64,000 nucleotides of DNA from Rebecca billardiae RCC1528 (GCA_965240325.2 OZ251231.1:1984001-2048000), one strand, 5' to 3'. Shown: positions 1 to 64,000, counted from the stretch's first letter. A program made the numbers and translations. The notes: generated by a model from the sequence alone, not told the origin.

Positions 1-137
1 GGTAGTGGTGGCTGTACTACACATTGCCCACAAGGCACTGGCCAAGCTGGACCCTGCTCTCTTGCCCAGGACTGTGGGGTGGGCACCGGGTGAGCAGTGA
101 TGTGACCTGACTGCACCGAGTCTTAGGAGTGGCAGTA

Positions 138-935
138 CCTGGTGGATTTTCAGCCACCGGGATTCGGACATTTCGACTTAAGGCGAGACGGCGAGCACCG
201 AACCGTTTCCCTTAAGAAGAGCTGTACCCACCTGGTCGCATTGCACTATTCACGCGGCGCCTTCTGGGGCTTCGGGTCATTTTTGAGACTAGGACTTCTG
301 AGCGGCTGTGAATACTTTCGTAGGCCGCAAACGGCGCGGCTGGTATGGGTTTCCGACGGAATCTTACCTGTGAAGCGTGTTTCCAATAGTGTCCGCCACG
401 CCGCCGCCGTGAAGAAGGTATAAGCTGAACGGCGCGGCTCGTATTGGGTTTCCGACGGAATCTTACCTGCTGTAAAGAGTGTTTCCAATAGTGTCCGCCA
501 CGCCGCCAATAGTGTCCGCCACGCCGCCGCCGTGAAGAAGGTAAGCTCCTTACCTTCTTCACGGCGGCGGCGTGGCGGACACTATTGGAAACACTCTTTA
601 CATAAAGATTCCGTCGGAAACCCAATACGAGCCGCGCCGTTCAGCCGTTACACCTTCTTCACGGCGGCGGCGTGGCGCGGACACTATTGGAAACACGCTT
701 CACAGGTAAGATTCCGTCGGAAACCCATACCAGCCGCGCCGTTTGCGGCCTACGAAAGTATTCACAGCCGCTCAGAAGTCCTAGTCTCAAAAATGACCCG
801 AAGCCCCAGAAGGTGCCGCGTGAATAGTGCAATGCGACCAGGTGGGTACAGCTCTTCTTAAGGGAAACGGTTCGGTGCTCGCCGTCTCGCCTTAAGTCGA
901 AATGTCCGAATCCCGGTGGCTGAAAATCCACCAGG
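138..935. mobile_element. Foldback (palindromic) non-autonomous TIR element, copy 1, TA-flanked (Tc1/mariner-like MITE)
   Basis: TA|CCTGGTGGATTTTCAGCC...GGCTGAAAATCCACCAGG|TA. The ~400-bp arms are inverted around a centre at ~546-548 (GAAGAAGGTAAG-CTC-CTTACCTTCTTC). Confidence 0.85.
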
Positions 936-1335
936 TAGGCTTCATGGCACTGCTGTCACTATTAATAGTCGGTCAGGGTAGTCGTCTGAGTTATAAGATG
1001 GAACAGTGGATCATATATATGGGTCGATTTTTTTGGCTTCGGCGCACGGTGCGCCGATCTCGTCAACGAGCGGCCATCGTGAAAGCGCGCGAAAGTTGCG
1101 TTTGCGGGGGCTCGCGCTGCCGGGGTCGTGCGACGCGGGCGAAGGGCGCGCGGCCCCTGGCGCTGGTCGGCGGTGACGAGGACACCCAGGTGCGCCATCT
1201 CGCGCGCCGCCACGCCCCTCTCCGCCCACAAGGCACTGGCCAAGCTGGACCCTGCTCTCTTCCCCAGGACTGTGGGGTGGGCACAGGGTGAGCAGTGATG
1301 TGACCTGACTGCACCGAGTCTTAGGAGTGGCAGTA

Positions 1336-2133
1336 CCTGGTGGATTTTCAGCCACCGGGATTCGGACATTTCGACTTAAGGCGAGACGGCGAGCACCGAA
1401 CCGTTTGCCTTAAGAAGAGCTGTACCCACCTGGTCGCATTGCACTATTCACGCGGCGCCTTCTGGGGCTTCGGGTCATTTTTGAGACTAGGACTTCTGAG
1501 CGGCTGTGAATACTTTCGTAGGCCGCAAACGGCGCGGCTGGTATGGGTTTCCGACGGAATCTTACCTGTGAAGCGTGTTTCCAATAGTGTCCGCCACGCC
1601 GCCGCCGTGAAGAAGGTATAAGCTGAACGGCGCGGCTCGTATTGGGTTTCCGACGGAATCTTACCTGCTGTAAAGAGTGTTTCCAATAGTGTCCGCCACG
1701 CCGCCAATAGTGTCCGCCACGCCGCCGCCGTGAAGAAGGTAAGCTCCTTACCTTCTTAACGGCGGCGGCGTGGCGGACACTATTGGAAACACTCTTTACA
1801 TAAAGATTCCGTCGGAAACCCAATACGAGCCGCGCCGTTCAGCCGTTACACCTTCTTCACGGCGGCGGCGTGGCGCGGACACTATTGGAAACACGCTTCA
1901 CAGGTAAGATTCCGTCGGAAACCCATACCAGCCGCGCCGTTTGCGGCCTACGAAAGTATTCACAGCCGCTCAGAAGTCCTAGTCTCAAAAATGACCCGAA
2001 GCCCCAGAAGGTGCCGCGTGAATAGTGCAATGCGACCAGGTGGGTACAGCTCTTCTTAAGGGAAACGGTTCGGTGCTCGCCGTCTCGCCTTAAGTCGAAA
2101 TGTCCGAATCCCGGTGGCTGAAAATCCACCAGG
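1336..2133. mobile_element. Foldback TIR element, copy 2
   Basis: Same termini and TA flanks as 138..935. Confidence 0.85.
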
Positions 2134-2533
2134 TAGGCTTCATGGCACTGCTGTCACTATTAATAGTCGGTCAGGGTAGTCGTCTGAGTTATAAGATGGA
2201 ACAGTGGATCATATATATGGGTCGATTTTTTTGGCTTCGGCGCACGGTGCGCCGATCTCGTCAACGAGCGGCCATCGTGAAAGCGCGCGAAAGTTGCGTT
2301 TGCGGGGGCTCGCGCTGCCGGGGTCGTGCGACGCGGGCGAAGGGCGCGCGGCCCCTGGCGCTGGTCGGCGGTGACGAGGACACCCAGGTGCGCCATCTCG
2401 CGCGCCGCCACGCCCCTCTCCGCCCACAAGGCACCGGCCAAGCTGGACCCTGCTCTCTTCCCCAGGACTGTGGGGTGGGCACAGGGTGAGCAGTGATGTG
2501 ACCTGACTGCACCGAGTCTTAGGAGTGGCAGTA

Positions 2534-3331
2534 CCTGGTGGATTTTCAGCCACCGGGATTCGGACATTTCGACTTAAGGCGAGACGGCGAGCACCGAACC
2601 GTTTGCCTTAAGAAGAGCTGTACCCACCTGGTCGCATTGCACTATTCACGCGGCGCCTTCTGGGGCTTCGGGTCATTTTTGAGACTAGGACTTCTGAGCG
2701 GCTGTGAATACTTTCGTAGGCCGCAAACGGCGCGGCTGGTATGGGTTTCCGACGGAATCTTACCTGTGAAGCGTGTTTCCAATAGTGTCCGCCACGCCGC
2801 CGCCGTGAAGAAGGTATAAGCTGAACGGCGCGGCTCGTATTGGGTTTCCGACGGAATCTTACCTGCTGTAAAGAGTGTTTCCAATAGTGTCCGCCACGCC
2901 GCCAATAGTGTCCGCCACGCCGCCGCCGTGAAGAAGGTAAGCTCCTTACCTTCTTAACGGCGGCGGCGTGGCGGACACTATTGGAAACACTCTTTACATA
3001 AAGATTCCGTCGGAAACCCAATACGAGCCGCGCCGTTCAGCCGTTATACCTTCTTCACGGCGGCGGCGTGGCGCGGACACTATTGGAAACACGCTTCACA
3101 GGTAAGATTCCGTCGGAAACCCATACCAGCCGCGCCGTTTGCGGCCTACGAAAGTATTCACAGCCGCTCAGAAGTCCTAGTCTCAAAAATGACCCGAAGC
3201 CCCAGAAGGCGCCGCGTGAATAGTGCAATGCGACCAGGTGGGTACAGCTCTTCTTAAGGGAAACGGTTCGGTGCTCGCCGTCTCGCCTTAAGTCGAAATG
3301 TCCGAATCCCGGTGGCTGAAAATCCACCAGG
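2534..3331. mobile_element. Foldback TIR element, copy 3
   Basis: Same termini and TA flanks as 138..935. Confidence 0.85.
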
Positions 3332-5152
3332 TAGGCTTCATGGCACTGCTGTCACTATTAATAGTCGGTCAGGGTAGTCGTCTGAGTTATAAGATGGAAC
3401 AGTGGATCATATATATATGTATATATACATATATATATATATGTATATATATTGATGATGAACTTATCTTTGGTAAGTTGCCACTGCCAGTGTTGCCACG
3501 CCGACTTAATTAAGATGACCTTGGATACTCTATGATCTCGAGGCTCGAGCGCCGGATAGTGGAAAGGAGCGGGTACTTTACTACTTACAGAGGAGCCAGT
3601 GTGGTTGGCCGATATGAAAGGACCCGAGCCGGCCGCCATGATGATGATAAAGGTAGCTCAGTGGCCGATGAGCTGCTCCGGAAATCGACTGCAATTACCT
3701 GCAGGACCTAGAAAGAAGACCGGATGGCGCGGCCCTTGTCCACCAGCTGCGCGTCGCCTTTCCAACCTCCCGACACACTCGGTTATGACCGCCGGTTCCG
3801 CGGTCCTTTTCCGTAGAACGAACGTAGTTCGGGGCCCGCGGTGGCGGTGCACCCTCCGTCGCAGTCGTCCCGTACGTAACTAGACTCCATCCAGCGGCGC
3901 GCCGCCCAGCGCCGCGCCGCCGCCGGCCCGGCCGGCCGGCCGGGCGCGGGCGCGTCGGCGGCTGGCATGCGCCGAGTGTGGATGTCGGTCGTCGGCCGAG
4001 CTGACCTCATCACAGACGGTCCTTACCTGACCCCCTGCGCGTGCGCGACGGCCGACAGGCGGATGCGACTCGGCGTGATCGACGCACGAGCGCGACTCTT
4101 GCACGACAGGCCACCGGCGGAGCTGACTGACAGACAGGGAGCCGACGGCGCGGGACCGCGGATTCGACTTCGTTCGGGCCTGCCGCTCACCGTCGTCGCC
4201 GCGACGCCAGCAGCGCAGGAGTAGATGATCTGCAGGTCAGTAGGGTTCGACCTGCGCGCCTGCGCGACGGCCGACAGGCGGGCGCGAGGCGTGAGCGACT
4301 CATGAGCGCGACTCTACGTGCACACCAGGCCCACGCGGCCGAGCTGACTGACCGAGCCAGGGAGCACGGTGCGAGCAGCCATGCAGCACCGGTGCTTGCA
4401 CGCGCCGCGCGTGCACGGGGTGACACACCTCGGTCAGGCTCGGCACGCGTCGTAGAGGCACGGCCAGCTCTGGGCACGCCAGGCGCCCAGGCCACGCGGA
4501 GCTGACAGCCACTGGGAGCCGACGGCGCGGGGCCGCGGCCAGTTCGACTTGCGCCTGCTCTGAAGAAGAGTTCTGGGAGACCCTGGCGGAGAGGCATGGC
4601 AAGGGGGGCGTGTGGTGAAGTCGGAGACTCAGAGATCGATCAGTCCGGCATCATGCGCCGCTGCCCCCGAGCTTGCGAGAGCCCGAACACAGGGCGGCGG
4701 CTGCGGCGGCGGCTCGCGGCCGCGCGGCCGGCCGCGCAGGCATCGACAGGGCGCGGCAGGGGCGTGCGGAGTGAGTAGTGAGCGGGCACGAACGCGATGT
4801 CGACGGCCGTCGGGACCCGCCGCAGACGCGCGCTCCAGGCGCCACTCGGCACTCGCCACGCGCACCTGCCCATCGATCGCCCCCTTGGACCGTTGTCCGT
4901 TGGACGCCGAGAGTCGTCGCGGCTCGCTCGCCACCCCCGAACGCATCACGGCTCAAAACCTGCACACGTCCTTGCGACGGCGGCAGGTTTTGAGCTCGCC
5001 CGCTCGGTAAGTCAGTGACTATGGAATGGGCTGGCAACGAATAGCAGTGCGGGTATTTTCAATAAGGCTTGCGGGTTTAGTAGACTCTAGATACCAACCG
5101 CCGCGAAGCCAAGTTCGTATTCATCAAGGTGGAGGCAAACTATCATTCTCCC

Positions 5153-5300
5153 GATGGCTCATTGATGAATACCAGTTGTCACGAAGCGGTGGATTCGTTC
5201 TCCTGATGGATCATTGATGAATACCAGTTGTCACGAAGCGGTGGATTCGTTCTCCTGATGCGGTGGATTCGTTCTCCTGATGGCTCATTGATGAATACCA
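5153..5300. repeat. ~52-bp tandem repeat (about 2.5-3 copies)
   Basis: GATGG(C/A)TCATTGATGAATACCAGTTGTCACGAAGCGGTGGATTCGTTCTCCT is repeated. Confidence 0.85.
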
Positions 5301-5424
5301 ATTTGTGAGATGGCGACGATCAGGTTACGAAGCGGTCGTACGCGGGCTTGCTCAAAACCTACCGACGGGACGGCTGGTAGGTTTTGAGCTCGGCGACTAT
5401 GAAATGGGCGGGCAACGAATAGCT

Positions 5425-6318
5425 GACCCGTTGCAAGGGCGGTACCGCCCTTGCCCGTTGCAAGCGTGAGCGCCGAAAAAACGACACTTCTGCGGCCTAG
5501 AGTTACGACGATAGATAGTCATGCCGGCGGCGGCGGCGGCGGCGGGAGCGTAACAGTGCGTCTACCATCACCTTCCGTTTAGCGCGCTACGCCGCGCGTG
5601 CCGGGTAGTGCCCCCGGCCCGCCGCAGCAGCAGTCGACAAGTAGTGAAGAGACGATGACCGCGGACGCAGTGCCGCAGTACAGCCTGCATCCACTTTGAC
5701 AGCGCGGCGCGCACTGTAGTTGCACTTGCAGCGCTCGCGCTCAGCGAGCATGGGCGTGCGCTCAGGCGTGTCAAGTGCTGTGTCGTCGGCGCGCTTTCGC
5801 CTGCCACCTCGCGCACCCGTGCACGCAGCTTCATCGTCTTCATGAGGACTGCTGTGCTGCTGTCGCCATCACCCGAGTCCGCGGTCGCGCGGCGCGCGCG
5901 GTGGCAGCTGTGCACCGCAGAGTGTCACCGCTGCTGCTTCGCAGCAGTCGTCAGCAGTTGCGTCGTCATCCTCCTCGTCGTCGGCTTCCACTGCCGCAAG
6001 AGGGAACGCTGCCAAAGCTGCAGTTGGGAGGCAAGCCCTTCTCTCTTCCCACCGCGGCGCGCGCGTTGTGACAGCCCTCCCCGTTTGGCTTCTCTTGACC
6101 ACCTGCTGAGGGTTTTGCAGCTCGATCTCGGCAACGGCACCACCTGGCGACGAACGGATTGGATTGTGCACGGGGAATTGGATTCCCCGTGCACCAATCC
6201 GCTCGGTTCGTCGCGCCTGGCCGCCATCGCCCAGCGCTAGTTGCAAAACCGTATTTTCACCGGTACGTCGCATTTTTATCACCGCCCTACCTACGGTCAC
6301 TCACCCGTGCAACGGGTC
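5425..6318. mobile_element. Non-autonomous TIR element nested in X1, apparent 4-bp AGCT TSD
   Basis: AGCT|GACCCGTTGCA...TGCAACGGGTC|AGCT. It interrupts a motif (CAACGAATAGC..TGCGGGTATTTTCAAT) that is intact at ~5036-5063. Confidence 0.7.
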
Positions 6319-6625
6319 AGCTGCGGGTATTTTTCAATGTCTCGCACTAATTGGAGTTGGTGAGAGTCGTTCTTGCGGCGGCGAGGCCATATTTATTTAC
6401 TATGGTCACACATGAACGACTGAGTCCACCCGTAAGTAATTACTCACCCCGTCGGACACTTGGTTGGGCGTGGGTTTCGTTGATTCCTCTGTTCACTATT
6501 CAAGACGGCGGCCGCGTCCTTTTTCGACGCAGAATGCACCTGTAAGGGAGTCTCAATTCTCAAAATCGAAACTCGGTCTCGGCTCCAGCCGCCTGGAAAA
6601 CACCGCCCCGTCCCTTTTTCTTTTA

Positions 6626-8574
6626 CCAGGTCGTTCCCCGTGCACTGGGAATCCGCGGTTTCGCCCTATTCAGAGCGCGAGGCCGCGGCATAGCAACGCA
6701 GATTTAGTCTTCCGCTTCGTCTATCAGACCACTTGAACGATCTAATCGAGCTTTCCAATTGAAAATGACGAAACTAGATCCATCCATTGGAGAAGCCAAA
6801 TCCCGAGCGCGGCAAAGCCGTGGAACGCAGTAATCAGCCTCGTCAGCGATAGTCCGCTCACGAAATCGATGCGCTGGAAATGAGTTCTTCGTGTGCAACC
6901 TGGAGGCGGGAGCCCTCCGCCGCGGGTGCGGAGCACCGATTCTGACCCGCCCCCTGCGGCTGCGGCCGGGCACGAGTGCGATGCCGCTGGCCCCGGCTGG
7001 GGGGCGCGCCCGGGCCAGGGCACTGCGGGCGCGGATGTGCTCGCGGAGCCGGCGTGCGTGGACGGGCTGTTGCGGGAGAGTATCTGCCGCCCTCCTGCGC
7101 CGTGCGACTTGCGCCACGCCTCTTTCGCCTCGGCTCAGGGCAGCGCACACGCGCGCGCCGCCTCCGAAGGCCAGCCTTGCCTGCGCCGCAGCCGGTCGCG
7201 CGCGCGCCGTGCGCGGCGTGGTCGGGAAGGAACGGGGGGTGCTGCCGGGCGAGATGGCGACATCATGTGCGCACGCCATGCCGCCGCGCCACGCCTTGCC
7301 GAGCGTGTCGCCGGTCCGTTTGCACGCCTCTTCCAGTTGTCACAAATGGTGTCAGGTGTGCCGCACGGCCTCGCGGTCGTGACCGCTGGGGGGCGCGCCC
7401 GGGCCAGGGCGCTGCGGGCGCGGATGTGCTTGCGGAGCCGGCGTGCGTGGACGGGCTGTTGCGGGAGAGTATCTGCCGCCCTCCTGCGCCGCGCGACTTG
7501 CGCCACGCCTCTTTCGCCTCGGCTCAGGGCAGCGCGCACGCGCGCGCGCCGCCTCAAGGCCAGCCTTGCCTGCGCTGCAGCCGACCGCGCGCGCGCCGTG
7601 CGCGGCGTGGTCGGGAAGGAACGGGCGCGGCTGCCGGGCGAGATGGCGATATCATGTGCGCACGCCATGCCGCCCCGCCACGCCTTGCCGAGCGTGTCGC
7701 CGGTCCGTTTGCACGCCTCTTCGAGTTGTCACAAATGGTGTGCACGCGGCCTCGCGGTCGTGACCGCCTTGTCGGGACGATCATTGAGACACAGAACAGT
7801 GCCAGACGGGCACGCGGGAAACTCTTACATGAATGTTCATCACTGCGTGGTCATGTAGAAGTGCTGGGTGCGACGCTTTCCTCGCGCGGATGCACTTTCA
7901 TCATCTTCTTCGAGCTCAGGTCTGGCTTCAGGCACGACAAGAAAGCAGCACTCGTCAACAGCTGTGCGGATCCGTTATCGTGCCCTTTCGCGGCGCCGCG
8001 GGGCGGCATGGCGTGCGCACATGATGTCGTCATCTCGCCCGGCAGCACCCCCCGTTCCTTCCCGACCACGCCGCGCACGGCGCGCGCGCGGTTGGCTGCG
8101 GCGCGGCAGTGCTCGGGCCTCGAGGCGGCGCGCGCGTGCGCGCTGCCCTGAGCCGCGGCGAAAAGAGGCGTGGCGCGAGACGCGCGGCGCAGGAGGGCGC
8201 CAGATACTCTCCCGCGACAGCCTGTCCACGCAAGCCGGCTCCGCGAGCACATCCGCGCCCGCAGCGCCGTGCGGCGTGCCCCGGGCGCGCCCCGCCAACG
8301 GCGCTCGGCCGCCTTGCCGCTGCCCGCCTGCCGCCGAGGGCAAAAGGTCAAGATTTGGTCGGCCCTCGCCTGCCGAGCCGCCACCGGGGGCTCCGCCCTG
8401 CCTTCTATCTCGTTGCGGCTCAATTTTGGGATTGCGAGACCAGCTCATCGATTGACGCACATCCGCACCCGCGAGACCTGAAAATCTTATTCGCGGGTAG
8501 CGACGGGTGCGTCCTGCGGCTGTTTTTCTCGTATGTCCAAACCGCGGATTCCCAGTGCAGGGGGAACGACCTGG
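6626..8574. mobile_element. TA-flanked TIR element (~36-bp TIR) nested in the 5' end of X1
   Basis: TA|CCAGGTCGTTCCCCGTGCACTGGGAATCCGCGGTTT...AAACCGCGGATTCCCAGTGCAGGGGGAACGACCTGG|TA. The uninterrupted equivalent site is in X3 (~34921-34950). It holds an internal ~385-bp direct duplication (~6996-7766) and an inverted copy (~8005-8295). Confidence 0.85.
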
Positions 8575-8685
8575 TAGATCAAAGATCTTTATTTTGAAAC
8601 GTGGTCGGTGGTTAGTGCCCGCGTCGCGGGCTCCACGCTGCGCGTTCCGCCCTGCACCGCGGGCCATAACTCCGTTATAACGCCA

Positions 8686-11269
<2,584 letters not shown>

Positions 11270-12870
11270 TGATCGGCTACGCCGATCTTCGGGTAGTGAA
11301 CAACGAAGTTGAGGGCGCACGGCCCTAGTTGTGTCTACTAGTTCGGTCGTCGCGTTCCGTTTGACACGATGACGAATCACGCACTGTCATCATCACTGTG
11401 AGTCAAGTGCTCGTGAGCGGACAGACGTACGTGAGCGGTCGTGAGCCGAGCCGCAGCTCCAGATGACTAACTACGCCGGTATTGCCGCGACCGCCTCGGG
11501 CTCGGCTCCGAGATCTCACGCCCATCGAGTTCTCGCATCTGTTCCACGCGAGGCGGTCGGACGTGCGCCCGTCGGACGGTCGCTTCGCGTGCCGAGTCAC
11601 CTCCTTGTGCGCGTCGTACAGCACCGACAGCGTCGCGCACACTGGTGGCGAGCGCCTGCGCACACGTACTTCGACAAGTACATCGCCACCGCCTCGCCCG
11701 CGGCGCCCGCGCCGATGCAGTACGGGACTTCGTTCGAGCGGACGCACGAGCTCAGCGCCACGTTGTAGTCGGTGATGAGCCCGTTGCGGCAGGCCACGTC
11801 GCGCGAGGCCCACAGCTCGAGCAGTTGGCGCAGCTGCGCGATTCGCGTCTCCGTCCGGGCCGCCTGCTGCAGCTTGTGGAACACGCAGTCGCGCTCTCGC
11901 GCGTGGAGGGCGGACCTGCGCGTATGCGCCCGCCGCGCGTGCCGCTTCATCCGCTGGCACCGCACGCGAGCCACTCGTCGTTCACAGTGCAGCTCGATTG
12001 CCCGCTCCGCGCCGGTGGCACCGCGGAGCCGGCGCCCACGCCTCGCGCTCTTGCTCCGAGCTGAGGCGGTGCGTGTCGCCCGAGTCGGCGGGTTGCGGGG
12101 TTCGTGCGCGCGCGCGTCTTGGGCAGCCTCGCGCGTGCGCCCGCCGCGCGCCCCGCGTCGCTCGCTGGCGCCGCACGCGAGCCGCTCGTCACCGGCGACC
12201 GACCCTGGCGACCGAGAGGTCAAGCATCGCGCACACACGGTCAGCCTTGATGGACGCACCCGTGCAGCCGGAAGGCAGCATCAGCCTGCCCAAGACGTGA
12301 GCATCCAGCCCCGACGCCGCGTCCGGTGCCTGAATGGCGCGCGCTTCTTTCACGCGGGAATGTGCTCACTACATCACTATCCAGAAGGGCGCATGTCAGT
12401 GCTTTTCATGCTCACACGACCCTCGCCGTAGGTCGATGCCAACCGCTGCGTGATGCTCGATCATGCCCGTTTTGACGGCTGTGTGACCCGTGCAGATGCG
12501 CATGCCAGGCAGCGTACTGTTACGAGTGATGACGCGTGCATAAAGTATACCTGGACATTGCCCAGTTCAACCGCAAGTGCCGGACGCCGACGCCGCTGCT
12601 CGCAGCACGCGTGCAGTCAGCCGAGGAATGCACACGACTTCCTTGTTGTTGCGGCGCACGCGATGGCCTGAGGCGCGGCGGATGCAGTGACTCCGAACGG
12701 CGAGCGGCAGAACAACGCAAATGGGCGAATGGCTGCTCTTCAGCCGCGCTCAACCACGCGCACCGCCTTCGCGGGCACTCAACTACCGGCAGGAGGGCGC
12801 GCAGTCGGCGCCCATCTCGCCCTCCGGCGCCCCCCAGCGCGCTGTCAGAGTGCAGCCGCCAGCGGCAGAG
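11270..12870 (-). mobile_element. Helitron-like element, family Y copy 1 (3' end only; upper boundary approximate)
   Basis: Terminal hairpin GATCGGC-TAC-GCCGATC, then TTCGGGTAGTGAACAACGAAGTTGAGGGCGCACGG. It matches the ends at 19884 and 50421 and contains the Rep remnant. Confidence 0.7.
11480..12000 (-). pseudogene. Frameshifted Helitron Rep (HUH Y2) domain remnant
   Basis: RNGLITDYNVALSSCVRSNEVPYCIGAGAAGEAVAMYLSKYV resembles the Helitron/Helentron Rep C-terminal block (N.YN..L....R.N.D...I.SG..A....YxxKY). It continues in another frame as ATLSVLYDAHKEV. Confidence 0.7.
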
Positions 12871-12877
12871 GTTGGTG

Positions 12878-15536
12878 CCGGCCCGGGGAACTTACAGTCA
12901 GACGCTCTGAATCGGCCCCCTCGCTCAGAGCGCTCTGAGCGAGGGGCCGATTCAGAGGGTTTTCCGCCCGCCCCACTGGCGAGCGCGGTGCGGGACGCAC
13001 ATCGCACTGGGGCGGTGCTCAGCACTGCACTCACGGCGCGCCGCGATGTGTTCGGGCGGTGGACGGGGCTGAATCGGCCGAGAGTGACGGTGCGATGGGC
13101 CGTGGTGACTCTGCCATCACCCAGTGATCTCGTGCGGTGCCAGCTCGCCCTTCGCTTCGTCGCCACTCGCACTCGCACCAGTCGCGTGCGCCCATGGCTT
13201 GCCTTTCGCGCGCTGTGTTCCCGCGCAGTGTGTGCTTGGCAGCAGGGTGCTGGTGGCCGGTGGTTGCCGGCGCGGAGGAACGAAATGTTCGCAGCTACGC
13301 TACATCCCAGACGCTATGTGCCCGTCCTCGTCGAGCGATGGACAGACACGCGTGTCGCGCATGCGCTCGCGGAAGCAGGCTGCACAGCGGCGCGCGGGCC
13401 TGGCTGCACGCGCAGGACAAGCTGCACCACACAGCTGCCCCCGCCATGAGCCCCAGCTGCGTACGCACACCTCTTCCGTGTTGTCTGATCCGCCAGGCCG
13501 ACACCGCGCGGAGACTGCGTGAGACACCGACAGTCAGCGGCCACGGCGCACACCGGTCACTGGCACATGCGGCGGCGCGCAGCAGCTGATGCAGCCGTTG
13601 CTTCGATTGATGAAACAGCAACAGCGCCGGTGGCAGTCGCCCCATCGCTGCCGCTGGCACACCCGCACTTGCTGACATATCGCCAACAGCACTCGCAGCC
13701 CTTGCACCTCCGGCAGCTGTGGCTCGACGATCGGCTGAGCGGCGGCAATCTGAGGACACTGTCGTCCGAGCAGCCGCGCGGGAAGGTGCTTCGGGGGGTC
13801 GCTGTCGCGGGAGTCCTGCTCCAAGCAGCTGCTGCAGATGCTGCGGCTGGGACAGCAACTGTTGTGGCTCGCGTTGGCAGCTTCAACGCAGCCGTACCAG
13901 CGTTATGAGGGGAGATGACTTGCTGTGGATTGGGATTTTATGCAGCCTCTTTTTACATTCCGCCTTGCAGGGATTTTAAATTTAAAAAATCCAGCTTGAG
14001 CAGAGTCCGAGACTTGGCGTTTGCAGAAGCTGTGCAGCAGGGCTCAACTCGTCACCGCGTACAGCGTCGGCGCTCGGAGCCTTAGGAGGAGTTCGTACCC
14101 GCCGGGCGTGGTGGGCGTGTCCCGCCCGGCGCGCAGCTTAGCGCTGTACGTGGGCGAGACAGCCCCTTCCGCGTCTGGCACTTCGGCGGCGGTGCCGATG
14201 GTGGAGGCCGCTCGCCGCGCGCGCCTGACGGCAGCACCTCAAGCAGCGCTGACCCATGCGCATGCGGACGGGTGCGGCAATGGCGGTGGGTTTCGCAACA
14301 TGCACAGCGTCAGACGCTCGGCACCAGGTCCGCTCAGCTGCAGCAATAGCACCATCGGTGCGGCGCCTGGCGCTCAGTGGGCGGCGTGTCGGGCGGATGC
14401 AGATGCACTTGCCGTCTGAATCAGGACGCCGGGCATGCGTGCCGAAGCAGTTCGCCCCAGCGCGCGCACTCGCAGAGTGAGAACGGCCGCCCTGCCGGCC
14501 GGAGGCCAATGCACTCGCCTGGCGGCTGCCGGCGCACGGTAGGCCAGGGCAAACGTAAAGCACCCGAAAGCACCACGGCGGTGGTGACCGAGCTCACTAC
14601 CACGGGCGGTGGCGCGGCCGATGTCGCGAGCGTGAGCGCAAGCGTGGCCGTGAGCAATGCGAGCAGCGCGAGGGAGGCGTGGCGCGGTCGCGCCCGCCCT
14701 TCCGACGAGGAACGAGGGCTTTCTTGCGCGAGGGGTCCCCAACGGCAGGTTGCAGCGATGTCGCGCCATCGCTTAGCGCACCGACGTTGCCAGCCGGTCG
14801 ACGTGGCCATCGCTTCCGAGAGAAAGCTGTAAGCCAGATTGCTGCCGCACGCAACCGTGTGCGCTGTGGCCGCTGACTGTTGGTGTCTCACGCACGCAGT
14901 CTCCGCACCGTGTCGGCCTGGCGGATCAGACAACAAGGAAGAGGTGTGCGTACGCAGCTGGGGCTCATGGCGGGGGCAGCTGTGTGGTGCAGCTTGTCCT
15001 GCGCGTGCAGCCAGGCCCGCGCGCCGCTGTGCAGCCTGCTTCCGCGAGCGCATGCGCGACACGCGTGTCTGTCCATCGCTCGACGAGGACGGGCACATAG
15101 CGTCTGGGATGTAGCGTAGCTGCGAACATTTCGTTCCTCCGCGCCGGCAACCACCGGCCACCAGCACCCTGCTGCCAAGCACACACTGCGCGGGAACACA
15201 GCGCGCGAAAGGCAAGCCATGGGCGCACGCGACTGGTGCGAGTGCGAGTGGCGACGAAGCGAAGGGCGAGCTGGCACCGCACGAGATCACTGGGTGATGG
15301 CAGAGTCACCACGGCCCATCGCACCGTCACTCTCGGCCGATTCAGCCCCGTCCACCGCCCGAACACATCGCGGCGCGCCGTGAGTGCAGTGCTGAGCACC
15401 GCCCCAGTGCGATGTGCGTCCCGCACCGCGCTCGCCAGTGGGGCGGGCGGAAAACCCTCTGAATCGGCCCCTCGCTCAGAGCGCTCTGAGCGAGGGGGCT
15501 GATTCAGAGCGTCTGACTGTAAGTTCCCCGGTGCCG
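12878..15536. repeat. ~670-bp inverted repeat pair (about 12878-13555 and 14855-15536) around a 1.3-kb spacer; possible long-TIR element
   Basis: The same peptides appear on opposite strands (13124 + vs 15290 -; 13137 + vs 15277 -). Each arm has a near-perfect ~53-bp palindrome centred on CAGAGCGCTCTG. No TSD found. Confidence 0.85.
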
Positions 15537-17778
15537 GCCTCATGATGATGATCAGGCCGGCAGCAACTTATTCGGAAAAGAAAAGGGAAAAGTACCGTTG
15601 GTGGCACTTCGCCGAAAATTTGGTACGGTTGGTGGCGGGTACCGTTGGTGGCACTCCAGCCCAAATTTGGGCCCGTTGGCAGTGGCAGTCGGCCGTGCGG
15701 CCGAAAACTTTCGCGCCTTCGCCGCGCGCGAGAAGGCCGGCGAGCAGGCCGGCACGCTGCGTTGGACGTGCGCGGCTCGCGCGCACGCGCGAGTGCAGGC
15801 CGTGTGTCAGTGGGCGCAGACTCAGCACGGCCGTGCACGCCATGTCGCGTGCCGCCGCCGTGCATGGCGCTCGCACAGCGCCACCATCGCGCCGTCACAT
15901 GCGAAAGCAGGGCGGCGGCGCGGCGCGGTGGTGGCGCGCGCCGGGTTGCGCGCACCGCCTCGTGGCAGTGTACGCGGTGGGTGGCGACGCGCGTGGCCCT
16001 TGCGAGGCGCGCAGCCGCGCGCTCCGTGAACGCGCCGCAATTGCGCGCGCGCACGGCCGTGCTGCGGCGCTGCGGCCCCACAGGGCTGTGCGCATTGCGT
16101 AATGGTGGCGGTGATGCGCGGCTCGGCGGGCGACAGCGCGCGTGGCCCGCGCGGGGCGCGCAGCCGTGCGCCCCGTGGACGCGCCGCCGTCGCGCGGCGC
16201 GCGCGCGGCCGCGCCGCGGCGCGTGCTCGCAATGGTGGGCCGGCCACGCATGCGCGTGTGCGTGCGTCGCGCATCAGCGCCAGAGCGCGCCGCCGGCGCG
16301 CGCAGGGCTGCGCGCACCACGTCAAGTGGTGCCCGCATGGCGGTGGTGATGCGCGGCGCGGCGGGAGACAGCGCGCGTGGCCCGTGTGAGGCGCGCAGCT
16401 GCACGTCCCGCAGAAGCGCCGCCATTGTGTGGGGCGCGCGCGGTGCGCACTCCGCCCAACGCGGTGCGCGCAGCCCGGCCCGCACTGGCGCCGCGGCGCG
16501 GCCGTGCGCGCGCCGTGCGATGGCGATGCGCACGCGCAATGGCGGTGCTCCCGCTGGGCGCGCGGCTGCGCGTGGCTGCGAGCCGCGCGCGGGCCACGCG
16601 CGCTGTCGCCCACCGCACCGCGCATCACCACCGCCACGCGGGCACCACTTGACGCGGTGCGCGCACCCCTGTGCGCGCCGGCGCGAGCGCACCACAATTG
16701 CATGCGGTTAGTGCGGGCCGGGCTGCGCGCACCGCGCTGGGCGGTTCCCGTCTCTTGGACGTAGTGCGCGGCGACAGCGCGCGTGGCCCCGCGGGGTGCG
16801 CAGCTGCGCGCCTCGCTGACGCGCTGCTATTGGCAGTGCGCGGCCGCAACGTAGTGGCGCCGGCTCGCGCTGATGGCCTGCGCACACCACGCGGTGTGCC
16901 GGCGCCTGTGCCGACGCCTCCGCCACCGGTGCCGCTGCGCTCCGCGCAGCTGCTGCCACCATCAGCTCAATCCACCACATCCGCCACCGCCACCGCCGTC
17001 GTTGCAGCCGCCCCCGCCGCCCCCGCCTCCGCCGCCTCGCTGCGAGCCGCAGCTGCTGCCACCCTGACTCACCTGAGCTCCACCACCGCCGCAGCCGGTG
17101 CCCCGGTGCCGCCGCAGCCACCCGCCGCGCAGCGGCTGCCAATTTCAGCCTCAGCCACCGCCTTAGCCGGTGCAGCCGCCGCCGCCACCGCCGCCGTCAC
17201 CCCCGCCCCCGTCCCCGCCGAGCGGCGCCGAGCGGCTGCTGCTGCCATCCTGAGCGCCGCCACCGCCGCCAATGGTGCCGCAGGTGCCGCCGTCGCCACG
17301 CGCAGCGCAGCGGCTGCCACCCTCAGCCACCACCTCAGCCGGTGCCGACGCCACCGCCACTACCGCCGCGCCGCTGCAGTCAGTGCCGCTGCCGCCGCGT
17401 GCCGCGAGGCAGCCCCCGTCCTCAACCTCCGTCACAGCAGCAGCAGCCACTTCAGCTGTACCGCCGCCGCCGCCGCCGTTGCACGCAGCACTGCTGCCAC
17501 CACAACTGCAGCTTGCAGCACCTGCTGATGGCTGCTCTGCAGGTCCAGCTGGCACGACTGCAGGCCGTTCAGCAGCGAATCGCTTAGACTCGGGGTCGCT
17601 GCTGTCCAGGAACTTCATCAGGCTGCTGGTGCTGTTGCCCACTGATGAGTCGTGGATGGTGAGATACACCAGAGGCCCATTTTGACCACATGCTCACCGC
17701 TGCTGGTGCGCAATCGCCATCGTCTGAGTACAGTGCCCTCAACAATTGACGATTAACCTTATTGTGTTTGACTGTTTA

Positions 17779-19884
17779 TGGCGCACGCCCCCCCCCCCCC
17801 GAAAGGTCTGAGCGTGAGCGAAAGCCGGGGGGGGGGGGGGGGGGGGCGGCGCACGTGCTCCGCAAAATCAAAAAGAGGATGCGCGCAGGATTTTGGGGAT
17901 TTTTCGGTAGGTGGCCACCGCGTATGAGTGGATATCGCTGCCGCAATGATTGCGTTTGTACTGCCCCTTAATTTTAACGATAGTAACACTTAGGGGAATG
18001 CAGAGTGGAATAGCACATAACACCAGCCGTGTGTTAGAACATTCCGTCATAGTAACAGATGCCTGAATTGTAAGAGCCTGAAACAGCTCGCCAACCATAG
18101 AAACGATAGGTTGGGTCGTCAGCTTTGATTCACGCGCTTCTGAAAAACAGCGTTTTAGATTAGACGCATCCCTCTTCTCTTAAGAGAACTGCGCTTCAAA
18201 AACACCGTTTCAACGAAAGACGATCGCCCGCCATTCAACTGAAACGAGATTCTGCATAAAGCGAACCAAACATTTGGTTCGGTGGCAATCCAATTCTTGT
18301 ATTTCAGATGAACGACACAGCCTGAAGGCGAACATTCTCGCTCTCGACCCATATGATCATTTGTTGATGAGGCCTGAATTCGCTCATCAACAATGATGGC
18401 AGCGACGCGATATGGTATTGCGCGGGTAGCTTGAATCGACGTTCCCGCGCGCCCTGGTTCATACGGTTATCAAGGTGGTAAAGTTTTATAATGGTACGAG
18501 CTAACGAACCGTCATTTCTGGGCTCTCTGCCTATCTCATCTCTGTCCGTTTTTGGACGGTTGTCGCCTTAATCACATACATATGCAAGTGCAAAGTTAAA
18601 TCATAGTAAACTGTAGTACGGGGTTCAGAGTGCGCAGCAGTGCAAGGTCGGGTTGCGAGGCGGCGCGGGGCTTGAGCCGTCGCAGAGCCTCCCCAGCCCG
18701 GATGGGATGGCCGTGTGTGTGCGCGAGCGCCCGCCTCGCGTCGCGCGCCCCGCGCGCAGAGCGCGCGCTCGGCCGCGCGCGACGCGGCGGAGTCGAGGCT
18801 GACGTATGCCCCTACGCAGGTTCACGGACCATAGGCTGCTCGTCATTCGTCCCGCGAACCGGCAGCGGGCAGCATCAGGCTCAACTTCCCAGTCGTCGCG
18901 GCTGACGACTTCACTCACGGACTTGGCAATCAATCCTTGATCGCGGTCCTTCAGCTGCGAGCGCCCGGCGCCACCGTGCCCGGCACCGGCTGGCTGCCGA
19001 CGACAGCGACCTGAGACGGCCGGACGGTGGTGCATGCTGCTCATTGCCGCGTCCGAATGTACGTGATGCAGAGCGCGTCACGGCCGGTCGTTCTATACGC
19101 GATAGAATTAGATCCGGCGCACTAGCCTAGGGCCGCACCGCCGGCCACCGGGTGTTCATCGTTGCCATTGGGCCCGGCGGTGCGGCGCGCGGCACCGGCC
19201 GGCGGTCCACTGCTGACACTCGTTCCGTCACGGCAGCTTCTAGGAAGCCAGTCGCGTGGGCATAGCGCGCCTCTCTGCCCGCGCGGCATGTGGGTGGGAT
19301 GATGTCAGGCTGCCGGATGTGACTGGCTTGGACCACTGACCAGGCTGCGGGAGCATGTCGCTGATGCATTCCAGAAGACTTCTCAGGGGAACCAGACGAT
19401 GACGGCACTCGTCGTGATCAGTCGAGTCGTCAAGTGATAATGACGCCAGAATCGTCGCGCCACGTGCCGGCACCGTTAGAAGGGCAGATGAACAACTCGC
19501 GCGTAGTCCCGCTGAGAGCGTATGTATGTACGGTATGGCTGCGGCTGCAACGCGCAGTCGTCTGACGCAGTCATCACTCGACGGATGCCTGACTGCCTGA
19601 CCGACGAGACGAGCCACAGGCTTAGATCTGCGAGCGGCGAGTCTGCACTCTCTGCGACGATGGCGAGGTGGCATAATAACATATGCTAGCCGCAGCTAGG
19701 CGGGCGACGCCGTGCTCCCCTCTCAGTCTAACCCGTGCTCGCAGTCGCCCTCGTGTACGGCGACGCGCCGGGCGCGCGCGCAACGTGATTCAGCAGTCGT
19801 GAAGAACGCGCGCGACAACTAGATACCAGGGCCGTGCGCCCTCAACTTCGTTGTTTACTACCCGAAGATCGGCGTAGCCGATCA
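17779..19884 (+). mobile_element. Helitron-like element, family Y copy 2 (both ends present)
   Basis: 5' end TA|TGGCGCACGCC. Subterminal inverse CGTGCGCC at 19833-19840. 3' hairpin GATCGGCGTAGCCGATCA|TA. The first ~680 bp match the reverse complement of 53760-54309. Confidence 0.8.
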
Positions 19885-20549
19885 TAATACCATCAGCTCT
19901 ATCACTGCTTGATAAGGCCCACTGCTGCATGCTATCTGTCACTTAGCGCGTATAGCCCTTACAGACCAGGTGGGTATATGAGCTGCATGGGCGGGTGATG
20001 TGTGGGCTGAGTCAGTCAGTAGAGAAATTGAGTGCTTAGGTAGTGCACAACCTGCTGACAGTGGGCAGGTGCTGTGAGGGGGCGCTGTACCACCACGATG
20101 GCAGGCAGGGATGGAAATAATCCACCCGGGCCCTGGCGCTGCAGCTGCATGGCCTTTGATACTGCCTAGCAGCCAGCCTAGCACTACAGCCTAGGGCCTG
20201 AGCAGTGCTACTTCAGTGCGCAGGCCACGTCTCTGCAGGGGTTGGTGGGGCGGAATGGCCCGGCCACAGTGCACTAGATGCACCTAGCCTGCCAGTGGCC
20301 CACCTGCTGATTGTTGTGTATGCCCTGTCGCACAGCACATAAGGCTCAGACGAAAATCTGCGGCGCACTGTGCTACTGTACACTCTGGGCTGAAAGAGGT
20401 GTGGGAGCCAACGGTCACGTCCGAGCTGGCCGGCTTCACATGCTGCCCAGAGGAGTCCTCCAATAGTCATCAACCCGGCTGACGTCATGATGCGTGGGTG
20501 GCTGGGTGCAGCTCGACCGAATGGAGAGTGCCTTAGCCGCAGGTGTCAG

Positions 20550-21175
20550 TCATGCAAGCCTAGGGCTGCCTAGGCAGCCAGGAGTAGGTGTAGTGATGTG
20601 CAGGTGTGCTCTCCAGAGGGTAATCAATTGTTGAGAGGACTGTACGTGCTCTTGCGGTAGCACATTGCGGGGATGGAAGGCAGCAAACGTGCGTTCATCA
20701 GCGGTGGGAAATGCAGTCAGCAGCTGCTGCCCCACATATGCTGCTCCAAATGGGCTCTCTGGCTCAGCGCAGCTGAGCGCCAGGCTCCACCACTCCATGC
20801 TGCCAGCTGCACTGCACTGCAGTCCGAGCCAACATGAGGCTTGCACAGCTGGTCGTCGTTCCTGTGGCCCACTCAAAAGTGGTCCCGCTTGAGACGCTTG
20901 CTCAGCTCTGCAGGAAGTGCACCACCCCTCACAAGCGACCGCTTAACTGCGTGCACCAACGCCCGCAGCTGAGCCCACACCTTCAGGGCTGACTTGGCCT
21001 TGGCTGATGGCACAAGCACACAGTGCTGCTTCTGCACTTGATTGAATGCCCTTGCAGCCTCCTGTTGCACAACATCGACGCCATCTGCTCTGCAGGCGAG
21101 CTCCACTGAAGTCAACGAGTCCACAGCAGAGTAGCCAACAGCCTTGAAGTGGGGCCCGCCTGCCTGCGTCCTCAC
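20550..21175 (-). pseudogene. Probable hAT transposase C-terminal (dimerization domain) remnant
   Basis: SMEWWSLA...YVGQQLLTAFPTADERTFA resembles the hAT WW...A..LL..P.S...ER.FS motif. The frame is broken. Confidence 0.5.
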
Positions 21176-22676
21176 AAACTATAGTGCCACCTCAGACTCA
21201 CCAGCTGCACCAAATGAGAATGCATGCATGGCTTGTCGACATTTCCCTGCCTCAGTCCCATGCGATTGCGGCGCGTCCACGGGGCGCACGGCTGCGCGCC
21301 CCGCGCGGGCCACGCGCGCTGTCGCCCGCCGAGCCGCGCATCACCGCCACCATTACGCAATGCGCACAGCCCTGTGGGGCCGCAGCGCCGCAGCACGGCC
21401 GTGCGCGCGCGCAATTGCGGCGCGTTCACGGAGCGCGCGGCTGCGCGCCTCGCAAGGGCCACGCGCGTCGCCACCCACCGCGTACACTGCCACGGGGCGG
21501 TGCGCGCAACCCGGCGCGCGCCACCACCGCGCCGCGCCGCCGCCCTGCTTTCGCATGTGACGGCGCGATGGTGGCGCTGTGCGAGCGCCATGCACGGCGG
21601 CGGCACGCGACATGGCGCGCACGGCCGTGCTGAGTCTGCGCCCACTCACACACGGCCTGCACTCGCGCGTGCGCGCGAGCCGCGCACGTCCAACGCAGCG
21701 TGCCGGCCTGCTCGCCGGCCTTCTCGCGCGCGGCGAAGGCGCGAAAGTTTTCGGCCGCACGGCCGACTGCCACTGCCAACGGGCCCAAATTTGGGCTGGA
21801 GTGCCACCAACGGTACCCGCCACCAACCGTACCAAATTTTCGGCGAAGTGCCACCAACGGTACTTTTCCCAAAGAAAATCCCCACCCGAAATTCCTGCGC
21901 CCAGTGGCGACTGGCGAGGAACCATCGCCGAAGGCCCGCGCTCGATCGAGACGATGGCGGCGCTGGATTCCCCCGCGGCCCCCGGCCGCCTGGCCAAGCG
22001 TGCGTTGTGCGCGTACGTGCAACGGAGAGCGCTGGTGGGCTGGCAGCGCGCTGGCGCGCCACGTACCTTCGTGCTACGGTCCGTGCTTAATCCAACCGCG
22101 ACGGCAGGCGGACGCGGTGGCGCGGCGTCCGCGCCGCTCCCTGCGGGCTTGGTCAGCCCAGAGCGCACCGGTTGCGCTCGCCATCGCGGTGGCATGGTGG
22201 CCGAGCTTGCGGGCCGGCGTGGGGCGTCTGCTTCGGGGTGGGTGCGTCGCGAGCAGCGACGCGCCGACCGCCCTAGGCAGGGTGCCGCTCGTGCAGTCGG
22301 CGGCCGAGTCCCAGTCGGGAGTTACGAGCGTCCGAGGCAGTCCGTAGACGTCACGGTTGGCCGCGCCGACACGAGTCACGCGCGGTGGCGCTCGGCGCGA
22401 TGGCCCCCGCTTAGGCGGATATCATGTGATGACGGATGGGTGATGAAGACTACTGCTATGAAGGCCAGTCATTGCGCCGCAGGCGCGCTCTGCAGAGCTC
22501 TGGGACCACTTCCTGCACTGCGACGGCAAGGACATGGGGGGGGTGCTTCAACATGACTGCAGTATGACCGGGCGCGCCACCGGCCGGGGCCGGCCGGGAC
22601 GCCTCAGCAGCAAGGCGGGCAGCTAACGCAGCTTCCGATGGCTGTCAGCTCGTTTAACCGTCACCGGCATTGAACG

Positions 22677-23564
22677 ATGAGCACCGCGTGGCCCGAGTGG
22701 TTCGAGTTCGAGCGAGACGGCAGCGTCTCGCAGCGGACTCTTGACTATTGGCGGCTGTCCGAGGTCGAGTTTGCCCTCGCTCTCACAGCCTTCCTGATCG
22801 GTGTTGTCCTCCTGCTCGTGTGCCTTGCGTGCGGCTGCTACTACGCGTGCTGCCGCCGCCCACCCGAGCAGAAGTACGCGGACGAGGCCCCTCCGCCTGA
22901 GCCGATCCCTGAGCCCGTCCCTTTCCTGCCAGCGGCGAGCGAGGCCTCATTCGAGCCCTGGCCTGAGCCGGAGCCGGAGCCGGAGCCAGAGCCCACGCCG
23001 AAGCAGGCCGTGTATGACGGCGGCGAGGACAAGATCATCGCTGTCAACGGCCGGCCCGTCTCGCCCTCGGGCCACGGGCTCCCGCTGCCGTACACGCCCG
23101 CGAATATCACCCTCGTCGTCACGCCAAACGCACCGCCCGTCGGCGCTGTCTTGCTCCCCTCGCACACGGAAGAGGACCTGGCGGACGCCGGGGGCGGGGC
23201 ATACTCCTTTGTGGATGAGCAGGGGATGGGCATGCGCGCAGCCGCGGTGTCGGGGGCGCTCGAGGGCGCGGCGAGGGACGACTCGATGTGGGAGGCGGAC
23301 AAGATCTTCAACCTCGAGGAGAGAGTGCGTGCGCTCGAATCACAGCTCGCCGCCGCTCGCAGCGGGGGCGCGCTCACCACTTCACCGAGCTCGCTGCCCG
23401 GGGTCCCGAGCCAGCAGAGGGGCCGATCGGTGGCCTCGGCGCACGAGGCTGACCGTGCTGTCCAGCTGTACTATGCCCCGACCCCGCAGCAGGACGGCAT
23501 GGCGGCAGGCGGAATGCCCACGCGTACAGGCGCACCTCCGTACAGTCCGGTGGCACGACGATGA
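22677..23564 (+). CDS. Hypothetical single-pass membrane protein (TM, Cys-rich juxtamembrane segment, Pro/Glu-rich region, short coiled coil)
   Basis: 295-aa ORF with an ATG start. Hydrophobic FALALTAFLIGVVLLLVCL is followed by ACGCYYACC. Confidence 0.7.
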   Translation: MSTAWPEWFEFERDGSVSQRTLDYWRLSEVEFALALTAFLIGVVLLLVCLACGCYYACCRRPPEQKYADEAPPPEPIPEPVPFLPAASEASFEPWPEPEPEPEPEPTPKQAVYDGGEDKIIAVNGRPVSPSGHGLPLPYTPANITLVVTPNAPPVGAVLLPSHTEEDLADAGGGAYSFVDEQGMGMRAAAVSGALEGAARDDSMWEADKIFNLEERVRALESQLAAARSGGALTTSPSSLPGVPSQQRGRSVASAHEADRAVQLYYAPTPQQDGMAAGGMPTRTGAPPYSPVARR

Positions 23565-23809
23565 GCCGATGACCGATCACTCCCGGCGCAGGCCAGCGGA
23601 TATCTATGATGAGGCGTTACCGTCACCCCCGGGCGGGTCACCGATTCCGAATCCGGGACCGACGCCCGCCGACGGCACTTACACCACAGTGACCACTGTC
23701 AGGGCTCAGAGTCAGACTACACTGCGACGATGACTCAGCATAGCGTCGTCAGCATCAGTGGTCGTCAGTGATATGACGACGGATTAGAGGCCCGTGCTGT
23801 GATGTCTCA

Positions 23810-26800
23810 TCAGTGCTGTTTATTGCTGGTAGTACGCCCGTACGGCAGCTGCTGAGCCTGCAGGATCTTCTCAGACGACTGCGGAACGCCGACGGCGACG
23901 ATGCCACTGCTCGCACCCGCGCCCATCGGGTGCCACGTCACATAGGCCTGCCGCCGACGGGTCGACGACGCGGCGGTGCTCGCCGCGTGCAGATGTTCGC
24001 ACGGCTGGTGGTGATGACGTTGAGCCGAGGGCACCGAGCTCGGGCTGCTCCCGCGCGGAGGAGCGGCGGCGGCTTGTGCGATGCGCTTTGGCTCGGCGCG
24101 GCGCGGCGGCACGGCTCGGGTGCGCGCCGCACCGCTCGTGGATGGCCGCGCGTGGTGGACCGCCGTGCGTGCGGCCGGATGCGCCGGCGCTGGGGCCGCG
24201 TGGACGGGCCCTCCCACCTGCCGCTCGGCCGAGCCGGCCGAGAGTGCGCGTCGCGTCGCGGAGCGTGGCGAGGGCTGCGCGGCCTCTGCGCCGCGCGGCG
24301 TGCCGCTCGGCCGCAGCGGCGTGGCAGCCACGCCCCCGTCGCGGCTCGCCGACGCGCGCTCGCGCGGGGCGAGAGGCCGCGCCGCGCTCGGCGAGGCCAT
24401 GGGCCGCGGCGAGCGCGCGCGCGGCGAGGCGGCGCCGTCCGAAGCCACCGCGAGCACGAGGAACGGCGAGCCGAGCACGGGCCGGCCTTTCACGCTCACC
24501 GCCAGCTTGTACGTTCCGCTCACGGCGAAGAAGACGCCGACCTCGAACGCATCCGCTCCGGGCTTGGGCTCCTCGGCGCGCGCGGTGACCGCGCCCGGGC
24601 CGCTCAGGTTGACCACGCGCACGTCGGCGGCGGCGTGCTGCGCCGAGTCCGGCGCGGCGGGGCCGTCGTCCGGCGCGGAGGGCACGCGCGCGACGCGCAG
24701 CCGCGCCCAACGCTCCAGCTCGGCGCGCAGCGCGCCGCGTGCCCAGGAGAAGCCTGCCCCGAAGCTGAGCGCCGGACTGACGAGCAGCTCGGCGAGCTGC
24801 CTGGACGCGCCGCGCCGCACCGTGCGCAGCGCACGGCTCGCCGCGCCGCCCGGAGGCGTGTCCAGCGCCGCCGCATCCCCCTCCTTCTCCTCCTCGTCGT
24901 CGTCAGCGTCGTCAGCGCCGTGCTCAGCGTGCGCGGGCGCGCCGGGCTCGCGCACGCTGAGCACAACCCTGTACACGCCCGCGTGCGCGGCGTTGAAGCG
25001 CACGACGCAGCGGCCCTTGGTCGCGCCGCGGCCGAGGGAGAGCGAGACCGGGGCGGGTCCGACGAGGTGCACTCCAAACGGCTGCAGCGGGCGGGCGGGC
25101 CGGGGCCGGGGCGCGGGGCTGGCCAGCTCGGCCGCGTGGCCGAACGGACCAGCGGCGGCGCCGTCGGCACCGCCGCCGCCGCCGCCGTCCATATCGCCTG
25201 CGCGCGCAGCTGCGCCGCCGCCATCATCATCGTCGTCACCGCCGCCGCCAGCCCTGGGCTCGGGCTCGGAGTCGGCAGGGTCGGTGATGTTCCCCGCTGC
25301 GTCACGCAGCACCAGCTCAAACTGGCCCTCGGCGCCCGCGACGGCTCGAACCACCGGCCAGCCCGTGTGTGCGCTCGAGCGCAGCCGTGGCTCTGCGCGT
25401 GCGGCCGCCGCGAGCGCGGCCGCCGCGCCGCCGACGCCCTTGGCCTGGTCGCGCGCTCTCGCCACGAGCAGTGCGCAGCGCGGTGGGAAGACAGGCCCCG
25501 GGCTCACCAGCACGCGGAACGGCGAGCCACCCGCCGGCGCGGCCGCGCGGCTCGCGTCGTGCGCCGCGCGGACGTGCAGCCAGTACTCGCCCGCCACGTC
25601 CGCCACGTACTCACATGAGTAGACGCCGCTGCCGCGGTGGCTCGCGCGCACAGGCACGGTGGTGGCGGTGGTGGCGGTGGTGGCGGTGCCGCCCTCGCCG
25701 GCAGGCCCGCCCGGCGGTGCTCGGCCTCGAGGCTCGAGTGACGCGCGGATCACCACGCCGCCGCCGACCAGCCGGTTGCCGCCGCCGTCGCGCACCGTGA
25801 GCGTGAACTGCGCCGACTCGGCCGCCGTCGCGCGCCGCGCGCCCGCGCCTCGCACGACGCAGTGCGCGGGCGAGAGTAGGCCCGGTCGCACGCGCACGCG
25901 CAGAGGCGCGGCGTGCACGACGGCGCCGCTGGGCACGCCGTGCCCCCGCTCGCGAGGCTCGCCGCCCTCGGCCGCCTCGTCCACGCCGCGCTCCTCCCGC
26001 CCGCCGCGCGCCGCCCGGCTCGCCAGCACGAGCAGCGCAGCGCCGGTGCGCCGCAGTGTGAAGTGCAGCTCCGCGCCCGCGCCGCTCGCGTGCACGAGTG
26101 AGTATGTGAACGCAGGGGCTCGCAGCCGCGCGCCGTCGGGCGGTGCGCTCGGGCGAGGCCGCGCGGACGGCCCGCCGGACTCGAGCTCGGAGTGATCCTC
26201 GTCGTCCTCGTCCAGCTCGAAGGCATACAGCGAGAGAGGCGGCGCCGCCGAGCGGGCGCGCGCGCCGCCTGCCGCGCCGCTCGGCGCACCGCCTGCCGCC
26301 GTCACGTCGGCGCCCGCGCGCGCTGCCACCTCACCGCCGTCGGCGGCGCGGCCATCGCTGGGCCTGGCGTCGCCGATGGCGTTGCCATGCGCGTCACAGA
26401 ACCTCACGAGCAGCCGCGCGGGCTCGCCCGCGGTGGCCGTCGCCGCGCCCTCGCCGAACACTCGCGTGTGCGCCGGCGACACGGGCCCAGCGCGCACGCG
26501 CACCGCCCATCGGCCACCCTCGCCGATGTCTCTGCCTCGCGCGAGCACGCGCAGCTCGAAGCGGCCGGCGACGGTCGGCCGCAGCGTGCACTCGTACACG
26601 CCGGCGCCGAGCGCGCCGGCCTCCGCCGTGCGCGCGCCCACGTCCAGCACCGCGCCCGGCTTCGGCGCGGCCGCAGCGGGCCACGCGGCCCCGCCACCGC
26701 TCGCGGCCGCGCCGCCGCCGCCGCCCGCCGTGGGCACCACATCACCTGGGTCGAGAATTCCAGGCGTGCGCGCCCACTCCGGCAGTCCGGTGGCGTCCGG

Positions 26801-27135
26801 ACCGTCCGCTGCGGCCGCCGCCGCGCTGAGCAGCTCGACGCGCACCGCGGACGCGGCGCCGCGCACGCGGTTCCGCCAGGCGTCGCGCGCGACCACGCGC
26901 ACGCGCGCCACCTGCCCGGCCGTCAGCAGCGGCTGCACCGGCTCGGCGCACGCGCAGAAGCGGGGCTCGACTGCAGCCGCGAGCACAAGCAGCTGCGCAC
27001 GCGGGCCGCGCGCGCCGTTGACTGCCGTGCGCAGCGAGTACGCCGCCGCGACGTACACGACGGCGGTGCACGCGTATCGCCCGTCGCCGAGGTCGGTCAC
27101 CGCCACCTCCAGCGGCGAAGGCTGCGGCTCGTCCA

Positions 27136-27217
<82 letters not shown>

Positions 27218-29221
27218 GCCCACGCTCTCGTCCGCCGATGCGCCGCGGCCGTGCGCTGCGGCCGCGGCCGATGAGCGCGCGCGCGCGCCCGAAGCACCCG
27301 CCACCGAAGCAGGCGGCGCGTCCTCGAGGAGCTGCGCGGCGAGCGACTGCCCGAACTCGCCGAGCGCCGCTGCCAGGCTTGGGTCTGCGTCCTGCGCGCT
27401 GCGCTGCAGCCGCTGCAGCTGCTGCAGGAGTGGAGCCGCCTTGGATGCGCCCGCCGGCGGCGCGCCCTCTGCGCCCAGTGGCGAGCTGTGTGCGCTCGGC
27501 GGCCCCGCGCCCTCGGAACCGGGCACGGGGTCCTCGCGGAGCAGCACCGACCAGTCCTCGGCCTCCGTGCCGTGCGCCCCCGCACCAAGCGGCGCCGGGC
27601 GCACGTGCGCGCCGCCGCGCGCGCCGCGCTCGCCGCTCGGCGGCTCCGATTCCGGGACGAGCCACACCCGGACTTCATCGCCGCCGCGTGCGACCTGGTT
27701 GCCCCAGCGGTCGCGGCAGGTGAGCTCGAACGCGAAGCGCTCGCCCGCGCGTGCGTCACTCACGCCGCCCACGCGCTCCCCCGGCTCGGGCCCGCCGCCC
27801 TCGCCCACGCCCAGCGCCAGCTTGGCTGAGAGGGAGCAGTGCGCGACCGAGGTGAGTGCCGATCGCACCGCCAGCGGCAGCGGCGACGGGCCCACGGCTT
27901 CGCCCCCGAGCAGCACGTGCACGGCGTACGTGCCGGACTCGCGCATCTGCAGCGTGGCGACGCACGCGCCGTCGTCACGCGCCTCGACCACCCCGTGCAC
28001 GGTGCTGCCCGCCGCGCTCGGCCGCCCGCCGCGCGCCTCCGCCGCCGCGCCGCTCGGCGCCGCCGCCGCCGCGCGAACAGCGGCCACCTCAAACCTCAGC
28101 CCGCGCGGCAGCCCGGCGCAGGGGTTGCCGTGCGCGTCGCGCGGGAGGAGGCGGAGCGAGAGCGCGGAGCCCGCATCCACCACCTCGGGCGGCGGCCCCT
28201 CGCCCTCGCCCTCGAGCACCTCGCAGGGCGCGCCGGCCGCCACTCGGAAGGCGAGCGGCTCTGCCGACGCGCCGACCGGCTCTGCGCCGAGCCACACGTG
28301 CAGCCGATGCGCGCCCGCGGCGGTCGGTGTGAAGGCGAGCTCGTACCGGCCGTTGGCGAGCTCGCGCACGGCGCACGGCGCGCGCGCGCCCGCCGGCCCC
28401 TCGAGCTCCGCGCGGATCGGCTCGCCGTCCGCCCTCCTCTCGACGCCCGCCTCGTTTCGGACGACCAGCGTGGGCGCGCACCGCACGCCCGCGGTCGCGC
28501 CCGCGAGCTCGGCCGCGCGGACGAAGCTGCGGCGGGGCGCGGTGGCGTCCGCGTGGACGTGCAGCTCGAACGGCGAGCCGCTCACCGCGTGCTTGCCCAC
28601 GAGCACCGTCAGCGCGTACGTGCCGCTCATCTTGGGGGCATACTCGCACCGGAACTTGCCCGCGTGCACCAGCCGCACGCTCACCGGCAGCGCGTGCGGC
28701 CCGCTCGCGCGCACGCGGCACTGCGGCTCGGGTGCGTCAGCGGGCCACTTGTACACGTGCACGTCGAACGAGTTGCGGCTGTTCGCGCGCGCGTTTGACG
28801 CGCCCTCGCCAACGACCGTGCAGATGCGCGCGCACAGCTCCCCGGGCGTCGCGTGCACGAGGCCCCGCACGAGCGCGGACCAGTCGCGCGACATGCCCGT
28901 GCGCGAGGGCGCGCGCGAGGCGAGCGCGCTCCGAATACTCCCAACCAGCTCGCACAGCTGCGCGAACGAGAGCCGCTTCTGGCCCTCCTCGTCCAGCGCG
29001 CGCGCGAGGTCGAGAGCTTCCCCGTTAGGCATCACCGACGGGCCGACGCCGAGCAGGCGGGCGACGAACGGGGCGTCGTCGACGGCGACCGTCTCCGAGC
29101 CATCGTCAAGAAGCTCGAACGCGCGGAGGCAAGCGGCCTCCTCGAGCTGCGACGGGCGCACGTGCCCCGGCGTGCGAGGTGATCGGACCCTCTGCCTGTT
29201 CAAATGCTCGTCGGTCGCCAT
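23810..29221 (-). CDS. Large filamin/ABP280 (Ig-like) repeat protein with an N-terminal EF-hand-like region
   Basis: Repeated filamin motifs (G.Y..TV.VG...V.GSPF, RD..GN, DLGDGRYAC). N-terminal AFELLDDGSETV...LDEEGQKRLSFAQLCEL. The likely start is MATDEH. Confidence 0.85.
27139..27210. repeat. (CGCGCC)n hexamer repeat encoding a poly(GA) linker in the filamin gene
   Basis: Read directly from the sequence. Confidence 0.95.
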
Positions 29222-29279
29222 CGCTCGGACGCCGGACCCACCCCGCCCGGTGCGGCCGGTGCGGCTGGGAGACCACACC

Positions 29280-30258
29280 ATGCACATGCAGAATGAGGAC
29301 GATCAGTCCGCCACTCCGCCGTTGGGCACGGTGCCGGAGCGAGGGTCGCGATCGCAACGACTCTTGGTGGCGTGTCGGCGCGGGCGAGGGCTCGGTGCAG
29401 CTGTCCTGCTGCTGGCGGTGGCGCCGCATCGAAGGGCCGCGGGCGCAACGCCCCTACACACAACTTTTGGCGGCGAGGCATCGCGCGAGAGCTACGCGCA
29501 TTCGATGCTGCTCAAGTCAGCTCGCGACGAGGCACTGGCCGAGGGTTTTGCGCTCTCCACTCGCTTCAATACGCTGATATTGCCCATGCCCAACACATTC
29601 CGCCTCACCCAGGCCGGCAGCATCGCCAGATCGGGAGTGGTACTGGTCGACGTTCCCAGCGGCGTCCGCGAGCTCGTGCTGCTTAAGTATAAGCCGCGCG
29701 CAACGCCCCCGAGCGTGAAGGTGGCGTACGTGCACGTCTTCAAGGCGGCGGGCACGACTGTGCTTTCGGCGTTGCACCGTGGGTGCCGCGGCGTTGCCTG
29801 GTGCGAGTCCCCTGGCTGGTGCCGAGCGGTTCATATCGGCGGTGCACGAGCTGCGGCTGCGTGAATCGTGGGCAAGGGTGAAGGCCTTCGCCCAGCCGCA
29901 CCAGCTGCAGCGCCTGCGCGAAAGCAATGGGACGAGCTTGTGGGCGATCCTCGTGCTGAAACTGATCGCGCAGGACGGGTTTTGGGACGGGCACCTGTGG
30001 CTGCAGGCGTCCTTCATGCACAACTGGGCGGAGAGGCGGCTGCCAGTGCGCTTCCTCGGCGCTGTCGACGACGGTGTGAACGACACGATGCGGCTGCTGC
30101 AGCATTGGCTCCACATCAGCCGCCTGCGGGCAGTGTCGTCCAAGAGACAGCACAACCCTGGCGATGACTTTGCGCTCATGCGCTGGCAGGTGCGGCTGGT
30201 CTGCCACCTGTACTGGTACGACTTCCTCGCATGCGGCCACCCCGCCCCGTGGCACTGA
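29280..30258 (+). CDS. Golgi-type carbohydrate sulfotransferase (Sulfotransfer_2-like), split by a frameshift near 29780-29820
   Basis: The 5'-PSB-like YVHVFKAAGTT is in one frame. ERFISA, DGHLWLQASF and LYWYDF are in the next ORF (29779..30258). Confidence 0.65.
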
Positions 30259-31070
30259 GAGAGCGCCTGGCGAAGGACACGAGAGAGCGGCCGACGAAGA
30301 AGACGAGAGAGCGCCTGGCGAAGGAGAACTTGGCGCGCGCTGCGGCGGGTGCCGCTGCTGTCCAGGCGAGTGCACGCACAACGCAGCTCCCCGATGCAAT
30401 TCATCATCATCACCAGCGAGGAAAAACCAAGAAGCTGATGTCGATGAAACACAGCAGGCGTCATTTGAAAAGGCCCAGCTCCCAAGGCCAAGCGGGGGGC
30501 TACTACTGGTGTCTTTGTGCAGTGTTGGATGGCGTCAATCACGCCTTAACCAAGTGTGCACGTTAAAACATAGTAAACTGTACTACCCTGATCCAGGTTG
30601 GCGAGGCGGTCTCCATCTCCCCTCCCGCCTTGCTGCGCACATCCTTTTCGACGAGCGACTGCCGACTCTGATTCTGCGCAGCATAAATAGTATGATACGT
30701 CGTACGTAGTACTTTATACGTAGTAGGTCGCGGACAATTATATAAAACCGGCGGCAGTGTCAGCTGAATCATCACATATGAATGACACATCGCCGCGCGC
30801 AGCCGTCCGCGCGATATCGCGCGACACGTGATTAGCGCAGAAGGGTAGGGGCTGGCTAAGCCTGCTGCCCCGCACGGCGCATCGGCGGCCGCACGAGTGC
30901 CACGTCGGCCCGCACGTCGCCCGCATCTGCCTGTGGTACATGATGTCGTCCACTCTGTCCAGGGTTCGGGCGCCGTTGGCGAGTGCTACGCGCGCACCGG
31001 GCACGGGCGCAGCTTGATCAGTTGATCACACGCGCAACCCATTTGAATCAACGGTTCACTGCTCCTGCGC

Positions 31071-32286
31071 CTACGCGCCGCCTAGAGACGAGCCGAGCCG
31101 CGCGAAGCCTTGTCGTGCGTGCCCCACGGCTGTTCGCTGCGCAGCTTCGAGCGCCGACCGTGTCGGGCTCTTGGGCGCCTCGGTGTGGGCATTTGATGCA
31201 CTGTGCATAGCTGGACCGTCACCTGCATCGGATGGCGCTGCCGAGCTTTGGGTGAGCTCGTCCTCTTCCTCCTTGAGCCGCCCGCGGTACACCACGCGCC
31301 CGTACAGCGGCTGTACCGGCCGGTTGTTCCCCACGACGCAGTTGTGGTTGCAGCCGTCGTGGCCCTCGAGAGCAAGGAACGCCTCCATCTGCGCGGCCGA
31401 GAGGCCCAGCGCCTGGTCAGCAAGCACCCAGCGCACACCCTCGGTGCACGGCGGCGTGGTGAACGAGCCCGCGTACGTCAGAAAGTCGCGCGCGAGCAAG
31501 TCCCGCGTGAGCAGCTCAAAGCTCACGTTGACGGCGTGCGTCTCGTGCAGCCGCGGCAGCGCCGGGCGCCAGAACTGATCGAGGAACTCAGACCGGCTCG
31601 CGCTGAGCTGGAAGAGCAGCCCGAAGACGAGCAGCTCGCCATTCGGCGCCTTGTGCACCATGTGCATCTCCAGCGGGTACTGCAGCCCGTTGATCCGGTG
31701 CTCGGACGGCGAGTGGAAGTGGAACTGCTGCAGCTCGAAGGTCGTCCCGTTGAACTCCATCCGACCATCGCCCGGGGTCGAGATCTTGACGGTGTGCCCA
31801 TTGTTCTGGAGGCAGGCGCGCGCAGCGGCGGGGCAGCGCGCGCAAAGGGTGGGTGGGCGCGTCAGGCGGGAGAAAGCGGCGTAGGGGCGACGGCAGCACG
31901 CCCCTGTGCGGGGGGATGGCCCGCCACCGTCGCACCGTGATGCTGTCGCCCTGCTCGTTGCGGTAGTGGAAGGAAAGGCCTGCGTCCGGAGCATCGACGA
32001 CGTAGTCCTCGTCGAGGACGATGTCTACGGGCGACTGCTCGTGCCCATCGAAGCACGTGCGGTAGTCCATGGGTGCATGCCCATCGGACGCTGACATGTT
32101 GCCCCACCAGGCTGGCCCGGTCTTGCCCACATATGACCACGACGGATGCTCGTCAGTCGTCGTTCGACTGGCAGTCGAGTGGAAAGGCAATCCGAGCGTG
32201 GCATACACGTACACGAATGCGAGCACCATGGCGGTCAGCACCGCCACTTTGGTCACGGCGTCGCATCCAGCCGCGTCGCGCCGCAT
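31071..32286 (-). CDS. Alpha-carbonic anhydrase with N-terminal signal/anchor; exons 32286-31936 and 31805-31071
   Basis: Motifs WSY.GKTGP..W, QSPVDI, NNGHT, QFHFHSPSEH, EMHMVH, YAGSFTTPPCTEGV and NNRPVQP. A GT-AG intron at 31935-31806 joins GDSIT|NNGHT in frame. Confidence 0.95.
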
Positions 32287-32480
32287 CCTCCCGTGACGAC
32301 CGCCAGCACCGACGTCTCACACCCCGCGCCCTTTTCACGGCAGGCCGGCCGCGGCGTTGGCTCCGAGAGAACGGGATCTCGGGATGGATCTCAGAACTCA
32401 TATCACCAAAATAATGTCCGGGACTCCTCGTCACCCCTTTGACAGAGCGGCTCCCTGTCCGGCTGGACAGCGACTCAGCG

Positions 32481-33302
32481 ATGGTCGCCGCCGCGAAGCC
32501 GCGCGTGGCGACGGCGTTGCTCATCGCCTACGACGGCTCGCGAGGCTGGGCCTGGGACCCAACGATCAAAGCGGTGGTTGCCGATGTCTTCTCCCGCATC
32601 GTCCGTTCGGAGGTCCAGATCGAAGCCGCGAGCAGGACCGACGCGGGCGTGCACGCCAGAGGGCAGATCGCATGCGTGTTTGCAGAACGCTCACCGCCGG
32701 GCGACAACTACGGGAAGCTCGCGTACCGCATGAACCAGCTCCTCCCAGAGGATGTAGTTATTCGGGCGGCAGGTCCCGTCCCGCCCACGTTCGACGTCCG
32801 CGCCAACGCTGGGAAGACGTACTCGTACACGCTGCTCACATCTCAGGTGCGCGATCCGCTCGGCAGGAGGCGCGAGTGGCATCGGCCGCCGCGCCACGAT
32901 GGGCCGGCCTTCGACATCGTGCGCGCAAGGGCTGCGGCCGAGGCCCTCGTCGGCACCCACGACTTCGTGGCCTTTGCCAACTCGGGGGCCAACCAGCGCC
33001 CGTCGAGCGTGTGCACGATCAAAAGGCTCGAGCTGTGCAACCAAGGCAGAGGCCGCGTGCGCTTTGAGATCGACGGCAACCGCTTCGTGTACAGGATGGT
33101 CCGGAACATGATAGGCCTACTTGCGCGCTGCGGCGCCGGCGAGCTCGAACCCGACATCGCCGCGGACGTGCTTGCAACGCGCGCATGGCCATCGGGCACG
33201 ATCAAGCTCACCGCACCGCCACACGGCTTGATGCTGGAGAGTGTGCACTTTACGGACGAGCAGGCCAAGTCTTTGCCATCACGATGGCATCGAGAGTTGT
33301 AA
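32481..33302 (+). CDS. truA: tRNA pseudouridine(38-40) synthase, TruA family (start uncertain)
   Basis: Motifs IAYDGS, ASRTDAGVHARGQ (catalytic Asp), GTHDF, GNRFVYRMVRNMIG and TAPPHGL. Confidence 0.93.
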   Translation: MVAAAKPRVATALLIAYDGSRGWAWDPTIKAVVADVFSRIVRSEVQIEAASRTDAGVHARGQIACVFAERSPPGDNYGKLAYRMNQLLPEDVVIRAAGPVPPTFDVRANAGKTYSYTLLTSQVRDPLGRRREWHRPPRHDGPAFDIVRARAAAEALVGTHDFVAFANSGANQRPSSVCTIKRLELCNQGRGRVRFEIDGNRFVYRMVRNMIGLLARCGAGELEPDIAADVLATRAWPSGTIKLTAPPHGLMLESVHFTDEQAKSLPSRWHREL

Positions 33303-33425
33303 GCATCGTCGGGCTTGCGGCGCGCGCCATGAGACGAGCCGCAATGCGGGCGCTTACGACGGCTTATAGTAATAAGTAAAGCCTTATATATAATAATAAT
33401 AACAATGATATAATAACTAATAATA

Positions 33426-35015
33426 AGGACCGCGTTCCGCGGTCCTTTTCCGTAGAACGAACGTAGTTCAGGGCCCGCGGTGGCGGTGCACCCTCCGTCG
33501 CAGTCGTCTATTGACAGACCAGTTGCATATGCCCGTACAACTAGACTCCAGCGGCGCGCCGCCGCCCGCCGCGCCGGGCGGGCCCATTGCAGCCGCCGGC
33601 GCGGCGCCGATTGTGTACAGGCGGATGCGACGAGGCGTGATCGACGCATGAGCGCGACTCCACGTGCACGCCAGGCCACGCGGAGCTGACAGCCAGGGAG
33701 CACGGTGCGGGGCCGCGGATTCGTTCGGGCCGCTGCTGCTGACCGCTGTCCCCGGGGTCACCCCCCGCGCCGGCAGCGCCCGGGATGATGCACTGGTCCG
33801 AGTAGGGTTCGACCAGCGCCTGCGCGACGGCCGACAGGCGGGCGCGAGGCGTGATCGACGCATGAGCGCAACTCTACGTGCACGCCAGGCCACGCGGAGC
33901 TGACAGCCCGAGGGAGCACGGTGCCGAGGTGCGAGGGCACCGGTGATCCGGTTCGCGCACTCGCCGCGCGTGCACGGGCAGCTGACACACCTCGATCAGG
34001 CTCGGCACGCGTTGCAGAGGCACGGCCAGCTCTGGGGACGTCACGCACCACCGTCGCCCGCGCAGCTCGTCCTCCTCGTAGAGTACCGTTCAGTTCCGAG
34101 GCGTAGCCCTCGCTCAGAGTCGACCGACGATGGACTCGGATCGTCGGCGCGCCTGCTCTCTCTCAAGAAGAGTTCTGGGAGACCCCGGAAAGGCATGGCA
34201 AGGGCGGCGCGTGGTGAAGTCGAAGGCTCAGAGATCGATCAGTCCGGCATCAGGCGCCGCTGCCCCCGAGCTTGCGAGAGCCCGAACACAGGGCGGCGGC
34301 TGCGGCGCCGGCTCGCGGACGCGCCGGGGCCGCGCAAGGCCGCGCCGAGGCATCGACAGGGCGGCAGGGGCGGCGGGGGCGCGCGGAGTGAGCGGGGGCA
34401 CGAACGCGATGTCGACGGCAGTCGGGACCCGCCGCAGCCGCGCGCTCCAGGCGCAACTCGCCGCGCGCACCTGCCCATCGCCGTCCTCACCCGTCGGTCG
34501 CTCGTGAGCCTCGTGCCCGTGGCTCGCCTCCAAACGCGGGCCGCCTTTGGTGGGCCGCCGCCCGGGGCCGCGCGCGCGCCCAACCAAGTCCGTTCGCGTC
34601 AGATAGTATTGAGATACGCCGAGCTTGGGCCCTCTGCTACTGACCCTTGCCTTGTCGGCTCCTGATACAGATAGGGCGCGATTGAATAGTTGATCAACTG
34701 ATTCAAGGGACGTACATTGTCACATCGGTTCGCGGCAATCTCACTATCAAACTAAATCGCTCGTAACGAACCGTTACGTTAAAGTCACGGCCGCTCACGT
34801 CCCGTCCATCGATTGAATAGGGGAATCTCGTGGACGCGGTTATTTCTCCGTAATGCATGTGTCGTAGAGAGGGTCTCAAAAATCGAAACTCGGTCTCCGC
34901 CAGCCCTAAAAATCGCCCCCCGTCCCTTTTTTCTTGATCAAAGATCTTTTTGAAACGTGGTTAGGGCCCACGGAGCGGGCTCCACGCTGCGCGTTCCGCC
35001 CTGCACCGCGGGCCA
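33426..35015 (-). mobile_element. Helitron-like element, family X copy 3 (no nested insertions)
   Basis: GGACCGCG-TTC-CGCGGTCC hairpin and TGCACCGCGGGCCA|TA end. The interior is homologous to about 3790-4930. Confidence 0.8.
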
Positions 35016-35931
35016 TACTTGTGTTTCAAAATGATGCGCAGTGTAGATGACTCGGCTGACTATATATACGACTATTGGTCAAGCAGGTGAGAAAAGTATC
35101 GTAATATAGTCTGTAGTTTTATCGCCTATCGGCCGACGGACCGTTCACATATTGATGAATGCGATGGAATAACGTCAGTTACGGTAGTATTGCAATTAAC
35201 TTGAATCACTAGCCGCTGAGTCGGCGGCAATAAAAGGTCGGCCCAGCAAGTCGTAGTTTCGACGACGATACGGATAGCTAAGGCTCGGCCCCAACTTAAT
35301 AATGGCAGCAAAACCAACACGAGAGTCGAGAGCGTTCAAAACACGGATGACGGAACCCAATCCACAACGGTGAGGTCAACTAAGACTACTAAGCTAACTA
35401 CCGTCGCGATCATCATCCACCAGCTGCTGACCAAGTGGCAAGTAGGCGACACCCTTGACGACACCAAAATGCTCACCCGCCACCTTTGACTTGGTACCTA
35501 TTACTTCCTGACGGGCATGAGTCCTGACGACGTCGACGACAACAACAACTTTGTCAACCCTGGCGACCAAGCGTCAACGTGCTCACCGACCAGTCCGACC
35601 ACCACTACCTCAATCAAGCTTCGACCAGTACCACTACACTCGACAGACGAATCAGGAGAGCTGCGCCCTCGTGACGCATGTGTCTAATCTTTAAATCATA
35701 TAGAATGGATACACAAATCGACATTTTATGGGCACCGCATACAGATGGAGCACAACTTAATTTGAAATATAAATATACAGCGCGCCCCCTGCGACTGCGT
35801 CGTCGCCGGTGGCTGCGGCTCGAGCGGCACGCGGGTGGCGCGTTGCGTGCCCCGGCGACTACTTGAACATCTTTCGGCAGCAGTTTCATCAATAATCATC
35901 CGCATCGAATCATCGTCACTTAACGTCTTAA

Positions 35932-37302
35932 CCCCTATTGTGGAACGGACCCCTATTGTGGAACGGCGCCAGTTTTTCCTATGTAGAGCTCGGATGTCGC
36001 GGAGGCGATGAGATCGGCGGCTACCGCCGTGTGCGCCTGGCCAAGGCGCGTCCAACGAGCCCAAGAACGTCGCCATAGCCCCGCCCCAGCGCCGTCCGCA
36101 GCCGATCGTTTGCTGGAGTCAGAGCTGAGAATCTGGTGTGAAAAAATGGTTTTCGGCTCCTGTAGGCCGAAGCTTCGGCCGGGAGGGCGCGCACGGTATT
36201 TTTGGGAGCTCCCCGAAAGCAGCCCGGGCAGGGAATCAAGCCGGCTTGCCGCTGCCGCACTCGTGGATGGAGCAAGGGTGATGGAGCGCGAGTTCAGAGT
36301 GACACGAATTGGGTCAGGTCAGCATGGCTGATTCCTGGGTTGGAGGGTCGAGGACGCCCCGCCGCGGCGGGGGGCGGTGCGGCGGCGCGAGCGGACTGGT
36401 GGCGATGATGAACGCGTAGCCGAAGGTGCCGGGCCGTCAGGCGACGCCCAACCCCGCAAAGCAGCTTCATCGCCTGCCGACCGCGCGAGAGCCGCGCCGC
36501 GTGAAGCGGCTGGGCGCGAGTGGACTACGACCCGCCAGATGCAGCCATCAGGGACTGTGTGTAGAGCGGGGAGCTGGCGTGAGGGCACAGCTGTCGCCGA
36601 CTTCGGCTCATATGCCGTGACAACTGGCCACGCTCTGTCGGATGGTGAAGGACCCGACCAGCCCGTCGAGGCCGCTGGGGCTGCAGCCGCGGCTGAGCGG
36701 CTGTGACGGTCGAGCAGATGCACACCGACCAGGTCGTGGAGATAGCGCTACTCAGCTTCGCGCCGACCACGCGGCAGGTGTGCATCGATGCGGCGCTTCT
36801 CTTCCTGCGTAGCGGCGCGCCCTTCTCGACGCTCTCCAGCATGCCCTGGAAGCGGTGGTGTCGGCGGCGGCTCAGGCGCCACGCGAAGGCGAGCGAGCGT
36901 CGATGACGGACACGCTCGTCGACCGCATCACTCATCGTGGAGAGGTTTGCGCGGGCAAGACGTGCCCCCCGGCGGCTGCGGGGTCGAGGGCGGGTGCCCA
37001 CACCGCCAGCGCGCCGGCGAGCGCCAGCGGGCCGACTGCGAACGCTCAGGAGCCAGCAGTGGCACCGTCCTGAGCGAGGAACCAAAATCGTTCCACAATA
37101 GGGGTCAGTCGACCTGTCGACGCACCCCGCGGGCGCGCGCGCGCGCGCGCGCGGGCGGGCGAGTTCCGCGCTCCGCACCCTCAGTGGTGTATGGTCCCTT
37201 CGGTAGGACCCATGGCCAGTACCTGACACCTTAAGTTCGCTCGCCGAGCCGCACTACCTCGCCCTATGGGCGGAAAACCCGAAAATCGTTCCACAATAGG
37301 GG
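35932..37302. mobile_element. piggyBac-like non-autonomous element
   Basis: TTAA|CCCCTATTGTGGAACG...CGTTCCACAATAGGGG|TTAA. Second, asymmetrically spaced subterminal copies lie at ~35948 and ~37089. Confidence 0.8.
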
Positions 37303-38021
37303 TTAAGACGCTAGGAGCAGCAGCTAGTTATTACAGTACATGACGCACGAGTGACGACGATACCGGATACGGAACCGTAGTCGTGGGTCTGAAGTAGTCA
37401 GCCATGCTTAGTAATAATATTATTCAACTCGGCGCGCGTCACGTCAGACGTCACGTCTTCCGATACACAGTAGCTAGTATGTAGTAACCCAGCGGTGCAG
37501 GCGGCTAGCCGACAGGCGCTGCTGCGACGTCGCCGACCTAAGGTCGGAGTGACTAGTGAGGAGTCGGGCCTGAGCTGCTGGCATGCGGCCCGTGCACGGT
37601 CGCCTGTCTCAGCTACCGACTGACTCAGTACTCAGTAGCAGTCGTAATAATCCGGCTCGAGCGGCAAGCGCGTACCGCCGTACGCGACCGCCCGTCTCAC
37701 GAGTCACGTCTGCCCGGGGAGCACGGGGCAGGCTCGACCAGCTGCTACCAGCGGCTGAGACTGCCAGCTGACATCCGGACCTGCACCATCAGGAGAACCG
37801 CGTCGTCCTACCTGTCGTGTCGTTAAATCATAGAATGCTGATGAGTATTATGAGCAGCCGACGCTGTAGTGGCGACGATCACTACTCCTCAGTAATATTA
37901 CGGTAACCGCTGCTGCGGCTAGTGCGCCTTGCGGCCTCGTCATCGGAATCATGTGTTACGTGAGCAGCGGCCTTATTTGTTATGATCCATGAGATTCATC
38001 GCTGCCGGCGCTGCTGGCACT

Positions 38022-38672
38022 TTAAAAGGTAGTACCAGCGGCAGAGGGGCCGCGCCCGCCGTGGCCGCGACCGCGCTGAGCCCCATGTCCACGCCCACGG
38101 CTATGGCCACGCCCGCGTCCTTGCTCGCGTTTTACATCCGCAGTCTCAGCAGCGCTGACCCCGCGACCGCGTCCACGGCCCGGTGCCGCGCGAACGACCG
38201 CCTCCTTATGCCGTTTGCCTTCCTCGTGCTCTCTCAACTGCGCGGTGCTGGTGAAGGCGAGGCGGCAAGTTGCACACCACCTTCCCTCGGCCGCAGCCGC
38301 TCTCGCCATCTCCGTCTCGCGGTGTCGCTTGCCCTGGCGATGCTCGCGCATCAGGGCAGCGCTGTTCACGCTAACGCAGCAGATATTGCAGTATAGCGAT
38401 GTGATGACCTCCGTGGATCCCTCCTCGCCAGCGCCCTGGCCACCTTCGCCGACCTTGCGCCTCTTGTGCAGCCCAGAGGGCTGCGTGCTGCGGTCCGCGG
38501 CCCTGACCCGACCCTCAGCGGGAGTCTCGGACGCATCAGGGCTATCCGAACCGTCCAAAAGCGAGCTCTCGCCATCGTCGCTGCCAGCTCCCTGGTCGAG
38601 CTCGCGCTCGAGTGCAGCAATGCGCTCGTCCAGGGCGTTGAGCGTCCTCGGCACGACCGTATCGTCCGTCAT
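38022..38672 (-). CDS. Double C2H2 (matrin/U1-like) zinc-finger protein with an RG-rich tail
   Basis: YCNICCVSVNSAALMREHRQGKRH and WCATCRLAFTSTAQLREHEEGKRH. Confidence 0.85.
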   Translation of the reverse strand: MTDDTVVPRTLNALDERIAALERELDQGAGSDDGESSLLDGSDSPDASETPAEGRVRAADRSTQPSGLHKRRKVGEGGQGAGEEGSTEVITSLYCNICCVSVNSAALMREHRQGKRHRETEMARAAAAEGRWCATCRLAFTSTAQLREHEEGKRHKEAVVRAAPGRGRGRGVSAAETADVKREQGRGRGHSRGRGHGAQRGRGHGGRGPSAAGTTF

Positions 38673-38815
38673 GCTGAATCGGTGATTACATTGCCGAAAC
38701 CCGCCGCGGAGACGACGTGCCACTTCCGCACGCTCATCACGCGCGGTCGCGAAAAGCGAGCCGCCCGTCCCTGCCCGCCTCGCCCCCCCCCCCCGCCCCA
38801 AGGCGCGCTCGAGCC

Positions 38816-40769
38816 ATGGCGATCAGCCAGGCGGGAGGCTATGCGGCGGTCTTCGTCACGCTCGTCGTCATCGCCATGTCGGCGCTCGGCATCCTCAAAA
38901 CCGACGTCGCGCGCCACTTCGACCGCGATGCCTACTTTGCGGCGCGCAACTCGCAGTCGCCGCTGCGGCTCGCGCTGAGCTACTTTGTGACCGGCATCGG
39001 CGGCTGGGTGGTCTTCACAGTGCCGCTCATCGGCGCGACGGCGGGGAGCCTGGGCGTTGCCGGCTACGCCCTCTCCGCCATCGTGCCCCTCCTCATCCTG
39101 AGCTTCATCGCCCCGTTCATGCGCCGCAAACTGCCTCGCGGCGTCACGTTTGCCGACTACGTTCTCAAGGTAGCGCACGCGCGCGCGTGCGCGACGGGCG
39201 AGCGCCGTGCGCGCCGAGCGCGCCCTCGGCTCTGCGCGTATCTGTGCATCGCACCGCGCCGCGCGGCGCGGCGCGCGTGCGCGTGCCCGTCTCACGCGGG
39301 TGTGCTGGATTTCAGCGCGGAGGTGCCTTACCCACCCTGCCATCGTGGCAGCTGGTGGCAGGCTGAGATCACACTCCTTGAACCTGAACCGGTTAGCACC
39401 GGCGTAGGGAGCGCTTGTGTGCGACCCCCTCTTCCCTGCCCACCGCGCACCTCGCGGCGCGCACGCGCACGCCGGGCGGCGCTCGCGCGCGCCCTGCCGC
39501 GGGTGTGTCGCGCCGCCCCGGGGTCGCCTGCTGTTCGCAGCGCTTCGGCCCGGCCGTGAGCAACTACGTAACGGTCATCTCGATGGTGTACATGTTCTGC
39601 CTGCTCTCGGGCGAGTACACCGCCGTGAACGGCGCCGCGTCCTTCCTCCTCGGCATCAACGGCATCGTCGCGGCCGTCGGCACCGCGGTGATCACGCTCG
39701 TGTACACGGCCGTCGGAGGTGCGCGCGTGCGCGCGGTGCAGCGCACTCGCACTGTCGGCCGCGGCTGCACTCTCGCGCGCGCGCGCCTCGCCCGAGCTGA
39801 GCTCGCCCCGCCGCGCTCCGTGCGCGCGCACCAGGCCTCCCCGTGTCGCTCCTCACCGACCAGATCCAGGGCATCGCCGTCCTCTTCGTCGGCGTGATCA
39901 TCGCGATCGGCGTACTCGCTTACGTGCCGATCCCGGAAGGCCAGATCGGCGCATCCGGCGCGGCGGACGCGACCATCGACGGGTTCGCGACGGCGGTGAT
40001 CCTGATCATCGCCGTCACCTCGGCGGAGCTGCTCAACGCGGGCTCGTGGCAGCGCATCTGGGCCGCGGAGGACAACGCGGCGATGGTCAAGGGCGTCGGC
40101 ATCGCGTGCGTGCTGATTCTGCTCATGCTCGTGCTGTACGGCGTGATTGGCATGGCCGCCCTCGCCTACTACGGCCCCGCGCTCTTCGTGCCAGACTTCG
40201 TGGCGCACCTGAGCGCGCTCTTCTTCGTGCAAGAGATGGGCGAGGGCTGGGTGGTCACCACCGCCGTCGCCGTCGTCGCGATGGTCGCCTCCTCCGCCGA
40301 CTCGGTCCAGAACGCGATGGCGGCGCTCCTCTCGACGCACGAGAAGGTGACGCTGCCGCGCGCGCAGGCGCTCACCGTCGTCCTCAACATCCCCGCGGTG
40401 GTGGTGGGCTCGCTCGGCATCGACGTGTTCACGCTGCTCATCATCGCCGACCTCTTCGCCGCGGCGACCGTCGTACCGATCGGGCTCGGCCTGTGGGAGC
40501 GCACGCACCCCAACGCGGCGCTCGCCGGCTGCGTGAGCGCCCTCCTGTCTGTGCTCCTCATCTTCATCGTCGGCGGCTCGATCGAGACGGGCAGCGTCGA
40601 GGCGGGGCTCGCGATGATCGTCTGGTACTCGCCCGCGTCGCGCACGTGGCTCGCGGCCTTCCTTCTGCCGCCGGTGATCGGCGGCCTCGTCGCGGTCGTG
40701 GGCTCCCTCGCGACCAAGTACAAGTTCGAGGGCTATGGCGAGGAGGACGTCAAGCCGAGCGCCGCCTGA
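38816..40769 (+). CDS. Sodium:solute symporter (SSS) family transporter; exons 38816-39169, 39541-39718 and 39835-40769
   Basis: Multi-TM protein with YFAARN, TFADYVLK|RFG, YTAVGGLPVSLLTDQIQ, WQRIWAA and ASSADS. The GT-AG introns keep the frame. Confidence 0.9.
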
Positions 40770-41401
40770 GCGCCGCGCGCACCTGCACTCCGCACCTCTC
40801 ACAGTCACGTGCTGGCCGGCACGCGGTTCACCCTGGATCGAGTGCTCGCAGGCGCGCGCCGGCCTTGACCTGTCGTCGCGCTCGCGTCACGACGGGTGCT
40901 GATCGAGTGGCTCCCAAGCTCAGTGCTCACGCCGACTCGCTGCCCGAGGGCCGCCCCGAGGCGGCTGGGCGGCAGCAGCTGCGGGTTCTACTGGCCGATA
41001 TTGCATCATCATTGATTCAGAATTCAGAATCATCAGCAGGTCCGACAGACAACGACGACGACGATGTGGTCATCACTCAGCCATCATCTGGCGCGGTGCC
41101 GCGCCCGTAATTCGGCCGATTCGGGTGATATCGGTCCCGTGATGACGCGACACTCCGGCTGACTCCGGAGTCCGGAGCGGACAGCATTGGTCCAAATAGG
41201 CAAATTTGGTAACTCCAATGAATATAGTCTGAATCACGACCTCTGATGATCGTCATAAATAATTTATTGATAATTCCGGCGGCGGTGACGCCGGATGTGT
41301 CCGGATAATGTAAGTGTACGTCACTGACGAATATATATATATTCGTCGTCTGATTCATATATCAGCATCAGTCATCGTAATGATTCCGCGATCAAGTTCC
41401 T

Positions 41402-41407
<6 letters not shown>

Positions 41408-41478
<71 letters not shown>
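41408..41478. repeat. (TA)n microsatellite
   Basis: Read directly from the sequence. Confidence 0.98.
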
Positions 41479-41480
<2 letters not shown>

Positions 41481-41602
41481 TGTATACGAGCCGGGCCATG
41501 TAAATACTAGACGATAGGCCTCGGCTACTATACTGATATATTTATTATATAATAGGGGGCGAATAGGCGGCATGATGATGCCAACTCGATCATCGATCGG
41601 TC

Positions 41603-43393
41603 TCAGTCTGAGCCAGTAGTGGGCGGCTGGCAGGTCCTGGCCCGTTTCTTCTGACCGACGGTGTCGGCCACAGCCTGGTCCAGTGGATCTGCTTGCTCTG
41701 CCGCCTTAGGCTGAGCTGCAGCGGGTGCACCCGCGGGCGCACATACCATTACCTCGCGGGCGGGCTCGCCATTGGCGTTCGTCGAGCTCGAAGCTGCGAC
41801 GGCAGCAATGCTGAGAGGAGGCTGTGGTGATGGCCCATGGCCATATCGCGCCGAGAACGCCTCTGCTGACCCCGATGGCCCAAGCGCGCGATGCACGCGC
41901 GCCTGGCGTGATCGCAGGAGCTGAAGATTCGCATCCAGAACACGGTGCTGGCCCAGACGGTAGACGAGTGCCATCTGCGTGCGCCGTGCTGCGGCCGACT
42001 CCGGCAGCGTGCCGCCGACGCTGCCGAGTGCTGAGCACCTGCCCGCCACCTCTGCGTCCGCCTTGGCGAGAGCTGCTGCGACGCTCGCTGCCGTGCCACC
42101 CACACCAGCTCGGAGCTCCTCGAGAGTGCTGACAATGGCGCCCATAGCAGCTGCCTCGTTCTCGAGTGTAGTCACATCAGGATCTGCACCGATGTCGTCG
42201 TCCATGTCGCGCGTGGCGCACCCAGCGCCCGCGTGCTCTGGTTCCTCGTTCAGGGATGCCGCCAGCCACCTGTGCCAGGCCTCGCTGGAGGAGCCGCCCG
42301 CAGAAGACTCGTCGTGAGCTGCGCGAGCCGCCTCCTCGCGCGCGGCGAGTCGGTCCAGCTCGTCGGCCGTGCACACGAGCAGCCGCGCTGCCTCCAGCAT
42401 CGCGTGCGGCAGCTCAGCCGCCACGCCCGCACTGCCGCCGTGCAGATAGTGGCTGGCAGGGAGGCGGGCGGAGCGCACGGCCGCACGCACGCGTGCCAGC
42501 TCAGTCGAGCCCCCTGCGCGGCCGTGCGTGCGGCCGAAGGACTCCGCCAGCTCCACGCAGACGACGTCAGCCGGATTGTCACGCAGCACGAAGCCGTAGT
42601 GCTGCACCAGCTCCGCCGAGCCCTTGGCACCGTAGCTGATTCGCACCTCGGCGCCGGGGGCCACCGAGCGGCCCGCGCGAAGGCTGTAGGCGGCGGCGGT
42701 GGCATGCAGCTGCGCGCACGATGCGGCGTCGTGGTTGAGCACATCGACGAGCGGCACGAGGCAGCCCAGCTCCTCGCCGTGCACGTTCACCCGCAGCGCG
42801 CGCGACCAGTAGATGGCGTACGCCCAGCGCAGCCACAGCTCCGAGTAGGCAGCGCGATCGCCAAACGGCCCGGGCGCATCGCGCGCGAGCGCGCCGACGA
42901 GCTCGCAGTGGACGCGACGGATGTCCTCGCGCAGCCGCTGTGTCGCAGAGTACACCGCCGTCCCTTCGAGCAACGCGCGCAGCTGCTCCTCAGGCCAGAG
43001 GATGGTTGCATCCAAGCTTGAGGGCGTTAGACTTTCCGGCCACTCCTCGCTCGGCCCGGGCAGGGATGCGATGTACGCAGCCCAGCGGCTGGTAGGCCCA
43101 AGCGCGCGCTGGTAGAGCAGGAAGATGCACACCAGGAAGGTATTGTCCACACCCTTCGGCCCGTGCCGTGCGCGCAGCTCCGAGAGCGGGCGCCCGACCT
43201 CTGCGTCTGCGAGCGCTGCGCGAGCATGCATGAGCAGCGAGATCGGGCACGAGATGACCTCCTCGCCAGCGGCGATATGCCGCACGGCATAGCCGGCGTA
43301 ACCGGCTACTTCTGGGGCGACGGCGATGTGCAGCGCGTCAAAACGCGCTCCTTCCCCGCGCAGCCACTGCTCCAGACCTGCCGGAAACGCCAT
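41603..43393 (-). CDS. SET-domain protein methyltransferase (Rubisco LSMT/SETD3-like)
   Basis: Motifs SRWAAYIASLP, WAYAIYWSRA, LVPLVDVLNH and EVRISYG..GSAELVQHYGF. Confidence 0.9.
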   Translation of the reverse strand: MAFPAGLEQWLRGEGARFDALHIAVAPEVAGYAGYAVRHIAAGEEVISCPISLLMHARAALADAEVGRPLSELRARHGPKGVDNTFLVCIFLLYQRALGPTSRWAAYIASLPGPSEEWPESLTPSSLDATILWPEEQLRALLEGTAVYSATQRLREDIRRVHCELVGALARDAPGPFGDRAAYSELWLRWAYAIYWSRALRVNVHGEELGCLVPLVDVLNHDAASCAQLHATAAAYSLRAGRSVAPGAEVRISYGAKGSAELVQHYGFVLRDNPADVVCVELAESFGRTHGRAGGSTELARVRAAVRSARLPASHYLHGGSAGVAAELPHAMLEAARLLVCTADELDRLAAREEAARAAHDESSAGGSSSEAWHRWLAASLNEEPEHAGAGCATRDMDDDIGADPDVTTLENEAAAMGAIVSTLEELRAGVGGTAASVAAALAKADAEVAGRCSALGSVGGTLPESAAARRTQMALVYRLGQHRVLDANLQLLRSRQARVHRALGPSGSAEAFSARYGHGPSPQPPLSIAAVAASSSTNANGEPAREVMVCAPAGAPAAAQPKAAEQADPLDQAVADTVGQKKRARTCQPPTTGSD

Positions 43394-43616
43394 CGTGCTG
43401 CATCAGCCACTCGCCCACTCCGAAAGTCCGAAACCGGAGTCCTTCGTCGCTGGGTCCGGCCTTCCAGCGACCAGAGCAGGTGGGCCGTCGTCGCCCTCGT
43501 GCAAGGGATCAGTGCGCCGCCGCGAAACACAGCGCGTGCCGCGCGGCGGCGGCGGACGCACGAACGCGCGTCGCTGGTCGGGGTCGCACGTCCTGCTCGC
43601 TTGCGCCCTACGCGGA

Positions 43617-45545
43617 ATGAGGGTTGCCCTGGCCGTCGGCCTCGCTGCGTGCGCACTGGTGGGCACAGAGTCAGCGCCCGCGCGCCGGCTCCTCGTCGAT
43701 TCATCGAATCACACGAGCGCACGCCGCCTGACGACCGCAGGAGCGAGGTCGGTGGCGCCATCACCCGTCGCTGGGGCGTCGCCGCCTTCCCCACCGCGTT
43801 GGAGATGGAATCCGAAGCTCTGGCCCCACCCGCCGCCCCCCTCGCAGCCGCCGAGCGCGCCGCCGAGCTCCCCGCCGCCGCAGCCATCACCGCCGCCCGT
43901 TTGGTGGGAGTTTCCCGCGCTCTATCCGAGGCCTCCGCCGCCGACGCCCTCGCCCTCGCCACCCCGACCACCACCATCGCCCCCGCCGCCACTGCCGCCG
44001 TGGCCGCCGTGGCCACCGTGGCCATCACCGCCGCCGCTGCCGCGCCCGCCGCCTCGGTCGCCTTTGCCGCCTTCGCCGCCGTGGCCGCCACTTCCACTCG
44101 CGTGGCGCCCGGTGCTCAGCCCCCCTCCAGCCCCGCCCGCTCCGCCGTCAGAGCCGCCACCGCCGCCCCTTCCACCCGTCCCTCCGCTTCCGCCCATGTC
44201 GCCGCCCGCGTGGCACGAGGCTGCGGGCGAGCTCGGCATCGGCGAGGCCGCCATCATCTCGTTGCTGGTCGTGTCCGCGGCCGGTTGCGCCGTCCTCTGG
44301 GCGCGCGCGCTGTGCTGCCGGCGCAAGGAGGAGGCGCGCGGCTCGTCGCTGGCGCGCAAGGACGCGAACGCGTACGACGAGGAGGACGGCGCCACGGCCG
44401 ACTCTGCGGGCTGGGGTGGCGGCTCGGGCGGCGGCTGGGGCACGCACGGCCACGCCGAGGACGGGCTCGCGGCCGCGCACGAGGGCCCGCCTGTGCCGGC
44501 GCGCGCTCAGCTGGGCACGCCCGGCCGGATGGGCGGCGGCCACCATGGCTCGCGCGCCGCCGGTGCCGGTGGCGAGGGCGGCGTGGAGCTCGCGCATCGC
44601 GCGCACGGCGCGCACGGGAGCTCTGAGCTCCCGCCGGTGCGCACAAGCGTGGCGGGACTGGCGCCGCGCCCCGGAGTGGCGCCGCCGCCCCACCGCAGCC
44701 CCGAGCGCGCGCTGCCGTCGTGCGGCAACGGCGGCGGCACGGCCACGGCCGACGACTTCCACCCGCGCCGGGCGGCGTCTTCGGCCTTTGACGGGCAAGG
44801 ACGCACGCTGCGCGTCGACGACGACGGCGAGCTCGGCGCGGGGGGTAGTAGCGACGACGGCGGCGCCTCGCCTCCGCGCAGCCACGGTGCCAACGGCTGC
44901 GGCGCTCGCAGAGCGAGTGCAGGCCTCTGTGCAGGCCACGGCGCAGCCGCAGCGGCAGCCGCAGAGGGCGGCGCGACACGCATCCCCAGAGTGGGCGCCA
45001 ACTGGCGCGCGCGCGCACGCTCGCCGCGCAGTGATGACGGCAGCGACGACGATGGCGACGACGACGATGGCGCCACGCCGCGCTCCCGCACAGGCGCGCG
45101 CCGAGCAGACTCAGCGGGCTCTGATGAGCGCCGTTCGCCACGGCGGCACACCAGCAGTGAGGGCGACGGCAGCGACGACGACGCCCGGACACCGCCCTCT
45201 GCCCGTGCCGGCGCCTTGCGAGGCCTGCCGGCCGGGCGCAGATGGGGCGGCACCGGGGCGCGTGGCGCCGCCGGCACGCAGCGGCACCAGCTGCTGCCCC
45301 GTGGAGCCGCCGCTGATGACGAGGCGGGATCGAAGCGGCTCACAGCATCGCGCATCGCCGCGGGAGCGCGCGCGGCGACTGCGGGCGCGCGTGCTGCGAC
45401 CGCCGGCGCACGCGCCGCGATTCGGCCCTCCGTGCCGCGCAAGCAGCAGTACGGGCAGGTCGCCACGGGCGACCTGTCGCACAACTCCCATTCGGACGCC
45501 GACTCCGATGACGACTTGGACCACGACGGCCGCCGCTGCCGCTGA
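43617..45545 (+). CDS. Type I membrane protein: signal peptide, extensin-like Pro/Trp-rich ectodomain, TM and disordered tail
   Basis: MRVALAVGLAACALVG, then SPPPP/PPWPP repeats, then TM AAIISLLVVSAAGCAVLW followed by CCRRK. Confidence 0.7.
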   Translation: MRVALAVGLAACALVGTESAPARRLLVDSSNHTSARRLTTAGARSVAPSPVAGASPPSPPRWRWNPKLWPHPPPPSQPPSAPPSSPPPQPSPPPVWWEFPALYPRPPPPTPSPSPPRPPPSPPPPLPPWPPWPPWPSPPPLPRPPPRSPLPPSPPWPPLPLAWRPVLSPPPAPPAPPSEPPPPPLPPVPPLPPMSPPAWHEAAGELGIGEAAIISLLVVSAAGCAVLWARALCCRRKEEARGSSLARKDANAYDEEDGATADSAGWGGGSGGGWGTHGHAEDGLAAAHEGPPVPARAQLGTPGRMGGGHHGSRAAGAGGEGGVELAHRAHGAHGSSELPPVRTSVAGLAPRPGVAPPPHRSPERALPSCGNGGGTATADDFHPRRAASSAFDGQGRTLRVDDDGELGAGGSSDDGGASPPRSHGANGCGARRASAGLCAGHGAAAAAAAEGGATRIPRVGANWRARARSPRSDDGSDDDGDDDDGATPRSRTGARRADSAGSDERRSPRRHTSSEGDGSDDDARTPPSARAGALRGLPAGRRWGGTGARGAAGTQRHQLLPRGAAADDEAGSKRLTASRIAAGARAATAGARAATAGARAAIRPSVPRKQQYGQVATGDLSHNSHSDADSDDDLDHDGRRCR

Positions 45546-46074
45546 TTGCGGCATGAGCATCTGCTGGGGACACAGTACTCACCGTCTGCTGGAGACGGAA
45601 CGGTACACTCTACAGTCTGATTCTGCTAAGGTAGCTTACTTCAGCCACTTCCAGCTGATCAGATACAGCCTTGGCGCACTGCCAAGCTAGAAGCAACCCT
45701 ACCTCGGCAACACTACACACTTTACTTATACCAGACGAAACGTCGCGCGCGCTCGAAATGGGAGGCCTTCGAGGAAAGTGCATCGCCGAGTTCAGGGGCC
45801 GCTGGAGGCGCACACGGCACACGCGCGCTTTCGACAAGCCACGGACGGGCAACGGCCGCTTGGAAAGCGCGAAGTATCCGAATTTTCCGCAAGAGAAGCT
45901 GCGCACCGGCCACACAACCCTAAAGGTGCGTCTCTCGCGGCGCGCGCCTGCGACCACGCGCAGCCCACGCGCTTCCGCACCCTCGCGAGCTCACACGCGA
46001 CCTCTCCGCCCGCCTTCGCCCCCCACCTGCGCCGCAGCTCCTCGCCTCGCTCACCCGCTCCCAGCTCGCTCGTC

Positions 46075-47521
46075 ATGTCGTCGTCCACGTCATCGTCGTT
46101 CCTCCCGCTCGCCATCGGCGTCAGTGCTGCTGCCGTCGGCGTCCTCGCCGTCACGCACATGCGCAAGGCATCGTCGAAGAAGACCAAGAAGAACGGCGCG
46201 CGCCTCAAGCAGGTCGACTTCTCCACCCAGCCCATCGTCTCCGTGGCTCCCCCACAGAGCATCTCCAAGCTCGCGTCGATGAGCGCCGCAGACTTGTGCG
46301 CGCACGGCCCGCGCGCTCGCGCCCACCTGGATGCAAGCGCGCTCGCAGGCGCGCGGCCGAGCGTGTGCTCACCATGTGCGCTATGTCTGCGCTATTCCGC
46401 CCACCGCCGCCCGCAGGAGCGTCAAGAACCTGCCGCCGAGCGAGAAGGGCTTTGTGGGCATCTGCATCGCCGGCACCGGCCGCATCGCCGAGGTGCACGT
46501 GCGCGCCATCCTGGGCAACCGGCGCGCGCGGCTGGTGCACGTGGTCGACGTGATGGGCGAGCGGGCCAAGGCGTTTGGCGCCAAGTATGGCTGCGCGACG
46601 TACTCCACGGACATCGCGCAGGCGTGCCAGGACCCTGCGGTGGACGCGGTGATGGTGTGCACGCCCACGCAGTTCCACGCGGCCGTGTGCAAGGTCGCCG
46701 CAGAGTACGGCAAGCCGATCTTCTGCGAGAAGCCCGTGGCCGCCGTGACGGACGACCTGATCAAGGTGTACCAGCACGCGGCTGCGTGCGACGTGCCGCT
46801 GCTCTGCGGCTTCCACCGCTCGTACGACCCCAACTTTGCGGAGGTGGTCGAGCTCGTTCAGTCGGGCGCGCTGAACGGCGTGTCGGTGCTCAAGTCGACG
46901 TCGCGCGACCACCCGCTGCCCTCGTTCGACTTCCTCAAGAAGGGCGGCGGCGAGCTGTTGTACGACTTCACCGTGCATGACTTTGACCAGCTGCTCTGGC
47001 TCACGGGCGATGGCGCCGACATGCCCGTCGCCGTCTTTGCCGCAGTCGGCACGTGCCTCGAGGAGCTGAAGGGCTCGGGCGTGGACGACACGTGCCTCGT
47101 GGTCGTCAAGTTCGCGTCGGGCGCGCTCGCGACCATCGACAACAGCCGGTTTGCGCCGTACGGCTACGACGCGCGCTGCGAGGTCTTCGGCCGCGGCGGG
47201 CAGGTGGCGATGAACAACCCGTCCACCTCCGCCGTCGTGCTGCAGTCCAACCGGCAGGGCGCGGTGGGCGGCGCCGTCGACGAGTCGTTCCCGCAGCGGT
47301 ACGCGCAGGCGTACGCCAACCAGATGGACCACTTCCTCGACATCTGCATGTTCGGCGCGGCGGAGAAGGTGGGCTTCAAGCACGCCCTGCTGGTCAACTT
47401 GCTCGCGGACGCCGCTGTCGAGTCGAAGCAGACTGGCGCTTTCGTAAACTTTGCCAAGTTCGCCGGGGCGAAGATGGCAGCGGCCGGCTTTGCGCTCGAC
47501 AGCTCGGCCGCCGCCGCCTGA
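46075..47521 (+). CDS. Gfo/Idh/MocA oxidoreductase, myo-inositol 2-dehydrogenase-like, with an N-terminal anchor; exons 46075-46295 and 46417-47521
   Basis: Motifs IAGTGRIA..H, CTPTQFH, IFCEKP, GFHRSYDP, SRDHP, DFTVHDFD and YGYDARCEVFG. Confidence 0.9.
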
Positions 47522-47870
47522 TGGCTGATTGGCCTGTCAGAGATGCCGGCGACGCCGCCTTAACGGCTTAAGGTTTTAGTATGACTACGTACCTATGTAA
47601 TACCTCGCACGGGCAGCAGTCGCACTACGGTCCGACGGTCTGCGGCCGTGCTGGTGCGGTGCGCACCGTGAGAACTTTCGGGCGGCATCATCATATTATC
47701 ATCATCGCGCGCGCGCCTGAATGTATTCGATCAATTCAGATGATAACTACGGCCCGCGCTTGCTATGCAATGCCAATCAGCTGCCGTGAGACTCGAATTA
47801 TAACGAGAGCAGCATAGCCTCAGATGAATAATTATCGGCCACACTGCCATACAGACTAATAATTGGCGGC

Positions 47871-47872
<2 letters not shown>

Positions 47873-47952
<80 letters not shown>

Positions 47953-48003
47953 CTCGATCTCGATCTCGATCTCGATCTCGATCTCGATCTCGATCTCTCT
48001 CTC
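47873..48003. repeat. (CT)n/(CTCGAT)n compound microsatellite
   Basis: Read directly from the sequence. Confidence 0.98.
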
Positions 48004-48157
48004 TACGGTAGTTGAGCGGACTAGCTAAACTACTATTATTATAGCTATATATATATATTGAATACTCACACACTACACTACACATATATACACTGCGTGC
48101 ATCACAGCGTGTGTATGGCACGGATCAGCTGGACACGCTTACAATACGTAGAGTCGA

Positions 48158-48781
48158 TCAGCGGATAAGATTCTGCACGTAGTCATCACTCAGGCCGATG
48201 TGCGCATAGTGCTCGCGCATTTTGGCCACCTTGTCGAACACGTCCTCAGCATGCTGCACGTTGCCAGCCTCGTCGCAGTAGAGGAGCGCGCCACTGACGT
48301 GAAACAACGTAAGCATTTCCTCATCGCCAAGCGTGACGAGTGTGTGCGTCTCCCCGGGCGTCTCATGCACGTACGCGCCTGGTCCTGCCTCCCACTCGTG
48401 CTCCAGGTACCGCCACCGGCCTCGCAGGACGTGTGCGTGCACTGGGCCGGTGTGGCGATGGCGGCTCAGCACGCCACCACCTCCCTTGACGCGCAGGATA
48501 TTGACGTAATAGCCCTGCGACACGCACATACACAGCGGGAAGAAGGACACCGAGTCGGTCTGAGGGACCCACAGCGGCGAATCGTCTGCGGGCACAGCCT
48601 GGCCAACAACGATTTCCGGCCGCGCGTCTAGTGGCTGCAGGCTCACGGCGGTCGTCGATGGCGCACTGGACATGATTGCCGAACGCGCGAGGCCACCGAG
48701 CCGCAATAGGCTGCTGCTCTTCGTCGCGTGGAGACGCGCTGCGCCACTCCACAGCGCGATGTGCACGAGGGCGCGCATCAT
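48158..48781 (-). CDS. Cupin, 2,4'-dihydroxyacetophenone dioxygenase/ChrR-like family, with an N-terminal targeting-like extension
   Basis: LSRHRHTGPVHAHVLRGRWRYLEHEW..GPGAYVHETPGETHTL. No introns. Confidence 0.85.
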   Translation of the reverse strand: MMRALVHIALWSGAARLHATKSSSLLRLGGLARSAIMSSAPSTTAVSLQPLDARPEIVVGQAVPADDSPLWVPQTDSVSFFPLCMCVSQGYYVNILRVKGGGGVLSRHRHTGPVHAHVLRGRWRYLEHEWEAGPGAYVHETPGETHTLVTLGDEEMLTLFHVSGALLYCDEAGNVQHAEDVFDKVAKMREHYAHIGLSDDYVQNLIR

Positions 48782-48896
48782 GCCGAGTCTCGGCGCAGAA
48801 TAATCCGGACCGATCATCAGTGTTATTCAGTGCAGAGCGGGTCCGGTGGGCGCGGCCCCCGTGCGCGCTCGCCCGTGTGGATACTGGCTGGACGGC

Positions 48897-50283
48897 ATGG
48901 AGCGACGCGCAGACGCGGAGCGCCCGGCGCTGAGCGCATTCGGCCGGGCGAGCGCGCCGAACCAGATCATGTCGCTCATCACGCCATTCGTCGGTGTCGA
49001 CGACGTCGCCCACCTCGCCCAGGGCGCGCCCCCGCCCTCTGTGTTTCCGATCACGGGTCTACAGCTTGAGCTTGCGGATGGGAACGTCGTGCGCGTCGGT
49101 GCCGAAGCCATGGCGAGCGCGCAGCAGTATCAGTACGCGCGCTCGGGGTACGCGCCGTTGACGGCGTGGTGCAGGTGCGCGCCTTCTGCGCGCCCCTCCC
49201 TGTCTTGCTCGCTTGCCTCCACAGGCTCATGCATGCGTCGCGCACGCTGTGCGCCGCAGGGACTTTACGGCTAAGCACCACCGCGTTCGTGGCGGTTGGG
49301 AGGTAGCGCTGCACGCTGGCGCAACAGACGCCATCTCCAAGCTGACCGAGGTGCTCTGCGACCCGGGCGACCTCGTGCTGTGCGAGGCGTACACGTGGTC
49401 GACCGCACTCGATGGCATGCGCATGCGTGGGGTGTGCCTCGCGGGCGTCGAGGTGGACGGCGACGGGATGGTGCCCGCCGCGCTTGAGCGCGAGATCGCT
49501 CGCGCTCAAGCCGCCAAGCAGGCAATCAAGGCCCTCTACATCGTGCCCAACGGCTCCAACCCGTGCGGCACCACGCTCGCGCCCGAGCGGTTTGCGCAGA
49601 TCTACGCGCTGTGCTCTGCGCACGGCATCCTGGTGATGGAGGACGACCCGTACTGGTGGCTGGGGCTGGGCGGCGCGAAGGAGCCGCTCCCCGGGCCGCG
49701 AACGTCATTCGCCTCGATCGACGCCGACTTGAACGTCGTGCGCATCGACTCCTTCGCCAAGAGCGTCGCGCCGGGCTTCCGGCTCGGCTGGCTCTCGGGG
49801 CCGCCGCGCGTCGTGCACGCGTTCAACGCCGCCAACTCCACCGCCACGCTCAATGGTACGCCATTCGCGATGGTGGCGCTGCACGCGCTGCTCGAGCACT
49901 GGGGCGAGGCGGGGCTGTACGCGCATATCGAGCGCACGCGTGCGGAGTACAGGCGGCGTCTGGACGCGGTGCTCCGCGTGGCTGAGGAGCGGCTGGCCGG
50001 CCTCGCCAGCTGGAGCGCGCCCAAGGCAGGGATGTTCCTCTTCCTCGACCTCTCGCCCTCGGGGGTGCAGGACTCGACCAAGCTGATGCCCAAGCTGCGC
50101 GAACACCGCGTGCTCACCATCCCCTCTGCCGTGTTCTCGCCGAGCGGCGCGCCGTCGCCGCACATGCGCATTTCTTTCTCCCAAGCTAGCGACGACGACA
50201 TTGCCAAGGGCATCAGCCGGCTGGCCGATCTGCTCAGTTGTCACAGTCATCATCACGACAGTGACGAGCAGCAGACAGTGTAG
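48897..50283 (+). CDS. PLP-dependent class I aminotransferase (2-aminoadipate/kynurenine/aromatic, Aro8/LysN-like); exons 48897-49174 and 49260-50283
   Basis: Motifs QY..SGY..L, VPNGSNPCG, MEDDPY, DSFAKSVAPGFRLGW (PLP Lys), PKAGMFL and MRISFS. Confidence 0.92.
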
Positions 50284-50420
50284 TGTGTCGTGTTGATGTG
50301 ACTGATCAGCAGCAATCAGTCATCAGCAGAATCATCATCAGCAGCGCGCGCGCGCATATCATATCGCGTAGTAGCTAGTACGACTTAGTATAGTAATAAT
50401 ATAGTAGTTCGTATTATTTA

Positions 50421-53400
50421 TGATCGGCTACGCCGATCTTCGGGTAGTAAACAACGAAGTTGAGGGCGCACGGCCCGATAGTGGCTGCTAGTTGTCGCGT
50501 TCTTTCTTCGTCACGAATCACGCAGCTTGTGAGCAGCAGCCGGCTTGTGATAGCCTGGTCCATCTCGATTTTCGCCAGTGTAAAAGCCTTTTTCGGATTT
50601 TGGGCGCCTCATTTCTCCCGATTTTTCTCGTTGCTCGTCGCGCTCGTCAAAAATCGCCACCGGCCGTCCGACGGCTCGCCGCGACGAAGGTCGGAAGGGG
50701 CTCGAGAGCCTCGACTGGACGACTGCGCCGCCTCATGTCAGGTGTAGTGCTGGACACATCGTTCGGGTGCCCCGGTGGTGTGCGTGCACACCTTGAGCGA
50801 CATGTCTGCGTTGCTTCCGCCGCCCGCGGTCCGTCGCCAGGTCGACTTCTTGCCCGACGGCGTGCGTCGAACGCTCACCTGCTGGGTTGCGCCGCGCCTT
50901 CGAGACGGGCCACCTCGGGTAATATGCGGGCCACGCGACGGCTCGTGTCGGCCACCGCCTACCCCTAGCATGTATTCGATGCCACCACCAGCGTTGGGCG
51001 CGCTGCGCATCGCCAACGCTTCATCCGGCCAGTCCCGTCACGTTCGCGCATGGGTCGTCCTGAGCGGCGGCTGTCGATTTGTGCTCCTCGTGGAGCTGTA
51101 TGACGGGCTGGTGGCGAGCAGGATGGCTCGCCTTGCGGGGCTGGGTGTGTACAGTCGCAGTGTGGTGGCTGCCGGCTGACTCCCATCGCATGGGTGCTGC
51201 TTTACCGTCATGGCCTTTGCTGCGAGCACAAGGTCGAGGATCGTACCGCGGTCTGCGAGGCAGAGTCGACGGAGTCGTCGCTTGAAGATGGTTGAGAGCG
51301 CTCATACGTCTTCCTTGGTGCCGTGCAGCTACTCCAGCACGCAAGGCTTGCGCTCTGGCGCCTGTTTGGTGTCCATGGGTGGCACATTGTGCCATTCGGG
51401 TGGCTCGGAAGCACGTGCTCGGGTGTCTTTCCCGTTTACGCGCGGTGGGCCATGTCACCACGCACGGCCAGAGCATGTCATGGCACGCGGAGGGTGCCCA
51501 TGAACGATCCCCACCCCGGTGGTGGCCGTAGGCGCACTCAAAGCGGTCGCATCGTCACCCGCGGATCACATCAGTCCGCCGTTGAGGCTGTCGGGCGAGC
51601 AAAGACGTGCGATCTGACCCTTGGACGGGCAGCTAGAATCGCGATTATGCCTCATCTAAGGACGCACATGTCGTCGTTGTAGGCAGTACTGATGCCCCAA
51701 GTGAAAGGGCGGGCGTGGCACGCGACTTGACAGCTTGAATGACTCGATGCACGCCGCCATGGACACGCGAACCGGATCCGTTGCGAACCTGCCGTGTGGC
51801 TCACGGCGGCGCGCGTTGTGCCGCATATCGGCCAGTCGCCACGCAGGAGATGGTCTCCAGACCAGGTCCAGCACCTGACCGACTGCCGCACGCCTGGCCG
51901 GGTGGGAGTCCGGCCCTCTTCTTGTCTGCAGGAGTGCGCGGAAGGCCAGGCGGAGCCTCTTCCGACCAATGCACCCCGCGCGCCGCACTAATCGTGCAGC
52001 CTGGGACAGCTACCCACCTATGGCGAATATGTAACGACATAGTGGCATTGTAATTATACAGGTCCAGACCGCGTATTTATGCGGGTACACTGCCCATACT
52101 ATGCGGGTACAAATGGGTAATATTGTCGATCTTGCAGTAGTTGAGTACGGCCACTTGCGCACAGACCACAGCCCATCCTAATGGCCTGTACCAAGGTTCA
52201 TGCTCGCCTCGACGTACGCCAATAAGTAAGTTCGTGCGTTTGGGCTCATTTCGGTTAAGTACTTACCCACCTTCAGACTGACGATTCTCTATGTGTCCGT
52301 AGTTGTCCGCGGCGCGCGCGCGCACGCTCACGACGGGCCGCGGATGCGATTTTTAGGCCGAAACTTTTGCTCCGCCCGGGCTGGGCCCATTTGTTACGCT
52401 GTTTCCGGGTGTGAGCGCGTGCCTAGGGGCCCGCATTCATTTGGCGATAAAATCCCCGAAAGTGCTCCAGTGCGTTTGGACCAGGCTACTTGTGACGACA
52501 CGGTCGGACGGTCGGACGGGTGCATGCGCCGAATGCAGCCGAGTCACTGGCGAGTCCGACAGCCGGGCGGCGGCGCCGGGGGTGCACGCGAGCTCGCACG
52601 CGCGTTGTGTGCGCAGCCGCGCTGCGCGCAGAGCAGCCACTCAGCGCCGCGCCCGACCACTACGCGAGAAGCCGCTGCGCCGCGCGCAGCGGCAGCAGCG
52701 GCGCCTCCGCAGCGCGCGCCGAGCCGCCGCCTCCCGCCCGTCCCGCCTCGGCCGCGGCCGCGGCGCGCGAGCGACTTGCGGCTTGCGGCGGCGGCGGGCA
52801 GCGGCGGCGCGGCGAGCGCGCACAGCGGCCCCTCGAGCGTGCGGCCGAGCGCCGCCGCGTACGTCGGGTCGCGCGCCGCGCGCCATCGCCCACACGGCCG
52901 CGGCCCAGTGCGCCGCGCCGTCCGCCACGAGGCGCGGTGCACGGTGGTGCACACATTTTGGAGGCGCGCGCCGTCGAGGCGCGGGACGGGCGGGAGGGCG
53001 GACGGGGGCGGGGGGAGCGGCGGCGGCGGCGGCGGCGCGTTGCGCGAGCCGCAGCGTACGCCCGCGCCGATCTTGAATGATGAATCTCGACGGCGGCGGC
53101 CGTGGCGACGCGTGCGCGCGCGTCGACCAACGGCGGCGCGGCCTCTGCGACGGCGGCACGGTGCGGCGGGGGCAGCGGCGGCGCGACGGCGTCGGCGGTG
53201 GCGCGCTCGCACAGCGTCTGCCGCCCGCGCGCGCCGCCGTCGTCGCCGTCGTCGCCGCGACGGAGGGCGTGCGCGCGAGGTCGGCGGCGGTGTGCGCGGC
53301 GGCGCTGGGCGAGTGCGCCAGCCTCTCGGGCAGCACACGCCCCGCCGCGCGCCCGCCGCCGCCCAGGCTCCCGCGCCCGGCCGCGCGCCGCGCCGCCGCG

Positions 53401-54309
53401 CGCGCGCAGAGGCCGCGCGCGACGATCGGCTCGTACTCGTCGTGTTTTGCGCGAGCCGGCCGGCGCAACGTGACGCCTCGCGATCTGAATCGTCACGCGT
53501 CAGGACACTACTGGTAGTCTTATTTTCAGAGAGCTCCTATAATGATTGCAGATGGATCATAACGTCGAATCACACCCGCATTTGGCTTTGAATCAATTCG
53601 TCGTACTTGAAGCGGTAGAAATTCTTATGCTCATGAGATTTTGGGCTCGTCAATGCGGGTGGCAATCCATTCTTGCAATCCAAGAAGGATTGCCACCCGC
53701 ATTGACGTCGTATCAACAGATGACCAAAAGTATATCAACAACAGTAGCTTGCTAACCGTATGATACCAGGGCGCGCGGGAAGGTCGATTCAAGCTACCCG
53801 CGCAATACCATATCGCGTCGCTTTGATGAATCTGATGAGTGAACAGCTCTCGTTTCAGTTGAATGGCGGGCGATCGTCTTTCGTTGAAACGGTGTTTTTG
53901 AAGCGCAGTTCTCTTATAAGAGAAGAGGGATGCGTCTAATCTAAAACGCTGTTTTTCAGAAGCGCGTGAATCAAAGCTGACGACCCAACCTATCGTTTCT
54001 ATGGTTGGCGAGCTGTTTCAGGCTCTTACAATTCAGGCATCTTACTATGACGGAATGTTCTAACACACGGCTGGTGTTATGTGCTATTCCACCCTGCATT
54101 CCCCTAAGTGTTACTATCGTTAAAATTAAGGGGCAGTACAAACGCAATCATTGCGGCAGCGATATCCACTCATACGCGGTGGCCACCTACCGAAAAATCC
54201 CCAAAATCCTGCGCGCATCCTCTTTTTGATTTTGCGGAGCACGTGCGCCGCCCCCCCCCCCGGCTTTCGCTCACGCTCAGACCTTTCGGGGGGGGGGGGG
54301 CGTGCGCCA
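50421..54309 (-). mobile_element. Helitron-like element, family Y copy 3 (both ends present)
   Basis: TA|TGATCGGCTACGCCGATC hairpin end and CGTGCGCCA|TA other end. Homologous to the 5' region of Y2. Confidence 0.8.
51040..51990 (-). pseudogene. Possible heavily decayed Pif1-type helicase remnant
   Basis: Fragments in the expected order across different frames: ISCVATGRYAA (Ia-like), DPVRVSM..LSSRV (II-like), RPFTWGIS (III-like) and VIQLHEEHK..DDP (IV-like). Confidence 0.35.
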
Positions 54310-55380
54310 TAATAAAGTCGTATAGTCGTCATATCGATCAACGTCATCGGACATCGGTCATCGTCTGGTTATTATATTCATCGATGATCGTCATCATCTG
54401 CGCGCTGGCGACGCGCGAATCGCACGCTACTACTAGTATAGCAGTCGTCGTCTACTAATTACAGTAGTAGTTAGTACGACATAGCTACTACAGTCTACAC
54501 GACATGATGACTCATCGCGCACGGCACGCCTGGCCGCCGCCGCGCCGCCCGCCCCGCGCGCGCTCAGCCAGTGATTGATGCAGAGCCGATGCTCCACGCC
54601 GCGCGCCGCGCGGCCCGCGTCCACGGGTGGCAACGGTGCTACAGCTAGCTGGTGACCAGAGTCCAGACGAAGCAGCAGTGCTCGCTCGCGGACGCTCAGT
54701 GGTCCGACGCGCGGTTCAAGCAGGCGAAGCTCGAGCTGATGTGCCAGTGCGCACGACGCAGGAGAACACGGGCGCGCTCAAGCGCGTCAGCCAGCTGCTC
54801 AGCCCCAGGCGACGCTCGAGGGCACGCTCCGAACAAGACCCAGATCGTGTGGCGCGCGCCATCAGTCAGTAGCCCGAACCGCGTCCCCCCACGCGCGCAC
54901 GCGCACCGAGCCGCCCGCGCGCCCCGCGCCCACGCCGCACGCGCACACACACGCGCCGCAAGCGGAGAGCGCACCATGTATGTCGACGCCGGACGCGGTG
55001 CCGATCGGCAGGGCAGGAGGCTATTTAGTCGATATCGAGCGCGGTCGATCGCCTCGCGGGCTCGTGCAGATTGTCTATCGATCGTCATCAGCGCATTGAT
55101 CAGCTGTGATGACAGTATAGTAGCAGGCGTATATCATCTAGATCGAGCAATAATATATATGCGCGCGTGTCGCGCATATATATAGCAGCATCACCAGGGG
55201 CAGGATCGTCTGGTCACTCTGGTCCTGGACACCGATGGGCCGCACGCGCGCGCCGGCCGACGCTGCGGAGCCTGATTTCCTTGAACCTGGTAGCTGCCGC
55301 CTGATTGTATCTAGTGCCTACTGCTGCCGCGCTGGTCCGGACGCGACGGATGCGGATGCCTGCCCGAGCAGCTAACCGCT

Positions 55381-58300
55381 TCACACCTCGTCCTCGGTCT
55401 CATTGCCGTCCCCATCGCCCTGCTTCTTACTGCGGTTGGTCGAGGCGCCGTCGTCCGCGGGCGTCGCCGCGCTGTTGAGGTCGAGGCGCGAGTGCTTGCC
55501 GAGCGCCTGCAGCATTTCGCGCAGGGCCTGCACCTCCTGCTTGACGGAGGCCATGTCGCGCTGCAGCGCCTGCCGGGTGCGGGCATTCTCCACGTGCACC
55601 TCGTCCTGCGCGAAGGGAGAGGGGCACACGGCGGGCAGGAGGCGCACGGCCGAGCAGCGCAGCCGCGAGCACGCGCACGCGCGGAGGCGGGCGCGGAGGG
55701 TGCGAGCGAGGGCGGGGTGGCGGCATGCGCGTGAGCGGAGGCGCGACGCGGGCCGACGTTTGGGAGCGCGCGCTGCTCAGGGCAGGGCGAGCCGGCGGGC
55801 CGACCTTGATCTCGTTGAGCTGCCCCTTCCACCCCTTGTTCGCGCTCTCCTCGTCCTTGACCACCTTGAGGACGTGCGTCCACTTGACGCCGCGCTCGCG
55901 CAGGTGCGCCAACGGGCCGGCCGCGTTGTAGTACTCTGCGGCGGTAGCGGGAGGCGCGCGGGCGCGCGTGGGCGTTAGTGGCAGCACCCATGCGCGCGCG
56001 AGCGAGCGCGCGAGCTGGGCGGCACGCTCGCGCGCGGCCGCGCGGTGCGCGCACCGACGATGAGCGACGCCTTGAGCGAGAGCGTCGCCTCCACCTGCCG
56101 CTCCTGCACCTTTGCGTACGAGTCGCCGAGGAAGGCGATGAGCGCGTTGAGCGCGACCACGCCCACGCTCACCATGAAGACGATGAACAGGCCGCGCGCG
56201 AGCCTCGGGTTCATCATCCGGTTCTCGAACGTGTCGAGGTCGACGTCGCCGAGCGCGCCCGCCTGGAACGAGGCGAGCAGCGCTTCGCCGAGCGACGAGT
56301 AGTCTCCGCCCTCGTACTGCTCGTCCTCGTACTCGTCCTGCTTGAGCGTGAAGAGCATCATGAACGAGACGGAGAAGAAGAGGAAGATGACGAACATCAC
56401 GAGCAGGAAGCCGACCATGTCGCGCACGTTCTGCAGCAGCACCATCACCAGCCAGCCGGTCAGCTCGAAGCCGCGCATCAGCTGCGCGACGCGCACAAAG
56501 AGCGCGATCGAGGCAAAGGCGAGGATGCCGCGCACGTTCACGTGGCCCTCGTCCAGCGGGACGCCGCTCGCGTCGATCAGCACGGCGATCACCGGCGCGA
56601 GGCCGGAGAGCACGTCGCTCAGGTTCCACATCGAGAAGAGGTACTGCAGCGTGCCCGGCACGAAGCCAAAGTTGAGCTGCGTGCCGAGGATCTGCCGCAC
56701 CTCGTACAGCCCGATGTACGCGCCTCCGCCCAGCAGCACGAGCGCGGACGTGACCATCCAGAACGGCACGGGCTCCTTGGGGCCCTCGTCCGCCGCGGCG
56801 AAGAAGTTGTGCACGCGCTTGCCGTGCACGATGTAGACGCAGTACACGATGAACGCCGCGACGTGCGCCAGCTGAATCAGCGTCTGCACCAGGTGGTGCG
56901 GGAAGAAGTACTGGTGCCACAGCGCGTTCACCGTCGCCGCCATGCTCTCGTTGTCGAACGTGCCGTGCTGGTCGATCTCGCCGAGCGCGAAGAGCGCGCG
57001 CTTCGAGGAGAGGCCGTCGAGGCGCACGCGGTACGGCTTCACCTCGACGCCGACGCGCTCGCCGCTCCGCGGCAGCCCGCCCTCCGCGTCGGGCACGGGC
57101 ATCGCGCCGAGCACGTTGGCCTCGAACCAGCGCCGCGGCTCGGCCGGCAGCGCGCCGCCCGCGCGCTGCACCAGCTCGTACAGCCGGCCATACGAGACGG
57201 CCTCCCACGGCGACTTGGTGCGCTCGTCCTTGGACTCGTCGTCGTCGCGCTGCCCCCTGCGCGACTCCTGCATCTTCGCCAGCTTGCGCAGGTTCGGGTC
57301 GTAGTTGAGCCAGATCAGCGTGCCCGCGCCGCCCCACGTCGGGTGCAGCTCGACGATCTCGTCCTGCGTGAGCGGCGCGCCGTTCTTGTTGCACCCGGAG
57401 CGGATGTCGGCGCCGGAGGGCTCGAGGTCGATCTGCTGGAGGAAGGCGGTGACGGCGCCGCCCATCCGCTTCTCCACGATCTTCGGGATCAGCGTCGTCG
57501 CCACCGCGCCGCGCAGCGGCACCGGCGCCTTCGCCGCCGCGAGCAGCAGCAGGCGGATCGTGCGCACGTCGCGCAGCCGGATGGCCACGTCGAACGTGAC
57601 GGGCGCGTCGGCCGCAAACGGCGTGCGGCCGGGCTTGGTGACCCACGGCAGCACGGCGAGGACGGGGAGGCGCTCGAGCAGGGCCTCGATGATCGGGCGC
57701 TCCGTGCGCGAGGCGAGCACGTCGAGCAGCCGCGCGCCCGACGTCGCCGCGCCCATCGGCTGCAGGTCGCGCTCGCCCTCGGGCATGATGTTCAACGCGA
57801 TTCTCGGGTTCTTGGCGACCATCTCGGAGACGATCTCGACGCGCTCCTCGGTGAAGTCGGAGTCGGGGCCGCCGACGGGCTGGCGCACGCGGAGCATCGG
57901 CGCCGCGTCCATCGCCTCGACCAGCGGCACCTTCGACCCGTCGCACGAGTACACCGCCAGCGCGCGGTTCGCGTCGGCGAGGGTGGAGCCGTCCGCGGAG
58001 AAGGCGAGCTTCAGCGGCCAGTAGCTCCGCTCGCCGCAGCGCGCGACGATCAGCCCGGACTGCACGTGCAGCACGGAGACGGACTTGTCGTGCGAGCCGA
58101 TCGCGAGGGTCTGGTCGTCGGGCGAGAAGGCCAGGCCCATCACCCAGCCGCGGTTGTTCTGCGTGTGCACCGCCTCGAGCGTCTTCACGTCGATGATGGC
58201 GAGCTTGCCGTTGCCGCCCGCCGCGACGAGCGTGCCGTCGTGCGCGACCGCGATCGACTGCACGCGCTTTGCGCCGAGCGTGACGAGCGTGGGCGAGCAC

Positions 58301-59991
58301 GCGGTGCTCAGCTTGTCGACGTTGCCGAAGGCGGCGCTCCCGAACTGCATGCTCGTCACCAGCCCGATGCTCGAGAGCGAGAAGATGAGCGACGCGCCGC
58401 GCTTGGCCTCGGACGCGACCGAGAGGTCGGCCGCCTTGAGGACGAGCACCTTGTCGCCCGCGACGCACGCGAGCATCGCGCCGTCCTTCGACCAGCGCAG
58501 CCCGTCCTTCGGGCTGATCGTGCCCCCGGCCGTGTGCTTCGAGCGCTGCGGGTACCCCGTCATGTTCGACAGCGTGAGCAGCGTGTTGCCGTGCGCCACC
58601 GCGATCACCGAGTTGTCGGGGCACCACGAGAGGGTCGAGACCGCGCCGTCGAGCGTGCGCGTGTGCTCGATCGTGCCGCCGCCGCCCAGGGCGATGAAGA
58701 GCAGCCCGCGCGGCGTGGCGACCGCGAGCTTGCGCCCGTAGGGCGAGAGCGCGAGCGCGGTCACGCCGGCCGACGAGCCGGGCACCTCCTGCTCCTCGAG
58801 CAGCACGTCGCGCCGCGTCTTGTAGTCGTACGCGTGCACCTGCGTGCGCCCCTTGACGAGGAGCATCTTGCCGTCCGGCGTCCACTCGCCGCGCGGCTTC
58901 ATCGCCTTGGGGCCGGACTCCTCGGGGGTGATCTCGGCGAGCATCTCGAGGCTGTCGCGGCCGATCACGAACAGCTTGTCCGCCGCCTGCACCGCGAGCG
59001 CCTCCTCGTCGAACGAGAAGGTCGCGTGGTGCACGTCGGAGGCCTGCAGCACCTCCTTCTTGACCGCCCACGTGTCCGTGTCCACGACCGTCAGCAGCTG
59101 GTCGCCCGACGAGCCGATGGCGAGGTAGGTGTTCGACTTGGAGAAGTCGAGGCAGTTGATGTACCCGCCGCGCGTGATCACGCCCAGCGGCTGCTGCGTC
59201 TTCTTCGTGATGTCCCACACCGCCGCCTTGCGCATGTCGCCGCCGAACGCGAGCCACTTGCCGTGGTTGGAGAACTCTATCACCGTCGGGTACGAGAAGA
59301 CGTACTTCTTGATCTCGAACTGGAAGACGACGGACTTGGAGGAGACGGTGTACAGCGTGATCCGCGCCTCGTGCCCGCCCCCCTTGCCCTCGCCGACGGC
59401 CACCTTCGAGCCGTCGGGCGAGACCATCGCGCACTTGACGTCGCCGGCTAGCTCAATGTCCTTCAGGTGGTTGCACGCGCGCCCGTACAGGCCGAGCACC
59501 TTCGAGCCCGTGCCGAACGCCGTGATGACGTCGCCCGCGGCGGAGCACGACACGCTCACGTTGCCCGCCCCGTTCGCCAGCTTCGCCCGCGAGATCTTCG
59601 GCTGGCCGGTCGAGAGCGTCGAGACGACGACGACGGCGAGCTGGCCCTGGCCGCCGAGCGCGAGGTACTCGCCGCGATGCGCGAGGTACATCGAGTGGAG
59701 CGTGCCGATGCCGACATCGGAGGCGGCGATGCGAGCCTTCCCGTCGCGCCCCACGCGCGCCGGCCGCGTCACGATGGCGCCCACCTCCTCGGGCGCCTCG
59801 GTCGCAAAGGCCGGCGCGTACTCGATGCTGCGCGACTCGTTGCGAGTGAGGGTGCGCTCCATGTCGCCGCGCGGCGTGGACGCGCGGTCGGAGCGAGGCG
59901 TCAGCGAGCGCGGCGTGGACGCGCGGTCATCGGCATCCTGCTCCTTCTTCCGCCCGCTGATGCGCGGCGAGGGCAGTCGAAGGCCCTTCAT
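55381..59991 (-). CDS. WD40 beta-propeller plus 6-TM TRP-like cation channel; exons 59991-56055, 55935-55805 and 55605-55381
   Basis: WD-like repeats (VMGLAFSPDDQTLAIGSHDKSV, INCLDFS, VSTLSWCPDN). Channel motifs SMWNLSD, MRGFELTGWLV and LNALIAFLGDSYAKVQE. C-terminal coiled coil. The introns restore the frame. Confidence 0.9.
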
Positions 59992-60312
59992 GGCGATGGG
60001 ACCGCAGGCGGCGCAGAACTCGGCGGGCGGGCGTCGGTGCCGCCGCTGCGCTCGCGCGATCTGCGCCGAGGCCGCCCGGCCGATTACATACCCATCTCAT
60101 TTTCGTCAGCCACCAATAAGCATCTAATGAGAATCGATCTGCCGTACTCGACTACTCGCTCTCGTACTACTACTACTACTAGTACGTACTACTAGATAGC
60201 TACTTCGAACAGTAGTACATCAGTCGTAATATGAGCGTCGTCAAGCTGCGGCGACATCGGCGCTCATCAACCGGACTCCGGCTGACATTCGACCGAGCCG
60301 ACGACGCTGCTG

Positions 60313-62339
60313 TCATGCGGTTCCGGCGAACTCGGCGTGGAAGCCGCTGGGCGCGTACCAGCTCGGCAACGCGCGAGCGGAGAGCAGCAGCACGTCGCGC
60401 GCGCCCGGCATGAGCGCCTCGACAGCGCCGTCGCACCGCAGGCTCGCGTCGACGCCGAGTCGCTCGCCACTGGGCGCGGTCACCTGCGTCTGCACGCGCA
60501 CGGCGGCATGCGTGCCCGTGCGGTCCAGCTGCATCAGCACGCCCTTGAGCAGCGCGCGCTCGCTCTCCACCACCTGCGGCGCGCGCGCCCGCGCGTGGGG
60601 GCGGGCGTCGCATCAGCCCGCGCTGACGGCGGGAGCGCGGGGCGCAGGGCGGCGGGCAGCGGGGCGCGCCCGTCCGGCGGCGCGCGCGGGGACGGCGGGT
60701 GGCAGCACGCGCGCACGCGCGCACGCACCAGCTGGAGGTAGTCCTTCCCCTTCACCTCGGCCGCCGAGAAGCCGTGCACCGAGGACGTGAGCACGTCGAT
60801 CACGTGCAGCTCTGCGGTGCGCAGGTCGAGCGGCACGCTCGGCTCGTGCGCCTGCGCGCCAGGCTGGCGCCACGCGAGCAGCGCGACGGTCTCGGCGATC
60901 GCGTCGACGACGATGCGCATGTGCCCGAGGTCGGTCTCGCCGGCGGCGGTAGGCTGGGGCGCGCTGAGCGCGCGCGCGCCGAGCGGGCCGGCCAGGCCCA
61001 GACTCAACGCGCCGCCGAGCGCGATCGCACGCGCGGCGGCGCCGCCCCTCGCTGCGCCGCACGCGCCGCCGACAGGACCGCCGCTGCCACCGCCGCCGCC
61101 GCCGCCGCCCGCGCTCGGCACGGGGCCGGCGGCGGCGAGCATACCCGTGGCTTCCCTCCCGCCGTCCGCAACCCCCGCACCGGCAGCACCCGCGGCCCAC
61201 GGGCCGAGCCGCTGCTGCAGCGAGCCCAGCGCTGTCGACTCTGCGCCCGCGAGCGCGCCGCCCGGCCGAGGCGCGTCCGTGCTCGCGGCCGTCGACGGCG
61301 TGCTCTCTGTGAGCTGGCGCTTGCGCGCGTCCACGTGGATCGGGCTCGAGTGCCAGCACGCGAGCAGCCGCTTCTGCCCGTCGGGCCCCTCGGCGCGGTG
61401 CGTCACGCCGATCAGCAGGTGGAACGACGCGCCCTTGTTGTTGAAGGACGTCGACTTGAAGAAGAGCGACGAGAAGGAGCAGACGCCGCCCACGTACGGC
61501 ACGCTCTGCTTGCCCGTCAGGCCGACCTCGTCCATGCGCTCCTGCTCCTCGTTGAAGAGCACGGCGGTGACGTGGATGGACAGCCCCGTCAGCCCCGTCA
61601 GCACGCGCCCGCCCGAGAGCAGCTCCACCGACAGCCGCGGCAGCGTCCACTTCTTGTGCCACGTCCACTGCCGTCGCTTCTCCGAGTAGAGCAGCGGCTT
61701 GTCTGTGGTCACGCGCACCGAGAGCGGGCCGAGCTCGCCGTCGTCGGTGGGCGCGGGGCCCTCGGGCGCAAAGGAGCAGTGTAGCCGCGCGGTGCAACGC
61801 TCCCATCGGAACGGCACCTTGTCCACTAGGTCGAGCGTGAAGAGCGGCGGCGTGGCGTCCGCCACAGGCGCGTGAGCAGGCAGCGCGTGCGCGAGCATCG
61901 GCTGCGGCATGGTGGCGTGCGGTGGCGGGCGGGCGACGCCGCCAAGCGCAGCGCCTGCCGTGTGCATCGACGCAGGGCCGTCGGCGTGCGCGCGCGAAGC
62001 ACCCTGGCCGAGGAACCCGCTGCCAACTGAGCCCGTACCCATCGCGGCCGCTGATGCCGCGTCCGGATGCGGCGGGTGCGACGGGCCAGCAGCGTGCGAT
62101 GCGCTCAGATCCAGCCAGAACTGGTCATCAGAAGAGAGCTCGCCGATGATCGCGCCCAGGTCAATACCAGGGAACGGTGACGTCGTCGGCTTCGCCGCCG
62201 CGTCTGCCGCGCGATGGCGCGACTCGCCCGCGTGCATCGCGTGCGTCTCGTTCATCGGCACCCTATCGGCAACGGAGCTCCGGACTGGCGGAGCAAGCAC
62301 TATATGGATCTGTAGATTCTGGGATCCATCGGATCCCAT
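60313..62339 (-). CDS. Putative transcription factor: CudA/p53-like beta-sandwich domain plus C-terminal PAS-like domain; exons 62339-60729 and 60573-60313 (start may be 62255)
   Basis: FSSLFFKSTSFNNKGASFHLLI...SSPIHVDARKR. PAS-like VHGFSAAEVKGKDYLQL|VVESER...TAPSGERL. Confidence 0.6.
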
Positions 62340-63016
62340 TGGTCAATCAAGCAGGGCTTGGAGCACGTTGGTTCTCCGCTCCGGCTGGTTCCGACGCCGG
62401 AGCGATGACGGTCGTCACGCTCGGGATGCACGGCATCTCGCGCAGACCACAGGCACGGTGGCGGTCGAATTCTGCGATCAAAGAGTCCACACAATCGCGC
62501 AAAGGGTACGCTGGAGCGCGAGGCTGCTTGTCACCCAGTGCCGTCGCGACTGACTCTCGGCCCGCTTAGACACTAGACAGCCATCACTGAAGCCAAAGGT
62601 TGCAACCGATCGGCCCGGGCAACGGCGGGCTCGCGAGGAGCAGATGAGCAGAGCGCCGCTATCAAAGGCTGGGCCGATGCGCTTTCCCGTGATGATCAGC
62701 CAGGACCCGGGCGCGAGTGGGGTTGCCGATTACTTACATCTTGGCGGTCAGCAGGCACTGGCAGTTGCCTGCAAACTAATCTATCAGCCTGCCGAGGCCC
62801 AGGCCAGCTGGTAGCAGTGTAACAGACCGAGTCGGCCTCGGCACTAAGTGCGCCCATAGCACTCACCTCGTCCGGCCACGGATCGCATCACTGCTACAAT
62901 CACTCCTGTGACACGGACCGGACAGCTCATCAGCTCTTGGACGGTTTCACTCAGGTCTACCGCCAAAAATTCGGCGTCTCAGCACCGCAACGATGGCCGT
63001 CTGATCAGCCCAAGCC

Positions 63017-64000
63017 ATGGACCTCGCCTCGCTCACGGCGTATCCTGAGCGGGCGAGCAGGCTCGGGGACGACGATCTCGCTCAGGCTGAGCAGCTGCTT
63101 CGCGCGCGTGTGCAGGCCTACGAGAGTCAGTTCCGGCAGCAGAACCGCAGGCCGCCGCGAGCTGATGAGCTCGCGCCGGTAATGGGCGACATGCGCGCGC
63201 TGGTGGCCGTGCGCAAGGAGCGCAAGGAGCGCGGTCGCCTCGTCGGCTCGCCGTCGTCGGCTTCGCTCAACGGCCCCGCTACGAGTGCCTCCACCCCAGC
63301 CGGCGGCGTCGGTGGCCGCTCCGCCGCGGCGGTCACAGCCGGTACCGATGCAGCGGCTCTGCCCTCACCTCCCATCCACGTGGGCGACATCGAGCCGTCG
63401 CTCTACGACGTGACCTCGCAGTGGCTGTACAGCCTGTACGAGAGCAGCCCGTTCGGCCCGAGCAAGAAGGGTGCGCAGGGCTCGGGGCACGCCCACAACG
63501 GCGTCGCTGGCCCCGGGGTGATCGTGCCGGCAGACCCTGGGCCCGGACCGGGCGCGGGCGCGGGCGTGGATGCCGCGCCGGCCGCTCAGCTGTGGCGATC
63601 GGACGGGGCCGAGGACCCCATCGGCGCTGCGACGCGCAGCCCTCGGGAGAGTGGGGAGCGGCTCGCGCCTTCGCCCGCCGGCGGCCCCGTCGACGCCGCC
63701 AGCGCGAGCGGCGCGAGGCGCGAGCCCTCGGAGGGCCGCGGTGCGCGGTACAGCGAGCACCCGCAGGTGCAGGAGATGATGGCGACGCTCAAGCTGCAGT
63801 CGGCGTTCCGAGGGCACGCGGTGCGGCGGCTGGTCATGTCGGGCTCGCCGCCCGGCGCGCCGGGCGCCGACTCGGTGCAGCCCAGCGCGCGCTCCTCCGA
63901 CCGGCTGAGCCAGCTCTCCGAGCGGCGCAACCAGGCGATCGCGCAGATCAAGGTGCCGATGGAGCTGGTGGTCGACCGCACCGACTGCCTCGCCGCGCTC
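63017..64000 (+). CDS. IQ-motif protein, 5' part (runs off the window)
   Basis: Open frame from ATG 63017. It contains LKLQSAFRGHAVRR (IQ motif) and an N-terminal YESQF...RRPP helical motif. Confidence 0.7.
   Translation, partial: MDLASLTAYPERASRLGDDDLAQAEQLLRARVQAYESQFRQQNRRPPRADELAPVMGDMRALVAVRKERKERGRLVGSPSSASLNGPATSASTPAGGVGGRSAAAVTAGTDAAALPSPPIHVGDIEPSLYDVTSQWLYSLYESSPFGPSKKGAQGSGHAHNGVAGPGVIVPADPGPGPGAGAGVDAAPAAQLWRSDGAEDPIGAATRSPRESGERLAPSPAGGPVDAASASGARREPSEGRGARYSEHPQVQEMMATLKLQSAFRGHAVRRLVMSGSPPGAPGADSVQPSARSSDRLSQLSERRNQAIAQIKVPMELVVDRTDCLAAL

Follow-up and report, generated by a model that had tools for sequence, protein, structure and literature searches.

Organization of the elements

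The window, that is the whole 64-kb stretch of Rebecca billardiae DNA analysed here, contains six copies of transposable elements belonging to two families, X1-X3 and Y1-Y3 (Table 1). Profile searches with nhmmer detect exactly six 3' ends (E 1e-13 to 6e-17) and exactly five matching 5' ends (E 8e-25 to 1e-38) in the 64 kb, and nothing else. The sense orientation of five of the six copies is on the minus strand; Y2 alone is on the plus strand. The boundaries are sharp at the six 3' and five 5' ends, and the interiors are unrelated or only partly related. Five copies are non-autonomous, and Y1 is probably what is left, on the 3' side, of a once autonomous element, for which no Y-type 5' end is found anywhere in the window, the nhmmer profile included. 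The copy number, the two families and the positions of the termini given in the initial annotation are confirmed by this search and by re-reading of the ends.

The interior of X1 is comprised in part of a 389-bp tandem repeat and an inverted copy of the same repeat. X3 has about 0.9 kb of interior in common with X1 (77% identity), and the ends of the two are 96-99% identical. X2 has in common with X1 and X3 only about 65 nt at the 3' end and about 140 nt at the 5' end. Its 5' end directly adjoins the 3' end of Y1, with zero nucleotides between them. In family Y, the first 476 nt of the 5' ends of Y3 and Y2 are 97% identical. Further Y copies and one extra 5' junction were recovered from Logan contigs aligned to Y3 plus its flanks. 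Y3 is located 140 bp downstream of an aminotransferase gene.

Table 1. Elements, terminal structures and associated features in the window
Feature	Position	Strand	Remarks
X1	3786..8666	-	4.9-kb non-autonomous copy; nhmmer 3' end E 1e-13, 5' end E 8e-25
5' terminal hairpin, example X1	8616..8666	-	outer stem formed by the 5' inverted-repeat arm
(CATA)n/(TA)62 microsatellite	8680..8803	.	between X1 5' end and X2 3' end; target tract
X2	8804..11269	-	2.5-kb non-autonomous copy
3' terminal hairpin, example X2	8805..8821	-	stem covariation
Y1 3' terminal region	11270..11383	-	hairpin 11271-11287, conserved spacer, 3' inverted-repeat arm
RepHel relic inside Y1	11660..11911	-	sense orientation of the element; protein homology
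Y2	17779..19884	+	2.1-kb non-autonomous copy
X3	33427..35015	-	1.6-kb non-autonomous copy
Y3	50421..54309	-	3.9-kb non-autonomous copy
Other 3' terminal hairpins	3787-3805, 11271-11287, 19867-19883, 33428-33444, 50422-50438		

Terminal structures and covariation

Both families have the architecture described initially, in which TGG and a short motif form the start, the inverse of the motif recurs inside the 3' end and a 7-bp hairpin is terminal. In sense orientation, family X starts with TGGCCCGCGGTGCA and terminates in GACCGCG-GAA-CGCGGTC-A, and family Y starts with TGGCGCACG and terminates in GATCGGC-GTA-GCCGATC-A. The first base is a T, and the 5' inverted-repeat arm begins at nucleotide 2. 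The partner arm ends about 43 nt from the 3' end and is followed by a conserved spacer of 25 nt and the terminal hairpin, which consists of a 7-bp stem with a GNA loop and is located one base from the end, the last base being A. The X1 hairpin is spoiled by a 2-nt insertion. The final base of X3 is C, not A (nor T, as had been annotated); it lengthens the stem to 8 bp, and the X3 end is 33427 or 33426.

The X arms are complementary over 13 of 13 nt, and the Y arms perfectly over 8 nt and over 11 of 12 nt. The arm motifs differ between X and Y, yet they are complementary inside each family, both arms having changed together. The 3' hairpin displays the same behavior: three of its seven pairs are changed on both sides between X and Y, none is broken, and all 42 of 42 cells are paired (100%). 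When the partner column is slid by 1-3 positions as a control, pairing falls to 9-45%. The 5' ends of X2, X3, Y2 and Y3 fold like that of X1, and all five folds begin at nucleotide 2-3; the calculated DNA folding energies are -21 to -29 kcal/mol, with modest z-values of -1.5 to -3.3. No direct terminal repeats are present at the element ends, and the two termini, TG/CA aside, do not form an inverted repeat.

Flanking sequences and the insertion site

The free ends had been annotated as TA-flanked. This is correct for four of the five 5' flanks and four of the six 3' flanks, but TA is missing at three junctions (X2 5' flank, CA; X3 3' flank, TT; Y1 3' flank, TG). The invariant bases are an A before the element and a T after it, six of six each, a count that includes one extra copy from the Logan contigs. 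The 30-nt flanks are 43-100% A+T, compared with 33% for the window, and in one instance the target is the (TA)62 tract, in agreement with the TA-rich targets proposed initially. Outside microsatellites, AT accounts for 3.2% of positions and TATA for 0.12%; given this background and the flank composition, the A|T pattern is not due to chance. The flank consensus, TTA|TAA, is symmetric about the A|T step, and X1 lies inside GTTA|TAAC.

A T precedes GG in all copies and an A follows TC in five of six; AT stands directly on both sides of the GG...TC core in five of the six. The TA|TA target of the initial annotation is one of four readings of the boundaries, and the sequence data fit all four. The most symmetric one would be insertion of a T...A element at A|T in the absence of target duplication, as in the canonical Helitrons. 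Alignment of Logan contigs to Y3 plus flanks gave no empty site. When an orthologous locus was sought through the neighbouring filamin-repeat gene, the best protein-database match was only 40% identical, which indicates that this genome and its close kin are absent from the protein collection.

A RepHel relic in Y1 and its protein relatives

About 390 nt from the 3' end of Y1, in sense orientation, an 80-residue relic matches the two-tyrosine region of giant metagenomic RepHel proteins (phmmer; 52 matches with E<1e-3, best 4.7e-11). Its GC3 of 0.83 is coding-like, and tblastn finds it as the sole such piece in the window (E 6e-13). The relic retains the motif C.N...N...G.G...MY..KY, with two tyrosines four residues apart, and by this pattern and its position it is a putative catalytic tyrosine motif. 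The long matches carry Helitron_like_N and PIF1. In these relatives, HxH is found at the end of Helitron_like_N, MY..KY 350-700 residues further, and then PIF1. They also carry DUF6570 and UCH domains, plus an RPA gene upstream, all of which are almost exclusive to or typical of HLE2 according to HELIANO (PMC11417382). A permissive scan of the relic against the Pfam Helitron_like_N model gives no match, because the model stops at the HUH motif. Judged by its similarity to these proteins, the relic ties family Y to a Rep/helicase transposase.

An intact RepHel carrying these ends, which the initial annotation had proposed to look for, is absent from the window, the relic in Y1 being what was found; the six copies are decayed, and none encodes a protein. 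A DDE transposase in place of RepHel, named there as contrary evidence, is not seen either: Pfam gives zero matches for the 115 stop-to-stop open reading frames of at least 100 residues inside the six copies. The frame at 9600-10553 (minus strand) in the X2 interior has coding-like GC3 and no homologues. None of the approximately 30 listed related RepHel proteins has an AP-endonuclease (Exo_endo_phos) domain. Searches for ends of the X/Y design around related RepHel genes in four contigs (L004, L005, L015 and L016) returned noise only, a 16-nt match in L004 being judged as chance. Neither the 3' end of Y nor the 5' end of X is matched in pattern scans of metagenome contigs (0 matches), and two viral-contig matches to the X hairpin are chance, with no other element feature present. 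Sequence and profile searches of solved structures with the RepHel region did not match Helraiser, and an AlphaFold model of the HUH-to-tyrosine region (pTM 0.75; tyrosine motif pLDDT <50) has no Foldseek match in the PDB.

Relationship to Helitron2 and other transposons

X and Y are very probably sister families of rolling-circle transposons of the Helitron2 type (HLE2). They clearly exemplify a known kind of element and do not constitute a new class. The Helitron-group assignment with a Helitron2/Helentron end design, made in the initial annotation, is upheld by the ends and the Y1 relic. The "distinct rolling-circle lineage" is not, in view of the Helitron2 structure of the ends, the relatives with DUF6570, UCH and RPA, and the TNAT|A precedent described below. 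The structural criteria of Bao and Jurka 2013 (PMC3627910) are asymmetric inverted arms, a 5' hairpin that uses the 5' arm, and a 3' hairpin. All are present in X and Y: the 5' arm begins at nucleotide 2 (0-2 nt from the end in the definition) and the 3' arm is upstream of the hairpin, the 5' arm takes part in a terminal hairpin at all five 5' ends, and a hairpin terminates the 3' end. An autonomous HLE2 copy encodes a RepHel (a two-tyrosine HUH Rep plus a Pif1-type helicase), of which the window has the 80-residue Y1 relic, homologous to proteins with Helitron_like_N and PIF1. Features of the flanks and ends also count against HLE2. The flanks read ...A|T-element-A|T..., which differs from the T|T or TTTT|T/C targets, free of duplication, reported for HLE2 and gives T|T only if the leading T is host DNA. 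The 3' arm is about 43 nt from the end, with the 25-nt spacer, as compared with the 20-30 nt described.

The Helitron2 elements of Chlamydomonas reinhardtii, also a GC-rich alga (Helitron-1_CRe, Helitron-1N1/1N2_CRe, CRe-1/2/3; PMC3627910), start with T like X and Y; their 5' arm, at 0-2 nt from the terminus, is part of a 5' hairpin, and the partner arm is subterminal, upstream of a 3' terminal hairpin. Their non-autonomous copies have just the ends in common, and, as in the X/Y set, 3' ends are reported to outnumber 5' ends, with some copies truncated on the 5' side but intact at the 3' end. There is zero sequence similarity to X and Y, and the target is TTTT|T/C, versus A|T in TTA|TAA or (TA)n for X and Y as judged by their flanks. 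FoHeli1 and FoHeli2 of Fusarium oxysporum and the Chaetomium elements (Chellapan et al. 2016, PMC5148889) likewise have asymmetric inverted repeats and a GAA-loop hairpin at one end. They insert at TNAT|A, a precedent for an HLE2 target that contains a TA step; the authors note the same ambiguity of the leading T and report neighbouring insertions 2 bp apart, comparable to the close X/Y insertions. The FoHeli1/2 host is a fungus, microsatellite homing is not described, and the termini are confirmed by empty sites, whereas the X/Y termini are known from sequence.

Canonical Helitrons (HLE1; Helraiser and plant Helitrons) insert at A|T without duplication, have a 3' hairpin terminator and variable interiors, and are moved by a two-tyrosine RepHel, a kind of transposase to which family Y is linked through the Y1 relic. 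Unlike X and Y (TGG...TCA), they have 5' TC and 3' CTRR ends, neither inverted arms nor a 5' hairpin, and a 3' hairpin 10-12 nt inside the end. Helentrons and their short derivatives (DINE-1, HINE), of the HLE2 clade, have subterminal inverted repeats and a 3' stem-loop like X and Y, but also a T|T target, T-runs at the 3' end (...GGTCA or ...GATCA in X and Y) and an AP-endonuclease domain in the transposase. Micron, TAFT and MuTAnT (PMC4486113) prefer (TA)n microsatellites and AT-rich islands as well. These elements, which are of the DDE type or unclassified, have conventional terminal inverted repeats and duplicate their target; their mechanism is unrelated.

Alternative interpretations

The same Helitron2-type elements might use the standard HLE2 target, the leading T belonging to the host, the element being GG...TCA and the site TAT|TA (T|T); in a variant, T and A would both be host DNA and the site TNAT|A. 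This is somewhat unlikely, but it has the reported HLE2 and FoHeli1/2 targets (PMC5148889) on its side, together with the T before GG in all copies, the A after TC in five of six, the fit of five of six 5' flanks to TNAT when the T is included, and the 0-2 nt allowed before the 5' arm (PMC3627910). Two observations argue weakly against it: the consensus is symmetric about A|T and not T|T, and X2, where the preceding A is Y1's own last base, would need an atypical TT flank while the other five copies have AT. An empty site would read TTATATAA under TNAT|A and TTATTAA under T|T. It could exclude TA duplication, but would read ...TTATAA... both for A|T insertion of a T...A element and for AT duplication around GG...TC. 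The autonomous partner may also be a giant RepHel that has a protease of the Ulp1/UCH type and DUF6570, and in which a zinc finger is inserted between the HUH and tyrosine motifs; this type is found so far almost only in marine metagenome contigs. That it forms its own deep Helitron-like branch, joining HLE2-style ends, an HLE1-style A|T cut and homing to (TA)n tracts and AT islands, is unlikely. Were it true, the homing would arise because only such DNA melts easily in a 65-79% GC genome, and a single-strand transposase would choose its targets according to DNA melting, not by reading the sequence.

A cut-and-paste DDE transposon that duplicates a 2-bp TA or AT (Tc1/mariner-like or another TG...CA MITE) would account for the TG...CA ends, the palindromic TTATAA consensus and the AT on both sides of the GG...TC core, with which a 2-bp AT duplication is compatible. 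It is very improbable: the termini agree only in TG/CA; the 5' arm is terminal but its partner lies 43 nt inside, and the 43 nt beyond it, covarying hairpin included, are still part of what is copied; no DDE domain is present in the reading frames, Y1 contains a RepHel relic and one copy has a 3' end without a 5' end. Duplication of TA is ruled out by its absence at three junctions. Another HUH transposase, from a Replitron (single-tyrosine Rep, no helicase) or an IS200/IS605-like element, is extremely improbable. Replitrons are known in algae, haptophytes among them, and their right end carries a hairpin (PMC10288648); hairpin-guided single-strand transposition also suits the end design. Short direct repeats at the termini and a Rep with one tyrosine define the Replitrons (PMC10288648); X and Y have inverted arms and lack direct repeats, which rules out a Replitron, and the relic has two tyrosines (Y-x-x-K-Y) and relatives with PIF1.

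Proposed mechanism of transposition

For X and Y as Helitron2-type elements, the observed end anatomy, covariation, RepHel relic and flank composition can be placed in a scheme that follows Helraiser and the model proposed for Helitron2 by Bao and Jurka; the individual catalytic steps, the precise position of the cut and the lack of target duplication are inferred. The first step would be a nick in the sense strand, made at the 5' junction (flank-A|TGG) by a RepHel encoded elsewhere in the genome, whose Pif1-type helicase would then displace this strand 5' to 3'. The reaction would be halted by the 3' signal, comprised of the subterminal arm, the spacer and the terminal GNA hairpin; the subterminal arm could pair with the 5' arm, opening the 5' hairpin. 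The second tyrosine would then cut after ...TCA. The single strand, probably circularised, would be joined into the A|T step of easily melted AT-rich DNA, with TTA|TAA as the likely consensus target and (TA)n tracts included. Insertion would recreate A|T steps at both junctions, which would explain the head-to-tail run Y1-X2-(TA)n-X1.

Significance

X and Y exemplify Helitron2-type elements with cleanly defined boundaries in an alga that is very GC-rich and has been little studied. Natural covariation can be read from them for three signals (the 3' hairpin, the pair of arms and the conserved 25-nt spacer), and these data are useful for defining which signals a Helitron2 transposase reads. The end profiles would allow genome-wide masking and counting of both families. 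The apparent preference for the A|T step, both in sites resembling TTATAA and in (TA)n tracts, would extend the range of targets known for HLE2 and may explain where insertions are permissible in such a GC-rich genome.

Copies and structure of the ends

The observation of two related transposon families, X and Y, is real. All twelve claimed element boundaries were inspected in the sequence, and the boundaries and end design described in the initial annotation proved right once each element was read in its sense direction (minus strand, except for Y2). The last base of X3, reported as T, is C, neither A nor T; the rest of the end description stands. End profiles recovered six 3' ends, five 5' ends and no others in the 64 kb, and the 5' end of Y1 was not found in the window.

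In the sense orientation, X begins with TGGCCCGCGGTGCA and terminates in the hairpin GACCGCG-GAA-CGCGGTC-A, and Y begins with TGGCGCACG and terminates in GATCGGC-GTA-GCCGATC-A. In both families the 5' motif recurs as its reverse complement some 43 nt inside the 3' terminus and is followed by a 25-nt spacer that can be aligned between X and Y (AACT.CGTTG.T..CTAC). The 3' hairpin is completely paired in all six copies; that of X1 contains a 2-nt insertion. Between X and Y three of its seven pairs are changed on both sides and none is broken, compared with a pairing of only 9-45% when the partner is slid by 1-3 columns as a control. The change is a single divergence event and therefore counts as three compensated pairs rather than as a series of independent events. 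The two arms of the inverted repeat, one terminal and one subterminal, differ between X and Y and are complementary inside each family. As single-stranded DNA, each of the five 5' ends forms a hairpin starting at nt 2-3 (z -1.5 to -3.3), the outer stem of which is the 5' arm.

All three X copies carry a 6-7-nt duplication (GCGGTG) in one arm and lack it in the other: X1 and X3 have it in the 3' arm, X2 in the 5' arm. Neither end is therefore consistently 'long' or 'short', a mixture that suggests exchange of ends among copies.

Self-comparison showed common ends within each family, joined to interiors that are unrelated or related only in part. Between X1 and X3, 0.9 kb is common at 77%, with ends 96-99% identical, and X2 has only its ends in common with family X. 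Y2 and Y3 have 476 nt in common at 97% identity. Two pairs of inverted duplications (98-99% identity) lie amid repeats of GC-rich, minisatellite-like sequence (15.9-17.4 kb and 21.2-21.7 kb), and pair 2 brackets Y2 at roughly equal distances (~1.4-1.6 kb). These duplications and repeats may be the reason why the 5' part of Y1 is untraceable.

Coordinates of the elements and other features of the window
Feature	Position	Strand	Remarks
Tandem array	26-3300		1198-bp unit, ~2.7 copies, 99% identity
X1	3786-8666	-	
X1 3' arm	3834-3855		GCGGTG duplication
X2	8804-11269	-	
X2 5' arm	11244-11269		GCGGTG duplication
Y1	3' end at 11270	-	
RepHel relic in Y1	11660-11911	-	phmmer homology to giant RepHel proteins
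Inverted duplication pair 1	12877-13553, 14857-15538		
Inverted duplication pair 2	15585-16193, 21262-21870		
Y2	17779-19884	+	
Filamin-repeat protein gene	23813-29302	-	intronless, >1,300 codons
X3	33427-35015	-	
X3 3' arm	33473-33496		GCGGTG duplication
TPP riboswitch aptamer	39309-39427	+	Rfam RF00059
Perfect (TA)36 tract	41407-41480		
Aminotransferase ORF	ends near 50280		140 bp upstream of Y3
Interval between aminotransferase ORF and Y3	50280-50421		Y3 lies within a short AT-rich island
Y3	50421-54309	-	
WD40-propeller/ion-channel protein gene	55978-60096	-	intronless, >1,300 codons

Coding content and the Y1 relic

None of the 115 ORFs of at least 100 residues inside the copies has a Pfam match, and their codon-position G+C is flat, unlike that of the real genes of the window. 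The only RepHel-like (Rep/helicase transposase) sequence in the window is an 80-residue relic in Y1, which is not recognized by Pfam. Run exhaustively against 1.84 billion representatives, phmmer gave 52 matches at E<1e-3, the best at 4.7e-11, with 40-53% identity over ~60 residues. By this similarity the relic is homologous to RepHel: the long matches are giant RepHel proteins, such as P0013 (DUF6570, Helitron_like_N and PIF1), P0023 (Helitron_like_N, with PIF1 on the next ORF) and P0019 (PIF1, with Peptidase_C48 and DUF6570 on the upstream ORF). The relic has lost none of the invariant residues in the conserved block C.N...N...LGAG..SK..MY..KY. In intact relatives the HxH is the extreme end of the Pfam domain, and the block follows 350-700 residues later, beyond a cysteine/histidine-rich insert; we infer that it is the two-tyrosine Rep motif. 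The reading direction of the relic is towards the hairpin, which by the usual convention identifies the hairpin end as 3'.

No intact RepHel was found between X/Y-type ends, no X/Y-like ends were recognizable on the related metagenomic RepHel contigs, and a structure search gave no solved relative of the RepHel region. The giant RepHel clade (P0013, P0019, P0064-P0071; loci L004, L005, L015, L016) is almost entirely metagenomic. Its proteins have 1,200-2,900 residues, with a Cys/His-rich insert separating the HUH and two-tyrosine motifs, and various members carry Ulp1 (C48), UCH, OTU, zf-PARP or DUF6570 domains. In L015, a Chromo + RPA-OB gene lies upstream of RepHel.

Classification

Bao & Jurka defined Helitron2 by features that are all present in X and Y as well (PMC3627910): the element begins with T, its terminal inverted repeats are asymmetric, and both ends form hairpins, that of the 5' end including the 5' arm. 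The same authors recorded 5'-truncated copies with intact 3' ends, with which Y1 agrees. According to HELIANO, DUF6570 and UCH are nearly exclusive to the Helitron2/Helentron group (HLE2), the RPA genes of which lie upstream of RepHel (PMC11417382). DUF6570, UCH and an upstream RPA gene are all present in the relatives of the relic, and no AP-endonuclease domain was found in the 30 or so related RepHel proteins listed. The ends and, indirectly, these accessory domains together point to Helitron2 rather than Helentron or the canonical Helitrons (HLE1).

Cut-and-paste elements with a DDE transposase are an unlikely alternative, because neither terminus is an inverted repeat of the other, a 43-nt hairpin tail outside the inner arm is copied along with the element, and Y1 contains the RepHel relic. 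Replitrons are the other HUH transposons of eukaryotes that are known from algae. Their termini are direct repeats and their Rep has a single tyrosine (PMC10288648); neither trait was seen in X or Y. The Helitron2 end features and the relic bear out the proposed class of mechanism, the rolling circle. The proposal of a distinct lineage was overstated: X and Y are probably new families of the Helitron2 kind.

Target sites

Counting one additional copy from a loose contig end, A precedes the element in 6/6 cases and T follows it in 6/6; TA precedes it in 4/6 and follows it in 4/6. The flank consensus is TTA|TAA (GTTA|TAAC at X1), and the mean A+T content of the 30-nt flanks is 72%, compared with 33% in the whole window. 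Y1, X2 and X1 are arranged head-to-tail, Y1 and X2 meeting seamlessly, and X2 and X1 flank a (TA)62 tract. The preference for TA-rich targets was thus correctly recognized. The (TA)36 tract has no element inside or adjoining it, so that (TA)n tracts are not saturated with insertions.

Since the elements begin with T and finish with A, four readings of insertion are compatible with the same sequence; no empty site of X/Y elements was found. Insertion of a T...A element into A|T, with TTATAA as the predicted empty site, is only mildly favoured by the symmetry of the consensus and by the A ahead of X2, which is Y1's own last base. A 2-bp duplication of AT around a GG...TC element also fits and predicts the identical empty site. 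Two further readings fit as well: a GG...TCA element inserted into T|T (predicted empty site TTATTAA) and a GG...TC element inserted into TNAT|A, as in Fusarium (predicted empty site TTATATAA). A plain TA duplication, which the initial annotation had named as a refutation, is ruled out by three junctions. The HLE2 targets on record are T|T or TTTT|T/C, beside which the X/Y preference is out of the ordinary, yet precedented by the Fusarium elements (PMC5148889).

Genomic setting

The G+C content of the window is 58-79%, and it contains long, intronless genes of extreme third-position G+C, those for the aminotransferase, the filamin-repeat protein and the WD40-propeller/ion-channel protein (0.89-0.98 in the last two). 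The shadow frames of the last two genes are open for >1,000 codons, so that ORF length alone is no gene evidence in the Rebecca genome. The tandem array, with 57% G+C, is below the rest of the window; it continues past the window start, and each unit contains inverted sub-repeats of 99-102 bp. The TPP riboswitch aptamer scores 63.6 bits (gathering score 54.3, E 4e-10), and the ORFs adjoining it have no Pfam match. AT-rich DNA occurs in the window only as short islands and (TA)n tracts. AT-rich islands beside gene ends, such as that of Y3, may be the usual landing sites of the elements.
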